A DNA stretch of 64,000 nt from Longimicrobiales bacterium (GTDB lineage: Bacteria > Gemmatimonadota > Gemmatimonadetes > Longimicrobiales > Gaopeijiaceae), in contig CBDCNQ010000002.1 of the NCBI GenBank assembly GCA_965219445.1, positions 416,001 through 480,000 of the forward strand, given 5' to 3'. This document shows, one piece after another, positions 1-64,000 of the stretch (position 1 is its first letter; every line of letters begins with the position of its first letter). The notes below the pieces were generated by a model. It did not search any database and was not told the origin of the DNA. It saw only the letters and a list, made by a program, of their open reading frames with translations. A program made the translations under genes and the position numbers.

Positions 1-116
1 TCTTTGCATGCCAGTCGAGCGCGGAACTCATCTTGGGTGGTCATGGGCATGTAGGTGATCCAGCCGCAGCCAGCCGTGAGTAGGGTGAGCAGGGCCATTG
101 TGACCCCACCCACCAT
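1..116 (-). CDS. Partial small lipoprotein-like ORF running off the window
   Basis: Translates MVGGVTMALLTLLTAGC-GWITY..., a hydrophobic stretch ending in a lipobox-like Cys; GAGG upstream. Confidence 0.3.
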   Translation of the reverse strand, partial: MVGGVTMALLTLLTAGCGWITYMPMTTQDEFRARLACK

Positions 117-436
117 GGGCAACCTCAAGAAGTATCGAGAGCGCACAAACGCTCCTTCATCTCTTCGCTAATCATCGTTTTCCGGTGTAGGGCGTATCGG
201 TTGCAGCGCCAGCAAGTCAACGACCACCCGGGAAGCGGGTTCGTGAGCACAATGCTCACACACGTATTTCGTGTCAGTCATCCCAGCCCCCCTATACCAA
301 AAAGGGCGAGAGACACCTTTGGGGCGGCGAGCCTGCCGAAAGTCTGCAACACGTTGCCGACTGGGGCGGATACTCCGGCTACTTCGCTGATCCGGATGGC
401 GTTCTGCAGAACGAGCCGAGGGAAACCCGGACTGGG

Positions 437-880
437 TCAATCCAGGCGACTCCCCCTATCCGCCGTCAGGGGTTCACTCCACAACGGTGGCTTGTTGCGT
501 GCTTCCCACAGGTCGCCCCGCCGCTTCAGGTGCTCGGCTTCTTGGGTTTGGGTGAGGTTAGCCTGTTGTAGGTTGTCGTCTATCTCCCACAACTGGCGGT
601 CGGTGTCATTGAGGTGGAGATAGATGGCCGGAATTTCCTCCCAGCCGAGCCGTTGGGCTGCACGTAGGCGGTGATATCCCGCCACGAGGACCACACCACC
701 CTCATCGCCACCACATACGGAGATGGGCTGTTGTAGCCCGATGGCATCCATTGATGCAGCTAGCGCTACGACCCTGTCTTCGTCCAGCGGGCGTAGCCGG
801 GTCAGCACCATCACGTCATCCACGTACACCTTGGAGAGTATGACCTCTCGCTCGGCCTCCACCTTATCCTCGAAGGCTTC
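437..880 (-). pseudogene. ParB/Srx N-terminal domain protein, 5' end cut off by IS256 copy 1
   Basis: LAASMDAIGLQQPISV...LVAGYHRLRAAQRLGW...EIDDNLQ is a ParB-N motif; the RBS and first codons lie at 48793-48837. Confidence 0.8.
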
Positions 881-1041
881 GAGCTAGGATCAAAGGCATC
901 ATAGGGGCATGGCGACGGCTACCGGTACCGATCAGCAGCTAAGCAGCCCGAAGACGAAGAGGCGTTCTCCTCCGGGAACGGGTGCGCGTTCATCATTGTT
1001 CGCGCAAGGAAGCAACCCACCTATCCAAGAGGAGAACGCCG

Positions 1042-2097
1042 ATGGAGAGATATATCGGACTCGACGCACACGCGTCGAGCTGCACGCTGGGGATTGTAGG
1101 CCCCAGCGGCAAGCGCTTGGGCTCGCAGGTGGTGGAAACGAACGCGCGGGCGCTGATCGAGGTGCTGCGAGGGATTCCGAGGAACCGGCACTTGTGCCTG
1201 GAAGAAGGGACGCTGTCGGGGTGGCTGTACGAGGTGCTGGAGCCGCACGTGGAGGAGCTAACGGTGGCGGGGGTCGGCAAGAGCCGGGGCCCGAAGACCG
1301 ACAAGCTGGACGCGTTTGCCCTGGCGGAGAAGCTGCGGATCGGATCACTGGAGACGAGGGTCTACAAGAACCGGGGCCAGTTCAGGCGGCTGGGGGAACG
1401 GGCGAAGAGCTACGACTTCCTGGTCGGCGACACGGTGCGGGTGAAGAACCGGCTCAAGAGCGTGCTGCGCTCGAGAGGAGTGGCCTACGGCGCGGGGCGC
1501 TCGGTCTACTTGAAGCGCGACCGGGAGGAGTGGTTGGCCAAGCTGCCGGAAGCGAGCAGGACGACGGCCGGGTTGCTGTACGAGGAGCACGACGCACTCG
1601 TGGCATTGAGGGCGAAGGCCGAGAAGGCGTTGCTGGCGGAAGCACGCAAGCATCGAGAGTGGCATGTGCTGAAGACGTGCCCGGGTCTGGGTCCGATCCG
1701 GACGGCGGAGCTCCTGCCGGTGGTGGTGACGCCGTACCGGTTCCAGAGCCGGAGCAGATTCTGGGCGTACTGCGGACTGGGCGTGGTGATGCGGAGCTCG
1801 TCGGACTGGGTGCGGGGTCCGGGTGGGCGGTGGGTAAGGGAACCGGTACAGCAGACGCGGGGGCTGAATCGGAACTTCAACCACACGCTGAAGCGTGTGT
1901 TCAAGGGCGCAGCGACGACGGTGATCGGTCGGGCCGAAAACGAACCCTTGTACCGCCACTACGAGCGACTCCTGGAGGGGGGCACGAAGCCGAATCTGGC
2001 GAAGCTGACGATCGCGCGTCAGCTCGCCTCGATCGTGCTAGCGGTGTGGCGCACGGGCGAAGCGTACGACCCCAAGAGACTGGAAGCGACGGAGTAA
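1042..2097 (+). CDS. IS110-family DEDD recombinase/transposase
   Basis: YIGLD, LEEG, KTDKLDA (DEDD RuvC-like); CPGLGP and GLGVVMRSSS in the C-terminal domain; RBS GAGGAG before ATG 1042. Confidence 0.93.
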   Translation: MERYIGLDAHASSCTLGIVGPSGKRLGSQVVETNARALIEVLRGIPRNRHLCLEEGTLSGWLYEVLEPHVEELTVAGVGKSRGPKTDKLDAFALAEKLRIGSLETRVYKNRGQFRRLGERAKSYDFLVGDTVRVKNRLKSVLRSRGVAYGAGRSVYLKRDREEWLAKLPEASRTTAGLLYEEHDALVALRAKAEKALLAEARKHREWHVLKTCPGLGPIRTAELLPVVVTPYRFQSRSRFWAYCGLGVVMRSSSDWVRGPGGRWVREPVQQTRGLNRNFNHTLKRVFKGAATTVIGRAENEPLYRHYERLLEGGTKPNLAKLTIARQLASIVLAVWRTGEAYDPKRLEATE

Positions 2098-2164
2098 ACC
2101 GGCCTGGGATCGGCGAGCGTGGGGTCGAAAGCGGTCACAACATGGGGTCCGACGAAACGGAAGC

Positions 2165-2305
2165 GAACCGGTTACAGGGGACAGCATCCATACACACCGT
2201 GGGCCGGGGCAGAGAGCCCAAGCCCCCACTCAAAGGCTATGCACCCCTGGAAGAGCCGAACGAAGCGATGGGCCACAGAGTCCCAGATAGAAGGATGGTT
2301 CCCGC
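2165..2305 (+). ncRNA. Predicted seekRNA/bridge RNA of the IS1111-type element (boundaries approximate)
   Basis: Stem CAGGGG(2175-2180)/CCCCTG(2244-2249) encloses TACACACC (2191-2198) and TCAAAGG (2230-2236), which match the two strands of the target; ATAGAAGG (2287-2294) matches the donor end. Confidence 0.75.
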
Positions 2306-2464
2306 TCCAGAGCGGAGAACGCGACGGCTGTGAACGTCTTCCGGACTGCGATGCGGACCCTGCGAGCGCACCCCTCCCCACCCTGAGTCGTCGACCGGGC
2401 AATCCAAACCATGCGGACGCCGACGGTCAAAAAATGAGCCGACGGCGCGTGGGGAAGGTGCGTC

Positions 2465-2470
2465 TTGACC
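2465..2470 (+). promoter_or_regulatory. -35 box of the IS1111 circle-junction promoter
   Basis: On circularisation TTGACC is followed by exactly 17 nt (GCCAGCCCCATAGAAGG) and then CATCAT (897-902). Confidence 0.7.
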
Positions 2471-2583
2471 GCCAGCCCCATAGAAGGGTGTGTAAAAAAA
2501 GAGGCGACGTACCTTTCCGCTAGGTAGTAAGAAGTTAACCAGCGAATCCCGGGTGAGCGCCCGGGGGAAAGGAACGATGCCTC

Positions 2584-3828
2584 GTGAGGAAGAATATGGT
2601 GGGACCCGAGAGTGAGTCCAGCACGCCGACGTGGGAGTGCTTGGAAGCGCTGGTTCGTGAGAAGGCCCAGGAGATGGTCCAGCGGATTCTGGAGGAGGAA
2701 GTGACGGAGTTGCTCGGCCGGGAGAAGTCGGAGCGGAAGACGGTCGTAGACCCGGCGCCAGGCTACCGCAACGGCTACGGCAAGGCTCGGCGGCTGGCGA
2801 TGAGCTCGGGCACGATCATGCTCCGACGGCCCCGGGTTCGAGGCATTGAGGAGCGGTTCGAGAGTCGGGTGTTGCCGTTGTTCGCACGACGGACGAAGGA
2901 GGTGGGTGCTCTGCTTCCGGAGCTGTATCTGCACGGGCTGGCGGAGGGAGACTTCGAGCTGGCGATGCGGGGCCTGCTGGGCGAGGGGGCCCCGTTGTCG
3001 AAGTCTTCGATTTGGCGGCTGCGGGCGGGATGGACAAGGAAATTCGAGGAATGGTCGAAGCGCTCGCTGGCCGACCGTGAGGTCGTCTACGTCTGGGCGG
3101 ACGGGATCTACGTGAAGGCGGGGCTCGAGCGGGACAAGGCAGCGCTGCTGGTGGTTCTCGGTGCGATGCGAGATGGTACGAAGGAGGTGTTGGCCCTGAG
3201 ATCGGGCTACCGAGAGTCGGTCGAGTCCTGGTCCGAGGTGTTGCGGGATCTGAAGGCACGCGGCATCGAGGCGCCCCGGCTTTTGATGGCGGACGGCAAC
3301 GCGGCGATCTGGGGCGCAGTACGGCAGGTATGGCCTGAGGCGGGCGAGCAACGGTGCTGGAACCACAAGATGAGGAACGTGCTGGACCGGCTGCCTCAGC
3401 GGGAGCAGAGCGAGGCGAAGGACCTTCTCAGGACCGTGGTCTACGCACCGAGGCGGTCCGAGGCGCTGAAGGCCCGTGAGGCGTTCGCCAGGCGCTACAG
3501 ACCGTGGTATCCGAAGGCGGTGGATGTACTCGAGGACGACTGGGAGCGGATGGTGGCGTTCTACGACTTCCCCGAGGACCACTGGAAGCATCTACGCACG
3601 ACGAACGTGGTCGAGAGCCCCTTTGCCGCAGTACGGCTCAGGACAACGGCGGCGAAGCGCTTCAAGCGGGTCGAGAGCGCTACGGCGCTGATCTGGAAGC
3701 TGCTCTTGGTGGCGGAGAAGCGCTTCAGAAGGCTCGACGCTCCTCACCTCCTCAAGGACGTATTTGAAGGAAGAAAGTTCGAAGACGGAAAGCCCGTCTC
3801 AACCCAACAGCGGAAAAACGCCGCCTGA
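2584..3828 (+). CDS. IS256-family (Mutator-type DDE) transposase
   Basis: RNGYG, WADGIY, MADGN, QRCWNHK, LRTTNVVES motifs. Confidence 0.95.
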   Translation: MRKNMVGPESESSTPTWECLEALVREKAQEMVQRILEEEVTELLGREKSERKTVVDPAPGYRNGYGKARRLAMSSGTIMLRRPRVRGIEERFESRVLPLFARRTKEVGALLPELYLHGLAEGDFELAMRGLLGEGAPLSKSSIWRLRAGWTRKFEEWSKRSLADREVVYVWADGIYVKAGLERDKAALLVVLGAMRDGTKEVLALRSGYRESVESWSEVLRDLKARGIEAPRLLMADGNAAIWGAVRQVWPEAGEQRCWNHKMRNVLDRLPQREQSEAKDLLRTVVYAPRRSEALKAREAFARRYRPWYPKAVDVLEDDWERMVAFYDFPEDHWKHLRTTNVVESPFAAVRLRTTAAKRFKRVESATALIWKLLLVAEKRFRRLDAPHLLKDVFEGRKFEDGKPVSTQQRKNAA

Positions 3829-3858
3829 AACATTTACACACCTATTGACCCAACCTCC

Positions 3859-4360
3859 ACTGTTTGTCGCGGCCTGCTTCCTCGCCACATGCGAGGGCGA
3901 CGTCGGACCTACCGGACCAGCGGGGGCAGCGGGGCCAGCGGGGCCGACCGGGGACCCGGGAATTGAAAACTTCACCGCGGACCTGAACGAGGCGAATGTG
4001 ATGGTGCCTACCGGGAGCACCGCAACCGGCACCGCGAGCTTCTCCGTCGTCGGGCCAACTCTTCTGTACAGCATCGATGTCACGGGCCTCGCCGACGTGA
4101 CGGTGGTCCATATTCACGGTCCCGCCGCCGTGGGTGTCAATGCGGGCGTCATTCAGGACATCTGTAATGCCGGCGATGCGCCGCCGTGCAACACCACCAC
4201 GCCGCTTACCGGGGTCCTCGTGGCGGGCGCGGCCGCGCGCTCGAAGATCCCGTTCGATTCGCTGGTGGTTTTGATGCAGAACGGGAACGCCTACGTCAAC
4301 GTCCACACGACCGCAAACCCCGGAGGCGACATCCGAGGGCAGATCGCCACGGTTCCGTAA
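3859..4360 (+). pseudogene. CHRD-domain lipoprotein with short collagen-like Gly-X-Y tract; start of signal peptide removed by IS256
   Basis: HIHGP...AYVNVHT..NPGGDIRGQI is the CHRD signature; GPTGPAGAAGPAGPTGDPG tract; missing 5' part is at 51816-51852 (-). Confidence 0.85.
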
Positions 4361-4383
4361 ACTCCGGCCTGGATTTCCAGACA

Positions 4384-4438
4384 TGGGGGAATGAAGTGGG
4401 AGCAGGGCTGTCCGATGCCTGCTCCCACGTTTCCCCCA
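4384..4438 (+). terminator. Long GC-rich hairpin downstream of the CHRD gene, possible terminator
   Basis: GTGGGAGCAGG(4396-4406)/CCTGCTCCCAC(4418-4428) extended by TGGGGGAA/TTCCCCCA, then a T-rich stretch. Confidence 0.5.
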
Positions 4439-4770
4439 CTTGGTTCAGTTCTTTTCAACTCGGCGCTCGTGAAGTGGGGGAGTCCGCTCGGCATCTCGTT
4501 CTAATGCGCGAGACCGAGTTCTGCTTGCGTCTAGCGGCCCACTCTATGGGCAATTGAGGTCCGATCGTTGTCTGCACGGGCGACCGTCTGCCCCGCAGGG
4601 TGATTTCGGCATCATCCGCCGCGTCGAGGTCGTAGGGCGCGGGGGCTCCTGACCGACCGTCTGGTAGGGGCTGGTGGAGCGGGGCGTGCGGGGAGCCCCG
4701 GACAGCAGGGAAGGAGCCCACGGGCCTGCGACCGAAGAGTCTACTCCGAGGAATCGCCCTCCCAGTCTCC

Positions 4771-5802
4771 TCACCCGATTCCGGCGACCCTCCTCCGGAT
4801 ACTCTCCATCAAGGGCAATGGTGTGAGCTCCCCATCGATGATGGACGCGAGCTCCTCTTCTTCTTGCCAGTGCGCTTCGACTTCGGCCAGTTCGAGCTCG
4901 AGGAGGCGCTGCTCGAGTGTGTCGTTGGCCGCGATCTCCAAGGCGATGGCGCCGTTACGTTGAAGATCACCGAGCCTTCGTCCCTCTTTGATGACGAGGC
5001 GGGTGAGGTCTTCCGGGCTCCCGGCCTCTTCGATGAGCCGCGTCGCCGACCGAACACGCCTCTCGGAGGCTCCGGTGTGATGGTGATATGCGAGCAGCCG
5101 CCTCGAGACGTGATCCCCCTCCTTGCCCCGGAGGTGCAGACCTCCTTCGTCGAGGTCCCCACACGCGGGGCATCGCTGGGTCACGGACAGGGCATTCCCA
5201 GGGCTGGTCCCTGGCGAAAGGATCAAGTGTGCACGATCCCGATAGTCGACGCTCCGAAAAATTGTCCCACAGGAGGTGCAGCGCCGGCTACCCCGCCACG
5301 CGCTTCCACCAAAGCGGAGCCATCGGGCGGCCTGCGTCAGTTGCTGCGGTGCGTTCTCCCAGAGAATCCACGCGCCGAGCCAGCCGAGGCCACCACTGGC
5401 CCACCCTCCCGCTATCGCGGCGCCAGCCGCCGCCGTTCCGATGAACGTGAGTTTTTGATGCCTCGCCGCTCGATGGGTGAGCTCTCGCCCGTACCTCCAC
5501 CAAGCCTCCTCGGTGAGGTTTGCTCGGCCCACCCGCACCACGTCGAGCTCGCCCACGCTCAAAAGGGCCACGTTATCGGTTTGTGAGAGGAGCTTCGCTC
5601 GGTCCTTCACCACCTTTTCCAGTTCCTCGAGGGCCTCCCAACGTTCCTCGATGGGGGCGAGCGACCACCTCTTGCAGGACCGGCAGACCGCCCAAAGGCG
5701 TCCACGTTCCGCATCGTACGCCACGCGCGTGGAGGTCGAGAAGCGTTCCAGCTCCTCGTTCCGTGCGAACGGCGTATGACAAACCACGCAATGTGTGAAC
5801 AA
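4771..5802 (-). CDS. Hypothetical protein with four CxxC pairs (two zinc-ribbon-like units) and a central hydrophobic segment
   Basis: 343-aa ORF with CVVC, CRSC, CTSC, CPAC. Confidence 0.7.
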   Translation of the reverse strand: MFTHCVVCHTPFARNEELERFSTSTRVAYDAERGRLWAVCRSCKRWSLAPIEERWEALEELEKVVKDRAKLLSQTDNVALLSVGELDVVRVGRANLTEEAWWRYGRELTHRAARHQKLTFIGTAAAGAAIAGGWASGGLGWLGAWILWENAPQQLTQAARWLRFGGSAWRGSRRCTSCGTIFRSVDYRDRAHLILSPGTSPGNALSVTQRCPACGDLDEGGLHLRGKEGDHVSRRLLAYHHHTGASERRVRSATRLIEEAGSPEDLTRLVIKEGRRLGDLQRNGAIALEIAANDTLEQRLLELELAEVEAHWQEEEELASIIDGELTPLPLMESIRRRVAGIG

Positions 5803-5948
5803 GGGCGTCTCCGTGACCCGAATGCCGGGTATGTCAGCCCGGATCAGCTGTTACACCCGGCCTCCCCCCCTTGTTACCCGCGGGCCAGGATGATTCTCCG
5901 GAGCCTTTGGGGCCTGGTCTGAGCCGACGGCGGGAGCCACCTTTGGGC

Positions 5949-6524
5949 ATGCTACTCGTCATCGATAATTACGATTCCTTCACTTTCAATCTCGTCCAGT
6001 TCCTGGGTGAATTAGGCGCGGATGTCGCAGTGTCCCGAAACGACGAACGAAGCGTCGAGGAGATTCGGGCGCTGGCGCCGTCGCGCGTGGTGGTCTCCCC
6101 TGGCCCGTGCACGCCGGCCGAAGCCGGCGTAAGCGTTGAGCTGTTCCGATCGCTGGATCCGTCGATACCCATGCTGGGCGTATGTTTGGGCCATCAGGCT
6201 TTGGGTGAAGCTTTCGGCGGGAGGACAGTGCGTGCGGAGCGGGTCATGCACGGAAAGACGGCACCGACCCGTCACACGGGGGAGGGAATTTTCCGAGGGA
6301 TCCCGTCGCCGTTCACGGTGGCGCGCTACCATTCCCTGGTGACGGATGCGGCCGTGCTACCGGAAAGCTTGATTTCGGTGGCGTGGAGTGATGGGAAGGA
6401 CGGAATCGATGAGATTCAAGCGATCCGGCACTGCGATCGGCCGGTTTGGGGCGTGCAGTTCCACCCAGAGTCGCTTTTTTCGGAGCATGGTAAGACTCTA
6501 CTGGGGAATTTCTTGACCCTTTGA
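5949..6524 (+). CDS. Anthranilate/aminodeoxychorismate synthase component II (TrpG/PabA glutamine amidotransferase)
   Basis: IDNYDSFT, SPGPC, GVCLGHQ, RYHSL, GVQFHPES. Confidence 0.93.
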   Translation: MLLVIDNYDSFTFNLVQFLGELGADVAVSRNDERSVEEIRALAPSRVVVSPGPCTPAEAGVSVELFRSLDPSIPMLGVCLGHQALGEAFGGRTVRAERVMHGKTAPTRHTGEGIFRGIPSPFTVARYHSLVTDAAVLPESLISVAWSDGKDGIDEIQAIRHCDRPVWGVQFHPESLFSEHGKTLLGNFLTL

Positions 6525-6601
6525 GCCCACCCGGACCGTCGCAGACTGTCCTATGTAGGGGTCAGGCGTTGCCAAGCCCACTCCGCTCCGGATAACTTGA
6601 C

Positions 6602-6616
6602 TGGCGTGATATTTGC
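6602..6616 (+). promoter_or_regulatory. Candidate sigma-54 (-24/-12) promoter upstream of kdsB
   Basis: TGGCGTGATATTTGC, i.e. GG-N10-GC with TTGC, 36 nt before the ATG. Confidence 0.4.
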
Positions 6617-6652
6617 GGCAACTGGCATCGCTTCGTGCCCGGGTCTGGGCCG

Positions 6653-7426
6653 ATGAGCAGTCGCGTTTTAGGCATTGTCCCGGCGCGGCTGGCGTCTACC
6701 CGCCTCCCCAACAAACCCCTCTATCCTCTTCTCGGCAGGCCCCTCATCGAGTGGGTCTGGCACCGTGTCGAAAACATGGGCGTCTTGGACCACGCGGTCG
6801 TCGCTACCGACAGCGAGGAGGTCGCCGAAGTTTGCCGATCGTTCGGTGCGCCGGTGGAGATGACCTCCGCTCGGCATCCCTCGGGTACGGACCGTGTGGC
6901 CGAGGTCGCGGCACGCCCCTCGTTCCACGGATACGACGTCATCGCCAATATTCAGGGTGATGAACCGTTGCTCCAGGAGCTCCACTTGGAAGCGGCTATT
7001 TCACTGGTCCGTGACGACCACTGGGAGATCGGCACATGCGCCACGCCGCTCCTCGATCGCGAGGCCCGACGGGATCCCTCGGTGGTCAAGGTCGTCCGGG
7101 CAGCCGGTGGGCGAGCCCTGTATTTTTCCCGGGCACCCATTCCGTACCAGCATGAAGGGAAGCCCTCGACGGAGGATCTGGGGCGCGAACCCTTCCTACG
7201 ACATATCGGAATTTACGCGTTTTCGCGGGATGCCCTGGCACGGTGGGTGGCGATCGCGCCGTCACCCCTCGAACGCTTGGAGAGCCTGGAGCAGTTGCGG
7301 CCACTCGAAGCCGGCATGCGCATCGGAGTCACCGTCGTGGGAGCGGCGGATCATGGAGTCGATACGCCCGCCGATGTCGTACGCATGGAGAATGCGTTGG
7401 CCGGAACTGAAACCCTTAGTGTTTAG
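6653..7426 (+). CDS. kdsB: 3-deoxy-manno-octulosonate cytidylyltransferase
   Basis: PARLASTRLPNKPL, SGTDR, NIQGDEP, LYFSRAPIP, LEQLR. Confidence 0.95.
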   Translation: MSSRVLGIVPARLASTRLPNKPLYPLLGRPLIEWVWHRVENMGVLDHAVVATDSEEVAEVCRSFGAPVEMTSARHPSGTDRVAEVAARPSFHGYDVIANIQGDEPLLQELHLEAAISLVRDDHWEIGTCATPLLDREARRDPSVVKVVRAAGGRALYFSRAPIPYQHEGKPSTEDLGREPFLRHIGIYAFSRDALARWVAIAPSPLERLESLEQLRPLEAGMRIGVTVVGAADHGVDTPADVVRMENALAGTETLSV

Positions 7427-9090
<1,664 letters not shown>

Positions 9091-9091
<1 letters not shown>

Positions 9092-9906
9092 TGCTCGACC
9101 GCTTCACGTTGATCGCCGGTCCTTGCGTTCTCGAAGATGATGGCCTCAACGTGGAGATCGGCCGACAGTTGGCTTGGCTTTCGTCCGCCGTGGGACTGCC
9201 CGTCGTGTTCAAGGCCTCTTTTGACAAAGCGAACCGCTCGAAAGCCGACTCACTTCGGGGCCCCGGCCTGGACCGCGGGCTCGAGCAATTGCGGCATGTG
9301 AAGAAGGAGACCGGTCTTCCGATCCTCACGGACGTCCATGAAGTTGATCAGGCGGCGGCGGCGGCGCGGGTCGCGGATATCCTTCAAATTCCTGCGTTTC
9401 TCTGTCGCCAGACCGACTTGATCCGCGCGGCGGGGGAGACGGGGAAGATCATCAACATCAAGAAGGGCCAGTGGATGACGCCAGAAGACATGCTCGGCGC
9501 GGTGGAGAAAGCCCGAGAGGCTGGGGCGCCAAGCGTGACGGTAACCGAGCGGGGCACATTTTTCGGATATGGAGACCTGATTGTCGACATGCGTTCGTTT
9601 CAGCGAATACGCACTGCGTGTGGGGTCTCCGTCATCTTCGACGGCACCCACTCTGTCCAGCGGCCGGGCCGCGCTTCCGGATCCAGCGGTGGTGATCCGG
9701 AATTTGTCCTGCCCCTCGTGCGCGCCTCCGTCGCCGCCGGGTGTGACGGCCTGTTCCTCGAGGTTCATCCGGATCCAGGGAGCGCCCCGTCCGATGGCGC
9801 CACGATGCTCCCACTGGACCACCTGAAGCCTCTCCTGGAGCAAGTCATCGCGATTCGAGCGGCCGTGGCCGAGGTCGCCCCCGGGGTTCCTGCTCCCGCC
9901 GGCTGA
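9091..9906 (+). CDS. kdsA: KDO 8-phosphate synthase
   Basis: IAGPCV, KASFDKANRS, QIPAFLCRQTDL, FDGTHSVQ. Confidence 0.96.
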
Positions 9907-9912
9907 CGACCC

Positions 9913-10482
9913 ATGGCCGGTCCGTCAGGGGACATCGATCCCCAAGTAGCGGGTCGCATACGGCTGGTCGTACTGGATGTGGATGGTGTCCTGACCGACG
10001 GTAGTGTCTACGTCGGCGCCCGGCCCGGCCAAGAGGCGATAGAACTCAAGCGCTTCGACATTCAGGATGGTTTGGGGATCAAGATGCTCCGCTGGGCGGG
10101 GATCGAGGTTGCCATCGTTTCGGGACGGGTCTCGGAGGCCACGGTGTGGCGCGCGCAAGAACTCGGGGTCGATGAGTGCCACCAAGACCCGGAGGCCAAG
10201 AAGCTACCGGTCGTCCAGAAACTGCTGGATGACCGCGGTCTCGGCTGGGAGGAGACCGCCATGGTAGGGGATGATTTGGCGGATCTTCCGGTTCTGAAGC
10301 GAGTCGCCCTCCCGGTCGCCGTCGCGAACGCCGTGCCGGAGGTCCATGCCGTGTCTCGCTGGACTACGGGGTCCTCCGGGGGGGATGGCGCCGTTCGAGA
10401 GTTTGCACGGGAATTGCTGACGGCGCGAGGAGAGTGGGACAAATTAGTTCAGGAGTATTTTAGAACCCGTTCCGAGAAATGA
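9913..10482 (+). CDS. kdsC: KDO 8-phosphate phosphatase (HAD family)
   Basis: LDVDGVLTDG, GDDLAD, GGDGAVRE. Confidence 0.93.
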   Translation: MAGPSGDIDPQVAGRIRLVVLDVDGVLTDGSVYVGARPGQEAIELKRFDIQDGLGIKMLRWAGIEVAIVSGRVSEATVWRAQELGVDECHQDPEAKKLPVVQKLLDDRGLGWEETAMVGDDLADLPVLKRVALPVAVANAVPEVHAVSRWTTGSSGGDGAVREFARELLTARGEWDKLVQEYFRTRSEK

Positions 10483-10642
10483 CGTGTTGGACGGCTTGAA
10501 AAGTGTCCGGCCCGCTGGGACGAAAGCCCACACGGCGGGTAGACAAGATGATTGGTCGCGCGGAAGTATCCCGAGTTCGGCTTGGAGGTCGTGTCGTCGG
10601 GGTCGGACATCTGAATGAATTTATGAGGTCAGGGACTCTATA

Positions 10643-11197
10643 GTGTTTATCAGTAGGCGTTTATGTGTGCAGATTTTGGCCGTCGGGCTCCTGTCGACGG
10701 CGTGCACGGAAGAACCCCCCAGGATGGTGGTCGATCCGGACCTGGAAGCCATGCAGGCCGACTACATCCTCTTCGGACTCACGGATAATGTGACCCGCGA
10801 GGGGATACGGGAGTTTGTCCTGGAGGCAGACACGGCCCTGGTTTTTCAAGACTCCACGATAGTCCTGCTTCGCGGAAACGTGACGTTGACGGCATACAAC
10901 GAGGAGCTCGGCACCGAGAAGGCGGTCGTGACCTCCGACCGGGGCCGGCTGGACAAGGGCTCGAACGAAATGTTGGCCGAAGGAAATGCGGTCCTGCTCA
11001 TCCGAGCGGATGGCCGGAGAATCGAGAGTTACGAGCTACGGTACTCGCCTTATGACCGATCGATCCGAAGCGACTCCGCCGTGGTGATGTACGACGGGGA
11101 CGACGTGGTGGAGGGCACGCGCTTCAACTCGGACCTGGACTTTGAGCAGGTCATCATTCAGAACGCTCGCACGCACGGAGGGACGGTCCGCTTCTGA
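10643..11197 (+). CDS. lptC: LPS export periplasmic protein LptC
   Basis: Lipoprotein-like signal, beta-rich jellyroll-type sequence, position before lptA/lptB. Confidence 0.75.
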   Translation: MFISRRLCVQILAVGLLSTACTEEPPRMVVDPDLEAMQADYILFGLTDNVTREGIREFVLEADTALVFQDSTIVLLRGNVTLTAYNEELGTEKAVVTSDRGRLDKGSNEMLAEGNAVLLIRADGRRIESYELRYSPYDRSIRSDSAVVMYDGDDVVEGTRFNSDLDFEQVIIQNARTHGGTVRF

Positions 11198-12798
11198 TGT
11201 CCAGCCGGGCCCTTCGCCTCCCTCTGGTGGGTCTCGCCGTTCTGTTCACGGGGATGGAGGCGGCCGGGCAGGAGGCGTCCTGTGACCTCAGCAGTTCACG
11301 TCGGGTCGTATCGACCCAGACGAATCAGGCGCGCGTCAGCTATGTCACCTCTCCCCGATTCGATTGTACCGACGGCACGGGCATCGAAGCGGACAGTTCT
11401 GTCACGTTCGAGGCCACGTCCTTCACCCAGCTCTTCGGCAACGTGATATTCCGAGACGGGCGAAGGGAATTGCTTGCCGACCGGGCACAGTACTTCAACC
11501 TCGTGGGCCGTCTCCAAGCTCAGGGCAACGTTCGGCTGACGAACTACGAGGACGGTTCCTCGCTGGCCGGCGAGGATCTCGTCCTTCTCCAAGAGGGCGA
11601 CGATCGAGCCGAGGAGGTCGTGACTGTGCGGGAGGGCCGGCCTCACGCCCGCCTCGTTCCAAAGGTGGCCCCGGACTCGACGACCATGGAGGGCTCGCCC
11701 GGGACCTCTCAACCGGAGAGGGTGGAGGGTGCGGCGCCTTACGAGGTCGATGCGGACCTGATCCACTTGGTGGGCGATCGCCTGTTCCAGGCACGGGGAC
11801 GCGTGGAGGTCACTCACGAATCCTTGCAGTCATACGGCGATTCGTTGGAATTTCAACAGGACATCGGGTGGCTGACGTTCTTCGACAACGCACGTGTTCT
11901 TTCTCAGGATACGGTGTCGGGGGACACACTGGACGTTCGAGGAGACACGATCACGATGGACGTGCCCGGCGATCAGATAGAGGAGATGGAAGCACGAGGC
12001 CGTGCACAGCTGCTGGCCGAGAACGTGGATATGCGAGGACCGAGGATTCGCCTCGTCTTCGAAGACGACGAGTTGGCACGGGTGTTCGCCGTTCGAGGGG
12101 CCGCCGAAGAGGCTCCCGCTCCTGTGATCGGGGGGCCGGACCAAACCCCTTCGCCTGCCAATCCGGTCCAGCCCCAGGCGGTGGCCCAGGACTTTGTCCT
12201 GACCGGTGACTCCATCGAGGCCGACTTCCTGGAGGGCGGGTTGGAGCGGGTAGTCTCCACTGGGGCCGCCCGCGGCGTATCGACCGCAAGGGACTCACTC
12301 AACACGGATGCCACTGACGAGCTGATCCGGTCCGACTGGATCGAGGGCGACACCATCACGGCGACCTTCCAACCGGCTTCGGCGGATCCCGGTGATCCCC
12401 CCACAGATGGACCGGAGGACGCAGAGCCGCGGAGGCGGGAGATGGACCTGCTTGTCGCGCGTGGTCAGGCGCGTAGCTTTTACCGGTCGGCCCCGGATTC
12501 GGCGGCCGCGGGCGTAGAAACAGGACCTCGGGCGCTCGAGCTCAACTACGTCATCGGCGATGAGGTGCGTCTCTACATGAAGGATGGCGAGGTCGAGCGA
12601 ATGGAGGTGGACGATCCTACGGGAGTCTACCTGCAGCCGACACGCCAAGGGGCACCGGCGGCCCAGCCCCCCGATTCGGTGGGCGCGACTCCTGGATCCT
12701 CGGGGGCGGATGACGCACCTCCCGCAGCCCCCGCGGCGGATGATGTGCCGCCAGCGGGCGGCGATGGGCCACCGGGTGGGAATGGAAGTACACGGTGA
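11197..12798 (+). CDS. Extended OstA/LptA-like beta-jellyroll protein
   Basis: Signal peptide, repeated A-x-GNV/GDTI strands, lies between lptC and lptB; Pro/Ala-rich tail. Confidence 0.7.
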
Positions 12799-13649
12799 GT
12801 GACCTCGTCTCGGGACCCGAGCCGGAGGAGGGTATCGAGGGGCTATCGTCACCGGCCGGGCCTGCTACGGACCTCGAGGTGCCGAGCCGCCTCTGGGGTG
12901 AGTCCCTGACGAAGGTTTACCGGAAGCGGCGCGTCGTGGACGATATCGCCATCTCCGTGACCCAGGGTGAGATCGTCGGCTTGTTGGGTCCGAACGGAGC
13001 AGGGAAAACCACCACGTTTTACATGATCGTGGGACTGATTCCGCCCGATCGCGGCCAAGTATTCCTCGACGAAGAAGACTTGACCGATGTCCCGATGTAC
13101 CGGCGAGCTCGTAAGGGCTTGGGGTATTTGGCCCAGGAACCCTCCGTCTTCAGGAAGCTCACGGTCGAACAAAATGTGAAGGCGATCTTGGAAACCATGA
13201 ACCTCTCCAAGGAGGAGGAAGCGGCACGCCTCGAGCAATTACTGGAAGAGCTTTCCCTCACCGCCCTACGAGGGAACAGGGCGTATTCGCTTTCGGGAGG
13301 GGAGCGAAGACGTCTCGAGATCACCCGGGCCCTAGTGCAGCAGCCCAAATTCATGCTTCTGGACGAGCCATTTGCTGGCATCGACCCCATCGCGGTTCAC
13401 GACATCCAGGACATCGTGGGCTCCCTCAAGGGACGGGGCATAGGCGTCATCATCTCCGACCACAATGTTGAACAAACCCTGGAGATCGTCGATCGTGCGT
13501 ACATTATGTATGAGGGGCAGATTCGCATCAGTGGCACTGTTTCCGAACTGGTGTGGGACGACGAGGTGGCAAGAATCTACCTGGGCCCCGCGCTGACCGA
13601 GCGAATGAGGGGCCGGTTCGGGAGGCATCGCGGTGGAGAGGCGGTGTAG
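12795..13649 (+). CDS. lptB: LPS export ABC ATPase
   Basis: [37 protein letters not shown]. Confidence 0.96.
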
Positions 13650-13696
13650 CGGCATAGGTTCCAGGCATAAGGGAGTTCAGGGCAACCGAAAATTTC

Positions 13697-15193
13697 ATGA
13701 GCGGATTCAGCACCAAGCTCTACCAGAGCCAGCAGCTCCGCCAGGAGATGAAGATCAATCCACGCCTGTATCAGGCGATGGAGTTGCTCTATATGCCCCT
13801 ACTCGACCTGCAACAGCATCTCAAGGGGGAGTTGGAGGAAAATCCGTTCCTCGAGATGACCGAGGCGGACGTCGAGGATGAGGTAGAACTCAAGGAAGAG
13901 GGCAAAGACGATCCGCCCGATGACGAGATCGACTGGGAAGCGATCCTTCTGGACGGTTTCGAGGTGGGTGGGCGTCGCGAGCAGTTCGAGCCGGTGGAGC
14001 TGTATCAACGAGCACCCGTCGAGACGACGGATCTCCGGGATCACCTTTACGGCCAACTCCGGCTCCTTGACCTCACCGAGCGTGAGGCGCGCCTCGGAGA
14101 GGAGATCATTGGGAACGTAAACGACGCCGGTACGTTGACGTGCGAACTCGATGACGTCGTGAAGGGGGTGAATGCGTGGTTGGAGGATGTGCGTCCGACT
14201 GCGCAGAAAGAGATCGACGCCCTCGATGACTCGGAGGAGGCCCAGGCGGAGTTGGATGCGATGTTCGAGCCGTACAGCCTGCCCGAGGCGGAGGCGATGC
14301 TCAGAAAGGTTCAGGCCTTCGATCCGCCGGGCGTAGCCGGGCGAGATCTTCGGGAATCTATCCTGATTCAGCTGCGGATTCTTGGGAGGTGCGAATCGCT
14401 AACTTATGAGATCGCCGAGAGCCACTTCGACGATCTGGTCAACCATCGCTGGGCCGAGGTTGCGAGAGAGCTGAGCCTCAAGCCCCTTGACATCCAGAGC
14501 GTAGCCGACGAGATCGCCAAGCTCGATCCCAAGCCCGGTATGAAGTATTCGGCGGACCCCGAGCGATACATCGTGCCCGATCTGATCGTCGAAAAAATTG
14601 ACGGCGAGTACATGGTTTTCGTCAACGACACGAGCCTCCCCCGGCTCCGGATCGCGCAGTCCTACCAGGGCTTGGTGCAGAACAAGGCGCTCTTCAAGGG
14701 CGAAAACAAGGAATTCATCTCGAGAAAGCTCAACTCGGCGAACTGGATCATTCAGGCGATCGAACAGCGGCGCCAGACGATGTTGAAGGTCATGGCGTTC
14801 ATCGTCGACCGGCAGCGTGAGTTCTTCGAGCATGGTGTCCAGCATTTGAGACCGCTGACGCTCCGGGAAGTCGCCGATCACATCGAGATGCATGAGTCGA
14901 CCGTGTCGAGGGTCACGAATGAAAAATTCGTGCAGACTCCGCGCGGGGTGTTTCCGCTGAAATACTTCTTTTCGAGTGGCTTGGCGACGACCAGCGGCGA
15001 AGACATCTCAGCGAGGGGAGTCCGGGACAAAATCCAGAAGCTCGTCGAAGAAGAAGATGTCCATAAGCCCCTGACGGACCAGAAGCTCGTTGAACTGCTC
15101 AAGACCGACGGAGTCAAGATCGCACGAAGAACGGTCGCGAAGTACCGGGATCAGCTCGGTCTTCTTCCCGCCCGTATGCGAAAGCGGGTTTGA
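13697..15193 (+). CDS. rpoN: RNA polymerase sigma-54 factor
   Basis: Gln/Leu-rich region I, HESTVSR helix-turn-helix, RpoN box ARRTVAKYR. Confidence 0.98.
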   Translation: MSGFSTKLYQSQQLRQEMKINPRLYQAMELLYMPLLDLQQHLKGELEENPFLEMTEADVEDEVELKEEGKDDPPDDEIDWEAILLDGFEVGGRREQFEPVELYQRAPVETTDLRDHLYGQLRLLDLTEREARLGEEIIGNVNDAGTLTCELDDVVKGVNAWLEDVRPTAQKEIDALDDSEEAQAELDAMFEPYSLPEAEAMLRKVQAFDPPGVAGRDLRESILIQLRILGRCESLTYEIAESHFDDLVNHRWAEVARELSLKPLDIQSVADEIAKLDPKPGMKYSADPERYIVPDLIVEKIDGEYMVFVNDTSLPRLRIAQSYQGLVQNKALFKGENKEFISRKLNSANWIIQAIEQRRQTMLKVMAFIVDRQREFFEHGVQHLRPLTLREVADHIEMHESTVSRVTNEKFVQTPRGVFPLKYFFSSGLATTSGEDISARGVRDKIQKLVEEEDVHKPLTDQKLVELLKTDGVKIARRTVAKYRDQLGLLPARMRKRV

Positions 15194-16155
15194 TGGAGCT
15201 GTCGGCTCTGGCGCGTGAAGCCGCTGGGGGCCTGACCGCTGAGGCTCGACGTGACTTTGCGCTCGTCATCCCGGCTTTCAACGAGGCTCCCGTCGTTCCG
15301 GCGCTGATCTCCGAACTCCGTGCCGCGTTCGAATGCCACGATCTGAGTGGCGAAATCGTGTTCGTGGATGATGGCTCCACGGACGGGACCGCTGATCTAG
15401 TGGAAAAGGAAGCCAGGGGCTGGCCTCTCTTGAAGGTCGTGGGCCATCCGACGAACCTCGGTAAGACCGAGGCGATTCTCACCGCGGCCCGCTCCACGGA
15501 GCGGACCTATCTCGTTCTGTTCGACGCGGATCTCCAGCACCTGCCCGACCAGATTCCGCGCTTTCTCGAGAGGCTCCACGCCGGATGGGATATCGTGACT
15601 GGGCGAAAAATCGGGTCTTACGACAAGCGGGTGGTCTCATCGTTCTACAATGCGCTGAGCCGTCGGATTTTCCGAGTTCCCGTGTCGGACCTGAACTCGA
15701 TGAAGGGATTTCGGCGAGACATTCTAAAGGAGATGTCCCTGAGACACGACTGGCATCGTTTTTTCGTCGTGCTCGCTCATGCCCGTGGGTATTCGGTGAG
15801 TGAGATCGACATCGAGCTTCATCCCCGCCGGGCGGGGGCCTCGAAGTACACGGGGCTGTTCCGAATCGGGGTCGGCGTCGTCGACCTGATTTCGGTGTGG
15901 TTCCTGCTCCTGTTTTCCCGAAAGCCGTTGATCCTCTTTGGGTTCAGTGGAATGGCGCTGATCACTCTGGGCATGATCGTCGGTGCGGTGGCATTCTACC
16001 TTCGCTTTGTAGAGGGCCTCGGCTTCAGACCACTTCTTTACCTTGTGATCCTTCTCGAGACCGTGGGATTCCTGCTGTTCGGTTTCGGGTTGGTCGCGGA
16101 GATGATCGCTCAATTGAGAGAAGAGGTGGACTCCCTCAGGCGCGGGGATCGTTGA
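15193..16155 (+). CDS. GT2 glycosyltransferase, ArnC/GtrB-like with two C-terminal TM helices
   Basis: VIPAFNEA, VDDGSTDGT, DADLQ, HRF. Confidence 0.9.
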   Translation: MELSALAREAAGGLTAEARRDFALVIPAFNEAPVVPALISELRAAFECHDLSGEIVFVDDGSTDGTADLVEKEARGWPLLKVVGHPTNLGKTEAILTAARSTERTYLVLFDADLQHLPDQIPRFLERLHAGWDIVTGRKIGSYDKRVVSSFYNALSRRIFRVPVSDLNSMKGFRRDILKEMSLRHDWHRFFVVLAHARGYSVSEIDIELHPRRAGASKYTGLFRIGVGVVDLISVWFLLLFSRKPLILFGFSGMALITLGMIVGAVAFYLRFVEGLGFRPLLYLVILLETVGFLLFGFGLVAEMIAQLREEVDSLRRGDR

Positions 16156-17324
16156 CGACTTCCAAAAACTCTCCGCCTCGTATCCTGGTGGTGGTCGGAA
16201 CCCGGCCCGAGGCCATCAAAATGGCCCCCGTGGTGGCGGCTCTGAGGCAGAGGCCGAGCTTGGAGAGTCGGCTGGTGCTCACGGGCCAGCACGGAGGTCT
16301 CGTAGACCAGATTCTCGATGCCCTCGATCTCCGTCCCGACTACGATCTGGGGATCATGCAGGAGGGGCAAAGCCTCTACGACGTCGCTCAGGGGTGTCTT
16401 CAGGAGCTCAGCGGTGTGGTGGGGGAGTACCGGCCCGACCTGCTTCTTGCTCAGGGAGACACCGCGACAGTGTTCTTTTCGTCCCTCGTGGCGTTCTTCG
16501 AGAAGACCCGGGTGGGGCACGTCGAGGCCGGGCTCCGTTCCGGTGATAAGTGGGCGCCGTTTCCCGAGGAGATCTTTAGGCGTCTTACGGATGTCATCAC
16601 CGATCTCCACTTCGCTCCGACGTACGCGGCTCGTGCCAAGCTCTTGGCCGAAGGATTCGAGCCCTCATATGTCTACGTCACGGGGAACACGGTCGTGGAT
16701 TCCCTAATGCGGATGGCGTCTATGGAGGAGAAGGCGGAAGCGCCGCTCTTGAGGTCGATCTTGGAGGACAAGCGCAGTCGGCTCGTACTGTTGACTGCAC
16801 ATCGGAGGGAATCCTTCGGCCACCCGCTCAGGGACATATTCCACGGCGTCCGGAGACTGGTCGACGAGCACGACGACGTCCGCCTGCTCTATCCGGTCCA
16901 TCCGAATCCCAACGTGGTCGAGCCTGCGCAAGAATTGCTCAGCGACCATCCTCGGATCGATCTGGTCGAGCCCCTGGGCTACAAGGACCTGGTCTTGGCG
17001 CTGAAAGGCGCGCATCTGGTATTGACGGATTCCGGTGGAATCCAGGAGGAGGCGCCGACGTTCGGGACGCCGGTACTCGTACTCAGGAGGGTCACCGAAC
17101 GGCCGGAAGGTGTCGAGGCGGGTGTCGCCGTCCTGGTCGGAACCGATTCGGAAAAGATCCTCGAGGAGGGTAGCCGAATCCTCTCGGGAGGTCACGACGA
17201 AGCGCTGCCCGCGTCGTTCCCCAACCCGTATGGTGACGGTAGGGCAGGGGAGCGGATCGTGGACATCGTATCGTCGGTGCTCATGGGGACTTCGCGTGCG
17301 ACGGTGGACTGGGCCGGGCCATGA
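16152..17324 (+). CDS. wecB: UDP-N-acetylglucosamine 2-epimerase (non-hydrolysing)
   Basis: GTRPEAIKMAP, GDT, HVEAGLRS, TDSGGIQEEAP, NPYGDG; TTG start inferred. Confidence 0.95.
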   Translation: MTTSKNSPPRILVVVGTRPEAIKMAPVVAALRQRPSLESRLVLTGQHGGLVDQILDALDLRPDYDLGIMQEGQSLYDVAQGCLQELSGVVGEYRPDLLLAQGDTATVFFSSLVAFFEKTRVGHVEAGLRSGDKWAPFPEEIFRRLTDVITDLHFAPTYAARAKLLAEGFEPSYVYVTGNTVVDSLMRMASMEEKAEAPLLRSILEDKRSRLVLLTAHRRESFGHPLRDIFHGVRRLVDEHDDVRLLYPVHPNPNVVEPAQELLSDHPRIDLVEPLGYKDLVLALKGAHLVLTDSGGIQEEAPTFGTPVLVLRRVTERPEGVEAGVAVLVGTDSEKILEEGSRILSGGHDEALPASFPNPYGDGRAGERIVDIVSSVLMGTSRATVDWAGP

Positions 17325-17343
17325 ACGTGGACTGCGCTGAACG

Positions 17344-18486
17344 ATGAACGTGGCGATGCACTGCCTATACTTCCCTCCCGAAGTGGGCGGGCTGGAGAGC
17401 CATGTCTACTACCTCTGCAGGGGCCTCGTACGCAGTGGTTGTCGCGTGTCGGTCGTTACATCCCTTTCGAAACCGGGGCTGCCGGCTCACGAAGTCCTGG
17501 ACGGTATCGACGTCTGGAGGACCTGGCTGCCTGGGCGAAATTCGGTCGGATGGGCCGCGCACGGGGGGTGCTCAACACCGAGGCTGGCTTGGGTCGCTCA
17601 TAAGGCGGACGTGGTGCACGCGCAGGCCTTCCAGTCGGTGTCGCCCGGAGTCGTGGCCAAGACGGCCAATCGGATTCCTTTGGTCTCGACGTGGCACACC
17701 TCGCACTTCCTCACCAGAACGGACAGTCCCTTCTGGAGGCCGATCTTTAAGCGCCTTCTCAAGTGGTCCGACTACAACCTTGCCGCGAGTGCAGAGATCG
17801 CCGAGATGGCGGAAGGGCTCGCACCCGGCGTTTCGGTAGAGGCGCTGACCAATGGCGTGGAGACGGGCATTTTTCGCCGCTGTGAGCCATCGCTCCCTGC
17901 CACGAAGCGTCGCCGGGTCATCGTGCCGAGGCGCCTCTTCGAGAAGAATGGTGTCGAATTCTTCCTTCGGGCGATGCCGTTGATCGCCGAGCGGGTGAAT
18001 GTCGAAGCCGTGATCGTCGGGGATGGGCCTGAGCGAGAGAACCTCGAAGTGTTGGTGGCCAGCCTTGAATTGGGGGACCGCGTCGAGTTCCTGGGCCAGC
18101 GCAGCCATGACGCGATGCCGGGCCTCTTGAGTTCCGCGGAGTTGGCCGTGTTTCCATCCCTGATGGAAGCCACGTCCGTAGCGGCTCTCGAGTCGATGGC
18201 GTGCGAGTTGCCCGTTGCTGCTTCGAACGTGGGCGGACTACCCGAGATTATCAACGGCGAAGTGGGGGCGCTCTTCGAGGCGGGCAACCCCACGGCACTC
18301 GCTGCCGCCGTAACCTCACTTTTCGAACGCGACGACCTCCGAGCGCTGGGTGCGGCGGCCCGATCCAGGGTGGTGGAGCGATGGAGCAACGCTCGCCTCG
18401 TGGAGCGGCATCTGGAAGTGTACCAGGGTCTCATTGGCAGGGGACGGAAGCACGTAGGACACCCTTCAGGGGAGAGCGGAAGCTAG
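17344..18486 (+). CDS. GT4 glycosyltransferase
   Basis: PEVGGLE, VFPSLMEATSVAALESMAC..PV.ASNVGGLPEII. Confidence 0.9.
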   Translation: MNVAMHCLYFPPEVGGLESHVYYLCRGLVRSGCRVSVVTSLSKPGLPAHEVLDGIDVWRTWLPGRNSVGWAAHGGCSTPRLAWVAHKADVVHAQAFQSVSPGVVAKTANRIPLVSTWHTSHFLTRTDSPFWRPIFKRLLKWSDYNLAASAEIAEMAEGLAPGVSVEALTNGVETGIFRRCEPSLPATKRRRVIVPRRLFEKNGVEFFLRAMPLIAERVNVEAVIVGDGPERENLEVLVASLELGDRVEFLGQRSHDAMPGLLSSAELAVFPSLMEATSVAALESMACELPVAASNVGGLPEIINGEVGALFEAGNPTALAAAVTSLFERDDLRALGAAARSRVVERWSNARLVERHLEVYQGLIGRGRKHVGHPSGESGS

Positions 18487-20999
18487 TGGCGAAGAGAAAG
18501 AAAGCCACGCAGAAGTTGAAACGGGTCGAGGCGACGTCCTCTTCCGCTCAGGGCGTCCAGATTCCCCCGTGGGTGCCGGCGGTCCTCTACGGAGTTGTCA
18601 CGCTCTTTCTCTTCCGTGAATTCGTGTTCTCGCGAGACATGCTTTTTGGCACCGACACGTTGGCGCTCGGATACATGGCTCGGGAGTTTTACGCGAGCGC
18701 GATGTCGGGTGAAGGATTTCCGCTCTGGAATCCCATCATTCTGGGTGGGACGCCCTTTGTGGAGTCGCTCGCCGGCGGGGATTCACTCTACCCGCCGAGC
18801 ACCCTTCTCCTTTTGCTTCTGGATCCATATCGGGCCCTGGGGTGGAAGCTGGTGCTCCACTTTTTCCTCGCTGGAATCTTCATGTACGGTTGGATCCGCC
18901 GTCTCGGATTATCGAAGCCCTCGGCTCTCCTGGCTGGGCTGGCCTACGGATTGGCTCCGTTCATGGTCACGCTCGTCCTGGGAGGACAGGACGGCAAGAT
19001 CTTCGTAGTCGCGCTGACGCCACTCCTCTTTTGGGTTACTGAATCGTTCCTCGTCCGCGGTGGCATGAAATCGGTCGCCCTCGTGTCGTTGGTGGTCGGT
19101 GCGGTCATGCTCACGACGCACTTCCAGATGGCCTACTTCCTGTTCGGTGGTGTGGGGGCCTACGTCCTCTTCCGAACCGTGCTGATCCGGCGTGCGGGCC
19201 GGGACGAGGATGCTGGGGCCGGCGCCTCCCGAGTCGCCCTCACCCGCTTTGCGGTCTTCGTCGCGGCCGCTCTACTGGGTGCGGGGGTGGCGGCCGTCCA
19301 GTTCCTGCCGGCCGCCTCCTATGTCGTGGACCACTCGCGCCGGACGGCCACCACCACTGACGCGGGCGCTGAAGAATCCCGCGCGTACGCCAGTTCCTGG
19401 TCCCTCCACCCCGAGGAGGTAGTGGCGCTCGCCATCCCTGAGTTCGTCGGCGTCAGCTCCGCGAACGCGGATTGGGCTCGAGGAACGTACTGGGGACGAA
19501 ATCCGTTCAAGGGGAACCACGAATACGTCGGCCTCGTGGTTCTGCTTCTGGCGGGGGTCTCCTTCTTCGGAGGGGCTCGGCGGTCACTGAGGTTCTTTCT
19601 GTCGGGGCTCGGCGCCGTGGCGCTCCTTTTCGGCCTTGGCAGCCACACGCCGGTATGGCGTCTCTTCTATGAAATCGTACCAGGGATCGGACTCTTTCGA
19701 GCGCCTTCACTTGCCATCTTTCTCTTCGGTTTCTCGGTGGTGACGTTGATGGCCTTCGGTGTCGAGCGCCTCCTGGAGCTCGAGGAGGCAGGGAGTGAAG
19801 CAGACTGGACTCGGCCGGGGCGTTTCCTTTGGGTCGCCTCAGGCGTGCTCTTGATGGGATTCGTGCTCGTTGCTTCAGGCGGCCTCGGCGGATTGTGGAG
19901 CTTCACGCTCTATCGTGACATGCCGGAGCAGGCCGCACAGGTCCTCACCAACGCGCAGCCGTTCATCGAGCGTGGCTTCATGATTGCCGTGATCCTCGCC
20001 GCCGCGACGGCCGCCATCGCGTGGGGACTCAGAACGGCTCGACTCGCGTCGCTGGGGGCCGTAGTCGCATTGGGAACGCTCATCTCGTTGGACCTGATCC
20101 GCGTCGATATGCCGTTCATCCAGACCCAGGACTTCGCCCAGTTCCGAGCGCCGGACCCCAACATCGACTTTCTCCTGGAGCGACAGCGCGAGGGCGACCC
20201 GTTCCGCGTGTTTTCGCTCCGGGGGCTGAATGGGCAGGACGTCCGTCCCGGTATGTTCGGACTCGAACTGGCAGGCGGGCACCATCCGAATGACCTAGGA
20301 CGTTATCGGGAGCTCATCGGGATGGAGGGAAGTAACCTTCCGGTGAACCTGATCTCCAGCGCCAACGTTCTCCGCATGCTCAACGTGCGGTATGTCATTT
20401 GGCCGGATCAGGTTGGCGCTCCGGCGGACCAGAACTTGCCGGCGGACATCACCGACAACCTCCGCAGGATGAGTCAGACGACCATCCAGGGACGGCCCTA
20501 CGAGTCGGTGTGGGAGTTCTCGGACCTTCCGCGGGCTCGTCTCGTGGGCGACGTCGTGATCTTGCCGGACGACCAGGTTATGCCCCACATGCTTTCCGAC
20601 GACTTTGATCCCGCTCGACAGGTGGTGCTGTCGGATCCGCCTCCCATCGACCTCCCGGGTGGGGAAGTGGCGGGGAGTGTCGAGTGGGTGGAACGGAACA
20701 ACAATGACATGACACTCCGGGTGAGTGCCGACAGGCCGGCTGTCTTGGTCTTGGCCGACAACTGGTTCCCGGCATGGAGAGCACGGATCGGGGACGAAGA
20801 AGTCCCTGTACTGAGGGCGAATCACTCGCTGCGCGCTGTGCCGATATCGGCGGGCGAGCACACGGTGGAGTTCTACTACGAGTCCGACCAACTCACATGG
20901 AGTCTTCGACTCACGCTGCTCAGTCTGGCGGTGGTGGCTGGGTTGATTGCTATGGATGGGATCCTAGGCCGTCGGAGCGCGGAGCGCCGGGCCGAGTGA
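18486..20999 (+). CDS. YfhO-like multi-pass membrane protein (putative GT-C)
   Basis: PLWNP..LGG.PF, many TM helices, C-terminal LADNWFPAW...ANHSLRAV...GEHTVEF. Confidence 0.8.
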   Translation: MAKRKKATQKLKRVEATSSSAQGVQIPPWVPAVLYGVVTLFLFREFVFSRDMLFGTDTLALGYMAREFYASAMSGEGFPLWNPIILGGTPFVESLAGGDSLYPPSTLLLLLLDPYRALGWKLVLHFFLAGIFMYGWIRRLGLSKPSALLAGLAYGLAPFMVTLVLGGQDGKIFVVALTPLLFWVTESFLVRGGMKSVALVSLVVGAVMLTTHFQMAYFLFGGVGAYVLFRTVLIRRAGRDEDAGAGASRVALTRFAVFVAAALLGAGVAAVQFLPAASYVVDHSRRTATTTDAGAEESRAYASSWSLHPEEVVALAIPEFVGVSSANADWARGTYWGRNPFKGNHEYVGLVVLLLAGVSFFGGARRSLRFFLSGLGAVALLFGLGSHTPVWRLFYEIVPGIGLFRAPSLAIFLFGFSVVTLMAFGVERLLELEEAGSEADWTRPGRFLWVASGVLLMGFVLVASGGLGGLWSFTLYRDMPEQAAQVLTNAQPFIERGFMIAVILAAATAAIAWGLRTARLASLGAVVALGTLISLDLIRVDMPFIQTQDFAQFRAPDPNIDFLLERQREGDPFRVFSLRGLNGQDVRPGMFGLELAGGHHPNDLGRYRELIGMEGSNLPVNLISSANVLRMLNVRYVIWPDQVGAPADQNLPADITDNLRRMSQTTIQGRPYESVWEFSDLPRARLVGDVVILPDDQVMPHMLSDDFDPARQVVLSDPPPIDLPGGEVAGSVEWVERNNNDMTLRVSADRPAVLVLADNWFPAWRARIGDEEVPVLRANHSLRAVPISAGEHTVEFYYESDQLTWSLRLTLLSLAVVAGLIAMDGILGRRSAERRAE

Positions 21000-21943
21000 A
21001 GAGGTTCGGCCTTCGATTCCTCCAGGTCGGCCTGACCGTGGTCGTTACGTGGTTCATCTTCGATCGGATCGGGGTGGATCTCGCCCGGCTCGGGACGTTG
21101 AATCCTGACGAGTGGCGGCCCCGGCCGGGCCTCTTCTTGTCGTCATGTGTGGTTCTCGTTCTGGGTTATTTGTGGTCGGCCTCGATGTGGGGCCGGCTGG
21201 TGCGGGATTTGGGGGGGCCCAGTCTTCTCTTGGGGACCTCCGTCCGGGTGTTCATGGTGGCGAACCTGGGGCGCTATGTACCCGGAAAGGTTTGGCAGAT
21301 CGCCGGGCTCGCGTATCTGGCCAAGCGCGAAGGCGTCCAGGCGGGCGTGGCCACAGGCGCAGCGATTCTCGGGCAAGGGATCGCCATCTTGGCGGCCACT
21401 CTCGTGGGCATGGGAACGCTGTTCGGCGCCGACCAGTTCTGGCGGGAACTCGGATGGGTGGGGCTGATCGCTGGTATCGGAATCGCTCTGAGCATCATCG
21501 CCGCTGTCGTCATACGACCGGTCTTTCGCCGCGTCGTCGCGTTTTGGTTCCGACTCACGCGCACGGATCCTCCGGATAACGGCCTGGGGAGCGGAAACGC
21601 CGGTCTCCGCTGGTTGGCCCTCTACGTGGTGAATTGGGGGATCTACGCGACGGCTTTTTGGCTACTTTACCTGAGCTTCGGGGAGTGGCGGACGTTTCTG
21701 CAGGTGGGTCCGGCCTTCGCGGCCGCGTATGTGGCCGGGTATATCGCGGTTTTCGCGCCAGCGGGAGCCGGGATTCGGGAGGGGGTCTTGGTGGTCTTGC
21801 TCCAACCAATCATGGCGAGGGAAGCCGCGGTCGTACTCGCCGTCATCGCTCGTCTCTGGACGACCGTCGTAGAGCTGATCCCGGCAGCGATCTTTGCCGT
21901 GGGTTCGCAGCGATCCCAACAGACGGGGGACACAACGCCATGA
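20996..21943 (+). CDS. Lysylphosphatidylglycerol-synthase TM / flippase-like protein
   Basis: NLGRYVPGKVW, PAGAGIRE, ARLW. Confidence 0.8.
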   Translation: MKRFGLRFLQVGLTVVVTWFIFDRIGVDLARLGTLNPDEWRPRPGLFLSSCVVLVLGYLWSASMWGRLVRDLGGPSLLLGTSVRVFMVANLGRYVPGKVWQIAGLAYLAKREGVQAGVATGAAILGQGIAILAATLVGMGTLFGADQFWRELGWVGLIAGIGIALSIIAAVVIRPVFRRVVAFWFRLTRTDPPDNGLGSGNAGLRWLALYVVNWGIYATAFWLLYLSFGEWRTFLQVGPAFAAAYVAGYIAVFAPAGAGIREGVLVVLLQPIMAREAAVVLAVIARLWTTVVELIPAAIFAVGSQRSQQTGDTTP

Positions 21944-22671
21944 ACGATCAGGATGCGCGCTTCGTCGTGATCGTTCCCACGTATAATGAGGCGGACAACC
22001 TACCCCGTATCGTCCCTTGCATCCTCGAACAGGACCCACGGATCGATGTGCTCGTGGTGGACGATCACTCGCCCGACGGTACCGGTGATCTCGCGGACGC
22101 TCTGAGCCACGAATTCGATCGCGTGAATGTGATTCACCGATCGGGTAAACAAGGGCTTGGGAAGGCCTATATAGAGGGTTTTCTTTGGGGTTTGGAGCGG
22201 GACTACGCGCTCTTCTTCGAGATGGACGCGGATTTTTCCCATCGCCCGAGTGCTCTGCCGCGTTTCATCGACAAGGCCCGGGACTTCGAAGTCGTTCTCG
22301 GATCTCGTTACCTCGGGGGGCGTGTTACGGTGATCAATTGGCCCATGAGCCGCCTCCTCATCAGTTACTTCGGGGGCTGGTATGCCCGATTCGTGACGCG
22401 CCTTCCCGTGCGGGACGCCACCGGCGGCTTCAACTGCTGGCGTCGAGAGGTCCTGGAGGCCCTGGACTTTGAGCAAATAGAGTCCAACGGGTACACGTTC
22501 CAGATCGAGCTCAAGCTCCGGGCCTGGCGTAAGGGATTTACCCTTGCCGAGATCCCGATCGTCTTCGAGGAGCGGGAGTCGGGTGAGTCGAAAATGTCGA
22601 AAAAGATCGTCCGCGAGGCGATATGGAAGGTGTGGAAGCTGAGATTTCTCGATCTATTCGGACGCCTATAG
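21940..22671 (+). CDS. Polyprenol monophosphomannose synthase (DPM1-like GT2)
   Basis: VPTYNEADN, VDDHSPDGT, EMDADFSH, GY.FQIE, GESKMS. Confidence 0.92.
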   Translation: MNDQDARFVVIVPTYNEADNLPRIVPCILEQDPRIDVLVVDDHSPDGTGDLADALSHEFDRVNVIHRSGKQGLGKAYIEGFLWGLERDYALFFEMDADFSHRPSALPRFIDKARDFEVVLGSRYLGGRVTVINWPMSRLLISYFGGWYARFVTRLPVRDATGGFNCWRREVLEALDFEQIESNGYTFQIELKLRAWRKGFTLAEIPIVFEERESGESKMSKKIVREAIWKVWKLRFLDLFGRL

Positions 22672-22689
22672 AGGCCTGTCGAAGAAGCC

Positions 22690-22895
22690 TCTCATTGGTT
22701 GGTACGTATGAGGTCATGCCCCGTTGGGGGCGCATGAATTGGCTGAAGGTCGGCTGGGGACGGGAGCCGGTGATCATCCGGTACGGGGAGCCGATCCAGT
22801 TCGGGAGACACGATGATCGAGCAAGCCGCGAGCGAGCACGACCCAAGGCAACGGTGAGACTCGAGAACGCGTTACGGTCGGTGATGGCACAATGA
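22690..22895 (+). pseudogene. Possible C-terminal remnant of a PlsC-type acyltransferase
   Basis: GTYEVMPR....REPVIIRYGEPI resembles the end of lysophospholipid acyltransferases; no catalytic HxxxxD upstream. Confidence 0.4.
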
Positions 22896-23593
22896 CCGAG
22901 GAGAGAATTGGTCGCGAGTTCTACGATCGGGGCGAGTACTTCGAGGGAGGGACCGAACACCTCCAGGATCTCGATAGTCCTTTCCAGAGATACCGGATCG
23001 ACAAAGTGCTCCAGATCTACGAGCCCGGTCCGGAGGAGCGAGTGTTGGATCTCGGGTGTGGGTGGGGCACGTTCTGCTGGGTGCTCGGCCCGCGGGTCGC
23101 TGAGATGGTAGGGGTGGACTTCAGTCGGAAGAGCATCGAGCTGTGCGAAAATCGGCTGGCCCGCTCAGCGCTCGAAGGCGTGTCCTTCCTCTGTGCGGAT
23201 GCTCGAGACACGGGGCTGGAGGCGAAGAGCTTCGACCTCGTGATCTGTGCGGACCTCGTCGAGCACCTTTATCCGGACGACTCACGGGCCGTGATTGCTG
23301 AGGCATTCAGGGTCCTGAAGAGGGGGGGACGGCTCAGTCTATGGACTCCACATCGAGGGCATTTCTTAGAGATGCTCAAGGCGCGGAATATCCTTCTTCG
23401 GCGCGACGTGAGCCACGTGGATTACAAGTCGATGGAGCGCCTGGAGACGTTGGTAGAAAGTGAGGGATTCGATTTGGAGAGGGCGTATTACACGGAATCC
23501 CATATCGGTGGGCTGCGACGAATCGAACGAGCGTTTCAAGGATGGGTTCCGTTTCTGAGGCGCCGCATCGCCCTCCTGGCTAGGAAGCCTTGA
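22892..23593 (+). CDS. Class I SAM-dependent methyltransferase
   Basis: VLDLGCGWG, FDLVI..DLVEHL, RVLKRGG. Confidence 0.88.
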   Translation: MTEERIGREFYDRGEYFEGGTEHLQDLDSPFQRYRIDKVLQIYEPGPEERVLDLGCGWGTFCWVLGPRVAEMVGVDFSRKSIELCENRLARSALEGVSFLCADARDTGLEAKSFDLVICADLVEHLYPDDSRAVIAEAFRVLKRGGRLSLWTPHRGHFLEMLKARNILLRRDVSHVDYKSMERLETLVESEGFDLERAYYTESHIGGLRRIERAFQGWVPFLRRRIALLARKP

Positions 23594-23678
23594 TCTCCCC
23601 ATGTTGTGCTCCAGGGTCTTCCGAAGGGTCGGGGTTGGCATGGAACGCTGTGGGCGTGTGATCTCTATAGAACATGAT

Positions 23679-24245
23679 ATGAGATATGCTAAGATACGTA
23701 TACACAAGTATTTACATAGTATTGTAATCACGTTGGTCGCTGGGGCGGTCACGACGTGTGTGCCGCTGGGCCTAGGGCCATCGGGGCCCGGATTGACGTC
23801 CCCGGATGGGCTCAGATTGAACGAGATCCCGGATGCCATCCCCCAGGCAGAGTTCAAGAGCCGATTGGGCAATCCCGAGACATACGTCATCGATGGGGTC
23901 ACGTACCGGGTTTTGGACACGAGCGCGGGATACCGAGAGGAAGGCCTGGCGTCTTGGTATGGGGGGTATTTCCACGGGCGACCTACGTCCTCGGGCGATA
24001 TTTACGACATGTACCTGATGACGGCGGCCCACAGAAGTCTGCCACTTCCGACCTACGTTCGGGTCACGCATCTAGGGAACGGAAGATCTGTCGTCCTGCG
24101 GGTAAACGACCGGGGACCCTTTATAGATGATCGGATCATCGATCTGTCGTTTACCGCCGCGACAAAGCTGGGGATGGCAGAGCTGGGAACGGCCCGCGTG
24201 GAAGTGGTCGCGCTGGATCCTCCCGCGCGGGATCGGGCTCCGTAG
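23679..24245 (+). CDS. rlpA: Septal ring lytic transglycosylase RlpA-family lipoprotein
   Basis: GLASWYG..FHGR.TSSG, TAAHRSLPL, VNDRGPF, RIIDLS; start codon inferred. Confidence 0.9.
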   Translation: MRYAKIRIHKYLHSIVITLVAGAVTTCVPLGLGPSGPGLTSPDGLRLNEIPDAIPQAEFKSRLGNPETYVIDGVTYRVLDTSAGYREEGLASWYGGYFHGRPTSSGDIYDMYLMTAAHRSLPLPTYVRVTHLGNGRSVVLRVNDRGPFIDDRIIDLSFTAATKLGMAELGTARVEVVALDPPARDRAP

Positions 24246-24300
24246 GAGGGGCCGGAGGGGAGGGCCTGAGGTGGATAAAGGGTTCAGACGGGAATCACCA

Positions 24301-24328
24301 AGTTAACATAATATATATTATACGAAGT
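24301..24328 (-). other. dif site (XerC/XerD chromosome dimer resolution site)
   Basis: Minus strand ACTTCGTATAA-TATATA-TTATGTTAACT has 11-6-11 architecture; the XerD arm is 10/11 identical to E. coli TTATGTTAAAT; intergenic AT island in GC-rich DNA. Confidence 0.88.
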
Positions 24329-24455
24329 TTGTTGGAAAAACTGGATCGACAACACGGTCCATGGCCAGACGAGAGCTCAGAGTCCCCTCTGACCCTGTCA
24401 TCGCCCTGAGGGGCTAGCGACGATGATGCGAACCCTCCATCAAGTCGTCGCCAAA

Positions 24456-24713
24456 ATGCCCGTCATCAGTCGTTTCTATGGTCTTGTCGTGTTCATGAAC
24501 TACCGCGATCACGACCCCCCACACGTCCACGCCCGATGCCAAGACGCCGAAGTCGTGGTCCACATCGCGTCAGGCGACGTTGTCGGCGAGTTTCCTCATC
24601 GACCGTTGCGCTTACTCCTCGAGTGGGTTGATCTTCACCGTGGGGAGCTCGAGGTGAATTGGAACCGTGCTCGAGAGCACAGACACCTCTTGCCAGTGGA
24701 GCCTCTTTCATGA
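24456..24713 (+). CDS. DUF4160 family protein (putative toxin-antitoxin component)
   Basis: MPVISRFYG...DHDPPHVHA...LLEW..LH..EL..NW. Confidence 0.85.
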   Translation: MPVISRFYGLVVFMNYRDHDPPHVHARCQDAEVVVHIASGDVVGEFPHRPLRLLLEWVDLHRGELEVNWNRAREHRHLLPVEPLS

Positions 24714-24964
24714 TCACGAACATGCTTCTGCACGTAACAGCGGTGGAGTGCGTTGGGCCCCACACGCTCCGGGTGTGGTTCGATGATGACACCGTCAAAG
24801 ACGTCGATCTCACAGGCGAGTTGTGGGGCGAAGTTTTCGAACCGCTGAAGGACCCCGAGTTCTTCCGGCAGGCCTCGGTGAACCCCGAGACCGGCACCGT
24901 GGAATGGCCGAACGGGGCGGATCTGGCTCCTGGCTTCCTTCACGACCGGGGTGTCTCGGTTTAG
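24710..24964 (+). CDS. DUF2442 family protein (partner of DUF4160)
   Basis: L.V.FDD...VDL...LWGEVFEPL.D...F...TVEWPNGADLAP; ATGA overlap with the upstream gene. Confidence 0.85.
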   Translation: MITNMLLHVTAVECVGPHTLRVWFDDDTVKDVDLTGELWGEVFEPLKDPEFFRQASVNPETGTVEWPNGADLAPGFLHDRGVSV

Positions 24965-25128
24965 AGGATCTTGATGGCCACCCTATCCTATCCTTCGTGC
25001 GCCAAGTCGTAGCTGGTTGCGACTACCGCGGGAAACGAGCGGAGCGGCCTTCGCCCGGGCATCGACCCATTTCCGGCCGAATTCAGACGATCGGCTGGGC
25101 CATCACTTGTGGGGACCGGGCAACCTCC

Positions 25129-25824
25129 TCAGGAAACGAACCCGCGTACCTCGGAAAGGCGGAGCTCGTACAGGCCCTTCTCCGGGTCGTCGTCTTCAAA
25201 GGTCTCCAGGATTCTCTCGTAGAGCTCCGCGGCACCGGCGACATCCTGCTGACGTCTCCTGGCTCGAGCTGCGTTGCTCAGCGCCTCCCGGATCTGAAAG
25301 TCGAACTCGGCCCGATCGGCGACTTCGAGGTAGGTGTCTTCGGCTTCGGACCATCGACCTTGATGCTCGTAGGCGCGCGCCAATAGAGAGTTGGCTTGGA
25401 TTCCGATGGGATCTCTGAAGCTGAGGTCGGCGCGTTCGAGAACGCTGATCGCCACCGGGGCATCGCCCGATTCGAGGTGCAGCCGGCCGAGCAGGATCAC
25501 CGCCTCCCGAGCCTGATCCGTACCTCCGAACGACTCCAAGAACGTGCTCAACTGGGCCTTGGCGTCCTCTGTTGCGGAGATGGAGATCGTCTGGTGAATC
25601 GACTCCAGACGGTTCACGGCCTGAATCCTCAGTGACCGCTGGAAGTTCACGTAATAGATGCTACCGGCCACCAGGAGTCCCACTGCTACCCCGACGAGCG
25701 TGAGAGCTTGCCGGTGTGTCCTCGCCCACTCGGAAAAATCAATAACGCCTGCGACGAACACATCGTCTTTCTCCTGCGGTGTTTGGGGTGCACGCCGGGC
25801 CGAGGGATGCTTACGCTTGGACAT
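25129..25824 (-). CDS. Membrane-anchored tetratricopeptide repeat protein (YfgM-like)
   Basis: Single TM helix followed by TPR-like helical repeats. Confidence 0.7.
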   Translation of the reverse strand: MSKRKHPSARRAPQTPQEKDDVFVAGVIDFSEWARTHRQALTLVGVAVGLLVAGSIYYVNFQRSLRIQAVNRLESIHQTISISATEDAKAQLSTFLESFGGTDQAREAVILLGRLHLESGDAPVAISVLERADLSFRDPIGIQANSLLARAYEHQGRWSEAEDTYLEVADRAEFDFQIREALSNAARARRRQQDVAGAAELYERILETFEDDDPEKGLYELRLSEVRGFVS

Positions 25825-25892
25825 ATGACCGATTCAACTCCGTGAAGTATCCGCTAAAGTACTGAAAAACCTATCCTTAGGACTAGTGAGGG

Positions 25893-26588
25893 TCAACGGG
25901 CGGCCAGCTTCCTCTTCCGCTTTCTGGAAGCCTCGGTACCCGCCTTTCTGAGCGTCCCGGGTTTGTTGACGATGAGGCCCCGCGGCTGCTGTTTGAGCAC
26001 ACCGTCATAGATCCAGTCATTGATTGCGGTCGTCACCGTACAGCGATGAGCGCCCGCGAGGTCCGCGAGCTCTTTATGTGTAAACCAATGGTCGAGTTTG
26101 ATCCGTCGTCCGTCATCCACTCCGAAACGGTACGCGAGGTCCAGGAGTACGTCCGCAATTCGGGCCTTGGAGGAAAAGCCGGAAGACAGTGAGATGAGGC
26201 GGGCCTCCGCCAGGTCGTGGTCGTTGCTGCGCAGGAATTGCGAGAGGGTCTTGGGCGATGCCCGGAGCGCCTTGAAAACGGCAGCACCGTTCAAGGGGAT
26301 GACCGTACAGCCCGACCCCGCGATGGCCGTGTAGCGTCGAGGCACGTCGAGCGTCACGGCCTCGATACCCAGCAATTCTCGGGGTCCCGCGATTCCGACG
26401 ACGCGACCGCGCTCGGCGCCCGTCCTCGGAAGAGTCAAACAGACGTGCCCCTCCTGAATCAATAACACGAGCGCCGAGGATTCACCTTGCTGGTAGACGA
26501 CGCCCCCCTTTCGGTATGCCACGGGCGTCGCTGCCTTGATCAGGGCATTGAGCTTGCGGTCCCGCCGCGGGATCACCTGGAGAGGCAT
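25893..26588 (-). CDS. Crp/Fnr family transcriptional regulator
   Basis: cNMP-binding beta-roll and THKELADLAGAHRCTVT helix-turn-helix. Confidence 0.88.
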   Translation of the reverse strand: MPLQVIPRRDRKLNALIKAATPVAYRKGGVVYQQGESSALVLLIQEGHVCLTLPRTGAERGRVVGIAGPRELLGIEAVTLDVPRRYTAIAGSGCTVIPLNGAAVFKALRASPKTLSQFLRSNDHDLAEARLISLSSGFSSKARIADVLLDLAYRFGVDDGRRIKLDHWFTHKELADLAGAHRCTVTTAINDWIYDGVLKQQPRGLIVNKPGTLRKAGTEASRKRKRKLAAR

Positions 26589-26600
26589 GTCGGCGGCTCC

Positions 26601-27815
26601 CTAAGCATGTTCCGGCTTTCGATGGAGCCGGAGCGTGGGATGAAAGGCCAAGGCCGTTCCAATCAAGAGGAGTGGAAGCGAGGCGATCGCCCCGGGCCGG
26701 GGCCCGATAGCATCACCCAGAAAGCCGAAGCCGATCACGGCTACCGAACCCGCGGCCCACGCCAAACCCATGACGATCCCGGAGCCCACGCCCTTGCTAT
26801 CGGGCAAGATTTCTTGCGCCAGCACGATGACGGGAGGCATGAGCGCCAGGTTGAGACATCCTGCGACGGCGGCAAACAACAGCATCAACGGGGATCCGGC
26901 CGGCAGCCAGAACGCGAACAAATGAGCCGGAAGAGCCAGGGCCGTCAAGCCGGCGAGGAGATACGTGCGGTCCATGCGGTCCGTGAGTACACCCCCCACG
27001 ATGGTGCCGACGGCCTGACCGGCCAGATAGACGCTCAAGACCAGAGCGCCAGTCGCCTCGGAGACGCCGTCCTCGAAGGAGATGATCGGTGACAGGGTCA
27101 GGAACAGGCGCTGAATGAACCCGCTCAGTGCGCTGATCACGAAGATCACACCCAGTGGGCCGCGAAGAGTCCGGAGCACGTCCATGGGCGGCGAAGGAAA
27201 CGCGGCATCCGGATGGGGTCTGTCCGCCGGGAGGACCATGAAAAGCACGCCGCACACAGCGATCGCCGGTATCATGGCAATCCACATGCCCCTCAGGCCG
27301 GTCATGGATACCAGCCCGACAACGGCCAATGGTCCGACCGCGAATCCGAACAACCCACCGAAGGCGAAGATGGACATCCGCAGGCCACTCCCCTTCCCTT
27401 CCGCGGCTCCCCCCGACGCCGCGGCCCCCGGTGGATGAAACGCCGCGCTGCCCATCCCCCCAGCAATCAGAATGAGAGCCAATACCTCGACGGACGGTGC
27501 GAGTCCGATGAGCGAGAGAAAGACGCCTGAAACCAGGGGTCCACCGATCACGAAGAGTTTGCGCCCGTATCGATCGGCCAGGTACCCTGCGGCGGGCTGA
27601 AGAAGCGAGGCGGCGAGAGACCACGTCATCGCCAGACTCGCGGCTACTGCGATGGACATCCCCAGGTTCTCCATGAGCCGAGGGAGGAGCGGGCTGAGGA
27701 AGGACGAATACGCGTCGTTGATGAAGTGAGCGATGCCGACGGCGATCACGATGCGGCGGGTCCCGCCCCGGGAGACGAGGTGCGGGTCGGATCTCTCGAT
27801 GTTGGTGACGTACAT
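26601..27815 (-). CDS. MFS transporter (Fsr-like)
   Basis: HFINDAY, QP..GYLADRYG, AAFHP, about 12 TM helices. Confidence 0.88.
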   Translation of the reverse strand: MYVTNIERSDPHLVSRGGTRRIVIAVGIAHFINDAYSSFLSPLLPRLMENLGMSIAVAASLAMTWSLAASLLQPAAGYLADRYGRKLFVIGGPLVSGVFLSLIGLAPSVEVLALILIAGGMGSAAFHPPGAAASGGAAEGKGSGLRMSIFAFGGLFGFAVGPLAVVGLVSMTGLRGMWIAMIPAIAVCGVLFMVLPADRPHPDAAFPSPPMDVLRTLRGPLGVIFVISALSGFIQRLFLTLSPIISFEDGVSEATGALVLSVYLAGQAVGTIVGGVLTDRMDRTYLLAGLTALALPAHLFAFWLPAGSPLMLLFAAVAGCLNLALMPPVIVLAQEILPDSKGVGSGIVMGLAWAAGSVAVIGFGFLGDAIGPRPGAIASLPLLLIGTALAFHPTLRLHRKPEHA

Positions 27816-27993
27816 GTCGGGAGGTTACACGGCTCGGTGTAGGAGCGCTACCTGGCTCACGGACTTGGGGACTGGCCTGGCAGGCGAGCCTGGTCACCCC
27901 TATGGTTGGGCCCGGAATCGGGGGAGCCCCTGGCGCGACGAGTTCACCGAGGGGGGCGCGTGCCCTCGCGGCCAGGACGTACGGGAGAGGATC

Positions 27994-28362
27994 ATGGAGC
28001 GATTTTTTGCGGTCGCTGGTGCCGTTGCGGCGATGATCGCGGTAATTCTGGGGGCGTTCGGCGCCCACGGGCTGCGAGGCCGGTTGAGCCCCGCAGATCT
28101 GGAAATATTCGAGACGGGCGTGCGATATCACATGTACCACGCACTCGGACTCTTCGCCGTGGCGTGGGCCGCCTCTCGGTGGCCGTCGGGGGCGACAACG
28201 CTCGCGGGATGGTTGCTGATCGTCGGGATCGTCGTTTTCTCGGGAAGCTTGTACACGCTGGTGCTCACGGGGCAGCGCTGGCTCGGAGCCGTCACACCGG
28301 TGGGAGGACTCGCCCTGGCAGCGGGCTGGGCTGCTCTGGCCTGGGCTGCGCTGCGCAGCTGA
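27994..28362 (+). CDS. DUF423 (YgdD/TMEM256-like) membrane protein
   Basis: LGAFGAHGL, RYHMYHA, FSGSLY, GAVTPVGG. Confidence 0.9.
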   Translation: MERFFAVAGAVAAMIAVILGAFGAHGLRGRLSPADLEIFETGVRYHMYHALGLFAVAWAASRWPSGATTLAGWLLIVGIVVFSGSLYTLVLTGQRWLGAVTPVGGLALAAGWAALAWAALRS

Positions 28363-28364
28363 CA

Positions 28365-29153
28365 ATGGATCAGGCGCGCCGGCTGATGGACTCGGCCCGC
28401 CGGATCCTGGTCCTCACCGGCGCGGGAGTGAGCGCCGAGTCGGGGGTTCCAACGTTTCGGGGCCGGGACGGCCTTTGGGGGAAGCACAGGCCGGAGGAAC
28501 TGGCGACCCCTCAAGCCTTTGCGGCCGATCCGAGGCTCGTGTGGGAGTGGTACGGATGGCGGAGAGAGCTCGTGGGGGCCTGCCGCCCCAACCCAGCGCA
28601 CGCGGCGATCGCCCGCCTGACCCTCAGGAACGAAGATGCTCGACTGGTGACCCAAAACGTGGACGGTTTCCACGAACTGGCCCTCGAAGAGGCTGCATCC
28701 GAATGGCATTCCCCAACAGACTCAGTCGCTCGAGCCGAGCCGATTCGTCTCCACGGCTCCCTGTTTCACACGCGCTGCACGGGATGTGACGATCGGACCT
28801 CGGATCGCCATCGGGTCGACACCGAGAGCGAAGCATCGTTGCCACGGTGTAAGAAGTGCGCGGCACTTCTGCGGCCGGACGTCGTCTGGTTTGGAGAGGG
28901 GCTCGATCCCGAGGTCCTAGGCAATGCGACGGATTCGGCGGAGAGCGCGGACGTTTGCTTGGTCGTGGGCACCAGCGGGATCGTACACCCTGCCGCCTCC
29001 CTGCCGCTCCTGACGAAAGAATCGGGGGGCGTGGTCGTGGAGGTGAACCCGGAGCCGACCCCATTGACCGAAATCGCCACCTCGAGCATTCGAGGCCGAG
29101 CCGGGCAGATTCTGCCAAGACTGCTCAGGATCGAGCCGGAACCTAAATGTTGA
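28365..29153 (+). CDS. cobB: NAD-dependent protein deacylase (sirtuin)
   Basis: TGAGVSAESGVPTFRG, TQNVDGFH, LHGS, RPDVVWFGE, VVGTS. Confidence 0.93.
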   Translation: MDQARRLMDSARRILVLTGAGVSAESGVPTFRGRDGLWGKHRPEELATPQAFAADPRLVWEWYGWRRELVGACRPNPAHAAIARLTLRNEDARLVTQNVDGFHELALEEAASEWHSPTDSVARAEPIRLHGSLFHTRCTGCDDRTSDRHRVDTESEASLPRCKKCAALLRPDVVWFGEGLDPEVLGNATDSAESADVCLVVGTSGIVHPAASLPLLTKESGGVVVEVNPEPTPLTEIATSSIRGRAGQILPRLLRIEPEPKC

Positions 29154-29258
29154 CTCGCGTCTTCATACGGATGCATCGTTATAGATCGCCTCCGTCCCCG
29201 GTTTCGGTGGTGATCCCGAACGCGGATGCGGTTCGGAATTCAGCGTTGGGGTTGGTAG

Positions 29259-31325
29259 ATGGTGCAGAAAATCAGGCGTATGGGCAGGCTCGCCCGTTCG
29301 ATCGTCTTCCTCTCCTGCAGCTATGTAGCGGCGTGCGGTGATCCCGTGGCGAACACGCCTGATCCGCCTCACATCACGGGTGTGTCCCCGAGTCCGATGG
29401 TGGAGGGCCAGACCGCCACACTGACGGGAACCAACTTCTCGGCGAATACGGTTTCGAACACCGTCACGATCGATAATGTGACCCTGGCGGTGACCGCCGC
29501 TTCCGAGACCTCCCTCACCGTCACCATACCAGAGGGGTGCGGCCCGCTCCGTATCGCGAGTCTTCAGGTGACGATTGGGGGCATGGCCGGTAATGCCTTT
29601 AATGCTGCAGTAGCGCCGGATCCGGGTGCGGACATCCGAGACGTCTCGCTCGCTGTGGGTGAGCAAGTCGTCTACCGTCAGCCGAGGCACTGCTTTGGCC
29701 TTCCCACCAATGGTGGGACGGCACAATACCTTGTCGGTGTCCAGTCCACGGGTCGGAACGGCAGCGTTACGAGGCAGGTTGTCGTGGGGGGGAGCGCTGT
29801 CGGGGCTGCACTCGCCGGGCCGGCAACGCACGTAGCCGCTGCCCTAACGGCCCCAAACGTCCCCCCTCGGCGTAGCCCGCTATGGGGGAATCTAGGGTCA
29901 AGCCCGGTCTCCCGGCTGATCCAGGGCCACCGGAAGGGGCACAACGCCCTCATGGCCGATCTCGTTCGGCCAGTACGGAGTCCCGCAGTCCGCTCTGCAG
30001 CGCTTTCTCCGCAGCGGGCCCCTGCTCGTGTCGTTGTGGACGGAACCGAGAATGTCGGGGACCAGCTGGATCTTCGCGTGCGCGGGCTCAGCGGCGATTG
30101 CTCGGCTGAGAACACTACGACCGTTACCGCGGAATTGAGAGTCAAAACGCCTGGATCCATGTGGTGGGTCGATGTGAGCAACCCCGCCAGCGGACTCACG
30201 GACACCGACCTACAGGACATGGGCACACTCTTCGACGACTTCATCTTGGCCGCTGAGGTCGCCGAATTCGGGGCTGTGGGGGACCTCGATGGGAACGGGC
30301 GTGTGGCCATTCTCCTTACGCAAGAGGTGAATGCGGACACGACCGCCGGAGGACAAACGCTCGGCTTCGTAAATCCCTGCGATTTAGTTCTCAGGGACGA
30401 GCCAGCGGGGCTGTTCGCCAGCAACGAGGGCGAGTTCTTCTACGCGATAGCGCCCGATCCCACCGGCGCCGTGGGTGTCACACTGACCGCGACGGATTTG
30501 TTGGACATCCTACCGATCATCGTTGCCCATGAGTTCGCGCACATCATTCAATTCAGTCGTAGGATCGCTTCGCCCACCGCTCTGGACCTCATGGCTCCGT
30601 TTATGATGGAGGGACAGGCGACGCTCGCCGAAGAGATCGTCGGCCATGCGGTGAACGGGAACACCCCTGGGCAAAATTTCGATGAGGCGGTGGCGTACAA
30701 TACGGGCAGCACGCAAGTGCATACTTTGTATGCCGCCCCGTTCTCGGATCTCGTGTTCTACTACGGCTGGCCGGGGTCACAGGACACTCCCAGGGTCGAC
30801 GGTACGCCGCACGAGTGTACGTGGATCGAGGCTGAGGTGGAGCACCCGTGTGGTGGCCGTCCGCTGTGGTATGGTGTGACTTGGTCGTTCCTCCGTTGGG
30901 CCTCGGATCTGTACGGTCCTGCGCTCGGTGGGGAGGCCGCTTTCCAGACGGCGTTGATCGACGGCGATCTGTCCGGTTTTGACAACCTAGAACAGGCCCT
31001 GGCCGGCCAAGGGACGCTCGAAGATCATCTCGCCCGATGGGCCGCCATGTTGTACATGGATGGTCGCCCCGGGGCGAGCCCTGAGAACTCCATGTCCAGT
31101 TGGGACATGCTCAGCTTCGCGCTGGGCCTCGCGGACACGGCGTGGCTGCACCCCGTCGAACACCCGTTCGCCGATTTTTCCGAGACCGTGACCCTCCGCG
31201 ACCCTTCGACGGCGTATTTCCTCGTCGGCGGATCCGGCGCGTCGTCGCACACCCTGCGGGTCAGCGGCCCGTCAGGTGGCGACCTGGGGTCGGACGTTCA
31301 GGTCTGGTTGGTGCGAACTCAGTAG
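29259..31325 (+). CDS. Lipoprotein with IPT/TIG domain and HExxH zinc metallopeptidase domain
   Basis: Lipobox VAAC, ITGVSP...LTGTNF, DLDGNGRV.IL, AHEFAH..Q, EGQA. Confidence 0.75.
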   Translation: MVQKIRRMGRLARSIVFLSCSYVAACGDPVANTPDPPHITGVSPSPMVEGQTATLTGTNFSANTVSNTVTIDNVTLAVTAASETSLTVTIPEGCGPLRIASLQVTIGGMAGNAFNAAVAPDPGADIRDVSLAVGEQVVYRQPRHCFGLPTNGGTAQYLVGVQSTGRNGSVTRQVVVGGSAVGAALAGPATHVAAALTAPNVPPRRSPLWGNLGSSPVSRLIQGHRKGHNALMADLVRPVRSPAVRSAALSPQRAPARVVVDGTENVGDQLDLRVRGLSGDCSAENTTTVTAELRVKTPGSMWWVDVSNPASGLTDTDLQDMGTLFDDFILAAEVAEFGAVGDLDGNGRVAILLTQEVNADTTAGGQTLGFVNPCDLVLRDEPAGLFASNEGEFFYAIAPDPTGAVGVTLTATDLLDILPIIVAHEFAHIIQFSRRIASPTALDLMAPFMMEGQATLAEEIVGHAVNGNTPGQNFDEAVAYNTGSTQVHTLYAAPFSDLVFYYGWPGSQDTPRVDGTPHECTWIEAEVEHPCGGRPLWYGVTWSFLRWASDLYGPALGGEAAFQTALIDGDLSGFDNLEQALAGQGTLEDHLARWAAMLYMDGRPGASPENSMSSWDMLSFALGLADTAWLHPVEHPFADFSETVTLRDPSTAYFLVGGSGASSHTLRVSGPSGGDLGSDVQVWLVRTQ

Positions 31326-31363
31326 CTCACCTCTTGCGGGACACTACACTGGGCCGGGCCGGA

Positions 31364-32029
31364 CTAGCCTTTCGGGTCGAACACCGTGCCCCCGGCCCCC
31401 TGGTAGCGGTACCGAATGGTCATGCAGCCGGCCTGGGCGGTCGGGCAGTAATAGCTCAGAATCTGGAATGCCGCATACCGTCCGTCGGCAGTCCGAACCC
31501 CAAAAATATTGGGTTTCGGACTCAGGACATGGCTGGTCCAGCTGTATTCGTACCACTCGGCCGTTACCGCGTTAGTCACCTCGCGGCCAGGCGCGTTCGG
31601 GGCGTACCCCGTCGTCGGAAGGGTCGTCAGGGAGTCGAGCGAGGTGGGGCCGAGATCGAGAATCCCTCCCTGCCCCGCGAAGTCCGGCCCCCCGTTCGCG
31701 AGGATCGTGAATCTTCGGAACGCCAAGTCCCATCCGAGAGGGTCCGGGGAAGTGACCACCGAGCCGCTGGAGAAGTCGAAGAGCATGAGCTCGCTGCCCC
31801 TTCCGTCCACGGTGATGACCGATGGTCCAACGAGCCGGTCTCCGACCTCCTGGGGATTCACGACGGACACCGGATAAAAGGTCAGCGGCGTGGGCCGCCG
31901 CAGGCTCGATATCACGAATATCACGGCCACGATCACGAGGAGACCGATGATCACGATCGCCGTCCGAGACGGACCACGCGAGGCCCGGGTCCGAGCTCGG
32001 CCATCGATGGGGTCGAGGTGTGTGGGCAT
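31364..32029 (-). CDS. HmuY-family protein
   Basis: WDLAFRR, WYEY, VRTADGRYA.FQILSYY. Confidence 0.75.
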   Translation of the reverse strand: MPTHLDPIDGRARTRASRGPSRTAIVIIGLLVIVAVIFVISSLRRPTPLTFYPVSVVNPQEVGDRLVGPSVITVDGRGSELMLFDFSSGSVVTSPDPLGWDLAFRRFTILANGGPDFAGQGGILDLGPTSLDSLTTLPTTGYAPNAPGREVTNAVTAEWYEYSWTSHVLSPKPNIFGVRTADGRYAAFQILSYYCPTAQAGCMTIRYRYQGAGGTVFDPKG

Positions 32030-32224
32030 GTGGGCTCTCTACAGGGGTCGGACGATGAAGTCTACATGAACGGGGCGGCGGTTCAAGTCGACGCTCGAGT
32101 CGCGGAGTTCGGTCGGGTGCCTCCAATTGCTGAGGAGCGCTGGGCTCACCAAGTTCCGATGGAGAATCCCCTACCCTCGGTGAGGTGAGTTCCTTGTCCA
32201 GGATATCAGCGTGAAGCCTGCCAC

Positions 32225-33328
32225 GTGAAGCCTGCCACTCGATCCAGCCGAAGCTCTCGTCCGCTGGCGCTGATGATTGCTTGGGGCGTTTGGGTCTCTG
32301 CCTGCTCGAGGGACGGAAGCCCAAATCCGCCAGCGGACGCTACCCTCCCTCAGCCTGGGGTGATTGCATCCCGATCGCCGACCCCGGACGCCCCCCCTAC
32401 CCGCTGGCTGGAGTTGCTCGGCGAATACGGCCCTACCGACGACGTCTGGCTGATCCTGGAGGACGAGTTACGGCTCCAGCTGAGGCACGGAGAGCTTGCC
32501 TACCCTCTGGAGGAAGCCTCGGTGGATGAATTTCTCGGTCGTCCCTCGGGCGACGGAGCGACGGCGCGCCTCCTGTTCACGCGCGGAGGGGACGGCCGCG
32601 CCGAGGGTTTCCAGTTGGGTGGAGCCCACTTCGCGAGGCGGGAGGTCGGCACCGTAGGAGCCGAGATCTTTCGGATCGAGCCTGTTCGGGACGTCGAGGA
32701 GCTTCGCATCGAGGCGCTCGTGACGTCACCACCGGTGGAGGAAGGCGTTTTTCGCGAGTCCGAGCTGGTGGACCTCACGTCCTTGGATTCGACGATCAGG
32801 CTCGATATCCGCTATGCCACCACGAACAACTTCATGAACGCTGTGTTCTACGAGGATTCCCGCGCCTTCCTTCAACGTCCGGGTGCCGAGGCCGTGGCGC
32901 GGGCTCACAGAGCGCTTGCGCCCTATGGGTACGGACTACTCATCCACGATGGATATCGGCCCTGGTACGTGACCAAGATGTTCTGGGACGCGACGCCCAC
33001 GCATCAGCGTGAGTTCGTCGCGAATCCGGCGAATGGGTCGAGGCACAACCGAGGGGCGGCCGTCGATCTCTCCCTCTACGATCTGGTGAGCGGAGATCCG
33101 GTTGAGATGCCGGGGGGATATGATGAGTTCTCCCACCGCTCGTATTCCGACTATCCGGGCGGCACCGCGAGACAGCGGTGGCACCGCGACCTGCTACGGC
33201 AGGTGATGGAAGCCGAGGGATTCACCGTCAATTCCGGTGAATGGTGGCATTTCGACTACCGGGATTGGCGGGAGTACGGAATCCAGAATGAGGTTTTCGG
33301 CGAAATCGGTGCTACCCCACCCGCTTAG
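32225..33328 (+). CDS. M15D D-Ala-D-Ala dipeptidase (VanX/DdpX-like) with N-terminal lipoprotein extension
   Basis: DIRYAT.NNF, DGYRP, SRHNRGAAVDL, EWWHFDY; lipobox VSAC. Confidence 0.88.
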   Translation: MKPATRSSRSSRPLALMIAWGVWVSACSRDGSPNPPADATLPQPGVIASRSPTPDAPPTRWLELLGEYGPTDDVWLILEDELRLQLRHGELAYPLEEASVDEFLGRPSGDGATARLLFTRGGDGRAEGFQLGGAHFARREVGTVGAEIFRIEPVRDVEELRIEALVTSPPVEEGVFRESELVDLTSLDSTIRLDIRYATTNNFMNAVFYEDSRAFLQRPGAEAVARAHRALAPYGYGLLIHDGYRPWYVTKMFWDATPTHQREFVANPANGSRHNRGAAVDLSLYDLVSGDPVEMPGGYDEFSHRSYSDYPGGTARQRWHRDLLRQVMEAEGFTVNSGEWWHFDYRDWREYGIQNEVFGEIGATPPA

Positions 33329-34641
33329 TTGTGCTGAAAGGACAGCGCCACGCTGGCGGCTCTGAACTCGCCCGCCGAATTCTTCTCGGTGAGGTAGGCT
33401 CCTGAAAGGTGCACCGGACCCATCTCTAGGCCGAAGCCTGCGGCAAAGTGAACGGCCCCACCCGAGATACGCGACAGGCCCCCACGCAGCGGCAGGAACG
33501 GGATCACGCGGAATTCCAGGCCCATCCCTATCTGCGATCCCTCGCCGTGGACCAGCGCCTCTCCTGAGTCGTGCCGGAAATCCGCCGTGATAGAGATCCG
33601 TTCCGTGGCACGGTAGGCAACGCCCAGGTTGAGAACCGGCCCGAAGCTTTGCCCCAAGAGTTCATCCTGGAGCGAGGCGGGTGCACCCGCCACCGGGAGT
33701 GGGTCGAAGTCGGTCGCAGTCGAGTCGTTGTCGGCGAAGACGGTGCCCGGCCGGAAAGCGAAAGCGTCGAGGTTCCACTGAAATGTGTGAAAGACGTTCT
33801 GCACCGCAGCGCTGATGGCCCAGGTCGAGCCCTCCCAGGCCAGCGCGAGGTCCAGGCCCATGCCCGTACCGTTGCTTACGGTAAAGCTGTCCGGAAGGAT
33901 CATGGGAAGCTCGAGGTCCATCCCGATCGGGTTGGCTGTAATCACGCTGTTGTCGTCACGGGTCGCGACCACGGCATGGCCGACGGTGTATTTCAGGGTG
34001 GCTCCGGCCGCCAGGCTTCCGCCTTTTGTCTCAGGCAACGGGATTCCTAACGCGAGCGCCACAGTCGTTGCCGCCCACCCGTCCCCTGCTGTGCCTGTCA
34101 ACGTCATATCCCGCGCGGTGCCGGTGCGGCCCGCGTTGCCAAACAAGGCCAACTCGACAGCGTCCGGACTCAGTGTGGCGTCGGTATCACCAACGGTCGA
34201 GATCTGCAGGCCTACAGGCCCGGCGCTCAGCGCGAAAGCGGTCGCTGCGGCGCCGGCTCGTGCCGTGAGGCCGCCTTCAGTGATGACGGACTGGAGCCAC
34301 GCGTCCTTCGTTGCCACGGGAATCGTCTGTCCGGCGAGAGCATCGATTTCGCTAAGACTGATGGCGTTCAAACCTACCCGGGCCTGAACTGGGAGTAGCG
34401 CGAGGGAGAACCCCGGGTTCCCGGGCATGCCGAGTCCGGCTGGGTTCAGGGCGATAGCCGTGAAGCCCCTTGCCAGGGCTGTATAGTTGTTCGCTGTGCC
34501 AAGCGCCGCGGTGCTCGCCGACGGCAGTTGGCCGGCCACGGCACGAGGGAATGATACCGCCGCTAGTGTTAGACATAGGTTCACCGCGGCCACTGCTTGC
34601 TTCGACATCATCGCTCCGTACCTCCATGTAGGTTGCTTCAT
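33325..34641 (-). CDS. Putative outer-membrane beta-barrel protein
   Basis: Signal peptide, A.ALNPAGL N-terminal motif, alternating amphipathic strands; start may be ATG 34611. Confidence 0.65.
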   Translation of the reverse strand: MKQPTWRYGAMMSKQAVAAVNLCLTLAAVSFPRAVAGQLPSASTAALGTANNYTALARGFTAIALNPAGLGMPGNPGFSLALLPVQARVGLNAISLSEIDALAGQTIPVATKDAWLQSVITEGGLTARAGAAATAFALSAGPVGLQISTVGDTDATLSPDAVELALFGNAGRTGTARDMTLTGTAGDGWAATTVALALGIPLPETKGGSLAAGATLKYTVGHAVVATRDDNSVITANPIGMDLELPMILPDSFTVSNGTGMGLDLALAWEGSTWAISAAVQNVFHTFQWNLDAFAFRPGTVFADNDSTATDFDPLPVAGAPASLQDELLGQSFGPVLNLGVAYRATERISITADFRHDSGEALVHGEGSQIGMGLEFRVIPFLPLRGGLSRISGGAVHFAAGFGLEMGPVHLSGAYLTEKNSAGEFRAASVALSFQHN

Positions 34642-35717
34642 CCTCCTAGCTCCAGCTCGACATCCAGGCTGGCATCGAGCGTCGCTTCCTGCGTCGGCGT
34701 AACCGTAGCCGGTACGCCGGGTGAGCTGACGGTGCCGGTGCCTCGGAAGAACACGCCCGTCTTGCCCAGGAAGGACTGGAGCTCAGGTCCCGTATAGGAA
34801 AGTGTTGCGGACGTGGTCGGCCCACTACCGATGTTCAGAGTCCTCTGAAGCGTCGTGATATTGGGGCCGCCGATTTCCAACACGACGTCGATCGCCACGC
34901 CAAACGGGTTCTGAACATCCAGGACCAGTGAGCCACTCTGAATGTTGTCCACCAAATCGGCGTCGATGCCGCTCACGTCGAGTGTCGTCTCGGGGATGCT
35001 GACCGCTCGGCCGTCCACGACGATCGTAACGGACGAAACGAGGATCGAACCCACGGTTGCCGTGATATCGAAGACGGCGTTGACGTCGATCAGGACTGGG
35101 TCGCCCACGGGGGAATTGATGTCGATCACGGTCAGAATCGTCGGCGTTACCGTTCCGGCAGTCATGGTGATCGGGATCGTCGTGAGACCCCCATTCGGCA
35201 GGGAATTGGTGGGGCCAGCCAGCGCCACCTGACCGAGAACGCGGCCGAGGATGTCCCCGTCGTAGACGGTCATGGTCATGGTTCCGGGGTTGGCCACGGC
35301 CGGATTGATGGGGTCGAAGCCGAGGTTGTTCTGGATGGCCAGAGAAACCGATCCGCTCACCAGCGCTGCCGACACGACATCGGTCGGAAGGGTGCCACTC
35401 TCATTGTACGAAGTGTTGAACGCCGGCTTGGGTACCGTGAGCCCATCGACGGGACCACAAGCTCCGCACAACCCACCGAGCGTTTGGTTCAGCGTGAACG
35501 GGGCCACGTCCACCTGGAAGTTTCCACCGGCCGTGTCGACGTTTGCCGGAAGGAGCTCGGCAACGGAAATCGACTTGTCCTCGATGGGAATTACCCAGCG
35601 TTGCCCGATGATGGGTAGTTCCGTCGGGACGTCACATCCGGAAAGGGCAGCAATGGCAAGAAGAAGGCCTGCATGCCCGAGAGGCGCACGAAGACGAGGC
35701 CGGGTGCAAGACTGCAT
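34638..35717 (-). CDS. Hypothetical beta-rich lipoprotein
   Basis: Lipobox LSGC; adjoins the barrel gene. Confidence 0.7.
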   Translation of the reverse strand: MQSCTRPRLRAPLGHAGLLLAIAALSGCDVPTELPIIGQRWVIPIEDKSISVAELLPANVDTAGGNFQVDVAPFTLNQTLGGLCGACGPVDGLTVPKPAFNTSYNESGTLPTDVVSAALVSGSVSLAIQNNLGFDPINPAVANPGTMTMTVYDGDILGRVLGQVALAGPTNSLPNGGLTTIPITMTAGTVTPTILTVIDINSPVGDPVLIDVNAVFDITATVGSILVSSVTIVVDGRAVSIPETTLDVSGIDADLVDNIQSGSLVLDVQNPFGVAIDVVLEIGGPNITTLQRTLNIGSGPTTSATLSYTGPELQSFLGKTGVFFRGTGTVSSPGVPATVTPTQEATLDASLDVELELGG

Positions 35718-36094
35718 GAAGGACACCTTGAGTTCTTGTTGAGGAAGATCGATACGGGGCGATAAGGAGGCATTTCCAAGATAACAACCGGCGGTCGCCG
35801 GTTGCGAGGAAAATTTACGCTGCGGTGCGCGCGAGGTACGACATACTGCCCGAGGCACGCCGCAGCGAATCCGACGTCGGCGGGGGACCGCGATTGGTCA
35901 ACCTTGAGTGGTGGAGTTGGCGACCCCCGACGTCGAATGTTCCGCGAACTTTGGTCAGACCTGGTGGGGTGCGGTCCAGCAGGTTCTCCCTAGAACCCAA
36001 ACACGAATCCGAGGAGCGGCCCGTGCGTAGTAGTGTCGTACGACGCGGTCACAATGCGGATGGCTCCCCCCTGAACCTATTGGACCAACGTCCA

Positions 36095-37249
36095 ATGTTG
36101 GCGTGGGTTCAGCTTCTCGGCCGAACTGAGCCGATCAGCCCCAGCTCCACCGAGTCGCTCCCGTTTACCGCGCTTGGGAGCTTCACATGGGAGTGCTGCG
36201 GCGAGACCCACCTGATGTCGATCAACGATTTTGGCAACACCACGATTGGAGGGGCAATGCTCGGGGAGATGTTCTACCGCCTTGCCTCCACGATTTTGGA
36301 CAACGAATCCGAGGGCACCGAGCGTGCCTGGCGGGAAGCGGGCGTGGTGGCTTTGAATCCCGGACGGGGTGTGACCCGGATATTCACTGGGCGTGCGTTT
36401 GACGATGGTATGAACCCGACAGACCCCCTCGACTACAGGGGGAATCGCCTCTTCAACACGTTCAACTTCGGGTACCGAATGGTTGGAGAAGGAGATCGAT
36501 TGGACTTCTCGGAGGACGAGGCTCACTTCTTCGTCGAAATGGACCTCTCTTTCGGAAATCCGTTCGACATGGAACGAAACAAGCCGTTCGACTTTTTCAC
36601 TCTTGGGGTCCAGTTGAACTTCAGGGACAAGAAACCGCTCGGCAGACTCCAGGGGCGCGGCACTCTGCGCAATTTCGAGCTGAGCCGCTCCGAGACCCGT
36701 CAGCAACTCTTCTCCATCGCGCACTACTTCGACTACTTCGACAACAACGCGTATGAGTTTGGCGGTCAAAGCGTGGGGTTCATCTACCTGTCCAACTGGA
36801 TCCGGTCGCACCGCACTCGCCTCGTGGTTGCCACCGACATCCACGCGATGCTGATGGGCGGGGTGAACACGGAATACGCCGAGTTCGCCGAGATCCCGGG
36901 CGTGCGGGAGCGTGACCGAGAGTATGACTTCGGGTCCGGCTTCGGGAACTGGCTCCAGTTCCGAGTGCTCCGCGATGAGTACCGGATCGTGGACCTGAGC
37001 TATCGAATCAACTGGATACACACGTTGAACGGGACCAACGTCGGGGGCCAGAATACCGATCACATCATTCAACAGGCGACCGTCAGGCTCGGATGGCCAT
37101 TGAGTGCCAGCTGGGGAGTAGCCGTTGAGAGCTCAGTTTTCCTCCGGAACAGCTACTTCGAGGAAGATTTCTTCGACGACGTGCGGCAAAGGAATCCGGA
37201 GCTGCGAATCCTGGGGTCGTGGACGGTGGGGTCCAGAGGGGCCTTCTGA
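36095..37249 (+). pseudogene. DUF3943-like outer-membrane protein, probably 5'-truncated
   Basis: GS..WE..GE...SIND..NTT.GG..LGE..YRL motif then beta-strands; no signal peptide or convincing start. Confidence 0.55.
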
Positions 37250-37378
37250 TCCGGTCCTTCGATTGACCCCGCCGGGGTGGCGGGCTTGTGTACTCCCGTC
37301 ACAGTCCCCCGCCCCACCTGAACTGGTAGGCCACGAGGAAGCTCTCGACTTCAGCAGCCATCATTCGGCCCCAGGAGT

Positions 37379-38050
37379 TTGCATGAGGCTCGGTCAGTGA
37401 TAAGGTCTACCGTCAACCTCGCCGTCGTCACGGGCGTGATGATGCTGGCCCCTTCCAGCGGACACGGTCAGAACGGTGGAGGATCCACTGCCGCAGCCTT
37501 TGTAGGGGCTGCTCTGGGAGCCACATCGGGTTCCATGCTCGGGCTCCTGGGAGGCTTGGAGGGGTGCAATCGGACTCTCCGCCCGTCGCGATGCAGTCGC
37601 ATCACCACTGCGACTGGGGCAGCCATCGGGCTTACCACCGGAGCCGTCATCGGATGGCAAAACGAGTCGGAGCTGGACGATCGCGTCGAGAGCGCAGCGC
37701 TGGGTGTCCTCTTGGGCGCCGGAGTGGGTTTGGGGCTGAAGAAATTCGTCCGGCAATATGAATGGCCCGACGTGGCTGCCGCCTCCCTTTTGGGACTTGC
37801 TATCGGCGCGTCGGCCGAGGGCTCCGGTCTCGGACTGGCCGCTGGAGCTGCGGCCGGAGTCTTACTGTGGCGCCTCCATCCCTCCGTGGGACCGGCCGGA
37901 ATCGTCGTATGGGCTCTGGCTGGACTGGCTGTCGGGGGGCTCACTGACTGGGTGGCCGATGCCGCGCGGGCAAGCTCCCGCGCACTTGATCCCACTCCAA
38001 TTCTCCGTTCCGCTGTGACGCCGTTCTTCGATTCACGGCTCCTTCTATAA
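37379..38050 (+). CDS. Hypothetical Gly/Ala-rich membrane protein
   Basis: Glycine-zipper-like hydrophobic helices; AGGAG before start. Confidence 0.55.
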   Translation: MHEARSVIRSTVNLAVVTGVMMLAPSSGHGQNGGGSTAAAFVGAALGATSGSMLGLLGGLEGCNRTLRPSRCSRITTATGAAIGLTTGAVIGWQNESELDDRVESAALGVLLGAGVGLGLKKFVRQYEWPDVAAASLLGLAIGASAEGSGLGLAAGAAAGVLLWRLHPSVGPAGIVVWALAGLAVGGLTDWVADAARASSRALDPTPILRSAVTPFFDSRLLL

Positions 38051-38239
38051 GATCGCCCGGTAGAAGGCCAGGCCGAGGAGGATTCGTAGCGTCAAGCGTG
38101 ATGTCTAATAAAAGTCCCAAATCCCCATGGATACGCCCGATCACGACTTTAAAGTTACATAACCCTTGCGTCCGAACCAACGACCGTCGTATCCTTGGGG
38201 CGACACTTGTAAGGTACAAATCGCCCTGTGAGGGTCAAA

Positions 38240-38527
38240 ATGGGACATTTAAGTTACACATCCGCAACCGATCGGGAGGTGATGCAGGAGCTCGGGCGCC
38301 GCCTGGTGGCGCTCCGCGAATCTCAGCGCCTGACGATGCTGGAGGCCGCCGAGCGGGCGGCCCTGTCTCGCCAGACGCTGTACCGGGCGGAGCGAGGGCA
38401 GAACCCTACGCTCGTTACGATCGTGCGACTGCTTCGAGTCTACGGCCGGCTCGCTGCCCTGGAGAGCTTCATTCCCGAGCCCGAGATCTCCCCAATGGCC
38501 GTCCTCGAAGAGCGGCGGGCGACGTAG
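38240..38527 (+). CDS. XRE helix-turn-helix protein, HipB-like antitoxin
   Basis: LT..EAAERAALSRQTLYRAE.G; immediately upstream of hipA. Confidence 0.85.
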   Translation: MGHLSYTSATDREVMQELGRRLVALRESQRLTMLEAAERAALSRQTLYRAERGQNPTLVTIVRLLRVYGRLAALESFIPEPEISPMAVLEERRAT

Positions 38528-38528
38528 C

Positions 38529-39818
38529 GTGGCCACCGTCCTTGCCGACGCCGAGGTCCGCCTCTGGGGCGAGACGGTGGGTGCGGTCGTGGAGCTCGAC
38601 AACGGCCGCATCCTCTTCGAGTACGCCGACGCTTTCCGGCGCCGCGGGCTGGACATCTCCCCCATCCACCTTCCCACATCCCGGGAGGGTCCCCTCGGCT
38701 TCGACGAGCTCCTGAGGCGGCCGGCCTTTCGGGGCCTCCCCGGTGTGCTCGCCGACTCACTCCCCGACGCGTTCGGCAACAAGGTCATCCGGGCATATTT
38801 CGAGGCCCGCGGCGAGTCGGCCCGGGCGCTCAGTCCCGTCCAGCGACTGCTGTACGTCGGGGAGCGGGCCCTGGGTGCGCTCACCTTTCACCCCGCTGAG
38901 GACATTCCGACCCGCGAGGCCGAGCTCGAGTCGCTCGAGGTCGCCGCCCTGGTCCGTGACGCGCGGCGCATCGTCCAGGGCGAGCCCGAGGTGGCGATCC
39001 CCGAGATCTATCGCATCGGGTCCTCGGCGGGTGGCATGCGTCCGAAGGCCGTCATCCTCTACGACCCGGCGGACGGCTCCATCCGATCCTCGAACGCGCC
39101 GCCTGGGCCCGAGGATCTCCCCTGCATCCTCAAGTTCGATGGCGTGGGTGACGGCGTGACTCCCGACCGCCTCGGGGCCCCCATGCCCTTTAACCGCGTG
39201 GAGGCCGCGTACTCGGAGATGGCGCGGGCGGCGGGACTCGAGGCGACCCGTGTCGAGGTCCTCGAGCACAAAGGTTACGCACACCTCCTCATCCGCCGCT
39301 TCGACCTCGAGGACGGCGAGCGGATTCACCAACACACCCTCGGGGGACTCGTCCACGTCGACTACAACGACCGCGGGGCGAGCTCGTACGAAGAATACCT
39401 ACGGACCGTCTTCAGGCTCGGGATGACGTACGGTCCTCTCGAGCAGGCGTACCGCCGGATGGTCTTCAACGTGCTCGCCATCAACCAGGACGATCACGTG
39501 AAGAATCTGTCCTTCCACATGCGCCCCGACGGGGAGTGGTCCCTGGCGCCGGCATACGACCTCACCTTCGCCCGCGGAGTGGACTGGACGTCGGAGCACC
39601 AGATGCGCGTGCGCGACAAGACTGCCGGCATCCGTGAGTCCGACCTTCTCGCCGTGGCGAGAGAGTTTGGCGTGAAGAAGCCGGAGCGCATCCTCGAGGA
39701 GACCCGTTCGGCCGTGGCCGGCTGGGAGGGCTACGCTCAGGAATTCGCGGTCCCGCTGTCCACGGTCGTCGACGTGCGGAAGGCGTTGAACGAGCGGGTC
39801 AGGTCGCTGGAGGTCTAA
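38529..39818 (+). CDS. hipA: HipA-family kinase toxin
   Basis: DSLPD.FG, SAGGMRPK, RRFD, NQDDHVKNLSF, LAPAYD. Confidence 0.92.
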   Translation: MATVLADAEVRLWGETVGAVVELDNGRILFEYADAFRRRGLDISPIHLPTSREGPLGFDELLRRPAFRGLPGVLADSLPDAFGNKVIRAYFEARGESARALSPVQRLLYVGERALGALTFHPAEDIPTREAELESLEVAALVRDARRIVQGEPEVAIPEIYRIGSSAGGMRPKAVILYDPADGSIRSSNAPPGPEDLPCILKFDGVGDGVTPDRLGAPMPFNRVEAAYSEMARAAGLEATRVEVLEHKGYAHLLIRRFDLEDGERIHQHTLGGLVHVDYNDRGASSYEEYLRTVFRLGMTYGPLEQAYRRMVFNVLAINQDDHVKNLSFHMRPDGEWSLAPAYDLTFARGVDWTSEHQMRVRDKTAGIRESDLLAVAREFGVKKPERILEETRSAVAGWEGYAQEFAVPLSTVVDVRKALNERVRSLEV

Positions 39819-40191
39819 GGCCGAGAGAGAGAGACCGCGGTCTCCCGCCCGCGCAGGACGCCTGTTTGACCGGAGAGAGGCACGACGCCGATCGCGTTCG
39901 CCGTAAGCGCTATCAGGAGTGCGAAGCCGGGGCCCTTGGTCTTGGGTTTACAAGTGCGCATGGGGTTGGGCGAGGAGGGAAAGGGAGGAGTCGGGCACAT
40001 CGTAATCTGACACGCCAACCGCCCGATCCGCAAAGTGCAGCACCGCATTATCGCACCGGCCGATTCGTTTAGTCGGTGCCGATGCTTGCGCCCACCCACG
40101 CGCCCATTAGGATGTTGACTCGGTGTGATCCCCGAGTGCGCTGGGTCCGGCCCCATGTTTCTATCGATGGGGCGGCCAAAAAGGAGGAACC

Positions 40192-41223
40192 ATGTCAGGA
40201 GACGGATCGCGGTGGGCCGGCAGCGTGGCGGCTTTATTGCTGACTGCAGGACTGTTCGCCTGTGGTGTCGAAACCGAAACCGAGGACCAGAGCTACCCGG
40301 CGATGACGACCATGGCGGAGTACCAGCACGCGATGGAGGAACTGTCCAACTGGGGCCGTTGGGGACCGGAGGACGAGCTGGGCGCGGCGAACCTCATCAC
40401 GCCGGCAAAGCGGAGGGCCGCGGCCGCGCTCGTAACCGAAGGGATCAGCGTTTCGCTCGCGCACGATGTCGTGCAGGAAACGGCACTCGACGCCACGACG
40501 ATTCTGAATCGTGAAGTGCTGCGGGTCAGCGCGACGGGCGCCTCCGACCGGTATCAGTACACCGGGTCGTACCACGGCGTCATCCATAGCCACCTCGATG
40601 CGGTCGACTGCCACATCATGGTCGATGGCAAGGGCTACAACGGCGTGGCGATGGAGGACATCGAGGCGACGGGCGGCTGTCCGCAGGGGAGCATCAACGC
40701 TCTGAAGGACGGCATCGTCACACGTGGCATCCTCTTCGATGCCACGCTCCTTCCGGGCAACGCCACCCCAGAGGGGTGGGTCGAGCCCGGGACTGCGATC
40801 CGAGCCGCGGACCTCGAGGCCCTGGAAGAGATCGAGGGCGTGAGGGTCGAGCCGGGTGACGTGATCCTGCTTTACACGGGTCGCTGGAAGCGGCGTGCCG
40901 CGCTGGGGCCGTGGCCGACCTCGGAGGGCGTGGCCGGCTATCATGCCGACGTCGCCTACTTCATGAAGGAGCGCGGCGTGTCGTTCATCGGCCACGACAT
41001 GTGGAACGACGTCTTCCCCCACGAATTCTCCGACGGTGAGCGCCTCCCACTGCACCGGCTCGCGCTGGTCTCGCTCGGCGTCGGGATTTTCGACAATCTC
41101 GATTTCGAGCGGGTTGCCGAAGAGGCCAGACGTCTAGGGAAGTACGAATTCCTGTTTACGGCCGCGCCGCTGAGAATCGAACAGGGGATGGGCTCGCCCA
41201 TCAATCCGATCGCGACGTTTTAG
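40192..41223 (+). CDS. Cyclase-family (kynurenine formamidase-like) metal hydrolase, lipoprotein
   Basis: NWGRWG..DELG..N, HSHLDA, GD..L.YTG, GSPINP; lipobox LFAC. Confidence 0.85.
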   Translation: MSGDGSRWAGSVAALLLTAGLFACGVETETEDQSYPAMTTMAEYQHAMEELSNWGRWGPEDELGAANLITPAKRRAAAALVTEGISVSLAHDVVQETALDATTILNREVLRVSATGASDRYQYTGSYHGVIHSHLDAVDCHIMVDGKGYNGVAMEDIEATGGCPQGSINALKDGIVTRGILFDATLLPGNATPEGWVEPGTAIRAADLEALEEIEGVRVEPGDVILLYTGRWKRRAALGPWPTSEGVAGYHADVAYFMKERGVSFIGHDMWNDVFPHEFSDGERLPLHRLALVSLGVGIFDNLDFERVAEEARRLGKYEFLFTAAPLRIEQGMGSPINPIATF

Positions 41224-41235
41224 CCGGCGATTATC

Positions 41236-41742
41236 GTGTCTCGTGACCGCGCCGCTGGCCCCGTGTTTGGCTTATTGATAGGTGCAGCAGTCGTGGCGCT
41301 CTTCCCCGTTCCAGCTCGCGGTTCGGTGCAGAGTCCCCCTTCGATTTCATGCGCGGATCTCTATTCCCGGTCACCGTTGGAGGACCTGACTCGTTGCGCC
41401 GAGCAGGGCAATGCTAGAGCGCAGTCTGCGCTCGGGTTGAAGTACGCGAGTGGTGCAGGCGTCCCGGAGGACGATGTCGAAGCGGTGCGCTGGTATCGGC
41501 TGGCCGCCGAGCAGGGGGATGCTGGCGCCCAATGGAGCCTTGGAACCATGTATGAGAAGGGTGATGGGGTGCCGCAAGACGACGTTCTCGCCTATATGTG
41601 GTGTCTTCTGTCCGCCGCCCAAGGAAACGCTTCGGCGCAGGAGACCACAGACATCATCGAGGGGCGGATGAGCCGGGAGCAAATCGCTGAGGCCGAAAGG
41701 CTGTCCCGCGAGTGGACGGAGACCCATCCCGGGGCCAACTGA
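41236..41742 (+). CDS. Sel1-repeat protein
   Basis: AEQG.A.AQ..LG..Y..G.GVP.D repeated twice. Confidence 0.9.
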   Translation: MSRDRAAGPVFGLLIGAAVVALFPVPARGSVQSPPSISCADLYSRSPLEDLTRCAEQGNARAQSALGLKYASGAGVPEDDVEAVRWYRLAAEQGDAGAQWSLGTMYEKGDGVPQDDVLAYMWCLLSAAQGNASAQETTDIIEGRMSREQIAEAERLSREWTETHPGAN

Positions 41743-41847
41743 GCTGGAGAGGTAGGGGCCCTCGACGGCCTTCTTTCCATGGCACCCCTATGGAGATCCC
41801 CAGGATGCCCAGTCGAGAAGGTGAAATCCGTCGTTCGACAGTCGTGT

Positions 41848-42663
41848 TCAGGGCAGGAGTGCGGATGCCTTGAAGACCCGGTAGCGATAAGCAACGAGCC
41901 CCCGTTTCAGGCACTGGCGCAAGGCGTTGCCCCCCAGGTGGCTTTCGAGCCTCGCGCTCAGCGAGACGAAGGGCCTCGCGAGGGTGATGAGGAGGCCTAG
42001 CGCCCGATCTCGGGGGCGGTCGAGCTCGAGGAACGGAGTCAGATCCCGGTCTTCCACGAGCTCGAGTCCTTGCTCGGCCGCGAGAGCATTCACTGTCTCC
42101 GAGCGTAGGAGCGAGCTGGCGAGCCACCCTCGGCGGAACTCACGCAGCCACGGATCGTCGTCGGCGCCGGCGAGAAAGTCATCGCAAATCACGAGATATC
42201 CACCTGCGGAGAGTGCTCTCGCCACGTTCTGGAAGAACAATCGGGCATCCGGCGCCTGGACGAAGGATTCGATCGCATAGGCCATGTCGACCGGCCCTTC
42301 AAGAGTCGCCGAGCAGAAATCGAGCTCGGATATGACCGCCCGCCCGTCGAGTCGAGCGCGTGCGAGCTCTGCCTGAACCCCGCTGTTGGTGACGCCCAAG
42401 CCCACCACCTCCGTCTCGCGAAGTAGATATTCCAGGCTCGCGCCGACGCCGCAGCCGAGGTCGAGTATGCGCCGCGCGCCGCTTTCCGCGATTCGGCTCT
42501 TCAGAAGATCGTGTACAAAGTGGAACGCCTCCTCGCGGCGAACGACACCCTCACCCCAAACCGCTCGATGAATGACGCCTTGTGCGCCGCCTTGGCCGTG
42601 AGCGAGAAAGCTCGCCGTATTCTGGTCGTAGTAGCGTGCCACGCGGGCGCTTTCGAATCTCAC
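41848..42663 (-). CDS. Class I SAM-dependent methyltransferase
   Basis: ILDLGCGVG, YAIES. Confidence 0.85.
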   Translation of the reverse strand: MRFESARVARYYDQNTASFLAHGQGGAQGVIHRAVWGEGVVRREEAFHFVHDLLKSRIAESGARRILDLGCGVGASLEYLLRETEVVGLGVTNSGVQAELARARLDGRAVISELDFCSATLEGPVDMAYAIESFVQAPDARLFFQNVARALSAGGYLVICDDFLAGADDDPWLREFRRGWLASSLLRSETVNALAAEQGLELVEDRDLTPFLELDRPRDRALGLLITLARPFVSLSARLESHLGGNALRQCLKRGLVAYRYRVFKASALLP

Positions 42664-42897
42664 GAGAAGGACGTTACAGCCAGATGATCCTCACGGCTGA
42701 CCGTCACTCGGTCCGACATATTCACGCCCTCAACGGTAAGACAGTTCGACAAGCCACCCAGACAGTGGCGGGAACGTAGGTGACCATGAGGAGCATGGCC
42801 ACGATCCTTGGCGAAAGTCCTGCCCTTCCCATAGATTTTCCGCGCCCGCGCCGTTGCCGCGCGTGCCCGAGGGGGCTGGCCGGGCGGAAGTGATCGG

Positions 42898-43278
42898 TTG
42901 AACCCATTGGAAGAGGTGCCAATCTGGTGGTCGCTGATCCTGGGACAAGTCCTCTTCGCAGGATTTCTCACCATGATCATGGGCTGGCGAGGGGACTCTT
43001 CGGCGGGGGCCGGCTTCAAGACCGGCGCACTCGTAGGGCTGGTGTTGGGGCTCAGCCTCAACTTCACGTTCTACGGGACCGCAAATATTGCGAATCTCAC
43101 GGCCACCCTCGTCGATCCGATCATTGTCGTGATCCAGACTGGCATCACCGGTGCGGTCATCGGCACGGTTCTGGGCACGGGCAGCGCCGCCGCCGTGCCA
43201 GCCCACGCCAGCGCACCGCCTCCACCGCCGGCTCCGGCCGCGGACGAGCACACCGGAGAGCACTCGGCAGGCATGTAA
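42898..43278 (+). CDS. Small membrane protein, possibly 5'-truncated
   Basis: Three TM helices and a Pro/Ala-rich tail; weak TTG start. Confidence 0.5.
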   Translation: MNPLEEVPIWWSLILGQVLFAGFLTMIMGWRGDSSAGAGFKTGALVGLVLGLSLNFTFYGTANIANLTATLVDPIIVVIQTGITGAVIGTVLGTGSAAAVPAHASAPPPPPAPAADEHTGEHSAGM

Positions 43279-43510
43279 GCGCCCGGCATCATCGACACGC
43301 CGATCCGGACCCTCGATGTCGGCGAGTACGACGTCAGCGTCGCAGTCGTTTCTCGGGGCCCGGCGGGAGCGGGAGCGCGCCTCGCCGACCCGGCACGTCG
43401 GGGCCCGGGTGGACGGGTAGCGGCATGGAAGGTGGGGTGTCCCGTCAGGTTGCCGAGGGTGACATCATCATCATCCCAGCGGGCACGCCTCACTATTTCT
43501 CCGAGATTCT
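43279..43510 (+). pseudogene. Decayed cupin-domain gene
   Basis: DTPIRTLDVGEYDVSVAVV in one frame, GGVSRQVAEGDIIIIPAGTPHYFSEI (cupin motif 2) in another; no start. Confidence 0.6.
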
Positions 43511-43517
43511 ACGGGCT

Positions 43518-44681
43518 TCAGGCTTCTCGTACTCCTTCCCCTTCCAGGTCTTTATCGAGGGAGACCCGGTTCTTCCCGAGGTCTTTTGCGCGGTACATGG
43601 CACTGTCGGCCGCACGGATGAGAGCCTCTTTCATCTTCTTCGGTTCTTTCCCCTCCCCTTTCTCTAAGGAAGCGATCCCCACACTGCAGGTGATCACCCC
43701 TTCGATATTCAGGGGCGGCTCTCCCGGGGAAGCCCCTTCCCTGACAAAAATATTCCTTTCAATGGCCTCCCGCAGCGTTTCACCATAGTCGTTACTTGTT
43801 TCGAGTGAGTCTCCCGGCAGGAGGATAACGAACTCGTCCCCGCCGTACCTGGCCGACGCCGCGCCTGAATCGAGAAACACTTCCTCAACGATGGTGGCAA
43901 CCTCCCTGAGCACCTGGCTTCCTATGAGGTGCCCGTGCGTATCGTTCACTTCTTTGAAGTGATCGAGGTCGAAAAATATCAACGAGAGGTCGCTCCCCTC
44001 ATCGATCGCTTTTTGCGTTTCCATGTCCAGCCTTTCATGGAAATACCGATCGTTATAGAGGCCCGTCAGGTTGTCCCTTTTGGACAGGTCCTCAAAGCGT
44101 CTCGCATCGAGCGCATTCTTGATAAGTGTCGAAGTATAGCTCGCAAAAATTTCGAGGATGGAGACGTCCCTGTCGTCATAATTGACCTTCTCCTTCCTGT
44201 TGATCAGTTCGATAACGCCGACGACCGAGTCGTCGATCTTGATTGGCATGGAGAGGATCGACTTCGATTCGTATTTGGTCTGCTTGTCGATCGCGTCGTA
44301 GAATTTGTCGTCTTTCGAGATGTCTTTGCTGAGATAAGGCATACCGCTTTGATAGGTGGCCCCGACAATCCCCACATCGTGCGGAAGGTGGGTGCCCGCA
44401 AGCTCCGATGAGCCGACCCCGAAGCAGGCCATACAATAGAGTTTCCCCTCATGTTCCTTGTCCCACTTGAGGAGGGGGTCGTCGAGGAGAATAGAGCCGG
44501 AATCGGAAGGGACGAATTCGTTCGCCCGCAGCAGGATTTGCCTGAGCACCTCTTTTAGATCGACCGCCCGAGCGGGATGCCTCCTCTTGGTTTTCCTCTG
44601 GAGGATGCGGTCGATAATCGTATCGTCCGCAATATAGGTGGCCAGCCCCTTATCCGTTCTCGTTGAAGACGCGTCAGCCAT
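43518..44681 (-). CDS. GAF-GGDEF diguanylate cyclase
   Basis: GAF domain, DNLTGLYN, DLDHFKEVND..GH..G, RYGGDEF, AD.AMY.AK..GKN. Confidence 0.93.
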   Translation of the reverse strand: MADASSTRTDKGLATYIADDTIIDRILQRKTKRRHPARAVDLKEVLRQILLRANEFVPSDSGSILLDDPLLKWDKEHEGKLYCMACFGVGSSELAGTHLPHDVGIVGATYQSGMPYLSKDISKDDKFYDAIDKQTKYESKSILSMPIKIDDSVVGVIELINRKEKVNYDDRDVSILEIFASYTSTLIKNALDARRFEDLSKRDNLTGLYNDRYFHERLDMETQKAIDEGSDLSLIFFDLDHFKEVNDTHGHLIGSQVLREVATIVEEVFLDSGAASARYGGDEFVILLPGDSLETSNDYGETLREAIERNIFVREGASPGEPPLNIEGVITCSVGIASLEKGEGKEPKKMKEALIRAADSAMYRAKDLGKNRVSLDKDLEGEGVREA

Positions 44682-44790
44682 TCAGCATCACCAGGGCTCC
44701 CTGCCTTCGCGTGGCATTGCCATCCTTTCGGTAGGAACAAGACTGTCCTCTCAAACAGCCTAAGTCCAAGTAGAGCTTCCACTTCCCGAA

Positions 44791-44836
44791 GCGTCCCGGG
44801 CAGGAATCGAACCTGCGACCTACTGCTTAGAAGGCA
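44791..44836 (-). tRNA. 3' fragment of tRNA-Arg(TCT), probable att site
   Basis: TGC-CTTCTAA-GCAGT-AGGTC-GCAGG-TTCGATT-CCTGC-CCGGGAC-GC gives anticodon loop, T-arm and 3' acceptor strand; the 5' acceptor strand and D-arm are absent. Confidence 0.8.
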
Positions 44837-44985
44837 AGCTCAAATGGGTACCAGATTCCGACAAGAAACAGTATAAACCATTGGCGGGCTGCACGATATG
44901 CCGTTGTCCGCCTGATCCAATGTCGGAATCCACCGTCCTGAATCGACAGTAACCGACCGTTCCTACATTCTTGGGGTCTACTCGT

Positions 44986-45273
44986 TCACGGGACAGACCG
45001 GCAGATAGGGGAGAGCTCGACCGTGAGCTCCCTTTGGCGGCTTTCGGCGTTCGCTGTGGATGTTACCTCGCAGACGTAGTGCGTCGGACGCTGTGCTCGG
45101 ATGCAGGCGTTATCGCCCTTGAGGTGGGCGAGCAGTCGCTCACGAATATTACCCTTACCGACGTATATCCAAGTGGAGCCCGCGGAGATTCCGTAGACCC
45201 CGTACTGTCCAATTCTCAACTCCCCAATTCCTGCCTGCGTGAAAGGACGCGGGTATTGCTGAGTGAAGGCCAT
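44986..45273 (-). CDS. Small GIY-YIG-like protein
   Basis: GVYGI....WIYVGKG.IRERL..H...E motif spacing. Confidence 0.6.
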   Translation of the reverse strand: MAFTQQYPRPFTQAGIGELRIGQYGVYGISAGSTWIYVGKGNIRERLLAHLKGDNACIRAQRPTHYVCEVTSTANAESRQRELTVELSPICRSVP

Positions 45274-45480
45274 TTCCGTACCTGAGAGTTGACGTTTCCT
45301 AACGAAACAACATCACCTTGGCAGCGCCACGGCGATACCTACGAGCCTGAACCGAGCCTCATGACCGGATGAAAGTCCCCAACAAAACGCTTGCCTGCAC
45401 TCGGATCTCCGTCGCATTGTTTAGTAACAGTCTATTCACGAAGCCGTTCCCCCCGACGGCGAGACGACGGTGCATGTATC

Positions 45481-45951
45481 ATGGCTTCTCCCAGCAAGAT
45501 ATCGAACGCGTTGATCCCCGTCGTTGAGGACAATCCCGACGATGCGGCATTGATCCAGGCGGTGTTCGACGTGAGCCTGGTCCACACCAAGACTCAGTTG
45601 GTCGTCAGTGGTTGGGAGGCTCGGTTGTACCTTGCGGGGGAGTCGCCGTATGAGGACCGGTACTGGAATCCACTTCCATCGCTCATCGTCCTCGACCTCG
45701 GGTTACCGGACGGTGCCGGATTCGAGCCTGGTTTCGAGATCCTGGCGTGGCTCGCGGAACGAGAAGAGGTTTCCGGGATCCCGGTCATTGTATTTACGGC
45801 ATCCGAAGATCCCGAGCACGCCCGGAGGGCCTACGCGTTGGGAGCGCGACGCTTCTTGCGGAAAGCCGATGATTACGAAAATTTGACCGAAGCGGTCAAG
45901 GAAGCACTCGACCGGTGTATCGAAACGCAGCAACGCGAGGCGATCAGCTGA
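45481..45951 (+). CDS. Single-domain response regulator receiver
   Basis: VEDNPDD, LIVLDLGLPD, VIVFTAS, FLRK. Confidence 0.85.
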   Translation: MASPSKISNALIPVVEDNPDDAALIQAVFDVSLVHTKTQLVVSGWEARLYLAGESPYEDRYWNPLPSLIVLDLGLPDGAGFEPGFEILAWLAEREEVSGIPVIVFTASEDPEHARRAYALGARRFLRKADDYENLTEAVKEALDRCIETQQREAIS

Positions 45952-46222
45952 TTCTGGCCACGGAGCCTCCTAACTAGCCATCCCTCCACAGAAAGCCGGC
46001 CACCCCCGTCGTTCGGAGGTGGCGGTAGCAACCGACAGTGATGGGCAGCGGTCTCGTCCATGCAGGGAGCGTTGCAGGAGGGACACACGCCGCCCCGGAC
46101 TTCGTCTTCGACCCAGACCCTGCCCAGGTCGGCCTGTGCGCTTTATCATATGGGTGTTCCAGCGCCCGGTTCTCGGATGAGGCCGTTGGTGGGGAGGCGT
46201 GAGTTCAATGAGGGCCTAGGGT

Positions 46223-46606
46223 ATGACTCGGACGATGCTGGCCGGCAAAATCCATCGGGCGACGGTGACCGAGGTCAACGTCGATTATGAGGGCTCGATA
46301 ACGATCGATCCGAGCCTCCTGGAGGCCTCCGGGATCCTGCCGTACGAAAAGGTCCAGGTTCTGGACATCACGAATGGCGCTCGGGTGGAAACCTACGCCA
46401 TCGAGGGCGAACGGGGGGCGGGTGAAGTCTGCGTCAACGGTGCGGCGGGGCATCTGATCCACGAGGGAGACTTGGTTATCATCCTCCATTTCGCGCAGGT
46501 CGGAGATGAAGAAGCCCCCCACGTCAAGCCGAAGATCGTGCGGGTGGACGCGAGAAACCACATCGCTTCCAAGCGCAGTCCGCTCCAAACCTACGCTGAC
46601 CGCTAG
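46223..46606 (+). CDS. panD: Aspartate 1-decarboxylase
   Basis: KIHRATVT, YEG/SITID self-cleavage site, NGAR.ETY, NGAA. Confidence 0.97.
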   Translation: MTRTMLAGKIHRATVTEVNVDYEGSITIDPSLLEASGILPYEKVQVLDITNGARVETYAIEGERGAGEVCVNGAAGHLIHEGDLVIILHFAQVGDEEAPHVKPKIVRVDARNHIASKRSPLQTYADR

Positions 46607-46635
46607 TTTGCGTCGGTCCATGGGATCCACCTGCC

Positions 46636-47469
46636 GTGCGCGTTAGCATCCAGGACCTTCAAGTGTCGAAGGACCGGGGCGAGCGGTTTCCGGTCCTCAC
46701 GGCGTACGACTACCCCACCGCAAAGATCATCGACGAGCTTGGAATCCCCTTGATTCTCGTTGGGGATAGCTTGGGAAACGTGGTTCTCGGCTACGAATCG
46801 ACGGTCTTCGTGACGATGGATGAGATGCTCCACCACACGAAGGCGGTGACCCGTGGGGCGAAGCAGTCCCTGGTCGTGGGCGACATGCCGTTCATGAGCT
46901 ATCAGACGAATCCTGATGACGCTTTGACCAATGCTGCGCGGTTCCTGCGAGAAGGAGGAGCCCAGGCCGTAAAGCTCGAGGGCGGTGAGATTATGGCGGA
47001 GACGGTCCGCACCCTAACGGACCGCGGTATCGCCGTCATGGGCCACATCGGGTTCACGCCGCAGTCCGCGTATAAGATCGGGCAGCGGGTACAGGGTCGG
47101 TCTCTGGAGGCCGCCCGCAAGCTGGTTCGCGATGCTCAGGCGTTGGATGAGGCGGGAGCGTTCGCGGTCGTGTTGGAGTTGGTGCCCTCAGAGCTCGCGA
47201 AGGTGATTACGGATCGCATAAAGGTGCCAACGATCGGCATTGGTGCCGGCCCCGATTGCGATGCTCAGGTCCAGGTGATTAGTGATATCTTGGGCCTTTA
47301 CACCGATTTCGTACCGCGCCACGCCAAACGGTTCGCGAATCTGGCCGACGCCATCCGTGAAGGGGTGAAGGGTTACGCCGCCGAAGTGATGGACGGTAGC
47401 TTCCCAGCCGAAGAGCATGGCGCCGGGATGGAGGACGAGGTTCTGCGCGCACTGTTGAAGGACCTGTAG
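46636..47469 (+). CDS. panB: Ketopantoate hydroxymethyltransferase
   Basis: LTAYDY, LVGDSLG, DMPFMSY, KLEGG, GHIG.TPQ. Confidence 0.97.
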   Translation: MRVSIQDLQVSKDRGERFPVLTAYDYPTAKIIDELGIPLILVGDSLGNVVLGYESTVFVTMDEMLHHTKAVTRGAKQSLVVGDMPFMSYQTNPDDALTNAARFLREGGAQAVKLEGGEIMAETVRTLTDRGIAVMGHIGFTPQSAYKIGQRVQGRSLEAARKLVRDAQALDEAGAFAVVLELVPSELAKVITDRIKVPTIGIGAGPDCDAQVQVISDILGLYTDFVPRHAKRFANLADAIREGVKGYAAEVMDGSFPAEEHGAGMEDEVLRALLKDL

Positions 47470-47487
47470 TCTCGCCGCTCTTAACGA

Positions 47488-48339
47488 ATGCAGATCCTTA
47501 CTACGATCGACGACTTCCGCTCAGTACGAGAGAAGATCCGCTCCACCGGGTCGTTGGGGTTCGTCCCGACGATGGGCTATCTGCACGATGGCCATCTCGA
47601 GTTGGTACGACACGCGCGTGTGGAGAATGGGAGGGTCGCCGTGTCCATTTTCATGAACCCGACTCAATTCGGCCCGGATGAGGACCTGCGTACTTACCCG
47701 CGCGACTTTGAAGGAGATCAGGCCCTTCTGGAGAAAGCGGGGTGTGACCTCCTCTTCTATCCAGCCGTGGAAGAAATGTACCCGCCCGACGGTGGGGATG
47801 TCCACGTATTGCCGGGGAAGCTGGCGACCGTGCTGGAGGGAGCTTCACGGCCGGGGCATTTCCGTGGCGTTGCAACGGTCGTGGCGAAACTCTTCAACAT
47901 TGTACAGCCAGAAAGAGCCTACTTCGGCCAAAAGGACGGTCAGCAGCTCGTGGTCATACGACGGATGGCACGGGACCTAGACTTTCCTGTTAAGATCGTT
48001 GCCGTGCCCACAGTACGCGAGCCGGACGGGTTGGCTATGTCTAGCCGCAATACCTACCTGAGTCCCGACGAGCGGTCGGGAGCGACCGTCCTCTACCGGG
48101 CCTTGATGCGCGCGCAGGAACTCCACTTGAAGGGAGAGCAAGACGCTAAGGTGCTCCGTGCAGCGGTGTTCGATGTCCTGGCCTCCGAGTGTCTCGCCGT
48201 GGCGGACTATGTTTCGATCGCCGACCCCGATACGCTGGAAGAGCTGGATTGGGTCGATGCCGACGCGCTGGTGTCGCTGGCCGTGCGAATCGGTCAGACT
48301 CGCCTCATCGATAACATCTTGCTAGGATCTCCAGCCTAG
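47488..48339 (+). CDS. panC: Pantothenate synthetase
   Basis: VPTMGYLHDGH, RPGHFRGV, FGQKD, GLAMSSRN, RLIDN. Confidence 0.97.
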   Translation: MQILTTIDDFRSVREKIRSTGSLGFVPTMGYLHDGHLELVRHARVENGRVAVSIFMNPTQFGPDEDLRTYPRDFEGDQALLEKAGCDLLFYPAVEEMYPPDGGDVHVLPGKLATVLEGASRPGHFRGVATVVAKLFNIVQPERAYFGQKDGQQLVVIRRMARDLDFPVKIVAVPTVREPDGLAMSSRNTYLSPDERSGATVLYRALMRAQELHLKGEQDAKVLRAAVFDVLASECLAVADYVSIADPDTLEELDWVDADALVSLAVRIGQTRLIDNILLGSPA

Positions 48340-48644
48340 CTTAGGGCAAGCCAGAGCCTACTTCGGCACCACGGAACGAAGTTCGCCACAAACTCTTGGA
48401 GCCTGAGGAAGCTGTCGAGGCCAAAGAGCCTGTCAGCGTTGAATCGATTGCAGCGCGGCCACTCCACCACCACCCGCCTCACCGTCTCGCTCCAAAACAG
48501 AAGCGGCCACTCCCCCGCTCTGTCCGTCTCCACCTCGAACTCCTCGTGCTCACGCATCATGGAGAGGAACCACTCGTGTGCGTCACGGGCTGTGTGGATG
48601 CCGTAGGAACGTGATAGGCCGAAGGAGACCTCGGTGGGTGCCAT
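48336..48644 (-). CDS. Hypothetical protein
   Basis: 102-aa ATG ORF only; no recognisable motif. Confidence 0.3.
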   Translation of the reverse strand: MAPTEVSFGLSRSYGIHTARDAHEWFLSMMREHEEFEVETDRAGEWPLLFWSETVRRVVVEWPRCNRFNADRLFGLDSFLRLQEFVANFVPWCRSRLWLALS

Positions 48645-48792
48645 GCCCGAGTCAGGATATTCGCAGCGGACGGTTAAGCGGGGGTTCCGAGTCGATGGCT
48701 GCAGCTGAACTCAGCAGCGACTGACCAAAATTGTTGTCTGTAGAATATTACGTGTTTCCCCCACCTGACGTAGAATTGCACGGACCCAATCA

Positions 48793-48837
48793 GAGGAGGC
48801 GTTAGTCAGTGAAGTACTTCACTACGGGAGAAGCCTT
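48793..48837 (+). pseudogene. Detached RBS and first codons of the ParB-like gene
   Basis: GAGGAGG, then GTG 48809 reading VKYFTTGEA; continues in frame at 872 (-) as F-EDKVEAERE. Confidence 0.85.
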
Positions 48838-48867
48838 GGAGGTTGGGTCAATAGGTGTGTAAATGTT

Positions 48868-50112
48868 TCAGGCGGCGTTTTTCCGCTGTTGGGTTGAGAC
48901 GGGCTTTCCGTCTTCGAACTTTCTTCCTTCAAATACGTCCTTGAGGAGGTGAGGAGCGTCGAGCCTTCTGAAGCGCTTCTCCGCCACCAAGAGCAGCTTC
49001 CAGATCAGCGCCGTAGCGCTCTCGACCCGCTTGAAGCGCTTCGCCGCCGTTGTCCTGAGCCGTACTGCGGCAAAGGGGCTCTCGACCACGTTCGTCGTGC
49101 GTAGATGCTTCCAGTGGTCCTCGGGGAAGTCGTAGAACGCCACCATCCGCTCCCAGTCGTCCTCGAGTACATCCACCGCCTTCGGATACCACGGTCTGTA
49201 GCGCCTGGCGAACGCCTCACGGGCCTTCAGCGCCTCGGACCGCCTCGGTGCGTAGACCACGGTCCTGAGAAGGTCCTTCGCCTCGCTCTGCTCCCGCTGA
49301 GGCAGCCGGTCCAGCACGTTCCTCATCTTGTGGTTCCAGCACCGTTGCTCGCCCGCCTCAGGCCATACCTGCCGTACTGCGCCCCAGATCGCCGCGTTGC
49401 CGTCCGCCATCAAAAGCCGGGGCGCCTCGATGCCGCGTGCCTTCAGATCCCGCAACACCTCGGACCAGGACTCGACCGACTCTCGGTAGCCCGATCTCAG
49501 GGCCAACACCTCCTTCGTACCATCTCGCATCGCACCGAGAACCACCAGCAGCGCTGCCTTGTCCCGCTCGAGCCCCGCCTTCACGTAGATCCCGTCCGCC
49601 CAGACGTAGACGACCTCACGGTCGGCCAGCGAGCGCTTCGACCATTCCTCGAATTTCCTTGTCCATCCCGCCCGCAGCCGCCAAATCGAAGACTTCGACA
49701 ACGGGGCCCCCTCGCCCAGCAGGCCCCGCATCGCCAGCTCGAAGTCTCCCTCCGCCAGCCCGTGCAGATACAGCTCCGGAAGCAGAGCACCCACCTCCTT
49801 CGTCCGTCGTGCGAACAACGGCAACACCCGACTCTCGAACCGCTCCTCAATGCCTCGAACCCGGGGCCGTCGGAGCATGATCGTGCCCGAGCTCATCGCC
49901 AGCCGCCGAGCCTTGCCGTAGCCGTTGCGGTAGCCTGGCGCCGGGTCTACGACCGTCTTCCGCTCCGACTTCTCCCGGCCGAGCAACTCCGTCACTTCCT
50001 CCTCCAGAATCCGCTGGACCATCTCCTGGGCCTTCTCACGAACCAGCGCTTCCAAGCACTCCCACGTCGGCGTGCTGGACTCACTCTCGGGTCCCACCAT
50101 ATTCTTCCTCAC
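48868..50112 (-). CDS. IS256-family transposase
   Basis: Protein identical to 2584-3828. Confidence 0.95.
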   Translation of the reverse strand: MRKNMVGPESESSTPTWECLEALVREKAQEMVQRILEEEVTELLGREKSERKTVVDPAPGYRNGYGKARRLAMSSGTIMLRRPRVRGIEERFESRVLPLFARRTKEVGALLPELYLHGLAEGDFELAMRGLLGEGAPLSKSSIWRLRAGWTRKFEEWSKRSLADREVVYVWADGIYVKAGLERDKAALLVVLGAMRDGTKEVLALRSGYRESVESWSEVLRDLKARGIEAPRLLMADGNAAIWGAVRQVWPEAGEQRCWNHKMRNVLDRLPQREQSEAKDLLRTVVYAPRRSEALKAREAFARRYRPWYPKAVDVLEDDWERMVAFYDFPEDHWKHLRTTNVVESPFAAVRLRTTAAKRFKRVESATALIWKLLLVAEKRFRRLDAPHLLKDVFEGRKFEDGKPVSTQQRKNAA

Positions 50113-50390
50113 GAGGCATCGTTCCTTTCCCCCGGGCGCTCACCCGGGATTCGCTGGTTAACTTCTTACTACCTAGCGGAAAGGTACGTCGCCTCTTTTT
50201 TTACACACCCTTCTATGGGGCTGGCGGTCAAGACGCACCTTCCCCACGCGCCGTCGGCTCATTTTTTGACCGTCGGCGTCCGCATGGTTTGGATTGCCCG
50301 GTCGACGACTCAGGGTGGGGAGGGGTGCGCTCGCAGGGTCCGCATCGCAGTCCGGAAGACGTTCACAGCCGTCGCGTTCTCCGCTCTGGA

Positions 50391-50531
50391 GCGGGAACCA
50401 TCCTTCTATCTGGGACTCTGTGGCCCATCGCTTCGTTCGGCTCTTCCAGGGGTGCATAGCCTTTGAGTGGGGGCTTGGGCTCTCTGCCCCGGCCCACGGT
50501 GTGTATGGATGCTGTCCCCTGTAACCGGTTC
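50391..50531 (-). ncRNA. Predicted seekRNA/bridge RNA (copy 2)
   Basis: Mirror of 2165-2305. Confidence 0.75.
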
Positions 50532-50598
50532 GCTTCCGTTTCGTCGGACCCCATGTTGTGACCGCTTTCGACCCCACGCTCGCCGATCCCAGGCCGGT

Positions 50599-51654
50599 TT
50601 ACTCCGTCGCTTCCAGTCTCTTGGGGTCGTACGCTTCGCCCGTGCGCCACACCGCTAGCACGATCGAGGCGAGCTGACGCGCGATCGTCAGCTTCGCCAG
50701 ATTCGGCTTCGTGCCCCCCTCCAGGAGTCGCTCGTAGTGGCGGTACAAGGGCTCGTCCTCGGCCCGACCGATCACCGTCGTCGCTGCGCCCTTGAACACA
50801 CGCTTCAGCGTGTGGTTGAAGTTCCGATTCAGCCCCCGCGTCTGCTGTACCGGTTCCCTTACCCACCGCCCACCCGGACCCCGCACCCAGTCCGACGAGC
50901 TCCGCATCACGACGCCCAGTCCGCAGTACGCCCAGAACCTGCTCCGGCTCTGGAACCGGTACGGCGTCACCACCACCGGCAGGAGCTCCGCCGTCCGGAT
51001 CGGACCCAGACCCGGGCACGTCTTCAGCACATGCCACTCTCGATGCTTGCGTGCTTCCGCCAGCAACGCCTTCTCGGCCTTCGCCCTCAATGCCACGAGT
51101 GCGTCGTGCTCCTCGTACAGCAACCCGGCCGTCGTCCTGCTCGCTTCCGGCAGCTTGGCCAACCACTCCTCCCGGTCGCGCTTTAAGTAGACCGAGCGCC
51201 CCGCGCCGTAGGCCACTCCTCTCGAGCGCAGCACGCTCTTGAGCCGGTTCTTCACCCGCACCGTGTCGCCGACCAAGAAGTCGTAGCTCTTCGCCCGTTC
51301 CCCCAGCCGCCTGAACTGGCCCCGGTTCTTGTAGACCGTCGTCTCCAGTGATCCGATCCGCAGCTTCTCCGCCAGGGCAAACGCGTCCAGCTTGTCGGTC
51401 TTCGGGCCCCGGCTCTTGCCGACCCCCGCCACCGTCAGCTCCTCCACGTGCGGCTTCAGCACCTCGTACAGCCACCCCGACAGCGTCCCTTCTTCCAGGC
51501 ACAAGTGCCGGTTCCTCGGAATCCCTCGCAGCACCTCGATCAGCGCCCGCGCGTTCGTTTCCACCACCTGCGAGCCCAAGCGCTTGCCGCTGGGGCCTAC
51601 AATCCCCAGCGTGCAGCTCGACGCGTGTGCGTCGAGTCCGATATATCTCTCCAT
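50599..51654 (-). CDS. IS110-family DEDD recombinase/transposase
   Basis: As copy 1 with three amino-acid differences (LEPH/LKPH, ETRV/ETTV, AENE/AEDE). Confidence 0.93.
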   Translation of the reverse strand: MERYIGLDAHASSCTLGIVGPSGKRLGSQVVETNARALIEVLRGIPRNRHLCLEEGTLSGWLYEVLKPHVEELTVAGVGKSRGPKTDKLDAFALAEKLRIGSLETTVYKNRGQFRRLGERAKSYDFLVGDTVRVKNRLKSVLRSRGVAYGAGRSVYLKRDREEWLAKLPEASRTTAGLLYEEHDALVALRAKAEKALLAEARKHREWHVLKTCPGLGPIRTAELLPVVVTPYRFQSRSRFWAYCGLGVVMRSSSDWVRGPGGRWVREPVQQTRGLNRNFNHTLKRVFKGAATTVIGRAEDEPLYRHYERLLEGGTKPNLAKLTIARQLASIVLAVWRTGEAYDPKRLEATE

Positions 51655-51815
51655 CGGCGTTCTCCTCTTGGATAGGTGGGTTGCTTCCTTGCGCGAACAA
51701 TGATGAACGCGCACCCGTTCCCGGAGGAGAACGCCTCTTCGTCTTCGGGCTGCTTAGCTGCTGATCGGTACCGGTAGCCGTCGCCATGCCCCTATGATGC
51801 CTTTGATCCTAGCTC

Positions 51816-51863
51816 CAAACAGTGCCACGTATCGAACAAAATAGGGTCTCATGAGACCTCCTC
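51816..51863 (-). pseudogene. Detached RBS and signal-peptide start of the CHRD lipoprotein
   Basis: GAGGAGG, ATG 51852 reading MRPYFVRYVALF; continues in frame at 3867 as VAACFLATC. Confidence 0.85.
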
Positions 51864-52257
51864 GGTTGAGCGCTACGCGCTTGATTGTGTCTGTGTGTAA
51901 TACGAGCGGAGAGACCTGCCGTCAACCGAAGGGGACGGCCCTGGGGTGCCTCGGCTCGCTCATCGAGTGCCGAACTCGGACAACGGCCCCTGAAATTCTG
52001 ACCCTCGCCGGGTTCGGCTTGACGGCCTCTTTCCCCGCTCGCATATCCAGCCGAGGGCCTTATATTTATGGCCCCTCACCCTTCTCTCCGAGGAGCTCCT
52101 ATGAAAAGTACCTTTGTCCGATCGATGTCGCTGCTCACCGTTGCGGGCTTCTTAGCCGCCTGCCAGAGCGAATTCCGGTAGGCCCCCCGCGTGCGCGACC
52201 GGTATGATTCTCTGACGGTCGACGCGCACCATCCCGATCCCAGTCCAATTACCGGGG

Positions 52258-52947
52258 GTGACGATGTCCGACACGTGGATGTTCTCGATTTCAGCGCTGA
52301 GTGCGGCGCTCCTCGGCGCCGCGTGCGGCACCGATAGCACGGCTCCAGAGGCCGCTCCGGCCGATTCGGTCCCTGAGGCCGTCGCGACTCAGCTCGTCAA
52401 GAGCGGTGGCGACCAGCAGGCCTGGTACTTCAACAACCCGCTCTCAACGCCCTACGCGGTGACGGCTCGGAGCGAAAACGACGATCCGGTGCCTGGCGTG
52501 GTGGTCACGTGGTCCGTGGCTTCGGGCGGTGGCTCGGTGGATCCTCCTCAGGTGGGAACCGACTCGAGCGGGCTCGCCCAAGCGACGCACACTTTGGGTC
52601 CCACGGCCATGTCCCAGTCGGTTACCGCAGGCGTCCCCGGCCTTCCCACGCTCACCTTCAACGCTACCGCGACCGATCCGCCGACCGCAGCCGCCGTGAT
52701 GGTGAAAAACAACTTCTTCGATCCCCGCGATGTGGTCGTGCAGATCGGCAGCACAGTCGTATGGACGTGGAACTCTTCGGGCGAGGTTCACAACGTGACG
52801 TATGTGGGCAGTCCTACGCCCCTTCCCCAGAGCTCGACCACGCAGGGAGCGGGCATGCACAGCAATACCTACGGGACGGCCACGAAGTACCGATATCTCT
52901 GCACAATCCACGGTGGCATGGAAGGTACGGTGACCGTGGTGCGGTGA
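52258..52947 (+). CDS. Lipoprotein with Ig-like (Big-1) and cupredoxin domains
   Basis: Lipobox GAAC, SGGDQ..., HNV...Y.CTIHGGM.G.V.V type-1 copper ligands. Confidence 0.8.
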   Translation: MTMSDTWMFSISALSAALLGAACGTDSTAPEAAPADSVPEAVATQLVKSGGDQQAWYFNNPLSTPYAVTARSENDDPVPGVVVTWSVASGGGSVDPPQVGTDSSGLAQATHTLGPTAMSQSVTAGVPGLPTLTFNATATDPPTAAAVMVKNNFFDPRDVVVQIGSTVVWTWNSSGEVHNVTYVGSPTPLPQSSTTQGAGMHSNTYGTATKYRYLCTIHGGMEGTVTVVR

Positions 52948-52973
52948 TGACCCGAAGGGCTGAGGCCGGCGGA

Positions 52974-54770
52974 CTAGTAGTCGACCGGCCTCAAGTAGAA
53001 CTCGCCGATCGCGGTGGACGAAAGCATCGCGACCGTGGGCAGCTCCCTCTTCCAATGCGTCGCCGACAGTAGACGCCAGACGCGATCCACGTCGGCCTCA
53101 GGGACCCCGTCTCTCTTGAGCTCGTCGGCCGTATAGCCGAGGAGAAGCCAGTGGAGAATCGGATCGGCCCGGTGGTAAGAAATACCGAGCTCGTCCTCGT
53201 CATGAACGCCACGGACCAAGTCGGCCGACGCGGGCTTGTCGATGATCACGTCCGGCACCCCGAGGTGCCTGGCCAAGTCCCAGACCTGCGTCTTGAAGAG
53301 ATCCCCAAGCGGATTGATCGGGGGAGAATCATCCGCGTGCCACGTGTAATAGCCCAGGAGGCGCTCCGACTTGTTTCCCGTACCGAGCGGCAGCGCCCGG
53401 AGCTTCGCGGACTGGTCGAAAAGAATCACTGAACGGAGGCGGGCAGCCAGATTCCCCCGGCGAAGGGGCGAAAGGTCAGGCTCATGTTTCTCTATGTACG
53501 CGTCCACCGTCTCCGTAATCTCGATCGTACGACCCTCGGCACCGGACGCCTCCAGCACGAGCGCCGCGTGGTCCAGGCTCTCCTGGCTCGACGTCGCGTA
53601 AGGAAGGCGAAAGCCCGTCACGTTCTCGGGGCCGAGAGCGCGGACGGCCAAGAATAGCGACACGCTCGAATCCACTCCCCCGGATATACCGATCACCACA
53701 CGTTCGAAGCCGCGCCGACGAACGACTTCTTCCCGGATGAACTCCAGCAGAGCGCTTTCCACCAGGGGCAGATCCAGATCGAGTAGCCTGTCGTCTTCGG
53801 GATGGACGGGCGTATGCAGGCTCGGGCCCACGCGATCGAGCGGGGGCTCATCCTCCACCGGTTCGGGGCGAGGCGGGGTGGGTGGCCCAGCCGGGCCCTG
53901 GGCCTCCGTCAGCGCCCTCTGCAGGTGAGGGAGCGTCTGCTCGAGATCGGCCAACAAGGGGGACGCGACCCGGGCACGGTCCAGCGCCGCCGGATCCAGC
54001 TGGGCCAAGGTCACACCCTCGGCGAAGAGTGGTCCCCGTGCCAGAATCGAGCCGTCCGGCGCAACCGCAATGGACCCACCTGGAAACACCTTTCCCCCCT
54101 CCGAGCCGACGAGCTGACTGACCACAACGAACACACCGTGCTCGAGCGCGGTAGCCGGGGCCAAGGCCTCCCATCGACTCAGATTGTGCGGGCGCCCTTC
54201 CCCACTCGGAGTGAAGTCTCGCGCCGGAGACGCGCTCACGGCGATGATCAACTCCGCACCCCCTACGGTCAGGATCGTGGGCGGCAACGAGTGCCACATT
54301 TCCTCACAGATGAGGAGCCCTACCCGTCCGAACCTGGTATCGAACGCCTGGACCGTCCTTCCAGCCTCCACGAAGCGCGCCTCGTCGAAGACGCCGTAGG
54401 TGGGGAGAAACATCTTCCGGTGGACGTGGGTCGCCTCGAATCCTCGCTCGCCGGGCGTCAGATACACGACGCTGTTATACAGCCTCCGACGATGCCGTTC
54501 GAAGAAGCCGAGCACCACGTCAGGAGCCTCCTCCGGCGGTTGTCCCAGACCCTTTGCCACGTCCGCGGCCGAGCGCGCCGCCTCGGCAACACCACCCTCC
54601 AGGAAGTAGCCGGAAAGGCTCGCCTCGGGAAACACCAAGAGGTCGACCGTGCCCGCCTGCTCGGAGACCACCTCGCCAATCCGGGAGATATTGGAGGCGA
54701 CATCGGCCTTCTCGGGTTTGAACTGGGCGAGCCCCACCCGTAGCTGAGACCCTACTATCGGTCGTATCAT
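52974..54770 (-). CDS. nadE: Glutamine-dependent NAD+ synthetase
   Basis: Nitrilase domain (FPE, RK..LPTYGVFDE.RF, ICEE) fused to GISGGVDS, GNKSE, KPASADL. Confidence 0.93.
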   Translation of the reverse strand: MIRPIVGSQLRVGLAQFKPEKADVASNISRIGEVVSEQAGTVDLLVFPEASLSGYFLEGGVAEAARSAADVAKGLGQPPEEAPDVVLGFFERHRRRLYNSVVYLTPGERGFEATHVHRKMFLPTYGVFDEARFVEAGRTVQAFDTRFGRVGLLICEEMWHSLPPTILTVGGAELIIAVSASPARDFTPSGEGRPHNLSRWEALAPATALEHGVFVVVSQLVGSEGGKVFPGGSIAVAPDGSILARGPLFAEGVTLAQLDPAALDRARVASPLLADLEQTLPHLQRALTEAQGPAGPPTPPRPEPVEDEPPLDRVGPSLHTPVHPEDDRLLDLDLPLVESALLEFIREEVVRRRGFERVVIGISGGVDSSVSLFLAVRALGPENVTGFRLPYATSSQESLDHAALVLEASGAEGRTIEITETVDAYIEKHEPDLSPLRRGNLAARLRSVILFDQSAKLRALPLGTGNKSERLLGYYTWHADDSPPINPLGDLFKTQVWDLARHLGVPDVIIDKPASADLVRGVHDEDELGISYHRADPILHWLLLGYTADELKRDGVPEADVDRVWRLLSATHWKRELPTVAMLSSTAIGEFYLRPVDY

Positions 54771-54943
54771 TAGCGACGTCTCCCGGGCACGTCGGCGACA
54801 AAAACGTATCTCGCCTCTCTCTCGACAAAGTAAGGATTCGGCCGTCGAAGCCGAAGCCCCCTTGCATCTTGACCGGAATGAGGCAGGATTCGATGGGGTT
54901 AGTCAGACATTCTTTGCGGCGGCCGCCACACCGAAGGGAAACG

Positions 54944-56572
54944 ATGATCCGTAAGACGGTACTCGGCTTTGTGTTGGCCCTCGTTCTGGCGCTGCCTTCG
55001 GCAGTTCAGTCGCAGGATAATGCGCAACGGCGCCGATCCGGAGGACGGGCGGCCGCGTCCCCAGGTGCTCAGGAGTTCCTGAGCGTCTTTCAGGCCATTC
55101 GTGACTACGGCCTCCAAGAGCTTTCCGACTCGACACTCTGGTACCGTGCCGTCGACGGGCTGATCCGCGAGATCGATGACCCATATGCGCAGGCGTTTTC
55201 GCCAGATGAGTACGACGAGTTCCAGGAATCCAATACGGGCAACTATGCGGGCATCGGCGTCCAGATCTCGACCCTCAACGAAATGATCACCGTCACGGCA
55301 GTATTCCGGGGCACTCCCGCCGAGGAGTCGGGCCTCCAGGTCGGGGACCTGATCATTGGGGTGAACGACGAGAGTACAGAGGGATGGACCACCGGGGACG
55401 CGTCGAACGCCATCCGTGGCGAAGTGGGAACGACGGTGGACCTTGCGATCGCTCGCCAAGGGCTCACTGCCCCGCTCAGGCCAACTGTGCGCCGGGATAC
55501 CGTGCATGTCTCTGCTGCGGAGGCAGACTTCGTGGGCTCGAACATCGCCTATATCCGACTCGACCGCGTCGCTCGCGGCTCGGCCGATGAGGTGGGGGCC
55601 CTCCTTTCCGAATTCGGGGACGCCCGGGGATTCATCCTCGACTTGAGGGGCAATCCAGGAGGATACCTGGACGAATCGCTCAGCATCTCGGATCTCTTCC
55701 TCCACGAAGGCGCTCGCCTTGCCAGTGCGGAGAGCCGGGTTCCGGGTGAAGCGAACCGTAGCACGGACGAAGCGTGGACCGCCGAAACCCCCGACCAGAT
55801 ACCGGGCAAGCCGGTCATCGTCCTCGTCGATCAGTATTCCGCATCTGCCTCGGAGATCGTCGCCGGAGCCTTGCAGGACCACGACCGAGCTTTGGTTATC
55901 GGTGAGAGGACCTTTGGAAAGGGCGTCTTCCAAAACGTGTTCAGGCTCACCGAGACACGTCATCTCCGACTCACGACGGGCGAATGGTATACCCCGCTGG
56001 GGAGGTCGCTGCATCGACCGCGGACCGCTCAGGGTAACCCCATACCTGAAGATTCGGACAACTTCCCGATGGTCACGACCGACGGAGGGCGTCAACTGGT
56101 CGCTGGAGGCGGAGTGTTCCCCGATCTCGAGATCAGAAACGACACGCTCACGCTAGTCGAACGCGAGTTCACGTCTCAAGCAGCCAGCGCCCGTGTTCCC
56201 ATGAACGTCCGCATCGAGGAGTTCGCCTTCGGTCAGTCCGGGGAGCTCCGTGCCGCGAGTGCCGACCCTGCGATCGATCCCACCGCCTTCGAAGATTTCC
56301 TGACCGGGCTGGTCGACGACGGAGTCGATCCCACTTATCTCGAAAATGACGAAGTGCGGGGATACCTGGAATACTTGGTCATTCAGCGCATTGCGCGCCG
56401 AATGGACAACTTGGGACGGGCCATGGAGCTTCGAGCGCAGCGTGATCCAGTCCTCGCGGAAGCCATGCGACTCTTGGGTGAGATCGAGACTCAAGCCGAA
56501 TTGTTCGCTGCGGCCGAGCGAATGAATGAGTCCTCGCAGGACGTCCGCACAGACGCGATCGGAGTTCGCTAG
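54944..56572 (+). CDS. S41 carboxyl-terminal processing protease (CtpA/Prc-like)
   Basis: PDZ domain GIGV, DLRGNPGG, SASASEIVAGALQD, GERTFGKG. Confidence 0.93.
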   Translation: MIRKTVLGFVLALVLALPSAVQSQDNAQRRRSGGRAAASPGAQEFLSVFQAIRDYGLQELSDSTLWYRAVDGLIREIDDPYAQAFSPDEYDEFQESNTGNYAGIGVQISTLNEMITVTAVFRGTPAEESGLQVGDLIIGVNDESTEGWTTGDASNAIRGEVGTTVDLAIARQGLTAPLRPTVRRDTVHVSAAEADFVGSNIAYIRLDRVARGSADEVGALLSEFGDARGFILDLRGNPGGYLDESLSISDLFLHEGARLASAESRVPGEANRSTDEAWTAETPDQIPGKPVIVLVDQYSASASEIVAGALQDHDRALVIGERTFGKGVFQNVFRLTETRHLRLTTGEWYTPLGRSLHRPRTAQGNPIPEDSDNFPMVTTDGGRQLVAGGGVFPDLEIRNDTLTLVEREFTSQAASARVPMNVRIEEFAFGQSGELRAASADPAIDPTAFEDFLTGLVDDGVDPTYLENDEVRGYLEYLVIQRIARRMDNLGRAMELRAQRDPVLAEAMRLLGEIETQAELFAAAERMNESSQDVRTDAIGVR

Positions 56573-56670
56573 CGGAGCGATGCTATTCCTCGTCGTCGCG
56601 CCCTGCCGCATCCGGCGCCTCGGCACTCTCGGTGGCTCGCGAACTTCTGGAACACCACACTACGACCACC

Positions 56671-57588
56671 CTACGACCTTGGGTGGTACCTTCGATGCGT
56701 GTCACGAAGGTATTTACGATCCAAGTGTGTATAGATCTGGGTCGTTGAGATGTCCGCATGACCTAGAAGCTCCTGGACCGCCACCAGATCCGCACCTCCC
56801 TCCAACAGGTGCGTCGCGAACGTATGGCGCAGCACATGGGGAGACACTTTTCGTTCGATACCCGCCAAGCCCGCAGCCGCCTTTACGATCTTCCACACTG
56901 CCGTCCTGGACAGGGGCCGCCCTCGCTGATTGAGAAAGACAAACCCACCGCCCTTGCCCTTCTCCAAGGCCGGCCTCACTTCACGGAGGTAACGGGAAAT
57001 CGCCACGCACGCCGGCCGCCCGAGCGGAACCATACGCTCCTTGGACCCCTTCCCGAAGACCGTACACAATCCCTCTTTCAGATCGAGATCAGTAAGGCGC
57101 AGGCCCACGAGCTCCGAGACGCGCACCCCGGTGGCGTAGAGAAATTCTAGAATCGCCCGGTCGCGCCAGTGCAGCGACGAATCCAATCGAGGCGCCTCCA
57201 ACAGCGCAGAGACCTCGGCAACATCGAGGACGTTCGGAAGCGGCCGGGCGACACGAGAGCTTTGAAGCCCCTCCGTCGGGTCGCTTGGCAGAGCTCCCTC
57301 CTCCAGTAGAAATCCGAAATAGGTGCGAAGCGCCGACTGGGCGCGGCGTACAGACGTTGGGGCCAGCCCAAGATCACTTAGGTGGAACACGTAATCTCGT
57401 ACGTCATCCCCACCTACGGACGCCGGATCGCGGCGTCCCCTCTCCGTCGCAAAGACGATGAATCTCTGGAGCTCCCGGCCATACGCACTGACGGTGAGCG
57501 GGGACAAGCCACGCTCGAAATTCAGATAGTCGGCGTAGAGTTCAGCCTGAAATTCGATCACCTCATTCACGCGGTCACTCCGACTCAT
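56671..57588 (-). CDS. xerD: Tyrosine recombinase XerD
   Basis: RDRAILE.LYATG.RVSEL, GKGSKER.VP, SPH.LRH.FATHLL, LLGHADISTTQIYTH, HPR. Confidence 0.9.
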   Translation of the reverse strand: MSRSDRVNEVIEFQAELYADYLNFERGLSPLTVSAYGRELQRFIVFATERGRRDPASVGGDDVRDYVFHLSDLGLAPTSVRRAQSALRTYFGFLLEEGALPSDPTEGLQSSRVARPLPNVLDVAEVSALLEAPRLDSSLHWRDRAILEFLYATGVRVSELVGLRLTDLDLKEGLCTVFGKGSKERMVPLGRPACVAISRYLREVRPALEKGKGGGFVFLNQRGRPLSRTAVWKIVKAAAGLAGIERKVSPHVLRHTFATHLLEGGADLVAVQELLGHADISTTQIYTHLDRKYLRDTHRRYHPRS

Positions 57589-58237
57589 CTCGATGCTGGT
57601 CCGGCCCAGAGCGCGCGTCGATATCGGCCCTGTGCCTCCGGCGGGATCGTACCCACCACCACCCCAGCAGCACGAAGATCACACCCGTGATGCCTGTCAA
57701 TGTCCAGTTCAGACGGGACTGTATCCTCAGTAGCTGGTCGATATTCCGCCCAGCGAACGCTCCGATCCAGATGAGAGCTCCGTACCAGATCGCCGAAGCC
57801 ATCAGAAGAGGAACAGCCACAGAGAGTGGGTGCTGTCGGATGAGGCCCGCGAACACGGGCGTAACCGCCCGCAGCCCCGGTAGGAACCGGGTATAGAAGA
57901 CTGCTACCACTCCCCACCGCTCGTAAAACTTCCGAACGATTTCAACCTGCTTCGGGTCGAGCAGGTACCGCCCGAGCCGAGACTGGAAAAACGAGTCGCC
58001 GTAGCGGTAGCCAGCCGTGTAGACCACAAGGGCAGAAAGCACGTTCGATGTCCACGTCACGAGAAAGACGAGCTGTTCGCTTGCGAGCCCTCGAGCGGCG
58101 AGGAAACCTCCGAGCAGAACGAAGGTGTCGGCCGGAATCGGAGGGATGATGTTCTCGACGGCCGCGCCCACGCCGAGCGCCGCATACAACAGGTAGGGGG
58201 ACGCATCCCGTATCCAGGCAAGAAGCTGGTCCAGCAC
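57575..58237 (-). CDS. DedA family membrane protein
   Basis: EN..PPIP.D, RFLPGLR. Confidence 0.9.
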   Translation of the reverse strand: MLDQLLAWIRDASPYLLYAALGVGAAVENIIPPIPADTFVLLGGFLAARGLASEQLVFLVTWTSNVLSALVVYTAGYRYGDSFFQSRLGRYLLDPKQVEIVRKFYERWGVVAVFYTRFLPGLRAVTPVFAGLIRQHPLSVAVPLLMASAIWYGALIWIGAFAGRNIDQLLRIQSRLNWTLTGITGVIFVLLGWWWVRSRRRHRADIDARSGPDQHRDESE

Positions 58238-58242
58238 GACCC

Positions 58243-58770
58243 TCAGAGGCCCGACCCGTCACTGCGACGGGCTTCGTCGTCTCCTGATCCCTCTAGAAGC
58301 GCCACCGCGTGCACCGCCATGCCCTCCCCCGCTCCGATCCAGCCCATACCCTCGTTCGTCTTTCCTTTCACGGAAATCCTCTCGGGAGCCGTGCCGAGCA
58401 CCTCGGAGAGCCTCGCCACCATCTCCTTCGCGTTGGGAGCGATCTCGGGCAGCTCCGTGATTACGGTGACGTCAAGATTACAGACCCGGAGATCGGACTC
58501 ACGAATGAGTTCGACCGTACGCGCCAGCAATTCCATGGAATCCGCATCCTTCCACCGGGGCTCAGAGGGGGGAAAATGCCGACCGATGTCACCCAAAGCC
58601 GCGGCGCCGAGCAAGGCATCCGCGACCGCATGGGCGATGGCATCGCCGTCGGAGTGTCCCACGAGACCCGGGTGATCAGGAATCCGGACGCCTCCAAGAA
58701 CGAGCGGCCGTGCCTCGTCGAAGCGGTGGGAGTCGTATCCGAAGCCGATCCTCATCGAGCCGATCTTCAT
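58243..58770 (-). CDS. ispF: 2-C-methyl-D-erythritol 2,4-cyclodiphosphate synthase
   Basis: RIG.GYDSH, GHSDGD, DIG.HFP, KGKTNEGMG. Confidence 0.96.
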   Translation of the reverse strand: MKIGSMRIGFGYDSHRFDEARPLVLGGVRIPDHPGLVGHSDGDAIAHAVADALLGAAALGDIGRHFPPSEPRWKDADSMELLARTVELIRESDLRVCNLDVTVITELPEIAPNAKEMVARLSEVLGTAPERISVKGKTNEGMGWIGAGEGMAVHAVALLEGSGDDEARRSDGSGL

Positions 58771-58819
58771 CGCCCCTCCATTCACTTCGCGGAGCCGCAC
58801 CCCACCTTTTCAACAGGCC

Positions 58820-60082
58820 TCAATCTCCTCCCCAGGCCCGGATCGCCAAACAAGCGTTGTGCCCACCAAATCCGAAAGAGTTGGAGAGAGCGACCCCCAC
58901 CGGGCGATCGACCACACCGTGTGGACCATAGTCGAGATCGCAATCTGGGTCAGGGTCGGTCAAGTTGATCGTGGGAGGCATCCGGCCCTGCTGGCATACC
59001 AGCGCCGTGATGACGGCCTCGACTCCGCCGGCCGCCCCCAACAAGTGCCCCGTCATCGATTTCGTGGAACCCACGATCACCGAATACGCCAAATCCCCCA
59101 GGACCCGCTTGATTGCCGCCGTCTCGTTCCGGTCGTTTGCTTGAGTCGATGTACCGTGGGCGTTGATATAACCCACATCCTCGGGGCTCGCGCCCGCGTC
59201 ATTCATAGCCATGCGCATAGCGTGTTGAGCGCCCTCTCCCTCCGGTGCCGGCAGTGTGATGTGGTGCGCGTCCCCTGACACGCCGTATCCGACCACCTCG
59301 GCCACGATCGTCGCACCGCGGGCAACCGCCGTATCCAAAGCCTCTAATACCACGCACCCCGCTCCCTCGCCGATGACGAACCCGTCTCGGGCCACGTCGA
59401 ATGGGCGGGACGCGGCCTCCGGTTCGTCGTTCCTCGTGGACAGCGCCTTCATGGAAGCGAACCCCGAGACGGCCAGGGGCGTGATCGTCGCCTCAGCTCC
59501 CCCTGCGATCATGATGTCGGCGTCACCGCGCTCAATGAACCTGAACGCATCCCCAATCGCGTGGGCACCCGACGCACACGCCGACACCGTAGCGTAGTTC
59601 GGCCCTTTAGACCCGAAGCGGATTGAAATCAGGCCTGCCGCGATGTCGGGGATGAACATGGGGATGAAGAAAGGACTCACTCGGCTCGGACCGCGGTCCC
59701 TCAGTTGATCATGTTGGGCTTCCATGGTGGAGATGCCGCCGATCCCGCTTCCGAAGATCACCCCAAAACGCTCGGGGGCGACACCCTCGGGGGGGCCCGT
59801 CAGTCCCGCGTCTCGCATAGCCTCATCGGCGGCGCCGACGCCGAACTGAGCGAACCGGTCATACCGGCGAACTTCCTTATTGTCGAGGAAGGTGAGTGGG
59901 TCGAAGTTCTTAACCTCGCAAGCGATTCGGGTCACGTACTGCTCTGTGGTTTCGAAGAGGGTGATGGGTCCCGCCCCGCTCTCGCCTGCCAGTAACGCAC
60001 TCCAGGTTGAAGGCACGTCGTTCCCCACCGGGGTGAGAGCCCCGAGGCCTGTGATGACCACCCTACGACGGCCATCGCTCAT
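58820..60082 (-). CDS. fabF: Beta-ketoacyl-ACP synthase II
   Basis: SACASG, NAHGTST, KSMTGHLLG, SNSFGFGG. Confidence 0.97.
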   Translation of the reverse strand: MSDGRRRVVITGLGALTPVGNDVPSTWSALLAGESGAGPITLFETTEQYVTRIACEVKNFDPLTFLDNKEVRRYDRFAQFGVGAADEAMRDAGLTGPPEGVAPERFGVIFGSGIGGISTMEAQHDQLRDRGPSRVSPFFIPMFIPDIAAGLISIRFGSKGPNYATVSACASGAHAIGDAFRFIERGDADIMIAGGAEATITPLAVSGFASMKALSTRNDEPEAASRPFDVARDGFVIGEGAGCVVLEALDTAVARGATIVAEVVGYGVSGDAHHITLPAPEGEGAQHAMRMAMNDAGASPEDVGYINAHGTSTQANDRNETAAIKRVLGDLAYSVIVGSTKSMTGHLLGAAGGVEAVITALVCQQGRMPPTINLTDPDPDCDLDYGPHGVVDRPVGVALSNSFGFGGHNACLAIRAWGGD

Positions 60083-60118
60083 CGCCAGAACGCCTTCATA
60101 GCAGAGATTTCAGCAGGC

Positions 60119-60361
60119 TCACGACTCCCCGTGCTTCTCGATGTAGGCGACCGCTTCGCCAACAGTGCGCATCTGCTCCGCGTCCTCGTCTGGAATATCG
60201 ATGGTGAACTCTTCCTCGAAGGCCATCACTAGCTCCACGGTGTCCAGAGAATCAGCCCCGAGGTCGTCCACGAAGGAAGCCTCCGGAGTGACCTTCTCAG
60301 GGTCCACTCCCAACTCATTGATGATGATTTCCTTGACCTTCGCGGCCGTGTTGTCAGCCAT
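60119..60361 (-). CDS. acpP: Acyl carrier protein
   Basis: [20 protein letters not shown]. Confidence 0.97.
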
Positions 60362-60427
60362 GGTGCCTCCGTAAAGTGAGTCCAGACGTGTCGAGTCGAC
60401 TTGAACCAAACTTGCATCATGATCGCC

Positions 60428-61165
60428 CTAGATTGCCATTCCTCCGTCCACCGCGACGACCTGGCCGGTAATGTAGCGGGCCCCAGGTCCCGCAAGAAAG
60501 CGCACCAGGCCGCCCACGTCTCCGGGATCGCCAAAACGACCCAGCGGAATGCGCGACTGTAACTCCTCGAGCGTGGACTGGGGCAATTCCGCCGTCATAT
60601 CGGTCGTGATGAAGCCCGGTGCGATAGCGTTGCAGCGGATGCCCCGCGGAGCGAGCTCCTTCGCGATGCTCTTCGTAAATCCGATGAGGCCGGCCTTGGA
60701 GGCGGCGTAGTTCGCCTGGCCGGCGTTTCCCACGATTCCGACCACCGACGTGATGTTCAAGACCACACCGCTCCGCCGCTTCATCATTCCCCGCGCGAGC
60801 GAGCGCGTCATGTTGAATGCCCCCTTGAGATTGACGGCGAGGACCTCATCCCAATCCTCCTCCTTCATTCGGATGAAGATGTTGTCCCTCGTGATCCCCG
60901 CGTTGTTGACCAAGATTTCGATCGGCCCCAGCCCCTCTTCCACCTTTGCGGCGACCGCCTTGACGCCTTCCGCGTCGCTGACGTCGCAGCCGTAGCCCTC
61001 GTGCCCCGCACCCTCGAGGGAGGTCGCCGCGGACTCGGCCGCCTCCCCGTTTCGGCCCACGACCGCCACTTTGGCACCGGCGCGACCGAGCTCCTGTGCG
61101 ATCGCCAGCCCAATACCACGGGAGCCTCCCGTGACGAGCGCGACCTGTCCGTCGAGTTCTTTCAT
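60428..61165 (-). CDS. fabG: 3-oxoacyl-ACP reductase
   Basis: TGGSRGIG, NNAGITRD, YAASKAG. Confidence 0.96.
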   Translation of the reverse strand: MKELDGQVALVTGGSRGIGLAIAQELGRAGAKVAVVGRNGEAAESAATSLEGAGHEGYGCDVSDAEGVKAVAAKVEEGLGPIEILVNNAGITRDNIFIRMKEEDWDEVLAVNLKGAFNMTRSLARGMMKRRSGVVLNITSVVGIVGNAGQANYAASKAGLIGFTKSIAKELAPRGIRCNAIAPGFITTDMTAELPQSTLEELQSRIPLGRFGDPGDVGGLVRFLAGPGARYITGQVVAVDGGMAI

Positions 61166-61176
61166 TGAAGACCTCT

Positions 61177-62100
61177 TCAAGGCTCCCATGCTTCGAGATC
61201 GTCCGGCTCACCGAGAGACGCGCACGGGATGGGTTTTGCGATCCTTCGATTCAGTCCGCGTAGAACCGACCCGGGCCCGATTTCCAGGAATCGGTCCGCA
61301 CCCGACTCGACCATATGCAGGACAGAAGGCGCCCACAGTACAGGAGTGGTGAGTTGCCGCACCAATAACGCCCTTGCGGCCTCCCCTGTCGATACCGGTT
61401 TCGCGGTGACGTTCGCGATGATTGGGAAAGCGGGATCGTAGAAGGACTGCTGCTCGAGCCAAGTCTCGAACTCCACCGCCGCTGGCGCCATCAGTGGTGA
61501 GTGAAACGCTCCAGAAACACTCAACCGAACCACACGTTTGGCACCCCGCTTCGTCGCAAGCTCCATCGCCCGCTCAACCCCGGCGAGGTCTCCACTGATG
61601 ACTACCTGGCCCGTAGCGTTGAAGTTTGCCGGGACGCAGACGCCCGCTTCTTCCTGTGCCTGCCCACAGACCGAAACGACGGTTTCATCATCCAGCCCGA
61701 TCACGGCCGCCATGGTACCGGGCCGCTCGACTCCTGCGGCATACATCAGTTCTCCCCTCAGGCGCACCGTATGCACGGCGGTGCCAAAATCGAGTGTCCC
61801 CGCCGCGACGTGGGCGGAGAACTCGCCCAATGAGTGCCCCGCGGCTAGTCCCACTTCGCCGAGACGATTCTGGATGACCCGGTATACAGCGGTGGAGTGG
61901 ACAAGCATGGCCGGCTGGGCGTTTTTTGTGAGCACGAGATGCTCCTCCGGACCCTCCCAAGCGAGCTTAGAGAGGGAAAACCCCAAAACGTCGTCTGCCT
62001 CTTCGAACACCCGAGCGGCCTCGGGATAGGCGCACGCCAGAGATCGACCCATTCCAACGTACTGGGACCCCTGTCCTGGAAAGAGAAGTGCGAGGGACAT
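61177..62100 (-). CDS. fabD: Malonyl-CoA:ACP transacylase
   Basis: FPGQGSQ, GHSLGE, AFHS. Confidence 0.96.
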   Translation of the reverse strand: MSLALLFPGQGSQYVGMGRSLACAYPEAARVFEEADDVLGFSLSKLAWEGPEEHLVLTKNAQPAMLVHSTAVYRVIQNRLGEVGLAAGHSLGEFSAHVAAGTLDFGTAVHTVRLRGELMYAAGVERPGTMAAVIGLDDETVVSVCGQAQEEAGVCVPANFNATGQVVISGDLAGVERAMELATKRGAKRVVRLSVSGAFHSPLMAPAAVEFETWLEQQSFYDPAFPIIANVTAKPVSTGEAARALLVRQLTTPVLWAPSVLHMVESGADRFLEIGPGSVLRGLNRRIAKPIPCASLGEPDDLEAWEP

Positions 62101-62131
62101 TATCAGTCGCGGTCGCTCGGACCGCCCGTTC

Positions 62132-63124
62132 CTACCAGCGGACAGCCATGGCACCCCAGGTCAGTCCAGCCCCGAATGCCACGAGTAGAAGGTTCATGCC
62201 GGGCTGTAGCCGGCCCTCTTCGATCGCCTCGTCCAACGCTACCGGTATGCTCGCTGAGCTCGTATTTCCATATCGGTCGATGTTCACGAACACCTTCTCC
62301 ATCGGAAGCCCCGCGTAGCGCGCGATAGCCTTGATGATTCTGATGTTGGCTTGATGGGGGAACACCAAGTCCACGTCCTCGAGCACCCAGCCCGATCGTT
62401 CCAGCGCTTGTCCGGAGCTGTCCGCCATTGCACGGACCGCATGCTTGAAGACCTCCCGCCCCTCCATCCGTATGAGATGGCTCCGATTCCGAAGTACCTC
62501 CTCGTCCATCGGGATCGCGGCTCCTCCCGCCGGCCGGTATAGGAGGTCCGCCAGTTTTCCATCGGTTTGGTGGTGGGTACCCAAGATGCCGCTCTCGCCC
62601 TCCGCACGCCGGACGACCGCGGCACCCGCCCCATCACCGAACAACACGCAAGTGGTGCGATCCTCCCAATCTATGATGGAACTCATCTTCTCCGTGGCGA
62701 TGACAAGAGCGGTTTCCCCACGACCCGTCGAGAGATACCCCTCGGCCAGAGTGAGCCCATAAATGAAGCCTGAGCAGGCACCGCAAACGTCGAAGGCGAC
62801 CGCATTCGTCGCATCGATGAGAGCCTGAATATCGCAGGCGGTGGCGGGAAGCCAGCGGTCGGGTGTCGCCGTCGAAACAATCAGAATGTCCACGTCTTCG
62901 GGTGCCACACCGGCTCGCTCCATGGCGACCCGCGCGGCGGCCGCACCCATGTGGGCGGTGGTCATCTCTGCGGGCGCGATGCGGCGTTCGCGGATTCCGG
63001 TCCGCTCGACGATCCACTCATCGGAGGTCTCGACGATCGACTCCATATCCCGATTCGTCACGACGTTGTCGGGCAGGAACCGGCCCGTCGACACGATTTC
63101 GACCAACGGAGTTGCCGCCGTCAA
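62132..63124 (-). CDS. fabH: Beta-ketoacyl-ACP synthase III
   Basis: RTGIRERR, ACSGF, LFGDGAGA, PHQAN, GNTSSAS; TTG start inferred. Confidence 0.96.
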   Translation of the reverse strand: MTAATPLVEIVSTGRFLPDNVVTNRDMESIVETSDEWIVERTGIRERRIAPAEMTTAHMGAAAARVAMERAGVAPEDVDILIVSTATPDRWLPATACDIQALIDATNAVAFDVCGACSGFIYGLTLAEGYLSTGRGETALVIATEKMSSIIDWEDRTTCVLFGDGAGAAVVRRAEGESGILGTHHQTDGKLADLLYRPAGGAAIPMDEEVLRNRSHLIRMEGREVFKHAVRAMADSSGQALERSGWVLEDVDLVFPHQANIRIIKAIARYAGLPMEKVFVNIDRYGNTSSASIPVALDEAIEEGRLQPGMNLLLVAFGAGLTWGAMAVRW

Positions 63125-64000
63125 ACCGTGCTTCCGGATTCGATGGGGTGAGCCATTTCCCGAACGAAGTGAGATACCATCGAGGCCTTGGCTGCCCGGT
63201 CCGCCACACGGATCGCACTCTCGATCGCCTTCGGCGGTGAGCCTCCGTGGCAAATGATGGCAATGCCGTTCACACCGAGCAGTGGCGCACCGCCCGTCTC
63301 CGTATAGTCCAACAGCCGGAAGACCTCCTCGAGATCATGGCTGGCGGGGGCATCACCCAATGCATTCGTCAACAGGCCCACGATGAAGCTCGCCACAGAT
63401 TCGTAAAACTTGAGGAGCACGTTCCCCACGAACCCGTCACAAACGAGTACGTCGCACCCACCCTCGACGATTCCCCGGCCCTCAACGTTGCCGACGAAGT
63501 TGAGGCCACTCTCCACCAAGGCTTCGTACGCCGCCACCGCCAGCTCGTCACCTTTCTTTGGCTCCTCGCCAATATTGAGAAGGGCGATGCGAGGATCGGC
63601 GATACCCATCAGGTCCTGTGCGTACACTTTCCCCAAGTGCGCAAACTGAACGAGCTGGTGTGGCTTGCAATCGACATTGGCTCCGGCATCCAAGAGCAAC
63701 AGCGGACCACCGGCGGTCGGCACCACCGTGCCGATCGCGGGACGATCCACTCCCTCCAAGGGCCGAAGGACGAAGAGCGATGCAGCCATGACGGCTCCTG
63801 TAGAACCGGCGCTGATGAAAGCGTCGGCTTCCCCTTCCTTATGAAGGCCCACGCCGACGGCGATGGAGGAATCGGGTTTCCGCCTCAGGACCGTCGAGGG
63901 TGGATCGCCCGGTAGGACTCGTTCGGAGGCGTGAACGATGCTCAGTCTGTCGGAGGGAAATCCAGTGTGCTTGGCGAGCTCCGCGCTTACTAGAGCGGAG
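63121..64000 (-). CDS. plsX: Phosphate acyltransferase PlsX (5' end outside the window)
   Basis: SAGSTGA, RPAI, LDAGAN, NIGEE..KG, CDGFVGN, GGAPLLG, HG.S. Confidence 0.95.
   Translation of the reverse strand, partial: SALVSAELAKHTGFPSDRLSIVHASERVLPGDPPSTVLRRKPDSSIAVGVGLHKEGEADAFISAGSTGAVMAASLFVLRPLEGVDRPAIGTVVPTAGGPLLLLDAGANVDCKPHQLVQFAHLGKVYAQDLMGIADPRIALLNIGEEPKKGDELAVAAYEALVESGLNFVGNVEGRGIVEGGCDVLVCDGFVGNVLLKFYESVASFIVGLLTNALGDAPASHDLEEVFRLLDYTETGGAPLLGVNGIAIICHGGSPPKAIESAIRVADRAAKASMVSHFVREMAHPIESGSTV

Follow-up and report, generated by a model that had tools for sequence, protein, structure and literature searches.

Two copies of a 3-kb repeat lie in opposite orientations in the window (the whole 64,000-nucleotide stretch of DNA analysed here), and neither of them is flanked by matching sequences. 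The locus raises the question whether the 45 kb between the copies has been inverted, and if so, by which reaction.

Structure of the repeated element

The inverted pair, the only one in the window, consists of copy 1 (881-3857, + strand) and copy 2 (48839-51815, - strand). Aligned over 2,978 bases, the copies show 10 mismatches, all located between window positions 1240 and 1944. The preliminary description had assigned the element a length of 2,978 bp. However, copies elsewhere in the genome that have intact target duplications end at ...CCAACCTC, one base earlier, and the length of the element is thus 2,977 bp. The label IS256 given to the repeat applies to only half of it: an IS256-family element of 1,387 bp is present, but it forms a nested composite with an IS110/IS1111-type element of ~1.59 kb, which is inserted in its left inverted repeat. 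In copy 1, reading along the + strand, 12 nt from the outer part of the left IS256-type inverted repeat (881-892) are followed by the inserted element (~893-2483, recombinase ORF 982-2097) and by the remainder of the IS256-family element (2484-3857, transposase ORF 2584-3828). In copy 2 (- strand) the IS256-type transposase ORF is located at 48868-50112 and the IS110-type ORF at 50599-51714. The inner boundary of the insert at 2484 is marked by the solo IS256 copies, which have GAGCTAGGATCA immediately ahead of the sequence that starts at this position.

The transposase is a Mutator-type DDE enzyme of the IS256 family (NF033543, 295 bits, cut-off 150; PF00872, 199.8 bits). Family membership was judged by imperfect terminal inverted repeats of ~26 bp, duplications of 8-9 bp, a length of ~1.3-1.5 kb and the presence of one ORF. 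The element has matching ends, a single ORF, solo copies of 1,387 bp (e.g. C4:199262-200648) and, in 10 copies in the genome, intact 8- or 9-bp duplications; the copies in the window reach 2,977 bp owing to the nested insert. The recombinase of the insert is of the DEDD type (PF01548, 39.1 bits, and PF02371, 32.4 bits, both over the cut-off). Because its NF033542 score of 112.5 bits is under the cut-off of 140, the insert was classified as a distant member of the IS110 family. It occupies the identical position of the left repeat in 16 of 16 full copies. An Rfam search of 800-3950, a search of a plasmid collection with the element and a tRNA search of the window yielded no matches.

The 10 differences between copies 1 and 2 form one block of the IS110 part, and the IS256 parts are identical. 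This block resembles a tract converted from some other copy of the element. Over the whole IS110 part copies 1 and 2 are not each other's closest relatives: three further copies have 8-9 differences from copy 1 and thus match it equally well, which weakens the idea that copies 1 and 2 are plain sister copies.

Exchanged target duplications

All four 8-mers that had been described next to the copies were found at their places: AAGGCTTC at 873-880, ACTGTTTG at 3859-3866, GAAGCCTT at 48830-48837 and CAAACAGT at 51816-51823. It had been claimed that flipping the intervening DNA gives each copy a perfect 8-bp target duplication. The flanks are indeed reciprocally exchanged, but the lengths have to be amended. 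Because the element ends one base earlier, site B has a clean 9-bp duplication, CACTGTTTG, one copy of which lies at 3858-3866 (+ strand) and the other, which reads CAAACAGTG on the + strand, at 51816-51824 (- strand). At site A the left copy of the duplication is at 873-880 (+ strand), and the right copy, together with an extra base beside the right end of the element, at 48830-48838 (- strand). Site A can be described either as an 8-bp duplication plus one extra C (window position 48838, element strand), or as a 9-bp duplication with one mismatch. Duplications of 9 bp are also found in two of the 10 intact copies of the genome. Un-flipping the segment restores both duplications, 9 of 9 bases at site B and 8 of 8 plus one odd base at site A. 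The chance of two independent 8-mer matches is approximately (4^-8)^2 = 2e-10.

Exactly these flanks are also predicted by intramolecular replicative transposition in trans, in which the copy at site B would attack site A, and the second copy and the inversion would arise together in one step, splitting both duplications. In this reaction, as outlined in a study on IS26 and Tn4401, each copy retains one old flank and gains a new one, and the duplications are inverted (PMC4471558). The odd C at site A would fit a right-end cut made one base beyond the element at site B.

Genes interrupted at the two sites

Both sites are located in genes. The insertion at site A severed a gene for a ParB_N-domain protein from its start: the body of the gene (codons 8-154) is at 437-880 (- strand), and the 5' part with the ribosome-binding site GAGGAGG, the GTG start and the first seven codons (MKYFTTG) is at 48793-48829 (+ strand), now 48 kb from the body and on the opposite strand. 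Similarly, the insertion at site B severed a gene for a CHRD-domain lipoprotein, whose body is found at 3860-4360 (+ strand) and whose 5' part at 51825-51863 (- strand) comprises a ribosome-binding site, the ATG at 51852-51850 and the initial codons (MRPYFVRYV). Rejoining the halves in silico yielded a ParB_N ORF of 154 aa and a CHRD lipoprotein of 176 aa with a start, a lipobox and a ribosome-binding site.

A database protein of 154 aa known from other assemblies (P0121) is 100% identical across the 147-aa ParB_N fragment and has the N-terminus MKYFTTGEAFEDK. The CHRD homologues P0001-P0004 and P0143 begin with MRPYFVRS.ALFVA.CFL. For both genes the N-termini of the homologues thus agree with the severed 5' parts. 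The ribosome-binding site and start of a further CHRD homologue (L010 of relative G006) are similar too, but this one was set aside as evidence because its frame differs. No intact ParB_N or CHRD gene was found elsewhere in this genome. In one other assembly, which has a 411,574-nt contig, the ParB_N gene is intact and the CHRD gene call is truncated.

Ancestral order of the segment

The window was compared with three genomes of the same genus (G005, G006 and G007) and two of the same family (G014 and G016). In five of the five relatives the block corresponding to ~4.7-18 kb is on the opposite strand to the ~53-64 kb block, and the two are 1.1-2.7 kb apart. In the window these blocks are on the same strand and separated by about 35 kb, or 48 kb when measured from end to end. 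Synteny with related genomes, suggested earlier as a check, thus shows the ancestral order at junction B. The comparison was confined to this junction because both sides of junction A are strain-specific DNA: in the outer-left 18.9 kb (L009) and the inner-right 13 kb, matches to the relatives are limited to dispersed repeats and mobile genes.

Site A is covered by a 1,214-nt contig of run X20, which comes from another study. Letters 1-311 of this contig match 48532-48842 (+ strand) and letters 299-1174 match 880-1 (- strand), i.e. site A is empty and un-inverted. The un-inverted order at junction A is also represented by the intact protein P0121. The X20 evidence applies to site A; the listed contigs of the run stop short of 3858 and 51824. 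The GC skew is +0.055 inside the segment (4.7-36 kb) and -0.069 outside on the right, staying between -0.04 and -0.08 over the next 50 kb, and the change of sign falls at copy 2.

The order in the relatives, the split genes, the empty site A and the GC skew support the assignment of the assembled order as derived, with the segment 3858-48838 flipped. They agree with the previously proposed course of two insertions followed by an inversion, although one-step transposition would leave the same sequence, and a close strain with an empty site A is compatible with it too.

The 45-kb segment contains mostly housekeeping genes, among them pyrG, kdsB, a kdsA-like gene, genes for a HAD phosphatase and an ABC ATPase, lptC and rpoN, as well as glycosyltransferase genes, hipBA, a gene for a GGDEF protein and panDBC. 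A run of ~18 same-strand genes (5871-24245) includes pyrG, the kds and lpt genes, rpoN and glycosyltransferase genes. The flip would have moved this run off the G-rich, presumably leading, strand onto the other strand.

Copies in the genome and reliability of the assembly

The assembly (4.56 Mb in five contigs, 91.8% complete) contains 16 full and five solo copies, none of them at a contig end. Among the 24 two-ended copies 10 have an intact duplication, which indicates that simple insertion is the normal outcome for the element. The other 14 are without a duplication of their own; two cycles of three copies and exchanges between copies in the same orientation are among them. Since a single intramolecular transposition cannot produce either of these, recombination between copies is needed, and judged from the flanks it appears to be common in this assembly.

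Non-matching flanks in 14 of 24 copies, some of them across contigs, could also be explained by path errors of the assembler. For the present locus this would mean that the true or the majority order is un-inverted, and that in an erroneous assembly, or one made from a mixed population, a wrong path was taken through the two 3-kb repeats. The four junctions between flank and element have the same sequences in both orientations, so that all contigs compared are compatible with either. Sequencing runs were found in 24 cases, all as k-mer contigs, and four were compared with both copies; the run contigs reach ~29 nt into the element, and the copies can first be told apart at a base 360 nt in. The genome is incomplete, and in the run that is the likely source the flank words reach a depth of only ~4-8. 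However, the small number of contigs and the lack of repeats at their ends suggest that the reads were longer than the repeat, and the exchanges fall into reciprocal sets that are closed, namely one pair and two three-cycles, like real crossovers. An assembly error or a mixed population is, on this evidence, a rather improbable explanation.

Mechanism of the inversion

The IS256 family is reported to transpose by copy-out-paste-in via circles. IS256 itself is reported, in the Staphylococcus aureus OC8 study, to move through circles with a 6-bp junction, yielding simple insertions (PMC5065196), which argues against the one-step reaction. So do the 10 of 24 copies with their own intact duplication; for IS26, none was reportedly found (PMC4471558). 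Moreover, the three-copy cycles and same-orientation pairs elsewhere in the genome require recombination anyway. On the other side, copies 1 and 2 are the only two of the 16 copies that have a common 5' haplotype (unit positions 37-314). All in all, inversion by one-step transposition seems unlikely. A further difficulty is that in both copies the IS110-type insert interrupts the left inverted repeat, which makes the composite no more than a putative unit of transposition. That this nested composite with its split repeat generated the 45-kb inversion together with the second copy in a single event is slightly less likely still. If it did, an IS256-family transposase would be capable of a replicative, Shapiro-type reaction, and would use a 12-nt remnant of the outer repeat located 1.6 kb from the rest of the end.

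A bridge recombinase is able to invert the DNA that lies between two sites in a suitable orientation. An IS110-family recombinase gene, apparently intact, is present in each of the copies, and the enzyme might have acted at the ends of the insert in these inverted copies. A left-end by right-end reaction would, however, leave a restored solo IS256 and a doubled IS110 junction, and recombination of like ends is not known to be a programmed reaction. As both copies retain the normal nested structure, this explanation was rejected as highly improbable.

Homologous recombination between the two copies, each of which had been inserted earlier with its own duplication, is probably the best explanation of the swapped flanks, of the two interrupted genes, of the order in the relatives and of the vacant site A in run X20. 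The element was probably first at site B, where it would have entered the 5' end of the CHRD lipoprotein gene and generated the 9-bp duplication. A copy then likely inserted, in inverted orientation, 45 kb away at codon 8 of the ParB_N gene (site A) with an 8-bp duplication, perhaps bringing along the C that first flanked the element at site B. This order was chosen because of the odd C at site A and, as a weak hint, the other assembly with an intact ParB_N gene and a truncated CHRD call. Finally, a crossover within the 3 kb of shared sequence would have inverted the intervening DNA and swapped the right-hand flanks. As the IS256 parts of the copies are identical, the crossover has no mappable point.

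Significance

The inversion is probably real, and it is an ordinary, textbook kind of bacterial genome rearrangement; it raises no new mechanistic question. Its value lies in being a clean, fully readable case of an expanding insertion element reshaping a chromosome. The insertions inactivated two genes, and in the assembled order ~18 core genes, including the CTP synthase, KDO, LPS-transport and sigma-54 genes, are oriented against the local strand bias. In this lineage more than half of the copies of the element have exchanged flanks. For annotators it means that the gene order of a long-read environmental genome may be one of several states of the population.

Comparison with known systems

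The IS1111-group elements IS4321 and IS5075 home into the terminal inverted repeats of Tn21-family transposons. Similarly, in nearly all copies here an IS110-family element sits at a fixed spot in the terminal repeat of another mobile element, although here the element invaded is an IS of the IS256 family. The likeness is confined to how the repeat is built and has no bearing on the inversion.

For the inversion, a close parallel is S. aureus OC8, where a 1-Mb inversion is flanked by IS256 and homologous recombination was proposed (PMC5065196). In both cases two oppositely oriented IS256-family copies bound the inverted segment, and the inversion was deduced from comparison with relatives and from the sequences of the insertion sites. 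The present case differs in the length of the segment (45 kb), in the uncultured host, in the IS110-type passenger of the IS256-type element, and in the clean reciprocal exchange of flanks without an accompanying deletion. Trans transposition of IS26 and Tn4401 also leaves two inverted copies, inverted DNA between them, and duplications that are split and inverted (PMC4471558). In contrast to IS26 and Tn3-family elements, which form cointegrates, members of the IS256 family reportedly transpose through circles, and many copies in this genome retain intact duplications. For Galileo, exchanged duplications have likewise been interpreted as the footprint of ectopic recombination between inverted copies (PMC2775673); Galileo is a eukaryotic transposon in a eukaryotic host, Drosophila, but the footprint is the same as the one described here.

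Nested structure of the repeat

The genome around the window (C2:416001-480000; 4.56 Mb, 5 contigs, 63% G+C for the whole genome) has one long inverted repeat in this stretch. Base-for-base alignment of 881-3858 with the reverse complement of 48838-51815 revealed 10 differences in 2,978 positions, all falling in 1240-1944. The preliminary description had identified the repeat as IS256. This holds for the part containing the IS256-type transposase ORF (2584-3828; PF00872; 295 bits on the NCBIfam IS256 model) but not for the remainder, which contains an IS110 family transposase ORF (982-2097; PF01548 and PF02371). Genome-wide, 16 full 3-kb units and 5 solo copies of the right-hand ~1.38 kb were found. 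The solo copies start with GAGCTAGGATC(A) followed directly by (G)AAGGGTGTGTAAA, whereas in the 3-kb unit 1.59 kb of sequence lies between them (881-892; 2484 onward). Since the left-end pieces are joined in the solo copies, the unit is a nested element: a 1,387-bp IS256-family element with an IS110/IS1111-type insert approximately 12 nucleotides into its left inverted repeat (about 893-2483 and 50213-51803).

The position of the insert within the left inverted repeat was identical in all 16 full copies, and the empty site in the 5 insert-free solo copies occurred in three slightly different sequences. The IS256 part was identical in 11 of the 16 copies (reference copy counted), whereas the IS110 parts of all 15 other copies were mosaic and differed from copy 1 by 8-30 bases. 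In the one copy whose IS256 part had diverged at 154 bases, the IS110 haplotype was a common one. The mosaic IS110 parts, set against the mostly identical IS256 parts, show that the two elements evolve apart and move separately, which fits independent homing of the insert. No Rfam match was detected in window 800-3950. The nested make-up is a more unusual feature of this DNA than the inversion.

Element ends and target duplications

Copies elsewhere with intact duplications end in ...CCAACCTC, giving an element length of 2,977 bp and not 2,978 bp as originally described. Ten of the 24 copies with both ends linked retain a duplication of their own; its length is 8 bp in seven and 9 bp in two, and the tenth has an additional base at the left junction. 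The four 8-mers reported to flank the window copies were present at their coordinates, and un-flipping restores a duplication at both sites, though not exactly as first described. Site A, in a ParB_N-domain gene, has an 8-bp duplication (AAGGCTTC, 873-880; reverse complement at 48830-48837), which one extra C (48838) separates from the right end of the element. Site B, in a CHRD lipoprotein gene, has a perfect 9-bp duplication (CACTGTTTG, 3858-3866; reverse complement at 51816-51824). As the empty-site sequence in sequencing run X20 shows, the extra C was not templated by the target. In the simplest reading the copy at A came from B and brought along B's first flanking base; alternatively, site A could be a 9-bp duplication with one mismatch. 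A second one-base anomaly was seen in the copy at C5:1611126-1614615 (contig C5), whose 8-bp duplication (TGCGCCTG) is intact but whose left junction contains an additional T.

Evidence for a derived order

Four independent lines (split genes, a separate sequencing run, synteny and GC skew) support the view that the assembled order is derived and not ancestral. Residues 8-154 of the ParB_N protein are encoded at 880-437 (minus strand), but the gene begins at 48793-48829 (plus), where the ribosome-binding site, the GTG start and seven codons are found. Similarly, the body of the CHRD gene is at 3860-4360, and its beginning, with ribosome-binding site, ATG and the first few codons, is at 51863-51825 (minus). 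Joining the halves by script yielded open frames of 154 aa (ParB_N) and 176 aa (CHRD), the latter starting with a lipoprotein signal, MRPYFVRYVALFVAACFLATC. In other assemblies, the 154-aa database protein P0121 and the members of its cluster begin with MKYFTTGEAFEDK and are 100% identical to the ParB_N fragment where they align with it; CHRD homologues (86-89% identity) and database protein P0143 start with MRPYFVRS.ALFVA.CFL. No intact copy of either gene was found in the genome.

Run X20, from another study and under another organism label, gave a 1,214-nt contig (depth 6.6) at site A. Its letters 1-311 aligned with 48532-48842 (+) except for a single mismatch, which fell on the first base of the element, and letters 299-1174 aligned with 880-1 (-) without mismatch. 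The two alignment rows were paired by length, depth and complementary coordinates. This contig represents site A empty and in the un-inverted adjacency.

Synteny with related genomes, proposed earlier as a check, supported the 45-kb inversion by the un-inverted order at junction B in 5 of 5 relatives. In each of them the block matching window ~4.7-18 kb (inner-left) had the opposite strand to the block matching ~53-64 kb (outer-right), at a distance of 1.1-2.7 kb: 760096-773708 (-) and 775367-786361 (+) in G005, 1839279-1852340 (-) and 1853840-1864820 (+) in G006, 2019614-2033386 (+) and 2007572-2018459 (-) in G007 (all same genus), and likewise adjacent in two same-family genomes (G014 and G016). 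In the window they are on one strand, ~35 kb apart, with 48 kb between their element-side ends. The inverted block is colinear with the relatives as far as ~35.8 kb. GC skew is +0.055 over 4.7-36 kb, -0.069 outside on the right and -0.04 to -0.08 in the next 50 kb; genes are all on the plus strand in 5871-24245 and all on the minus strand in 56671-63852. Un-flipping made both skew and gene direction continuous.

The inversion changes none of the four flank/element junctions, and orientation can be read only from molecules spanning 3 kb. Contigs of X19, probably the source run (98% of sampled words), cross all four junctions but end ~29 nt into the element; those of runs X22 and X24 show J1 and J3, and J2 and J3, respectively. 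All junctions being the same in both orientations, an assembly artefact or a mixed population could lie behind the assembled linkage. We consider this quite improbable; the one counter-argument is that none of the more than 20 repeat copies is at a contig end in this 5-contig assembly, from which we infer reads longer than the repeat.

Mechanism and order of events

Two routes would yield an identical sequence. In the one originally proposed, the element would insert at both sites, and a crossover within the repeat would then invert the DNA between them. In the other, a single intramolecular replicative transposition in trans would produce the inversion, with the same end product, as the scheme outlined in PMC4471558 indicates. 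The one-step route seems unlikely, because IS256 is described in PMC5065196 as moving via circles and as the crossover point of a 1-Mb inversion, because the ten intact duplications indicate that the element normally leaves simple insertions, and because other exchanges in this genome need recombination. Double insertion followed by crossover is therefore preferred.

The own duplication was missing in 14 of the 24 two-ended copies (contigs C2-C5), and for 10 of these the left-flank 8-mer was found at another copy's right end. Exchanges that require recombination include two closed three-copy cycles (C4:199262/C4:326794/C5:654041, across contigs C4 and C5; C3:152179/C3:162158/C4:1221680, across C3 and C4) and same-orientation exchanges (C2:522562 with C2:618515; C4:199262 with C4:329775). 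The window copies are the only simple reciprocal pair. The left flank of truncated copy C2:272168 (CTCCCCAG) equals the right flank of inverted copy C2:582205, which hints at a second, ~310-kb inversion with the window inside it.

The odd C at site A suggests that B was filled before A. A weak hint in the same direction comes from another assembly (one of its contigs measures 411,574 nt), in which the ParB_N protein is intact and the CHRD gene call truncated. Unit positions 37-314 have a haplotype common to the two window copies alone (2 of 16). Block 360-1064 differs between them, copy 2 having the common type, and this looks like later gene conversion.

Content of the inverted segment

The segment encodes a glutamine amidotransferase, kdsB, pyrG, a kdsA-like gene, a HAD phosphatase, lptC, an ABC ATPase, rpoN, several glycosyltransferases, an MFS transporter, a Crp-type regulator, hipBA, a GGDEF protein, panD, panB and panC. 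The ParB_N and CHRD genes were already broken by the insertions before the flip, whose main effect is to turn ~18 co-directional core genes against the local strand bias. This reversal suggests that the event is recent and at best neutral.

No synteny was found in the 5 relatives for window 36-48.8 kb and C2:398001-416872, the two sides of site A, which before the flip would have been joined in a single accessory island at least 30 kb long. The putative island holds the ParB_N gene, hipBA, the GGDEF protein and, oddly, panDBC. The hipB-like HTH gene and hipA kinase gene, a toxin-antitoxin module, are at 38228-39818, towards the right of the segment, where the DNA is strain-specific. No tRNA was found in the window. 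Sequences of 50-230 bp at window ~48456-48686 and ~56576-56662 and at 12437-12551 and 15366-15580 of L009 (the outer-left 18.9 kb) have dozens of matches in the same-genus genomes (76-94% identity) and are probably small non-autonomous repeats. L009:15080-15287 and window 44783-44955 match one ~200-bp place (G006 C2:1806244-1806457) on opposite strands, and form a further inverted repeat pair straddling copy 1.

Comparison with known systems

The transposase loci nearest to these come under the title Longimicrobiales MAG, and the CHRD homologues under the names Gemmatimonadetes or Longimicrobiales. Inverted IS copies whose target duplications have been exchanged are a standard type of footprint, with precedents described for IS256 in S. 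aureus (PMC5065196), IS26 and Tn4401 (PMC4471558) and Galileo in Drosophila (PMC2775673). The window inversion is a new instance of this known footprint, in an uncultured lineage.

Follow-up and report, generated by a model that had tools for sequence, protein, structure and literature searches.

An IS110-superfamily element in the left inverted repeats of an IS256 lineage, with a predicted guide RNA that matches its target

The targeting of transposon ends is already known from IS4321/IS5075 and IS1383; IS1384, the host of IS1383, is presumably a member of the IS5 family. In the available text of PMC8269217 and PMC11208160, IS4321 and IS5075, which belong to the IS1111 group, target the terminal repeats of Tn21-family transposons, and for IS1383 the reported targets are the inverted repeats of IS1384 (Muller, Lauf and Hermann 2001, as cited in PMC11208160). 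Here, an element of the same superfamily was characterised within the left inverted repeat (IRL) of an IS256 element in a window of 64,000 nucleotides, the whole stretch of DNA analysed (G000:C2:416001-480000, G000 being the genome of the window). The comparisons described below point, with a probability of roughly 0.92, to a recombinase system with an RNA guide programmed for the left inverted repeat of a single IS256 lineage.

In the window, where features lie on the plus strand unless stated otherwise, the outer part of the IRL (positions 1-15, the left target half, with its AG core at 894-895) is located at 881-895, the inserted element of IS1111-type layout at 896-2486 with one core copy included, and the inner part of the IRL (positions 16-25, carrying the TGTAAA motif) at 2487-2496. 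An intact IS256-family transposase gene of 414 aa follows at 2584-3828, and the IS256 right inverted repeat at 3833-3857 (minus strand) is uninterrupted. The inserted element encodes a DEDD recombinase of 351 aa at 1042-2097 and, downstream of it, a predicted two-loop seek/bridge RNA at 2176-2318. Deletion of 897-2487 restored GAGCTAGGATCAAAGGGTGTGTAAA, a repeat of 25 bp that is identical to the right repeat at 20 of 25 positions; together with the Pfam and NCBIfam calls for the genes, this confirmed the claim of an earlier note that an IS110-type element lies inside an IS256 IRL. The note had also reported the same junctions for a second copy at 50209-51799 on the minus strand (50210-51800 with redrawn ends), and these were found as described, within a second IS256::IS110 composite at 48839-51815 (minus strand). 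The two composites differ at 10 positions, every one of them inside the IS110 gene.

The two window composites are inverted relative to each other and carry swapped target-site duplications. The copy at 872-880 does not match the right flank of its own composite and agrees at 8 of 9 positions with the right flank of the second (48830-48838), and the copy at 3858-3866 matches the left flank of the second (51816-51824) at 9 of 9, which implies either a 48-kb inversion between the composites or a misjoin. A search of relatives for the inversion returned a dispersed repeat only. Among metagenome contigs, which were checked for four sequencing runs (X1, X5, X8, and X14), those of X5 and X8 continue beyond 880 into DNA absent from 500-4200, which fits a swap. 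Eleven of the 19 complete composites in G000 lack a duplication of their own, and several of these represent reciprocal or three-way swaps. A ParB-like gene at 437-862 (minus strand) starts 18 bp from the IRL and is cut off from its upstream region. In the RNA runs, 0.05-0.07 of words were contained.

The host transposase scored above cut-off for both Transposase_mut (PF00872) and NF033543 (IS256), and the host has terminal repeats with TGTAAA and a duplication of 8-9 bp. The product of the inserted gene scored above the Pfam cut-offs for DEDD_Tnp_IS110 (PF01548) and Transposase_20 (PF02371); its NCBIfam NF033542 score was 112.8, under the cut-off of 140. E55, D87, and D90 are present in all 38 relatives compared, as is S253, and D8 is kept in 35 (the other three being gaps). 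S253 aligns with the SG region of IS621 and is the putative catalytic serine, and position 254 is S in 28, A in 9, and G in 1 of the relatives. Insertion is site- and orientation-specific and without added duplication, as in the IS110 superfamily, and a structured non-coding RNA with target and donor guides was predicted from the sequence alone. The non-coding sequence, with about 390 bp downstream of the gene versus about 145 bp upstream, is IS1111-like. The element is a member of the IS110 superfamily that functions like an IS1111 element. It was not placed firmly in the IS1111 group because the imperfect sub-terminal inverted repeats at 902-914 and 2470-2482 (minus strand) are weak (best gapless match 10/13, spaced 7 and 3 bp from the ends if these are drawn at 895 and 2485, whereas the group has near-perfect repeats of 11-13 bp at these distances), the SG motif is absent (GLGVVMRSSSD instead of GL-P----S(T)G), the NCBIfam score is below cut-off, and the recombinase tree (FastTree, 38 proteins, all from this clade) contains no IS1111 references. 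In that tree, all proteins that target IS256 ends, including L131, form one clade with a support of 1.0 within relatives that have other targets. Named elements had less than 28% identity to the recombinase among the matches listed, and comparison with the PDB gave weak matches only (IS621, E 0.019). A sub-threshold match to a TIGR-Tas RNA-guided endonuclease model was also recorded for residues 123-287 (57.6 bits, cut-off 100).

The earlier note had removed 897-2487 with AAGG as the core; the rebuilt site stands, and the fourth base of AAGG had to be dropped from the core. Five copies in G219 have the left joint ATCAAAG/GCATC and the right joint ATAGAAG/AGTGTG, and an empty allele ATCAAAGAGTGTG was present at 4 of the 80 metagenome loci surveyed for empty alleles. 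These observations rule out AAGG, because they indicate that the base after AAG is derived from the element on the left and from the target on the right. The letters common across relatives shrink, as judged by eye, to AG. The element is best drawn at 896-2486 with an AG core, its boundary being slidable within the shared AAG, and the rebuilt site is unchanged. At the position of this AG the right repeat reads TA, which explains why only the left one is used.

The exact IRL was searched in 300 other genomes of the same order using the reversed sequence as a control, and filled junctions were searched in 260 genomes of the same family. G000 contains 24 near-identical left ends of the IS110 element and one diverged remnant, and the IRL stub GAG[CGT]TAGGATCAAAG(G) precedes 23 of the 24. 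The remaining IRL, GTGTGTAAA, follows 21 of its 24 complete right ends, and the others comprise one that leads via GTG into a group II intron, one off-target end, and one internal duplication joint. None of the 29 intact right repeats in G000 is interrupted. No exact empty IRL was found in this genome, and its five empty IS256 left ends are all altered at or near the site. Elsewhere, the exact rebuilt IRL was found empty in 7 of the 300 genomes (reversed control, 0), leading to an IS256 gene about 104 bases on where the locus shows it, and contigs in which the stub is joined directly to 2484 were found for X1 (4), X8 (6), and X14 (2), with none for X5 among the matches listed. Filled junctions occurred in 7 of the 260 family genomes, in four genera. 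Off-target copies were present in G000, G219, and G255, in addition to one junction in G332. Universal saturation of IRLs was rejected, since canonical empties persist in G331 (14 of 15 among the matches listed, of 43), G332 (5), G255 (1), and G007 (1). An empty near-site at C1:205760, which is not at an IS end, has the left half and GGGTGTG in common with the target.

The specialisation on IS256 ends that the earlier note had proposed is supported for left ends by these counts, by empty/filled pairs, by diverged hosts, and by the guides. Tabulation of the flanks of all IS110 copies in the genome, which the note had suggested, placed 23 of 24 at the same IRL base, so most copies do not sit in unrelated targets, and empty left ends with the rebuilt IRL do exist in relatives (7 of 300 genomes and three of the four runs).

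A single ancient insertion, followed by spread of the IS256::IS110 composite through IS256 transposase or gene conversion and without repeated targeting, could in principle give the same arrangement, and several observations agree with it. By hand count, 8 of the 19 complete composites are still flanked by an intact 8-9 bp duplication of their own; an unusual right junction is common to five G219 copies, which have few differing sites; and, in the available text of PMC7780238, a junction of an IS256-family element that retains just 14 bp of the left end remains able to integrate in vitro, although more slowly. In addition, the 22 full copies in G000 represent 21 haplotypes, and 326 of 528 site pairs fail the four-gamete test, a mosaicism that may have come from conversion or from mixing of strains in the assembly. 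However, nearly identical IS110 copies occupy very different IS256 hosts, which argues that the insertions were independent: five copies in G332 are 0-3 bases apart, whereas 287 differences separate two of their hosts, and the hosts in G000 range from 100% down to about 80% identity. In the pairs G267/G332 and G195/G105, a site that is empty in one genome is filled in the other, the flanks being identical at 100/100 bases; in a third pair (G007/G000 C5:1030810), the empty allele is a variant and the filled copy is one base short at the left joint. The guides match the site, and a natural IRL allele that also exists empty accounts for the shared G219 junction, which was rejected as proof that composites move. 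An ancient composite as the sole cause is therefore largely refuted and very unlikely, and composite movement may have been an additional route.

The 390-bp region after the gene contains three words that correspond to the target or to the element. The right-target guide TACACACC at 2191-2198 is complementary to the top strand of IRL positions 16-23, the left-target guide TCAAAGG at 2230-2236 equals IRL positions 10-16 and pairs with the bottom strand, and the left-donor guide ATAGAAGG at 2287-2294 equals the right end of the element; no right-donor guide could be securely assigned in the aligned fold. The top-strand-complementary guide comes ahead of the bottom-strand guide, and the available text of PMC11187229 describes the former as preceding in IS1111-type seekRNAs. 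An alignment of 21 relatives, drawn from 28 guide types parsed, gave a fold that has a target loop and a donor loop and shows compensatory change in 15 of 32 predicted pairs; folding of the single non-coding region was without signal (z -0.99), the alignment alone giving one, and an Rfam search of the RNA region returned no match. Guide pairs L085, L101, and L111, which were without flanks and mis-parsed, were left out of all counts.

Agreement between guides and flanks was compared with shuffled pairings, whose significance is overstated because the guide types are kin. The left guide matched the left flank at 5.43 of 7 positions (shuffled 3.21±0.28, 0/10000, 15 types). For the right guide the match was weak in a fixed register (3.29 versus 2.62, 81/10000, 18 types) and reached 5.53 of 8 when a one-base shift was allowed (3.53±0.31, 0/10000, 15 types). 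The off-target copies in G000, G219, and G255 are all in the shifted register, and the single off-target copy in G000 matches the left guide at 9 of 9 positions. L131, a sister with 95% identity, has altered guides that fit the right repeat, which it abuts, and its right flank is unrelated.

Recognition of the repeat by protein, or by bound IS256 transposase, with the RNA matches being incidental, would fit the finding that 2.9% of resampled non-coding regions contain the left 7-nt word by itself, and the RNA itself is a prediction. Yet both target words appeared together in only 1 of 20000 resampled sequences, each occupies its own arm of a single loop, and in relatives the words change along with the flanks (CCAAGAGG to CCAACAGG in L112 and L125), which makes protein-only targeting highly improbable. 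An assembly artefact of two repeats, which would fit a metagenome-type assembly in which 11 of 19 composites have swapped flanks and some copies are frameshifted, can practically be dismissed, as the same junctions occur in six other genomes and in independent runs (X1 record 500-908, X14 record 893-2516, and X5 record 2277-2506).

Several further observations concern the RNA and its relatives. Compared with most copies and with the main contigs from the four runs, the window copy carries an additional A in the predicted RNA at position 2251. At G000 C5:1612735-1613245 and at L184, the last 460-510 bp of the IS110 element, guide RNA included, are tandemly duplicated. Left-end remnants of a related IS110 type (G000 C2:661602, L134, and L142) have a different flank, GGGATAGG, which matches guides of relatives with 60-80% identity. 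A relative in G005 (L005, L009, L012, L015, and L018), with 40% identity and 15 copies, has guides that match its flanks, which we take to resemble integron attC sites.

For RNA-guided targeting, the preferred reading, the following course may be proposed by analogy with IS621, ISEc11, and their relatives. The element would leave as a circle whose joined ends would form a TTGACC-17-CATCAT promoter driving the recombinase and the RNA; the putative -35 box TTGACC lies at 2465-2470 and, in the computed circle junction, 17 bp from CATCAT at 897-902. The complex would then integrate the circle by recombination at the AG core of any empty IRL and spare the right repeat with its TA, and every new IS256 copy would provide a fresh landing site outside host genes. 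The insertions observed are at one base of the repeat and in one orientation. No circle junction was found in the genome or among the joints listed from run contigs.

According to the available text of PMC7780238, the ISCth4 transposase binds repeat bases 1-12 and 14-25 through separate sites. Insertion after base 15 shifts most of the inner binding site 1.6 kb away and leaves 16 bp, and the split repeat probably lowers the mobility of IS256, a more limited effect than the immobilisation that the earlier note had thought probable; split hosts may still move on the 16-bp stub. Release of the host may be rare because excision by IS621 in vitro is about 2000-fold weaker than insertion, as given in the available text of PMC13626964.

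Escape of IS256 from the element is suggested, tentatively, by the pattern of altered empty ends. Every empty IRL seen was altered in three of the seven invaded genomes, namely G000 (5), G219 (11), and G105 (1), and in the latter two all were changed at the AG core; the empties of G219 comprise nine with AAATG and two with AATAA, versus five filled ends. Intact empties are kept in the other four (G007, G255, G331, and G332). Variants were not accepted as proof of escape, as they also occur in genomes in which no filled junction was found (G195, G272, G347, G116, G309, and G404), and they may drift freely because the left and right repeats already differ at those positions. The main IS256 type in G000 has three altered empty ends (ATCAGAAGG, ATCGAAGG, and ATCAAGG) that resemble excision footprints, and imprecise excision may itself create immune ends; consensus errors could produce the same three. 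The two G-bearing altered ends were absent from the metagenome contigs, and no end of altered length was found, all 55 IS-like ends among the 80 metagenome loci being normal. An arms race within one genome, in which the element would fill each left end that its guides can read, IS256 copies changed at the AG core would be immune and go on spreading, and the element would respond with guide edits (G219 and G255, and the sister at the right repeat in G267), is a speculative reading that is more doubtful than not.

Other mobile elements were noted around the copies. At G000 C4:1171669-1169770, a 1.9-kb group II intron lies in an IRL four bases inside the right joint of IS110; it encodes a YADD reverse transcriptase and has 14 copies in G000, mostly after GTG, and a similar-looking insertion is present in an empty IRL at L167 of G219. 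In several genomes the IS256 right repeat is followed by one and the same flank, AAACCCGGG (G000 C2:600543 and C3:149204; L036, L045, L182, and L131). This flank resembles an IS3-type end, and a further layer of nesting is possible there. IS256 insertions with 100/100 identical flanks in different species (G000 C2:603203/L186 in G331 and G000 C5:1030810/L172 in G007), one of them shared between different genera, suggest recent horizontal transfer of islands. The composites at G000 C4:110844 and C4:1173281 have a left flank of 9 identical bases, which may be a circle spacer that was carried over.

No described IS110 element in IS256 ends was found among the listed matches from the open literature, with subscription journals, ISfinder, TnPedia, and bioRxiv supplements as places that may hold one, and the case is absent from the readable supplements of PMC11208160 and PMC11187229. 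What seems new here is the use of IS256 left ends as a target and the extent of filling in G000. IS256 left ends would join the few mobile-element ends that serve as targets of guide RNAs, with a recombinase clade remote from those studied and bridge RNAs that appear naturally reprogrammed on one scaffold. Since guide and target alleles are naturally paired, mismatch tolerance, core use, and escape are open to direct testing, and if a split end slows IS256, the element would be a brake on another IS.

With regard to described systems, as far as their available texts go, IS1383 is likewise an IS110-family element aimed specifically at the inverted repeat of a different simple IS; compared by title rather than sequence, the present element differs in that its host belongs to the IS256 family and only the left repeat is used. 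IS4321/IS5075 share with it a fixed site in a mobile-element terminal repeat, occasional look-alike off-targets, and a 'safe harbour' logic, whereas their host is a Tn3-family transposon with 38-bp repeats rather than IS256. The IS256 host resembles ISCth4 and its family in its 8-9 bp duplications, TGTAAA sub-terminal motif, and imperfect repeats (PMC7780238), and differs in that most G000 copies have an insertion within the left repeat. ISEc21, of the IS110 group, also has a guide RNA directed at another IS, but its RNA is upstream, its guide order is reversed, and its target is the coding sequence of an IS3-family transposase (PMC11187229). The seekRNA elements ISEc11, ISKpn4, and ISPa11 (PMC11187229) have in common with the present element a long downstream non-coding region, a top-strand-complementary guide that comes first, overlapping guides, and natural reprogramming, and the present element differs from them in its sub-terminal repeats, which match at just 10 of 13 positions, and in having GLG-----SSSD in place of GL-P----SG.

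Follow-up and report, generated by a model that had tools for sequence, protein, structure and literature searches.

A region lying 68-208 bp past the stop codon of a 351-aa open reading frame (ORF) very probably codes for a bispecific guide RNA that serves an IS110-family bridge recombinase, much as an earlier sequence-only reading of this DNA had proposed. The window, meaning the whole 64,000-nucleotide stretch that was analysed, is G000:C2:416001-480000. Within it the IS110-family element occupies 896-2486 (+; 1591 bp with one copy of the core counted), and its ends are established from the junctions of its copies and of its homologues. On the left it abuts the outer part of an IS256-family left terminal repeat (881-895, +), in which 890-893 form the left target and 894-895 the core AG. 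On the right follows the remainder of the IS256-family element (2487-3857, +), with the right target at 2487-2494, a transposase ORF at 2584-3828 that scores 295 bits with NF033543 (cut-off 150), and a right repeat ending at 3857. The left end of the IS110 element (896-914, +) contains GC at 896-897, the predicted -10 hexamer CATCAT at 897-902 and an imperfect sub-terminal repeat at 904-914. The right end (2465-2486, +) contains the predicted -35 hexamer TTGACC (2465-2470), the other sub-terminal repeat (2470-2479) and ATAGAAG (2480-2486). The sub-terminal repeats share 10 matches with a one-base gap and lie 8 and 7 bp from the ends. Non-coding DNA amounts to 389 bp downstream of the gene and 146 bp upstream. 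A second copy of the element (50210-51800, -; its RNA at 50380-50528) is likewise found in an IS256 left end, and genome G000 harbors 22 full copies. Relatives with 95-100% identical proteins come from records titled Longimicrobiales, and the best-matching sequencing run is labelled sponge metagenome; runs X19 and X20 match to a small extent. Directly left of the IS256::IS110 composite is a ParB-N domain ORF (437-862, -), and directly right a CHRD-domain ORF (3764-4360, +) whose frame begins inside the IS256 end; the former may be cut, and the latter truncated, by insertion or inversion.

The ORF (1042-2097, +) contains both Pfam domains expected of the family, PF01548 (39.3 bits, cut-off 29) and PF02371 (32.5 bits, cut-off 21.3), and scored 112.8 with NCBIfam NF033542, under the cut-off of 140. 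The catalytic residues of this DEDD/serine recombinase, D8, E54, D87, D90 and S253, show no change in any of the 36 aligned homologues and align with D11, E60, D102, D105 and S241 of IS621, as read by eye from the alignment. A search of the PDB with the recombinase as a single sequence gave no matches, and neither did a search of viral contigs. The predicted structure (pLDDT 84) found IS621 and ISCro4 as its best matches (8WT9, E 8.6e-14, about 19% identity). At least 3097 matches were obtained among 8000 scored, forming 369 clusters at E<=1e-30. The best matches from 72,556 plasmids reached 23-28% identity, with ISGdi15 the only named element among the 15 matches listed. By sequence, the clade is large and remote from plasmid-borne IS110s.

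Folding of the single sequence is unremarkable, with z-scores of -1.20 for 2098-2487, -0.98 for 2165-2305 and -2.07 for the target loop alone, and for this reason homologues were relied on for the RNA structure. The set comprised 77 genome loci (the best 80 of 96 matches), at least 120 metagenome stretches and 22 further loci. A pattern parser recovered 164 RNA rows in 220 sequences, of which 158 were used; 5 further rows were dropped (3 duplicates, 1 rearranged, 1 misparsed), leaving 95 distinct guide pairs, with one locus (L047) kept outside the left-flank test. The consensus fold was built from the 67 RNAs, out of 95, that possess a donor loop and an inner part of 26-29 nt. It has five helices in two loops with 96.1% of cells paired, against 31-58% in slid controls, and 12 of its 26 pairs are compensatory, having changed on both sides. 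None of 500 shuffles reached the observed stem covariation score, where pair shuffles ignore kinship. The folding check proposed in the sequence-only reading was borne out by the stems of the homologues and not by single-sequence folding.

The target-binding loop (2175-2249, +), drawn from this consensus fold and its pair counts, contains the outer stems CAGGGG/CCCCTG (2175-2180/2244-2249) and GCAT/ATGC (2184-2187/2239-2242) and an inner hairpin (2201-2225), all of which had been picked out beforehand and are family consensus helices. The donor-binding loop (2253-2301, +) was likewise placed from consensus fold and pair counts. Here the stem is not the GAAC/GTTC originally suggested, but GCCG/TGGT (2255-2258/2296-2299), extendable to GAGCCG/TGGTTC; the donor stems (helices 4 and 5) are 99% paired in the family. 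The window copy of the RNA has a one-base insertion (A2251), and a small hairpin past the donor loop in the single-sequence fold (2302-2315, +) is possibly the 3' part of the RNA. A covariance model built from the consensus (R1) finds at least 25 places in G000 (150 of 2078 candidates scored) and 14 of 14 test loci with protein identities of 39-66%. An Rfam search with the RNA region returned no matches. The contigs of one RNA run included a single contig over the element, at 1125-1410, and none over the guide RNA.

Two guides are located in the target loop. The 5' target guide ATACACACCG (2190-2199, +) includes TACACACC at 2191-2198, complementary to the right target at 2487-2494. The 3' target guide ACTCAAAG (2228-2237, +) carries the core at its end and then the handshake dinucleotide GC, and TCAAAGG lies within it at 2230-2236. 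In the donor loop, the right-end guide ATAGAAG (2287-2293), followed by the handshake GA (together 2287-2295, +), is identical to 2480-2486, which supports the view that this loop holds the right end of the element; ATAGAAGG is at 2287-2294 and GATG at 2267-2270. All four strings had been placed correctly, yet the last G of TCAAAGG and of ATAGAAGG is outside the core. When the downstream non-coding region minus its last 30 nt was subjected to 20,000 dinucleotide shuffles, with matches accepted on either strand and at any place, the two target matches coincided 3 times and the full set of three never. One could hold that such matches are chance or traces of local duplication, and that the protein picks the site, considering that the segments are short and the single-sequence folding scores weak. 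The shuffles and the covariation described next contradict this, as relatives with 79-84% identical proteins carry different guides and different matching flanks, and we regard this explanation as extremely improbable.

Comparison of the guides of homologues with their own flanks gave, for the 3' guide on the left, a match of 4.5 out of 6 non-core positions (n=34; null 2.45); for the 5' guide on the right, with the better of its two registers taken, it gave 6.62 matching bases (n=65; null 4.16). For each side none of 20,000 guide/flank permutations reached the observed match, although the permutation ignores kinship. Together with the exact matches in the window, this bears out the proposal that the two target-loop segments read the IS256 left end. 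Covariation persists when the window's own group is omitted and when unusual guides are taken by themselves (subsets of 23 and 14 pairs). Close relatives differ in their guides, and the flanks lie outside the element. The sequence-only reading had proposed that homologues with other targets be examined for unchanged loops; homologues with other flanks were found to carry other loop sequences, which favours a guide. Pairing of the 5' guide falls into two registers (31 and 15 of 65, a third register accounting for 2 and 17 being unclear), which the geometry of IS621 does not simply explain, and in the window this guide does not cover the core C (G2199). An added G on insertion was considered as the source of the second register and rejected, as register 0 is also seen where +1 is C or T (L087, L099). 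The guide pair seen most often in the family targets GGATAG and, behind it, a GAAAT[CT]CAA-like sequence, in several phyla and often near short palindromes (L010, L014, L092, L112 and many others).

The core had been given as AAGG, but junctions of homologues fix the crossover to two nucleotides, A[G/A/C]. In most homologues the left junction reads TAG where the donor has AAG, and the copies in a second genome (G002) have A at target +1 while the element still starts with G; both observations reject AAGG, which is common to both partners in the window element because the neighbours of the core happen to agree. Left junctions are target-derived up to the base 5' of GCATC. Right junctions keep donor sequence to the end of ATAGA; either partner can supply the last core base (L050 versus L024 and L037). 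The second-last core base is A in 34 of 34 left pairs and the last is G in 27, A in 5 and C in 2, always as in the guide. These variants, AG, AA and AC, are the reverse complements of CT, TT and GT, the cores accepted by IS621 in the accessible text of PMC11208158. With the window's group set aside, the dinucleotide 3' of the 3' target guide equals the first two bases of the element in 30 of 33 rows, including both GT cases, and the base 3' of the donor guide equals target +1 in 49 of 60 (G/G 45, C/C 4). Counted as handshake pairs, these give two before exchange and three after, a direction reported to favour insertion in the part of PMC13626964 that was available.

The donor loop changes along with the right end of the element, reading ATGGAAG, ATAGGAG, ATAGAAC or CTGGAAG in homologues. 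For the left end, GATG had been suggested with reservations; it varies while the end stays constant and does not track changed ends, so that claim did not survive. By comparison of sequences, AACGAAGC (2259-2266, +) fits better and is the probable, degenerate left-end guide: it matches the left end at 5 of 8 positions and tracks the changed left ends of L047 and L052 (6 and 7 of 8), the informative cases being few. This degeneracy, and the fact that donor positions vary little, would agree with a system in which the target loop alone guides as a short processed RNA, while the protein reads the ends through the sub-terminal repeats and the ATAGAAG match is kept for some other reason. In ISEc11 an 82-nt seekRNA alone supported movement, according to the portion of PMC11187229 consulted, and the target loop here is 75 nt. 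However, the change of the donor-loop sequence with the right end in several lineages, the base past the donor guide tracking target +1, and the retention of the donor stems all argue against it, and we consider a target loop acting alone unlikely.

A bispecific RNA, with both loops in use, would operate as follows, where expression, circle formation, binding, chemistry and the role of the handshake are drawn by analogy from work on IS621 and ISEc11. The element would excise as a circle, whose joined ends would form a promoter driving the recombinase and the RNA. The computed circle junction contains a predicted promoter, TTGACC and CATCAT separated by a 17-bp spacer, with 9 of 12 consensus bases; a promoter search of the linear region found none. 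The target loop would open TCAA-AG-GGTGTGTA in the IS256 left repeat with one guide per strand, and the donor loop would bind the circle junction. A recombinase tetramer (D8/E54/D87/D90 and S253) would then exchange strands across the 2-nt AG core, adding no bases, presumably assisted by handshake pairing of GC 2236-2237 with the first bases of the element (896-897) and of G2294 with target +1. Circle or empty-site joints were not present among the contigs of 4 sequencing runs, and contigs cannot show absence.

Read on the minus strand, the RNA has the order left target guide, right target guide plus core, handshake, left donor guide, right donor guide plus core, handshake. Once the element is read on that strand, IS621 has the same guide order, a CT core and two handshake pairs. 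Judged from these sequences, the 'reversed' guide order of IS1111-type elements may therefore be a strand flip of the IS621 layout, and if this is true an apparent mechanistic difference between IS110- and IS1111-type RNAs vanishes. Model R1 gave no match in the ISGdi15 region and at most a fragment in L066, so the strand-flip reading is not extendable to named IS1111 members.

As far as the accessible parts of PMC11208160 and PMC11208158 and the structures PDB 8WT6-9 and 9T56 describe them, IS621 and ISCro4 share with the element a RuvC-DEDD plus serine domain architecture, a two-loop RNA with the target loop first, a core of 2 nt in which one base never varies (CT on the minus strand), handshake dinucleotides and a predicted junction promoter. 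Unlike those systems, the RNA here is downstream of the gene and DNA is read on the opposite strand relative to the gene, the matched target is 14 nt in the window rather than 11 nt, the first guide uses two registers, and SSS replaces the SG motif at about 19% identity. The IS1111-type elements ISEc11, ISKpn4 and ISPa11, as presented in the sections of PMC11187229 seen, resemble it in the long downstream non-coding region, a protein of ~350 aa, the top-strand complement 5' of the bottom-strand match (here 2191-2198, then 2230-2235), the lack of target duplication and natural retargeting among relatives. In contrast to them, a clear donor loop is present here. The IS1111 sub-terminal repeats described there are near-perfect, 11-13 bp long and 7 and 3 bp from the ends, whereas those of the window element are short and imperfect; they fit the looser range of 7-17 bp found in the consulted part of PMC11208160. 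The motif GL-P----S(t)G of PMC11187229 is likewise absent from the protein, which has GLGVVMRSSSD. The fit with IS1111 that had been claimed for the element therefore holds for the downstream RNA and the guide order but not for the sub-terminal repeats or the motif, and because these two features fail we do not file it as IS1111 proper despite its IS1111-type layout.

Homing of IS110/IS1111 elements on another mobile element, as seen here, has precedents in the material available to us: IS4321/IS5075 use Tn21 repeats, IS1383 uses IS1384 repeats and ISEc21 an IS3-family transposase gene, while the target here is an IS256-family left repeat. Downstream RNAs, this guide order and natural retargeting have also been described in that literature. 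A bridge RNA is predicted in 93% of IS1111s in the accessible text of PMC11208160; a natural programmable recombinase like this one is what one expects in the family. In Supplementary Table 1 of the same paper, as far as it could be viewed, row 926 (also rows 578-581 and 925) is an IS110 cluster whose domain sequences are nearly the same by eye, and row 926 has no ISfinder name; five DNA or protein motifs of the element are absent from the searchable supplementary files (6 of 7). The available part of bioRxiv 2026.10.21.760802 models 32,190 bridge RNAs and may already include the family. The IS256 target, the escape pattern described below and the strand-flip reading were not found in the accessible parts of PMC11187229, PMC11208160, PMC11208158, PMC13626964, PMC13604230, bioRxiv 2025.05.14.653916 and bioRxiv 2026.10.21.760802 or in literature listings, in which few subscription papers are covered. 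The kind of system is thus known, and no characterisation of this clade was found in the literature searched. The element is a fully specified candidate programmable recombinase, with a 351-aa protein, an RNA of about 145 nt, ends, core and a 14-nt target, from a clade far from characterised ones (<=28% identity among the plasmid matches listed from 72,556 plasmids). Its family offers natural rules in the form of 95 guide pairs, tolerated cores, two registers and single changes that leave sites empty.

Of 25 left-end matches in G000, 23 are located behind the outer 15 bp of the IS256 left repeat, which repeat the sequence of 881-895 with minor variants, one is at an unrelated site (C2:336726) that agrees with the 3' guide over 8 nt, and the last is a diverged remnant. 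Of the 24 true right ends, 21 continue into an IS256 body. The element splits the left repeat in 23 of the 28 IS256 left ends found in G000, which lengthens the repeats where rearrangements occur; 5 are empty and there is no intact empty site. Each of the 5 empty ends has a substitution or one-base indel inside the 14-nt target, and 3 of the 5 variants can be read as imprecise joins of the left flank to the right end of the element. A Fisher test of occupancy was set aside because the copies are not independent. All 29 IS256 right repeats in G000 are free, and as had been anticipated they are spared because of a mismatch to the guide: they differ from the 14-nt target at exactly two core bases. 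Two congeneric genomes out of 41 searched retain intact empty sites, which also appear as loose ends in sequencing runs X4 and X23. At these sites the two flanks are joined at one core copy, and insertion therefore adds no base. From such sequence data, high copy number and target saturation suggest past activity.

Other genomes provide natural controls. Of the 6 copies in G002, 5 occupy IS256 left ends, and 10 of 10 empty ends there are core-changed (8 AT, 2 TA). G005 has 6 filled ends and 5 empty ones, of which 3 are changed and 2 intact over the 14 nt, a point against the guided-insertion account given the 6 copies present. The single copy in G001 has changed guides, and 7 of 8 IS256 left ends there are intact and empty; this copy has an IS256 right repeat at its left junction and an unrelated sequence at its other flank, and is one imperfect case. 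In G410 a single diverged match to the left end was found, beside 2 empty ends that are intact. In genomes that have the left-end guide, 2 of 20 empty IS256 left ends are thus intact, against 9 of 10 in genomes that lack it, with a search pattern that allowed one mismatch and missed more diverged ends. Selection for immune IS256 ends is one reading of this pattern; the alternative is that unusable sites simply survived, and one of the variants also occurs in G001.

Nearly the same guides are present in L116, whose protein is 68% identical and which is inserted at the same base of an IS256 with 74% protein identity, while L182 (75% over a fragment) has similar guides and no flanks. On a tree of 27 proteins (one per guide pair, >=230 aa, >=58% identity, plus 3 outgroups) the guide label needs two changes, and a single clade is rejected (p-AU 3.6e-49). 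The window and L116 have 9 of 10 and 6 of 8 guide bases in common, and 16 of 22, 19 of 28 and 19 of 23 scaffold bases, a scaffold likeness no higher than with other relatives. Scaffolds track their own lineages, and this comparison gave no support for a swap of the whole target loop between the two. Possible origins of the same guide in two transposase lineages, the second represented by one full locus, are rewriting on independent occasions, an ancient swap of the loop, or repeated loss of an ancestral guide. This double origin bears on how such elements gain new guides. We put forward tentatively, while leaning against it, an arms race at the RNA level. The guide pair would have been written independently into two diverged lineages (68% identical), guides would be rewritable wholesale onto a chosen target, and IS256 would answer with immune ends such as the core-changed variant with 8 copies in G002; in the same tentative view, the 'reversed' IS1111-type order would be the IS621 mechanism on the other strand.

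The 22 copies in G000 combine 29 shared variants in mosaic fashion, with just 2 private changes and no difference inside the guides, and 246 of 406 site pairs fail the four-gamete test, which points to strong gene conversion or recombination between copies. Across the genome, 11 of the 18 composites are without a matching target duplication of their own and 10 cross-matches are seen, reflecting either many rearrangements at IS256::IS110 repeats or misassembly. Mosaic copies and missing duplications mean that recombination among copies is common, and it could be argued that copies spread as a composite IS256::IS110 unit or through gene conversion, the site being inherited and not chosen each time. 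Such spread may account for part of the copy number. However, it leaves the guide matches and their covariation unexplained, copies outside IS256 still match their guides (C2:336726; L214), the same site is used in IS256 variants of 74-88% protein identity, and G000 has no intact empty sites. As a full account it is very unlikely, and guided insertion into the IS256 left end is preferred.

Several structural variants were observed alongside these copies. The two inverted composites of the window, at 881-3857 and 48839-51815, have exchanged their 8-9 bp target duplications, which by sequence suggests that the roughly 45 kb separating them has been inverted. Tandem repeats of the 3' half of the element, including the RNA, are found at G000:C5:1612738 and at L005:3556-4800, the latter with two extra copies. 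In these the right end is joined to an internal AG or AAG of the transposase gene, which looks like a recombinase-made join at the core. An extra AAG behind ATAGAAG recurs at the right junctions of L002, L103, L148 and L160, from different lineages, as an imprecise product. An orphan RNA remnant, mainly donor loop, is located at G000:C5:1023323-1023422, and an orphan left end with the GGATAG flank common in the family at G000:C2:661602; from their sequences, both appear to be traces of relatives carrying other guides.
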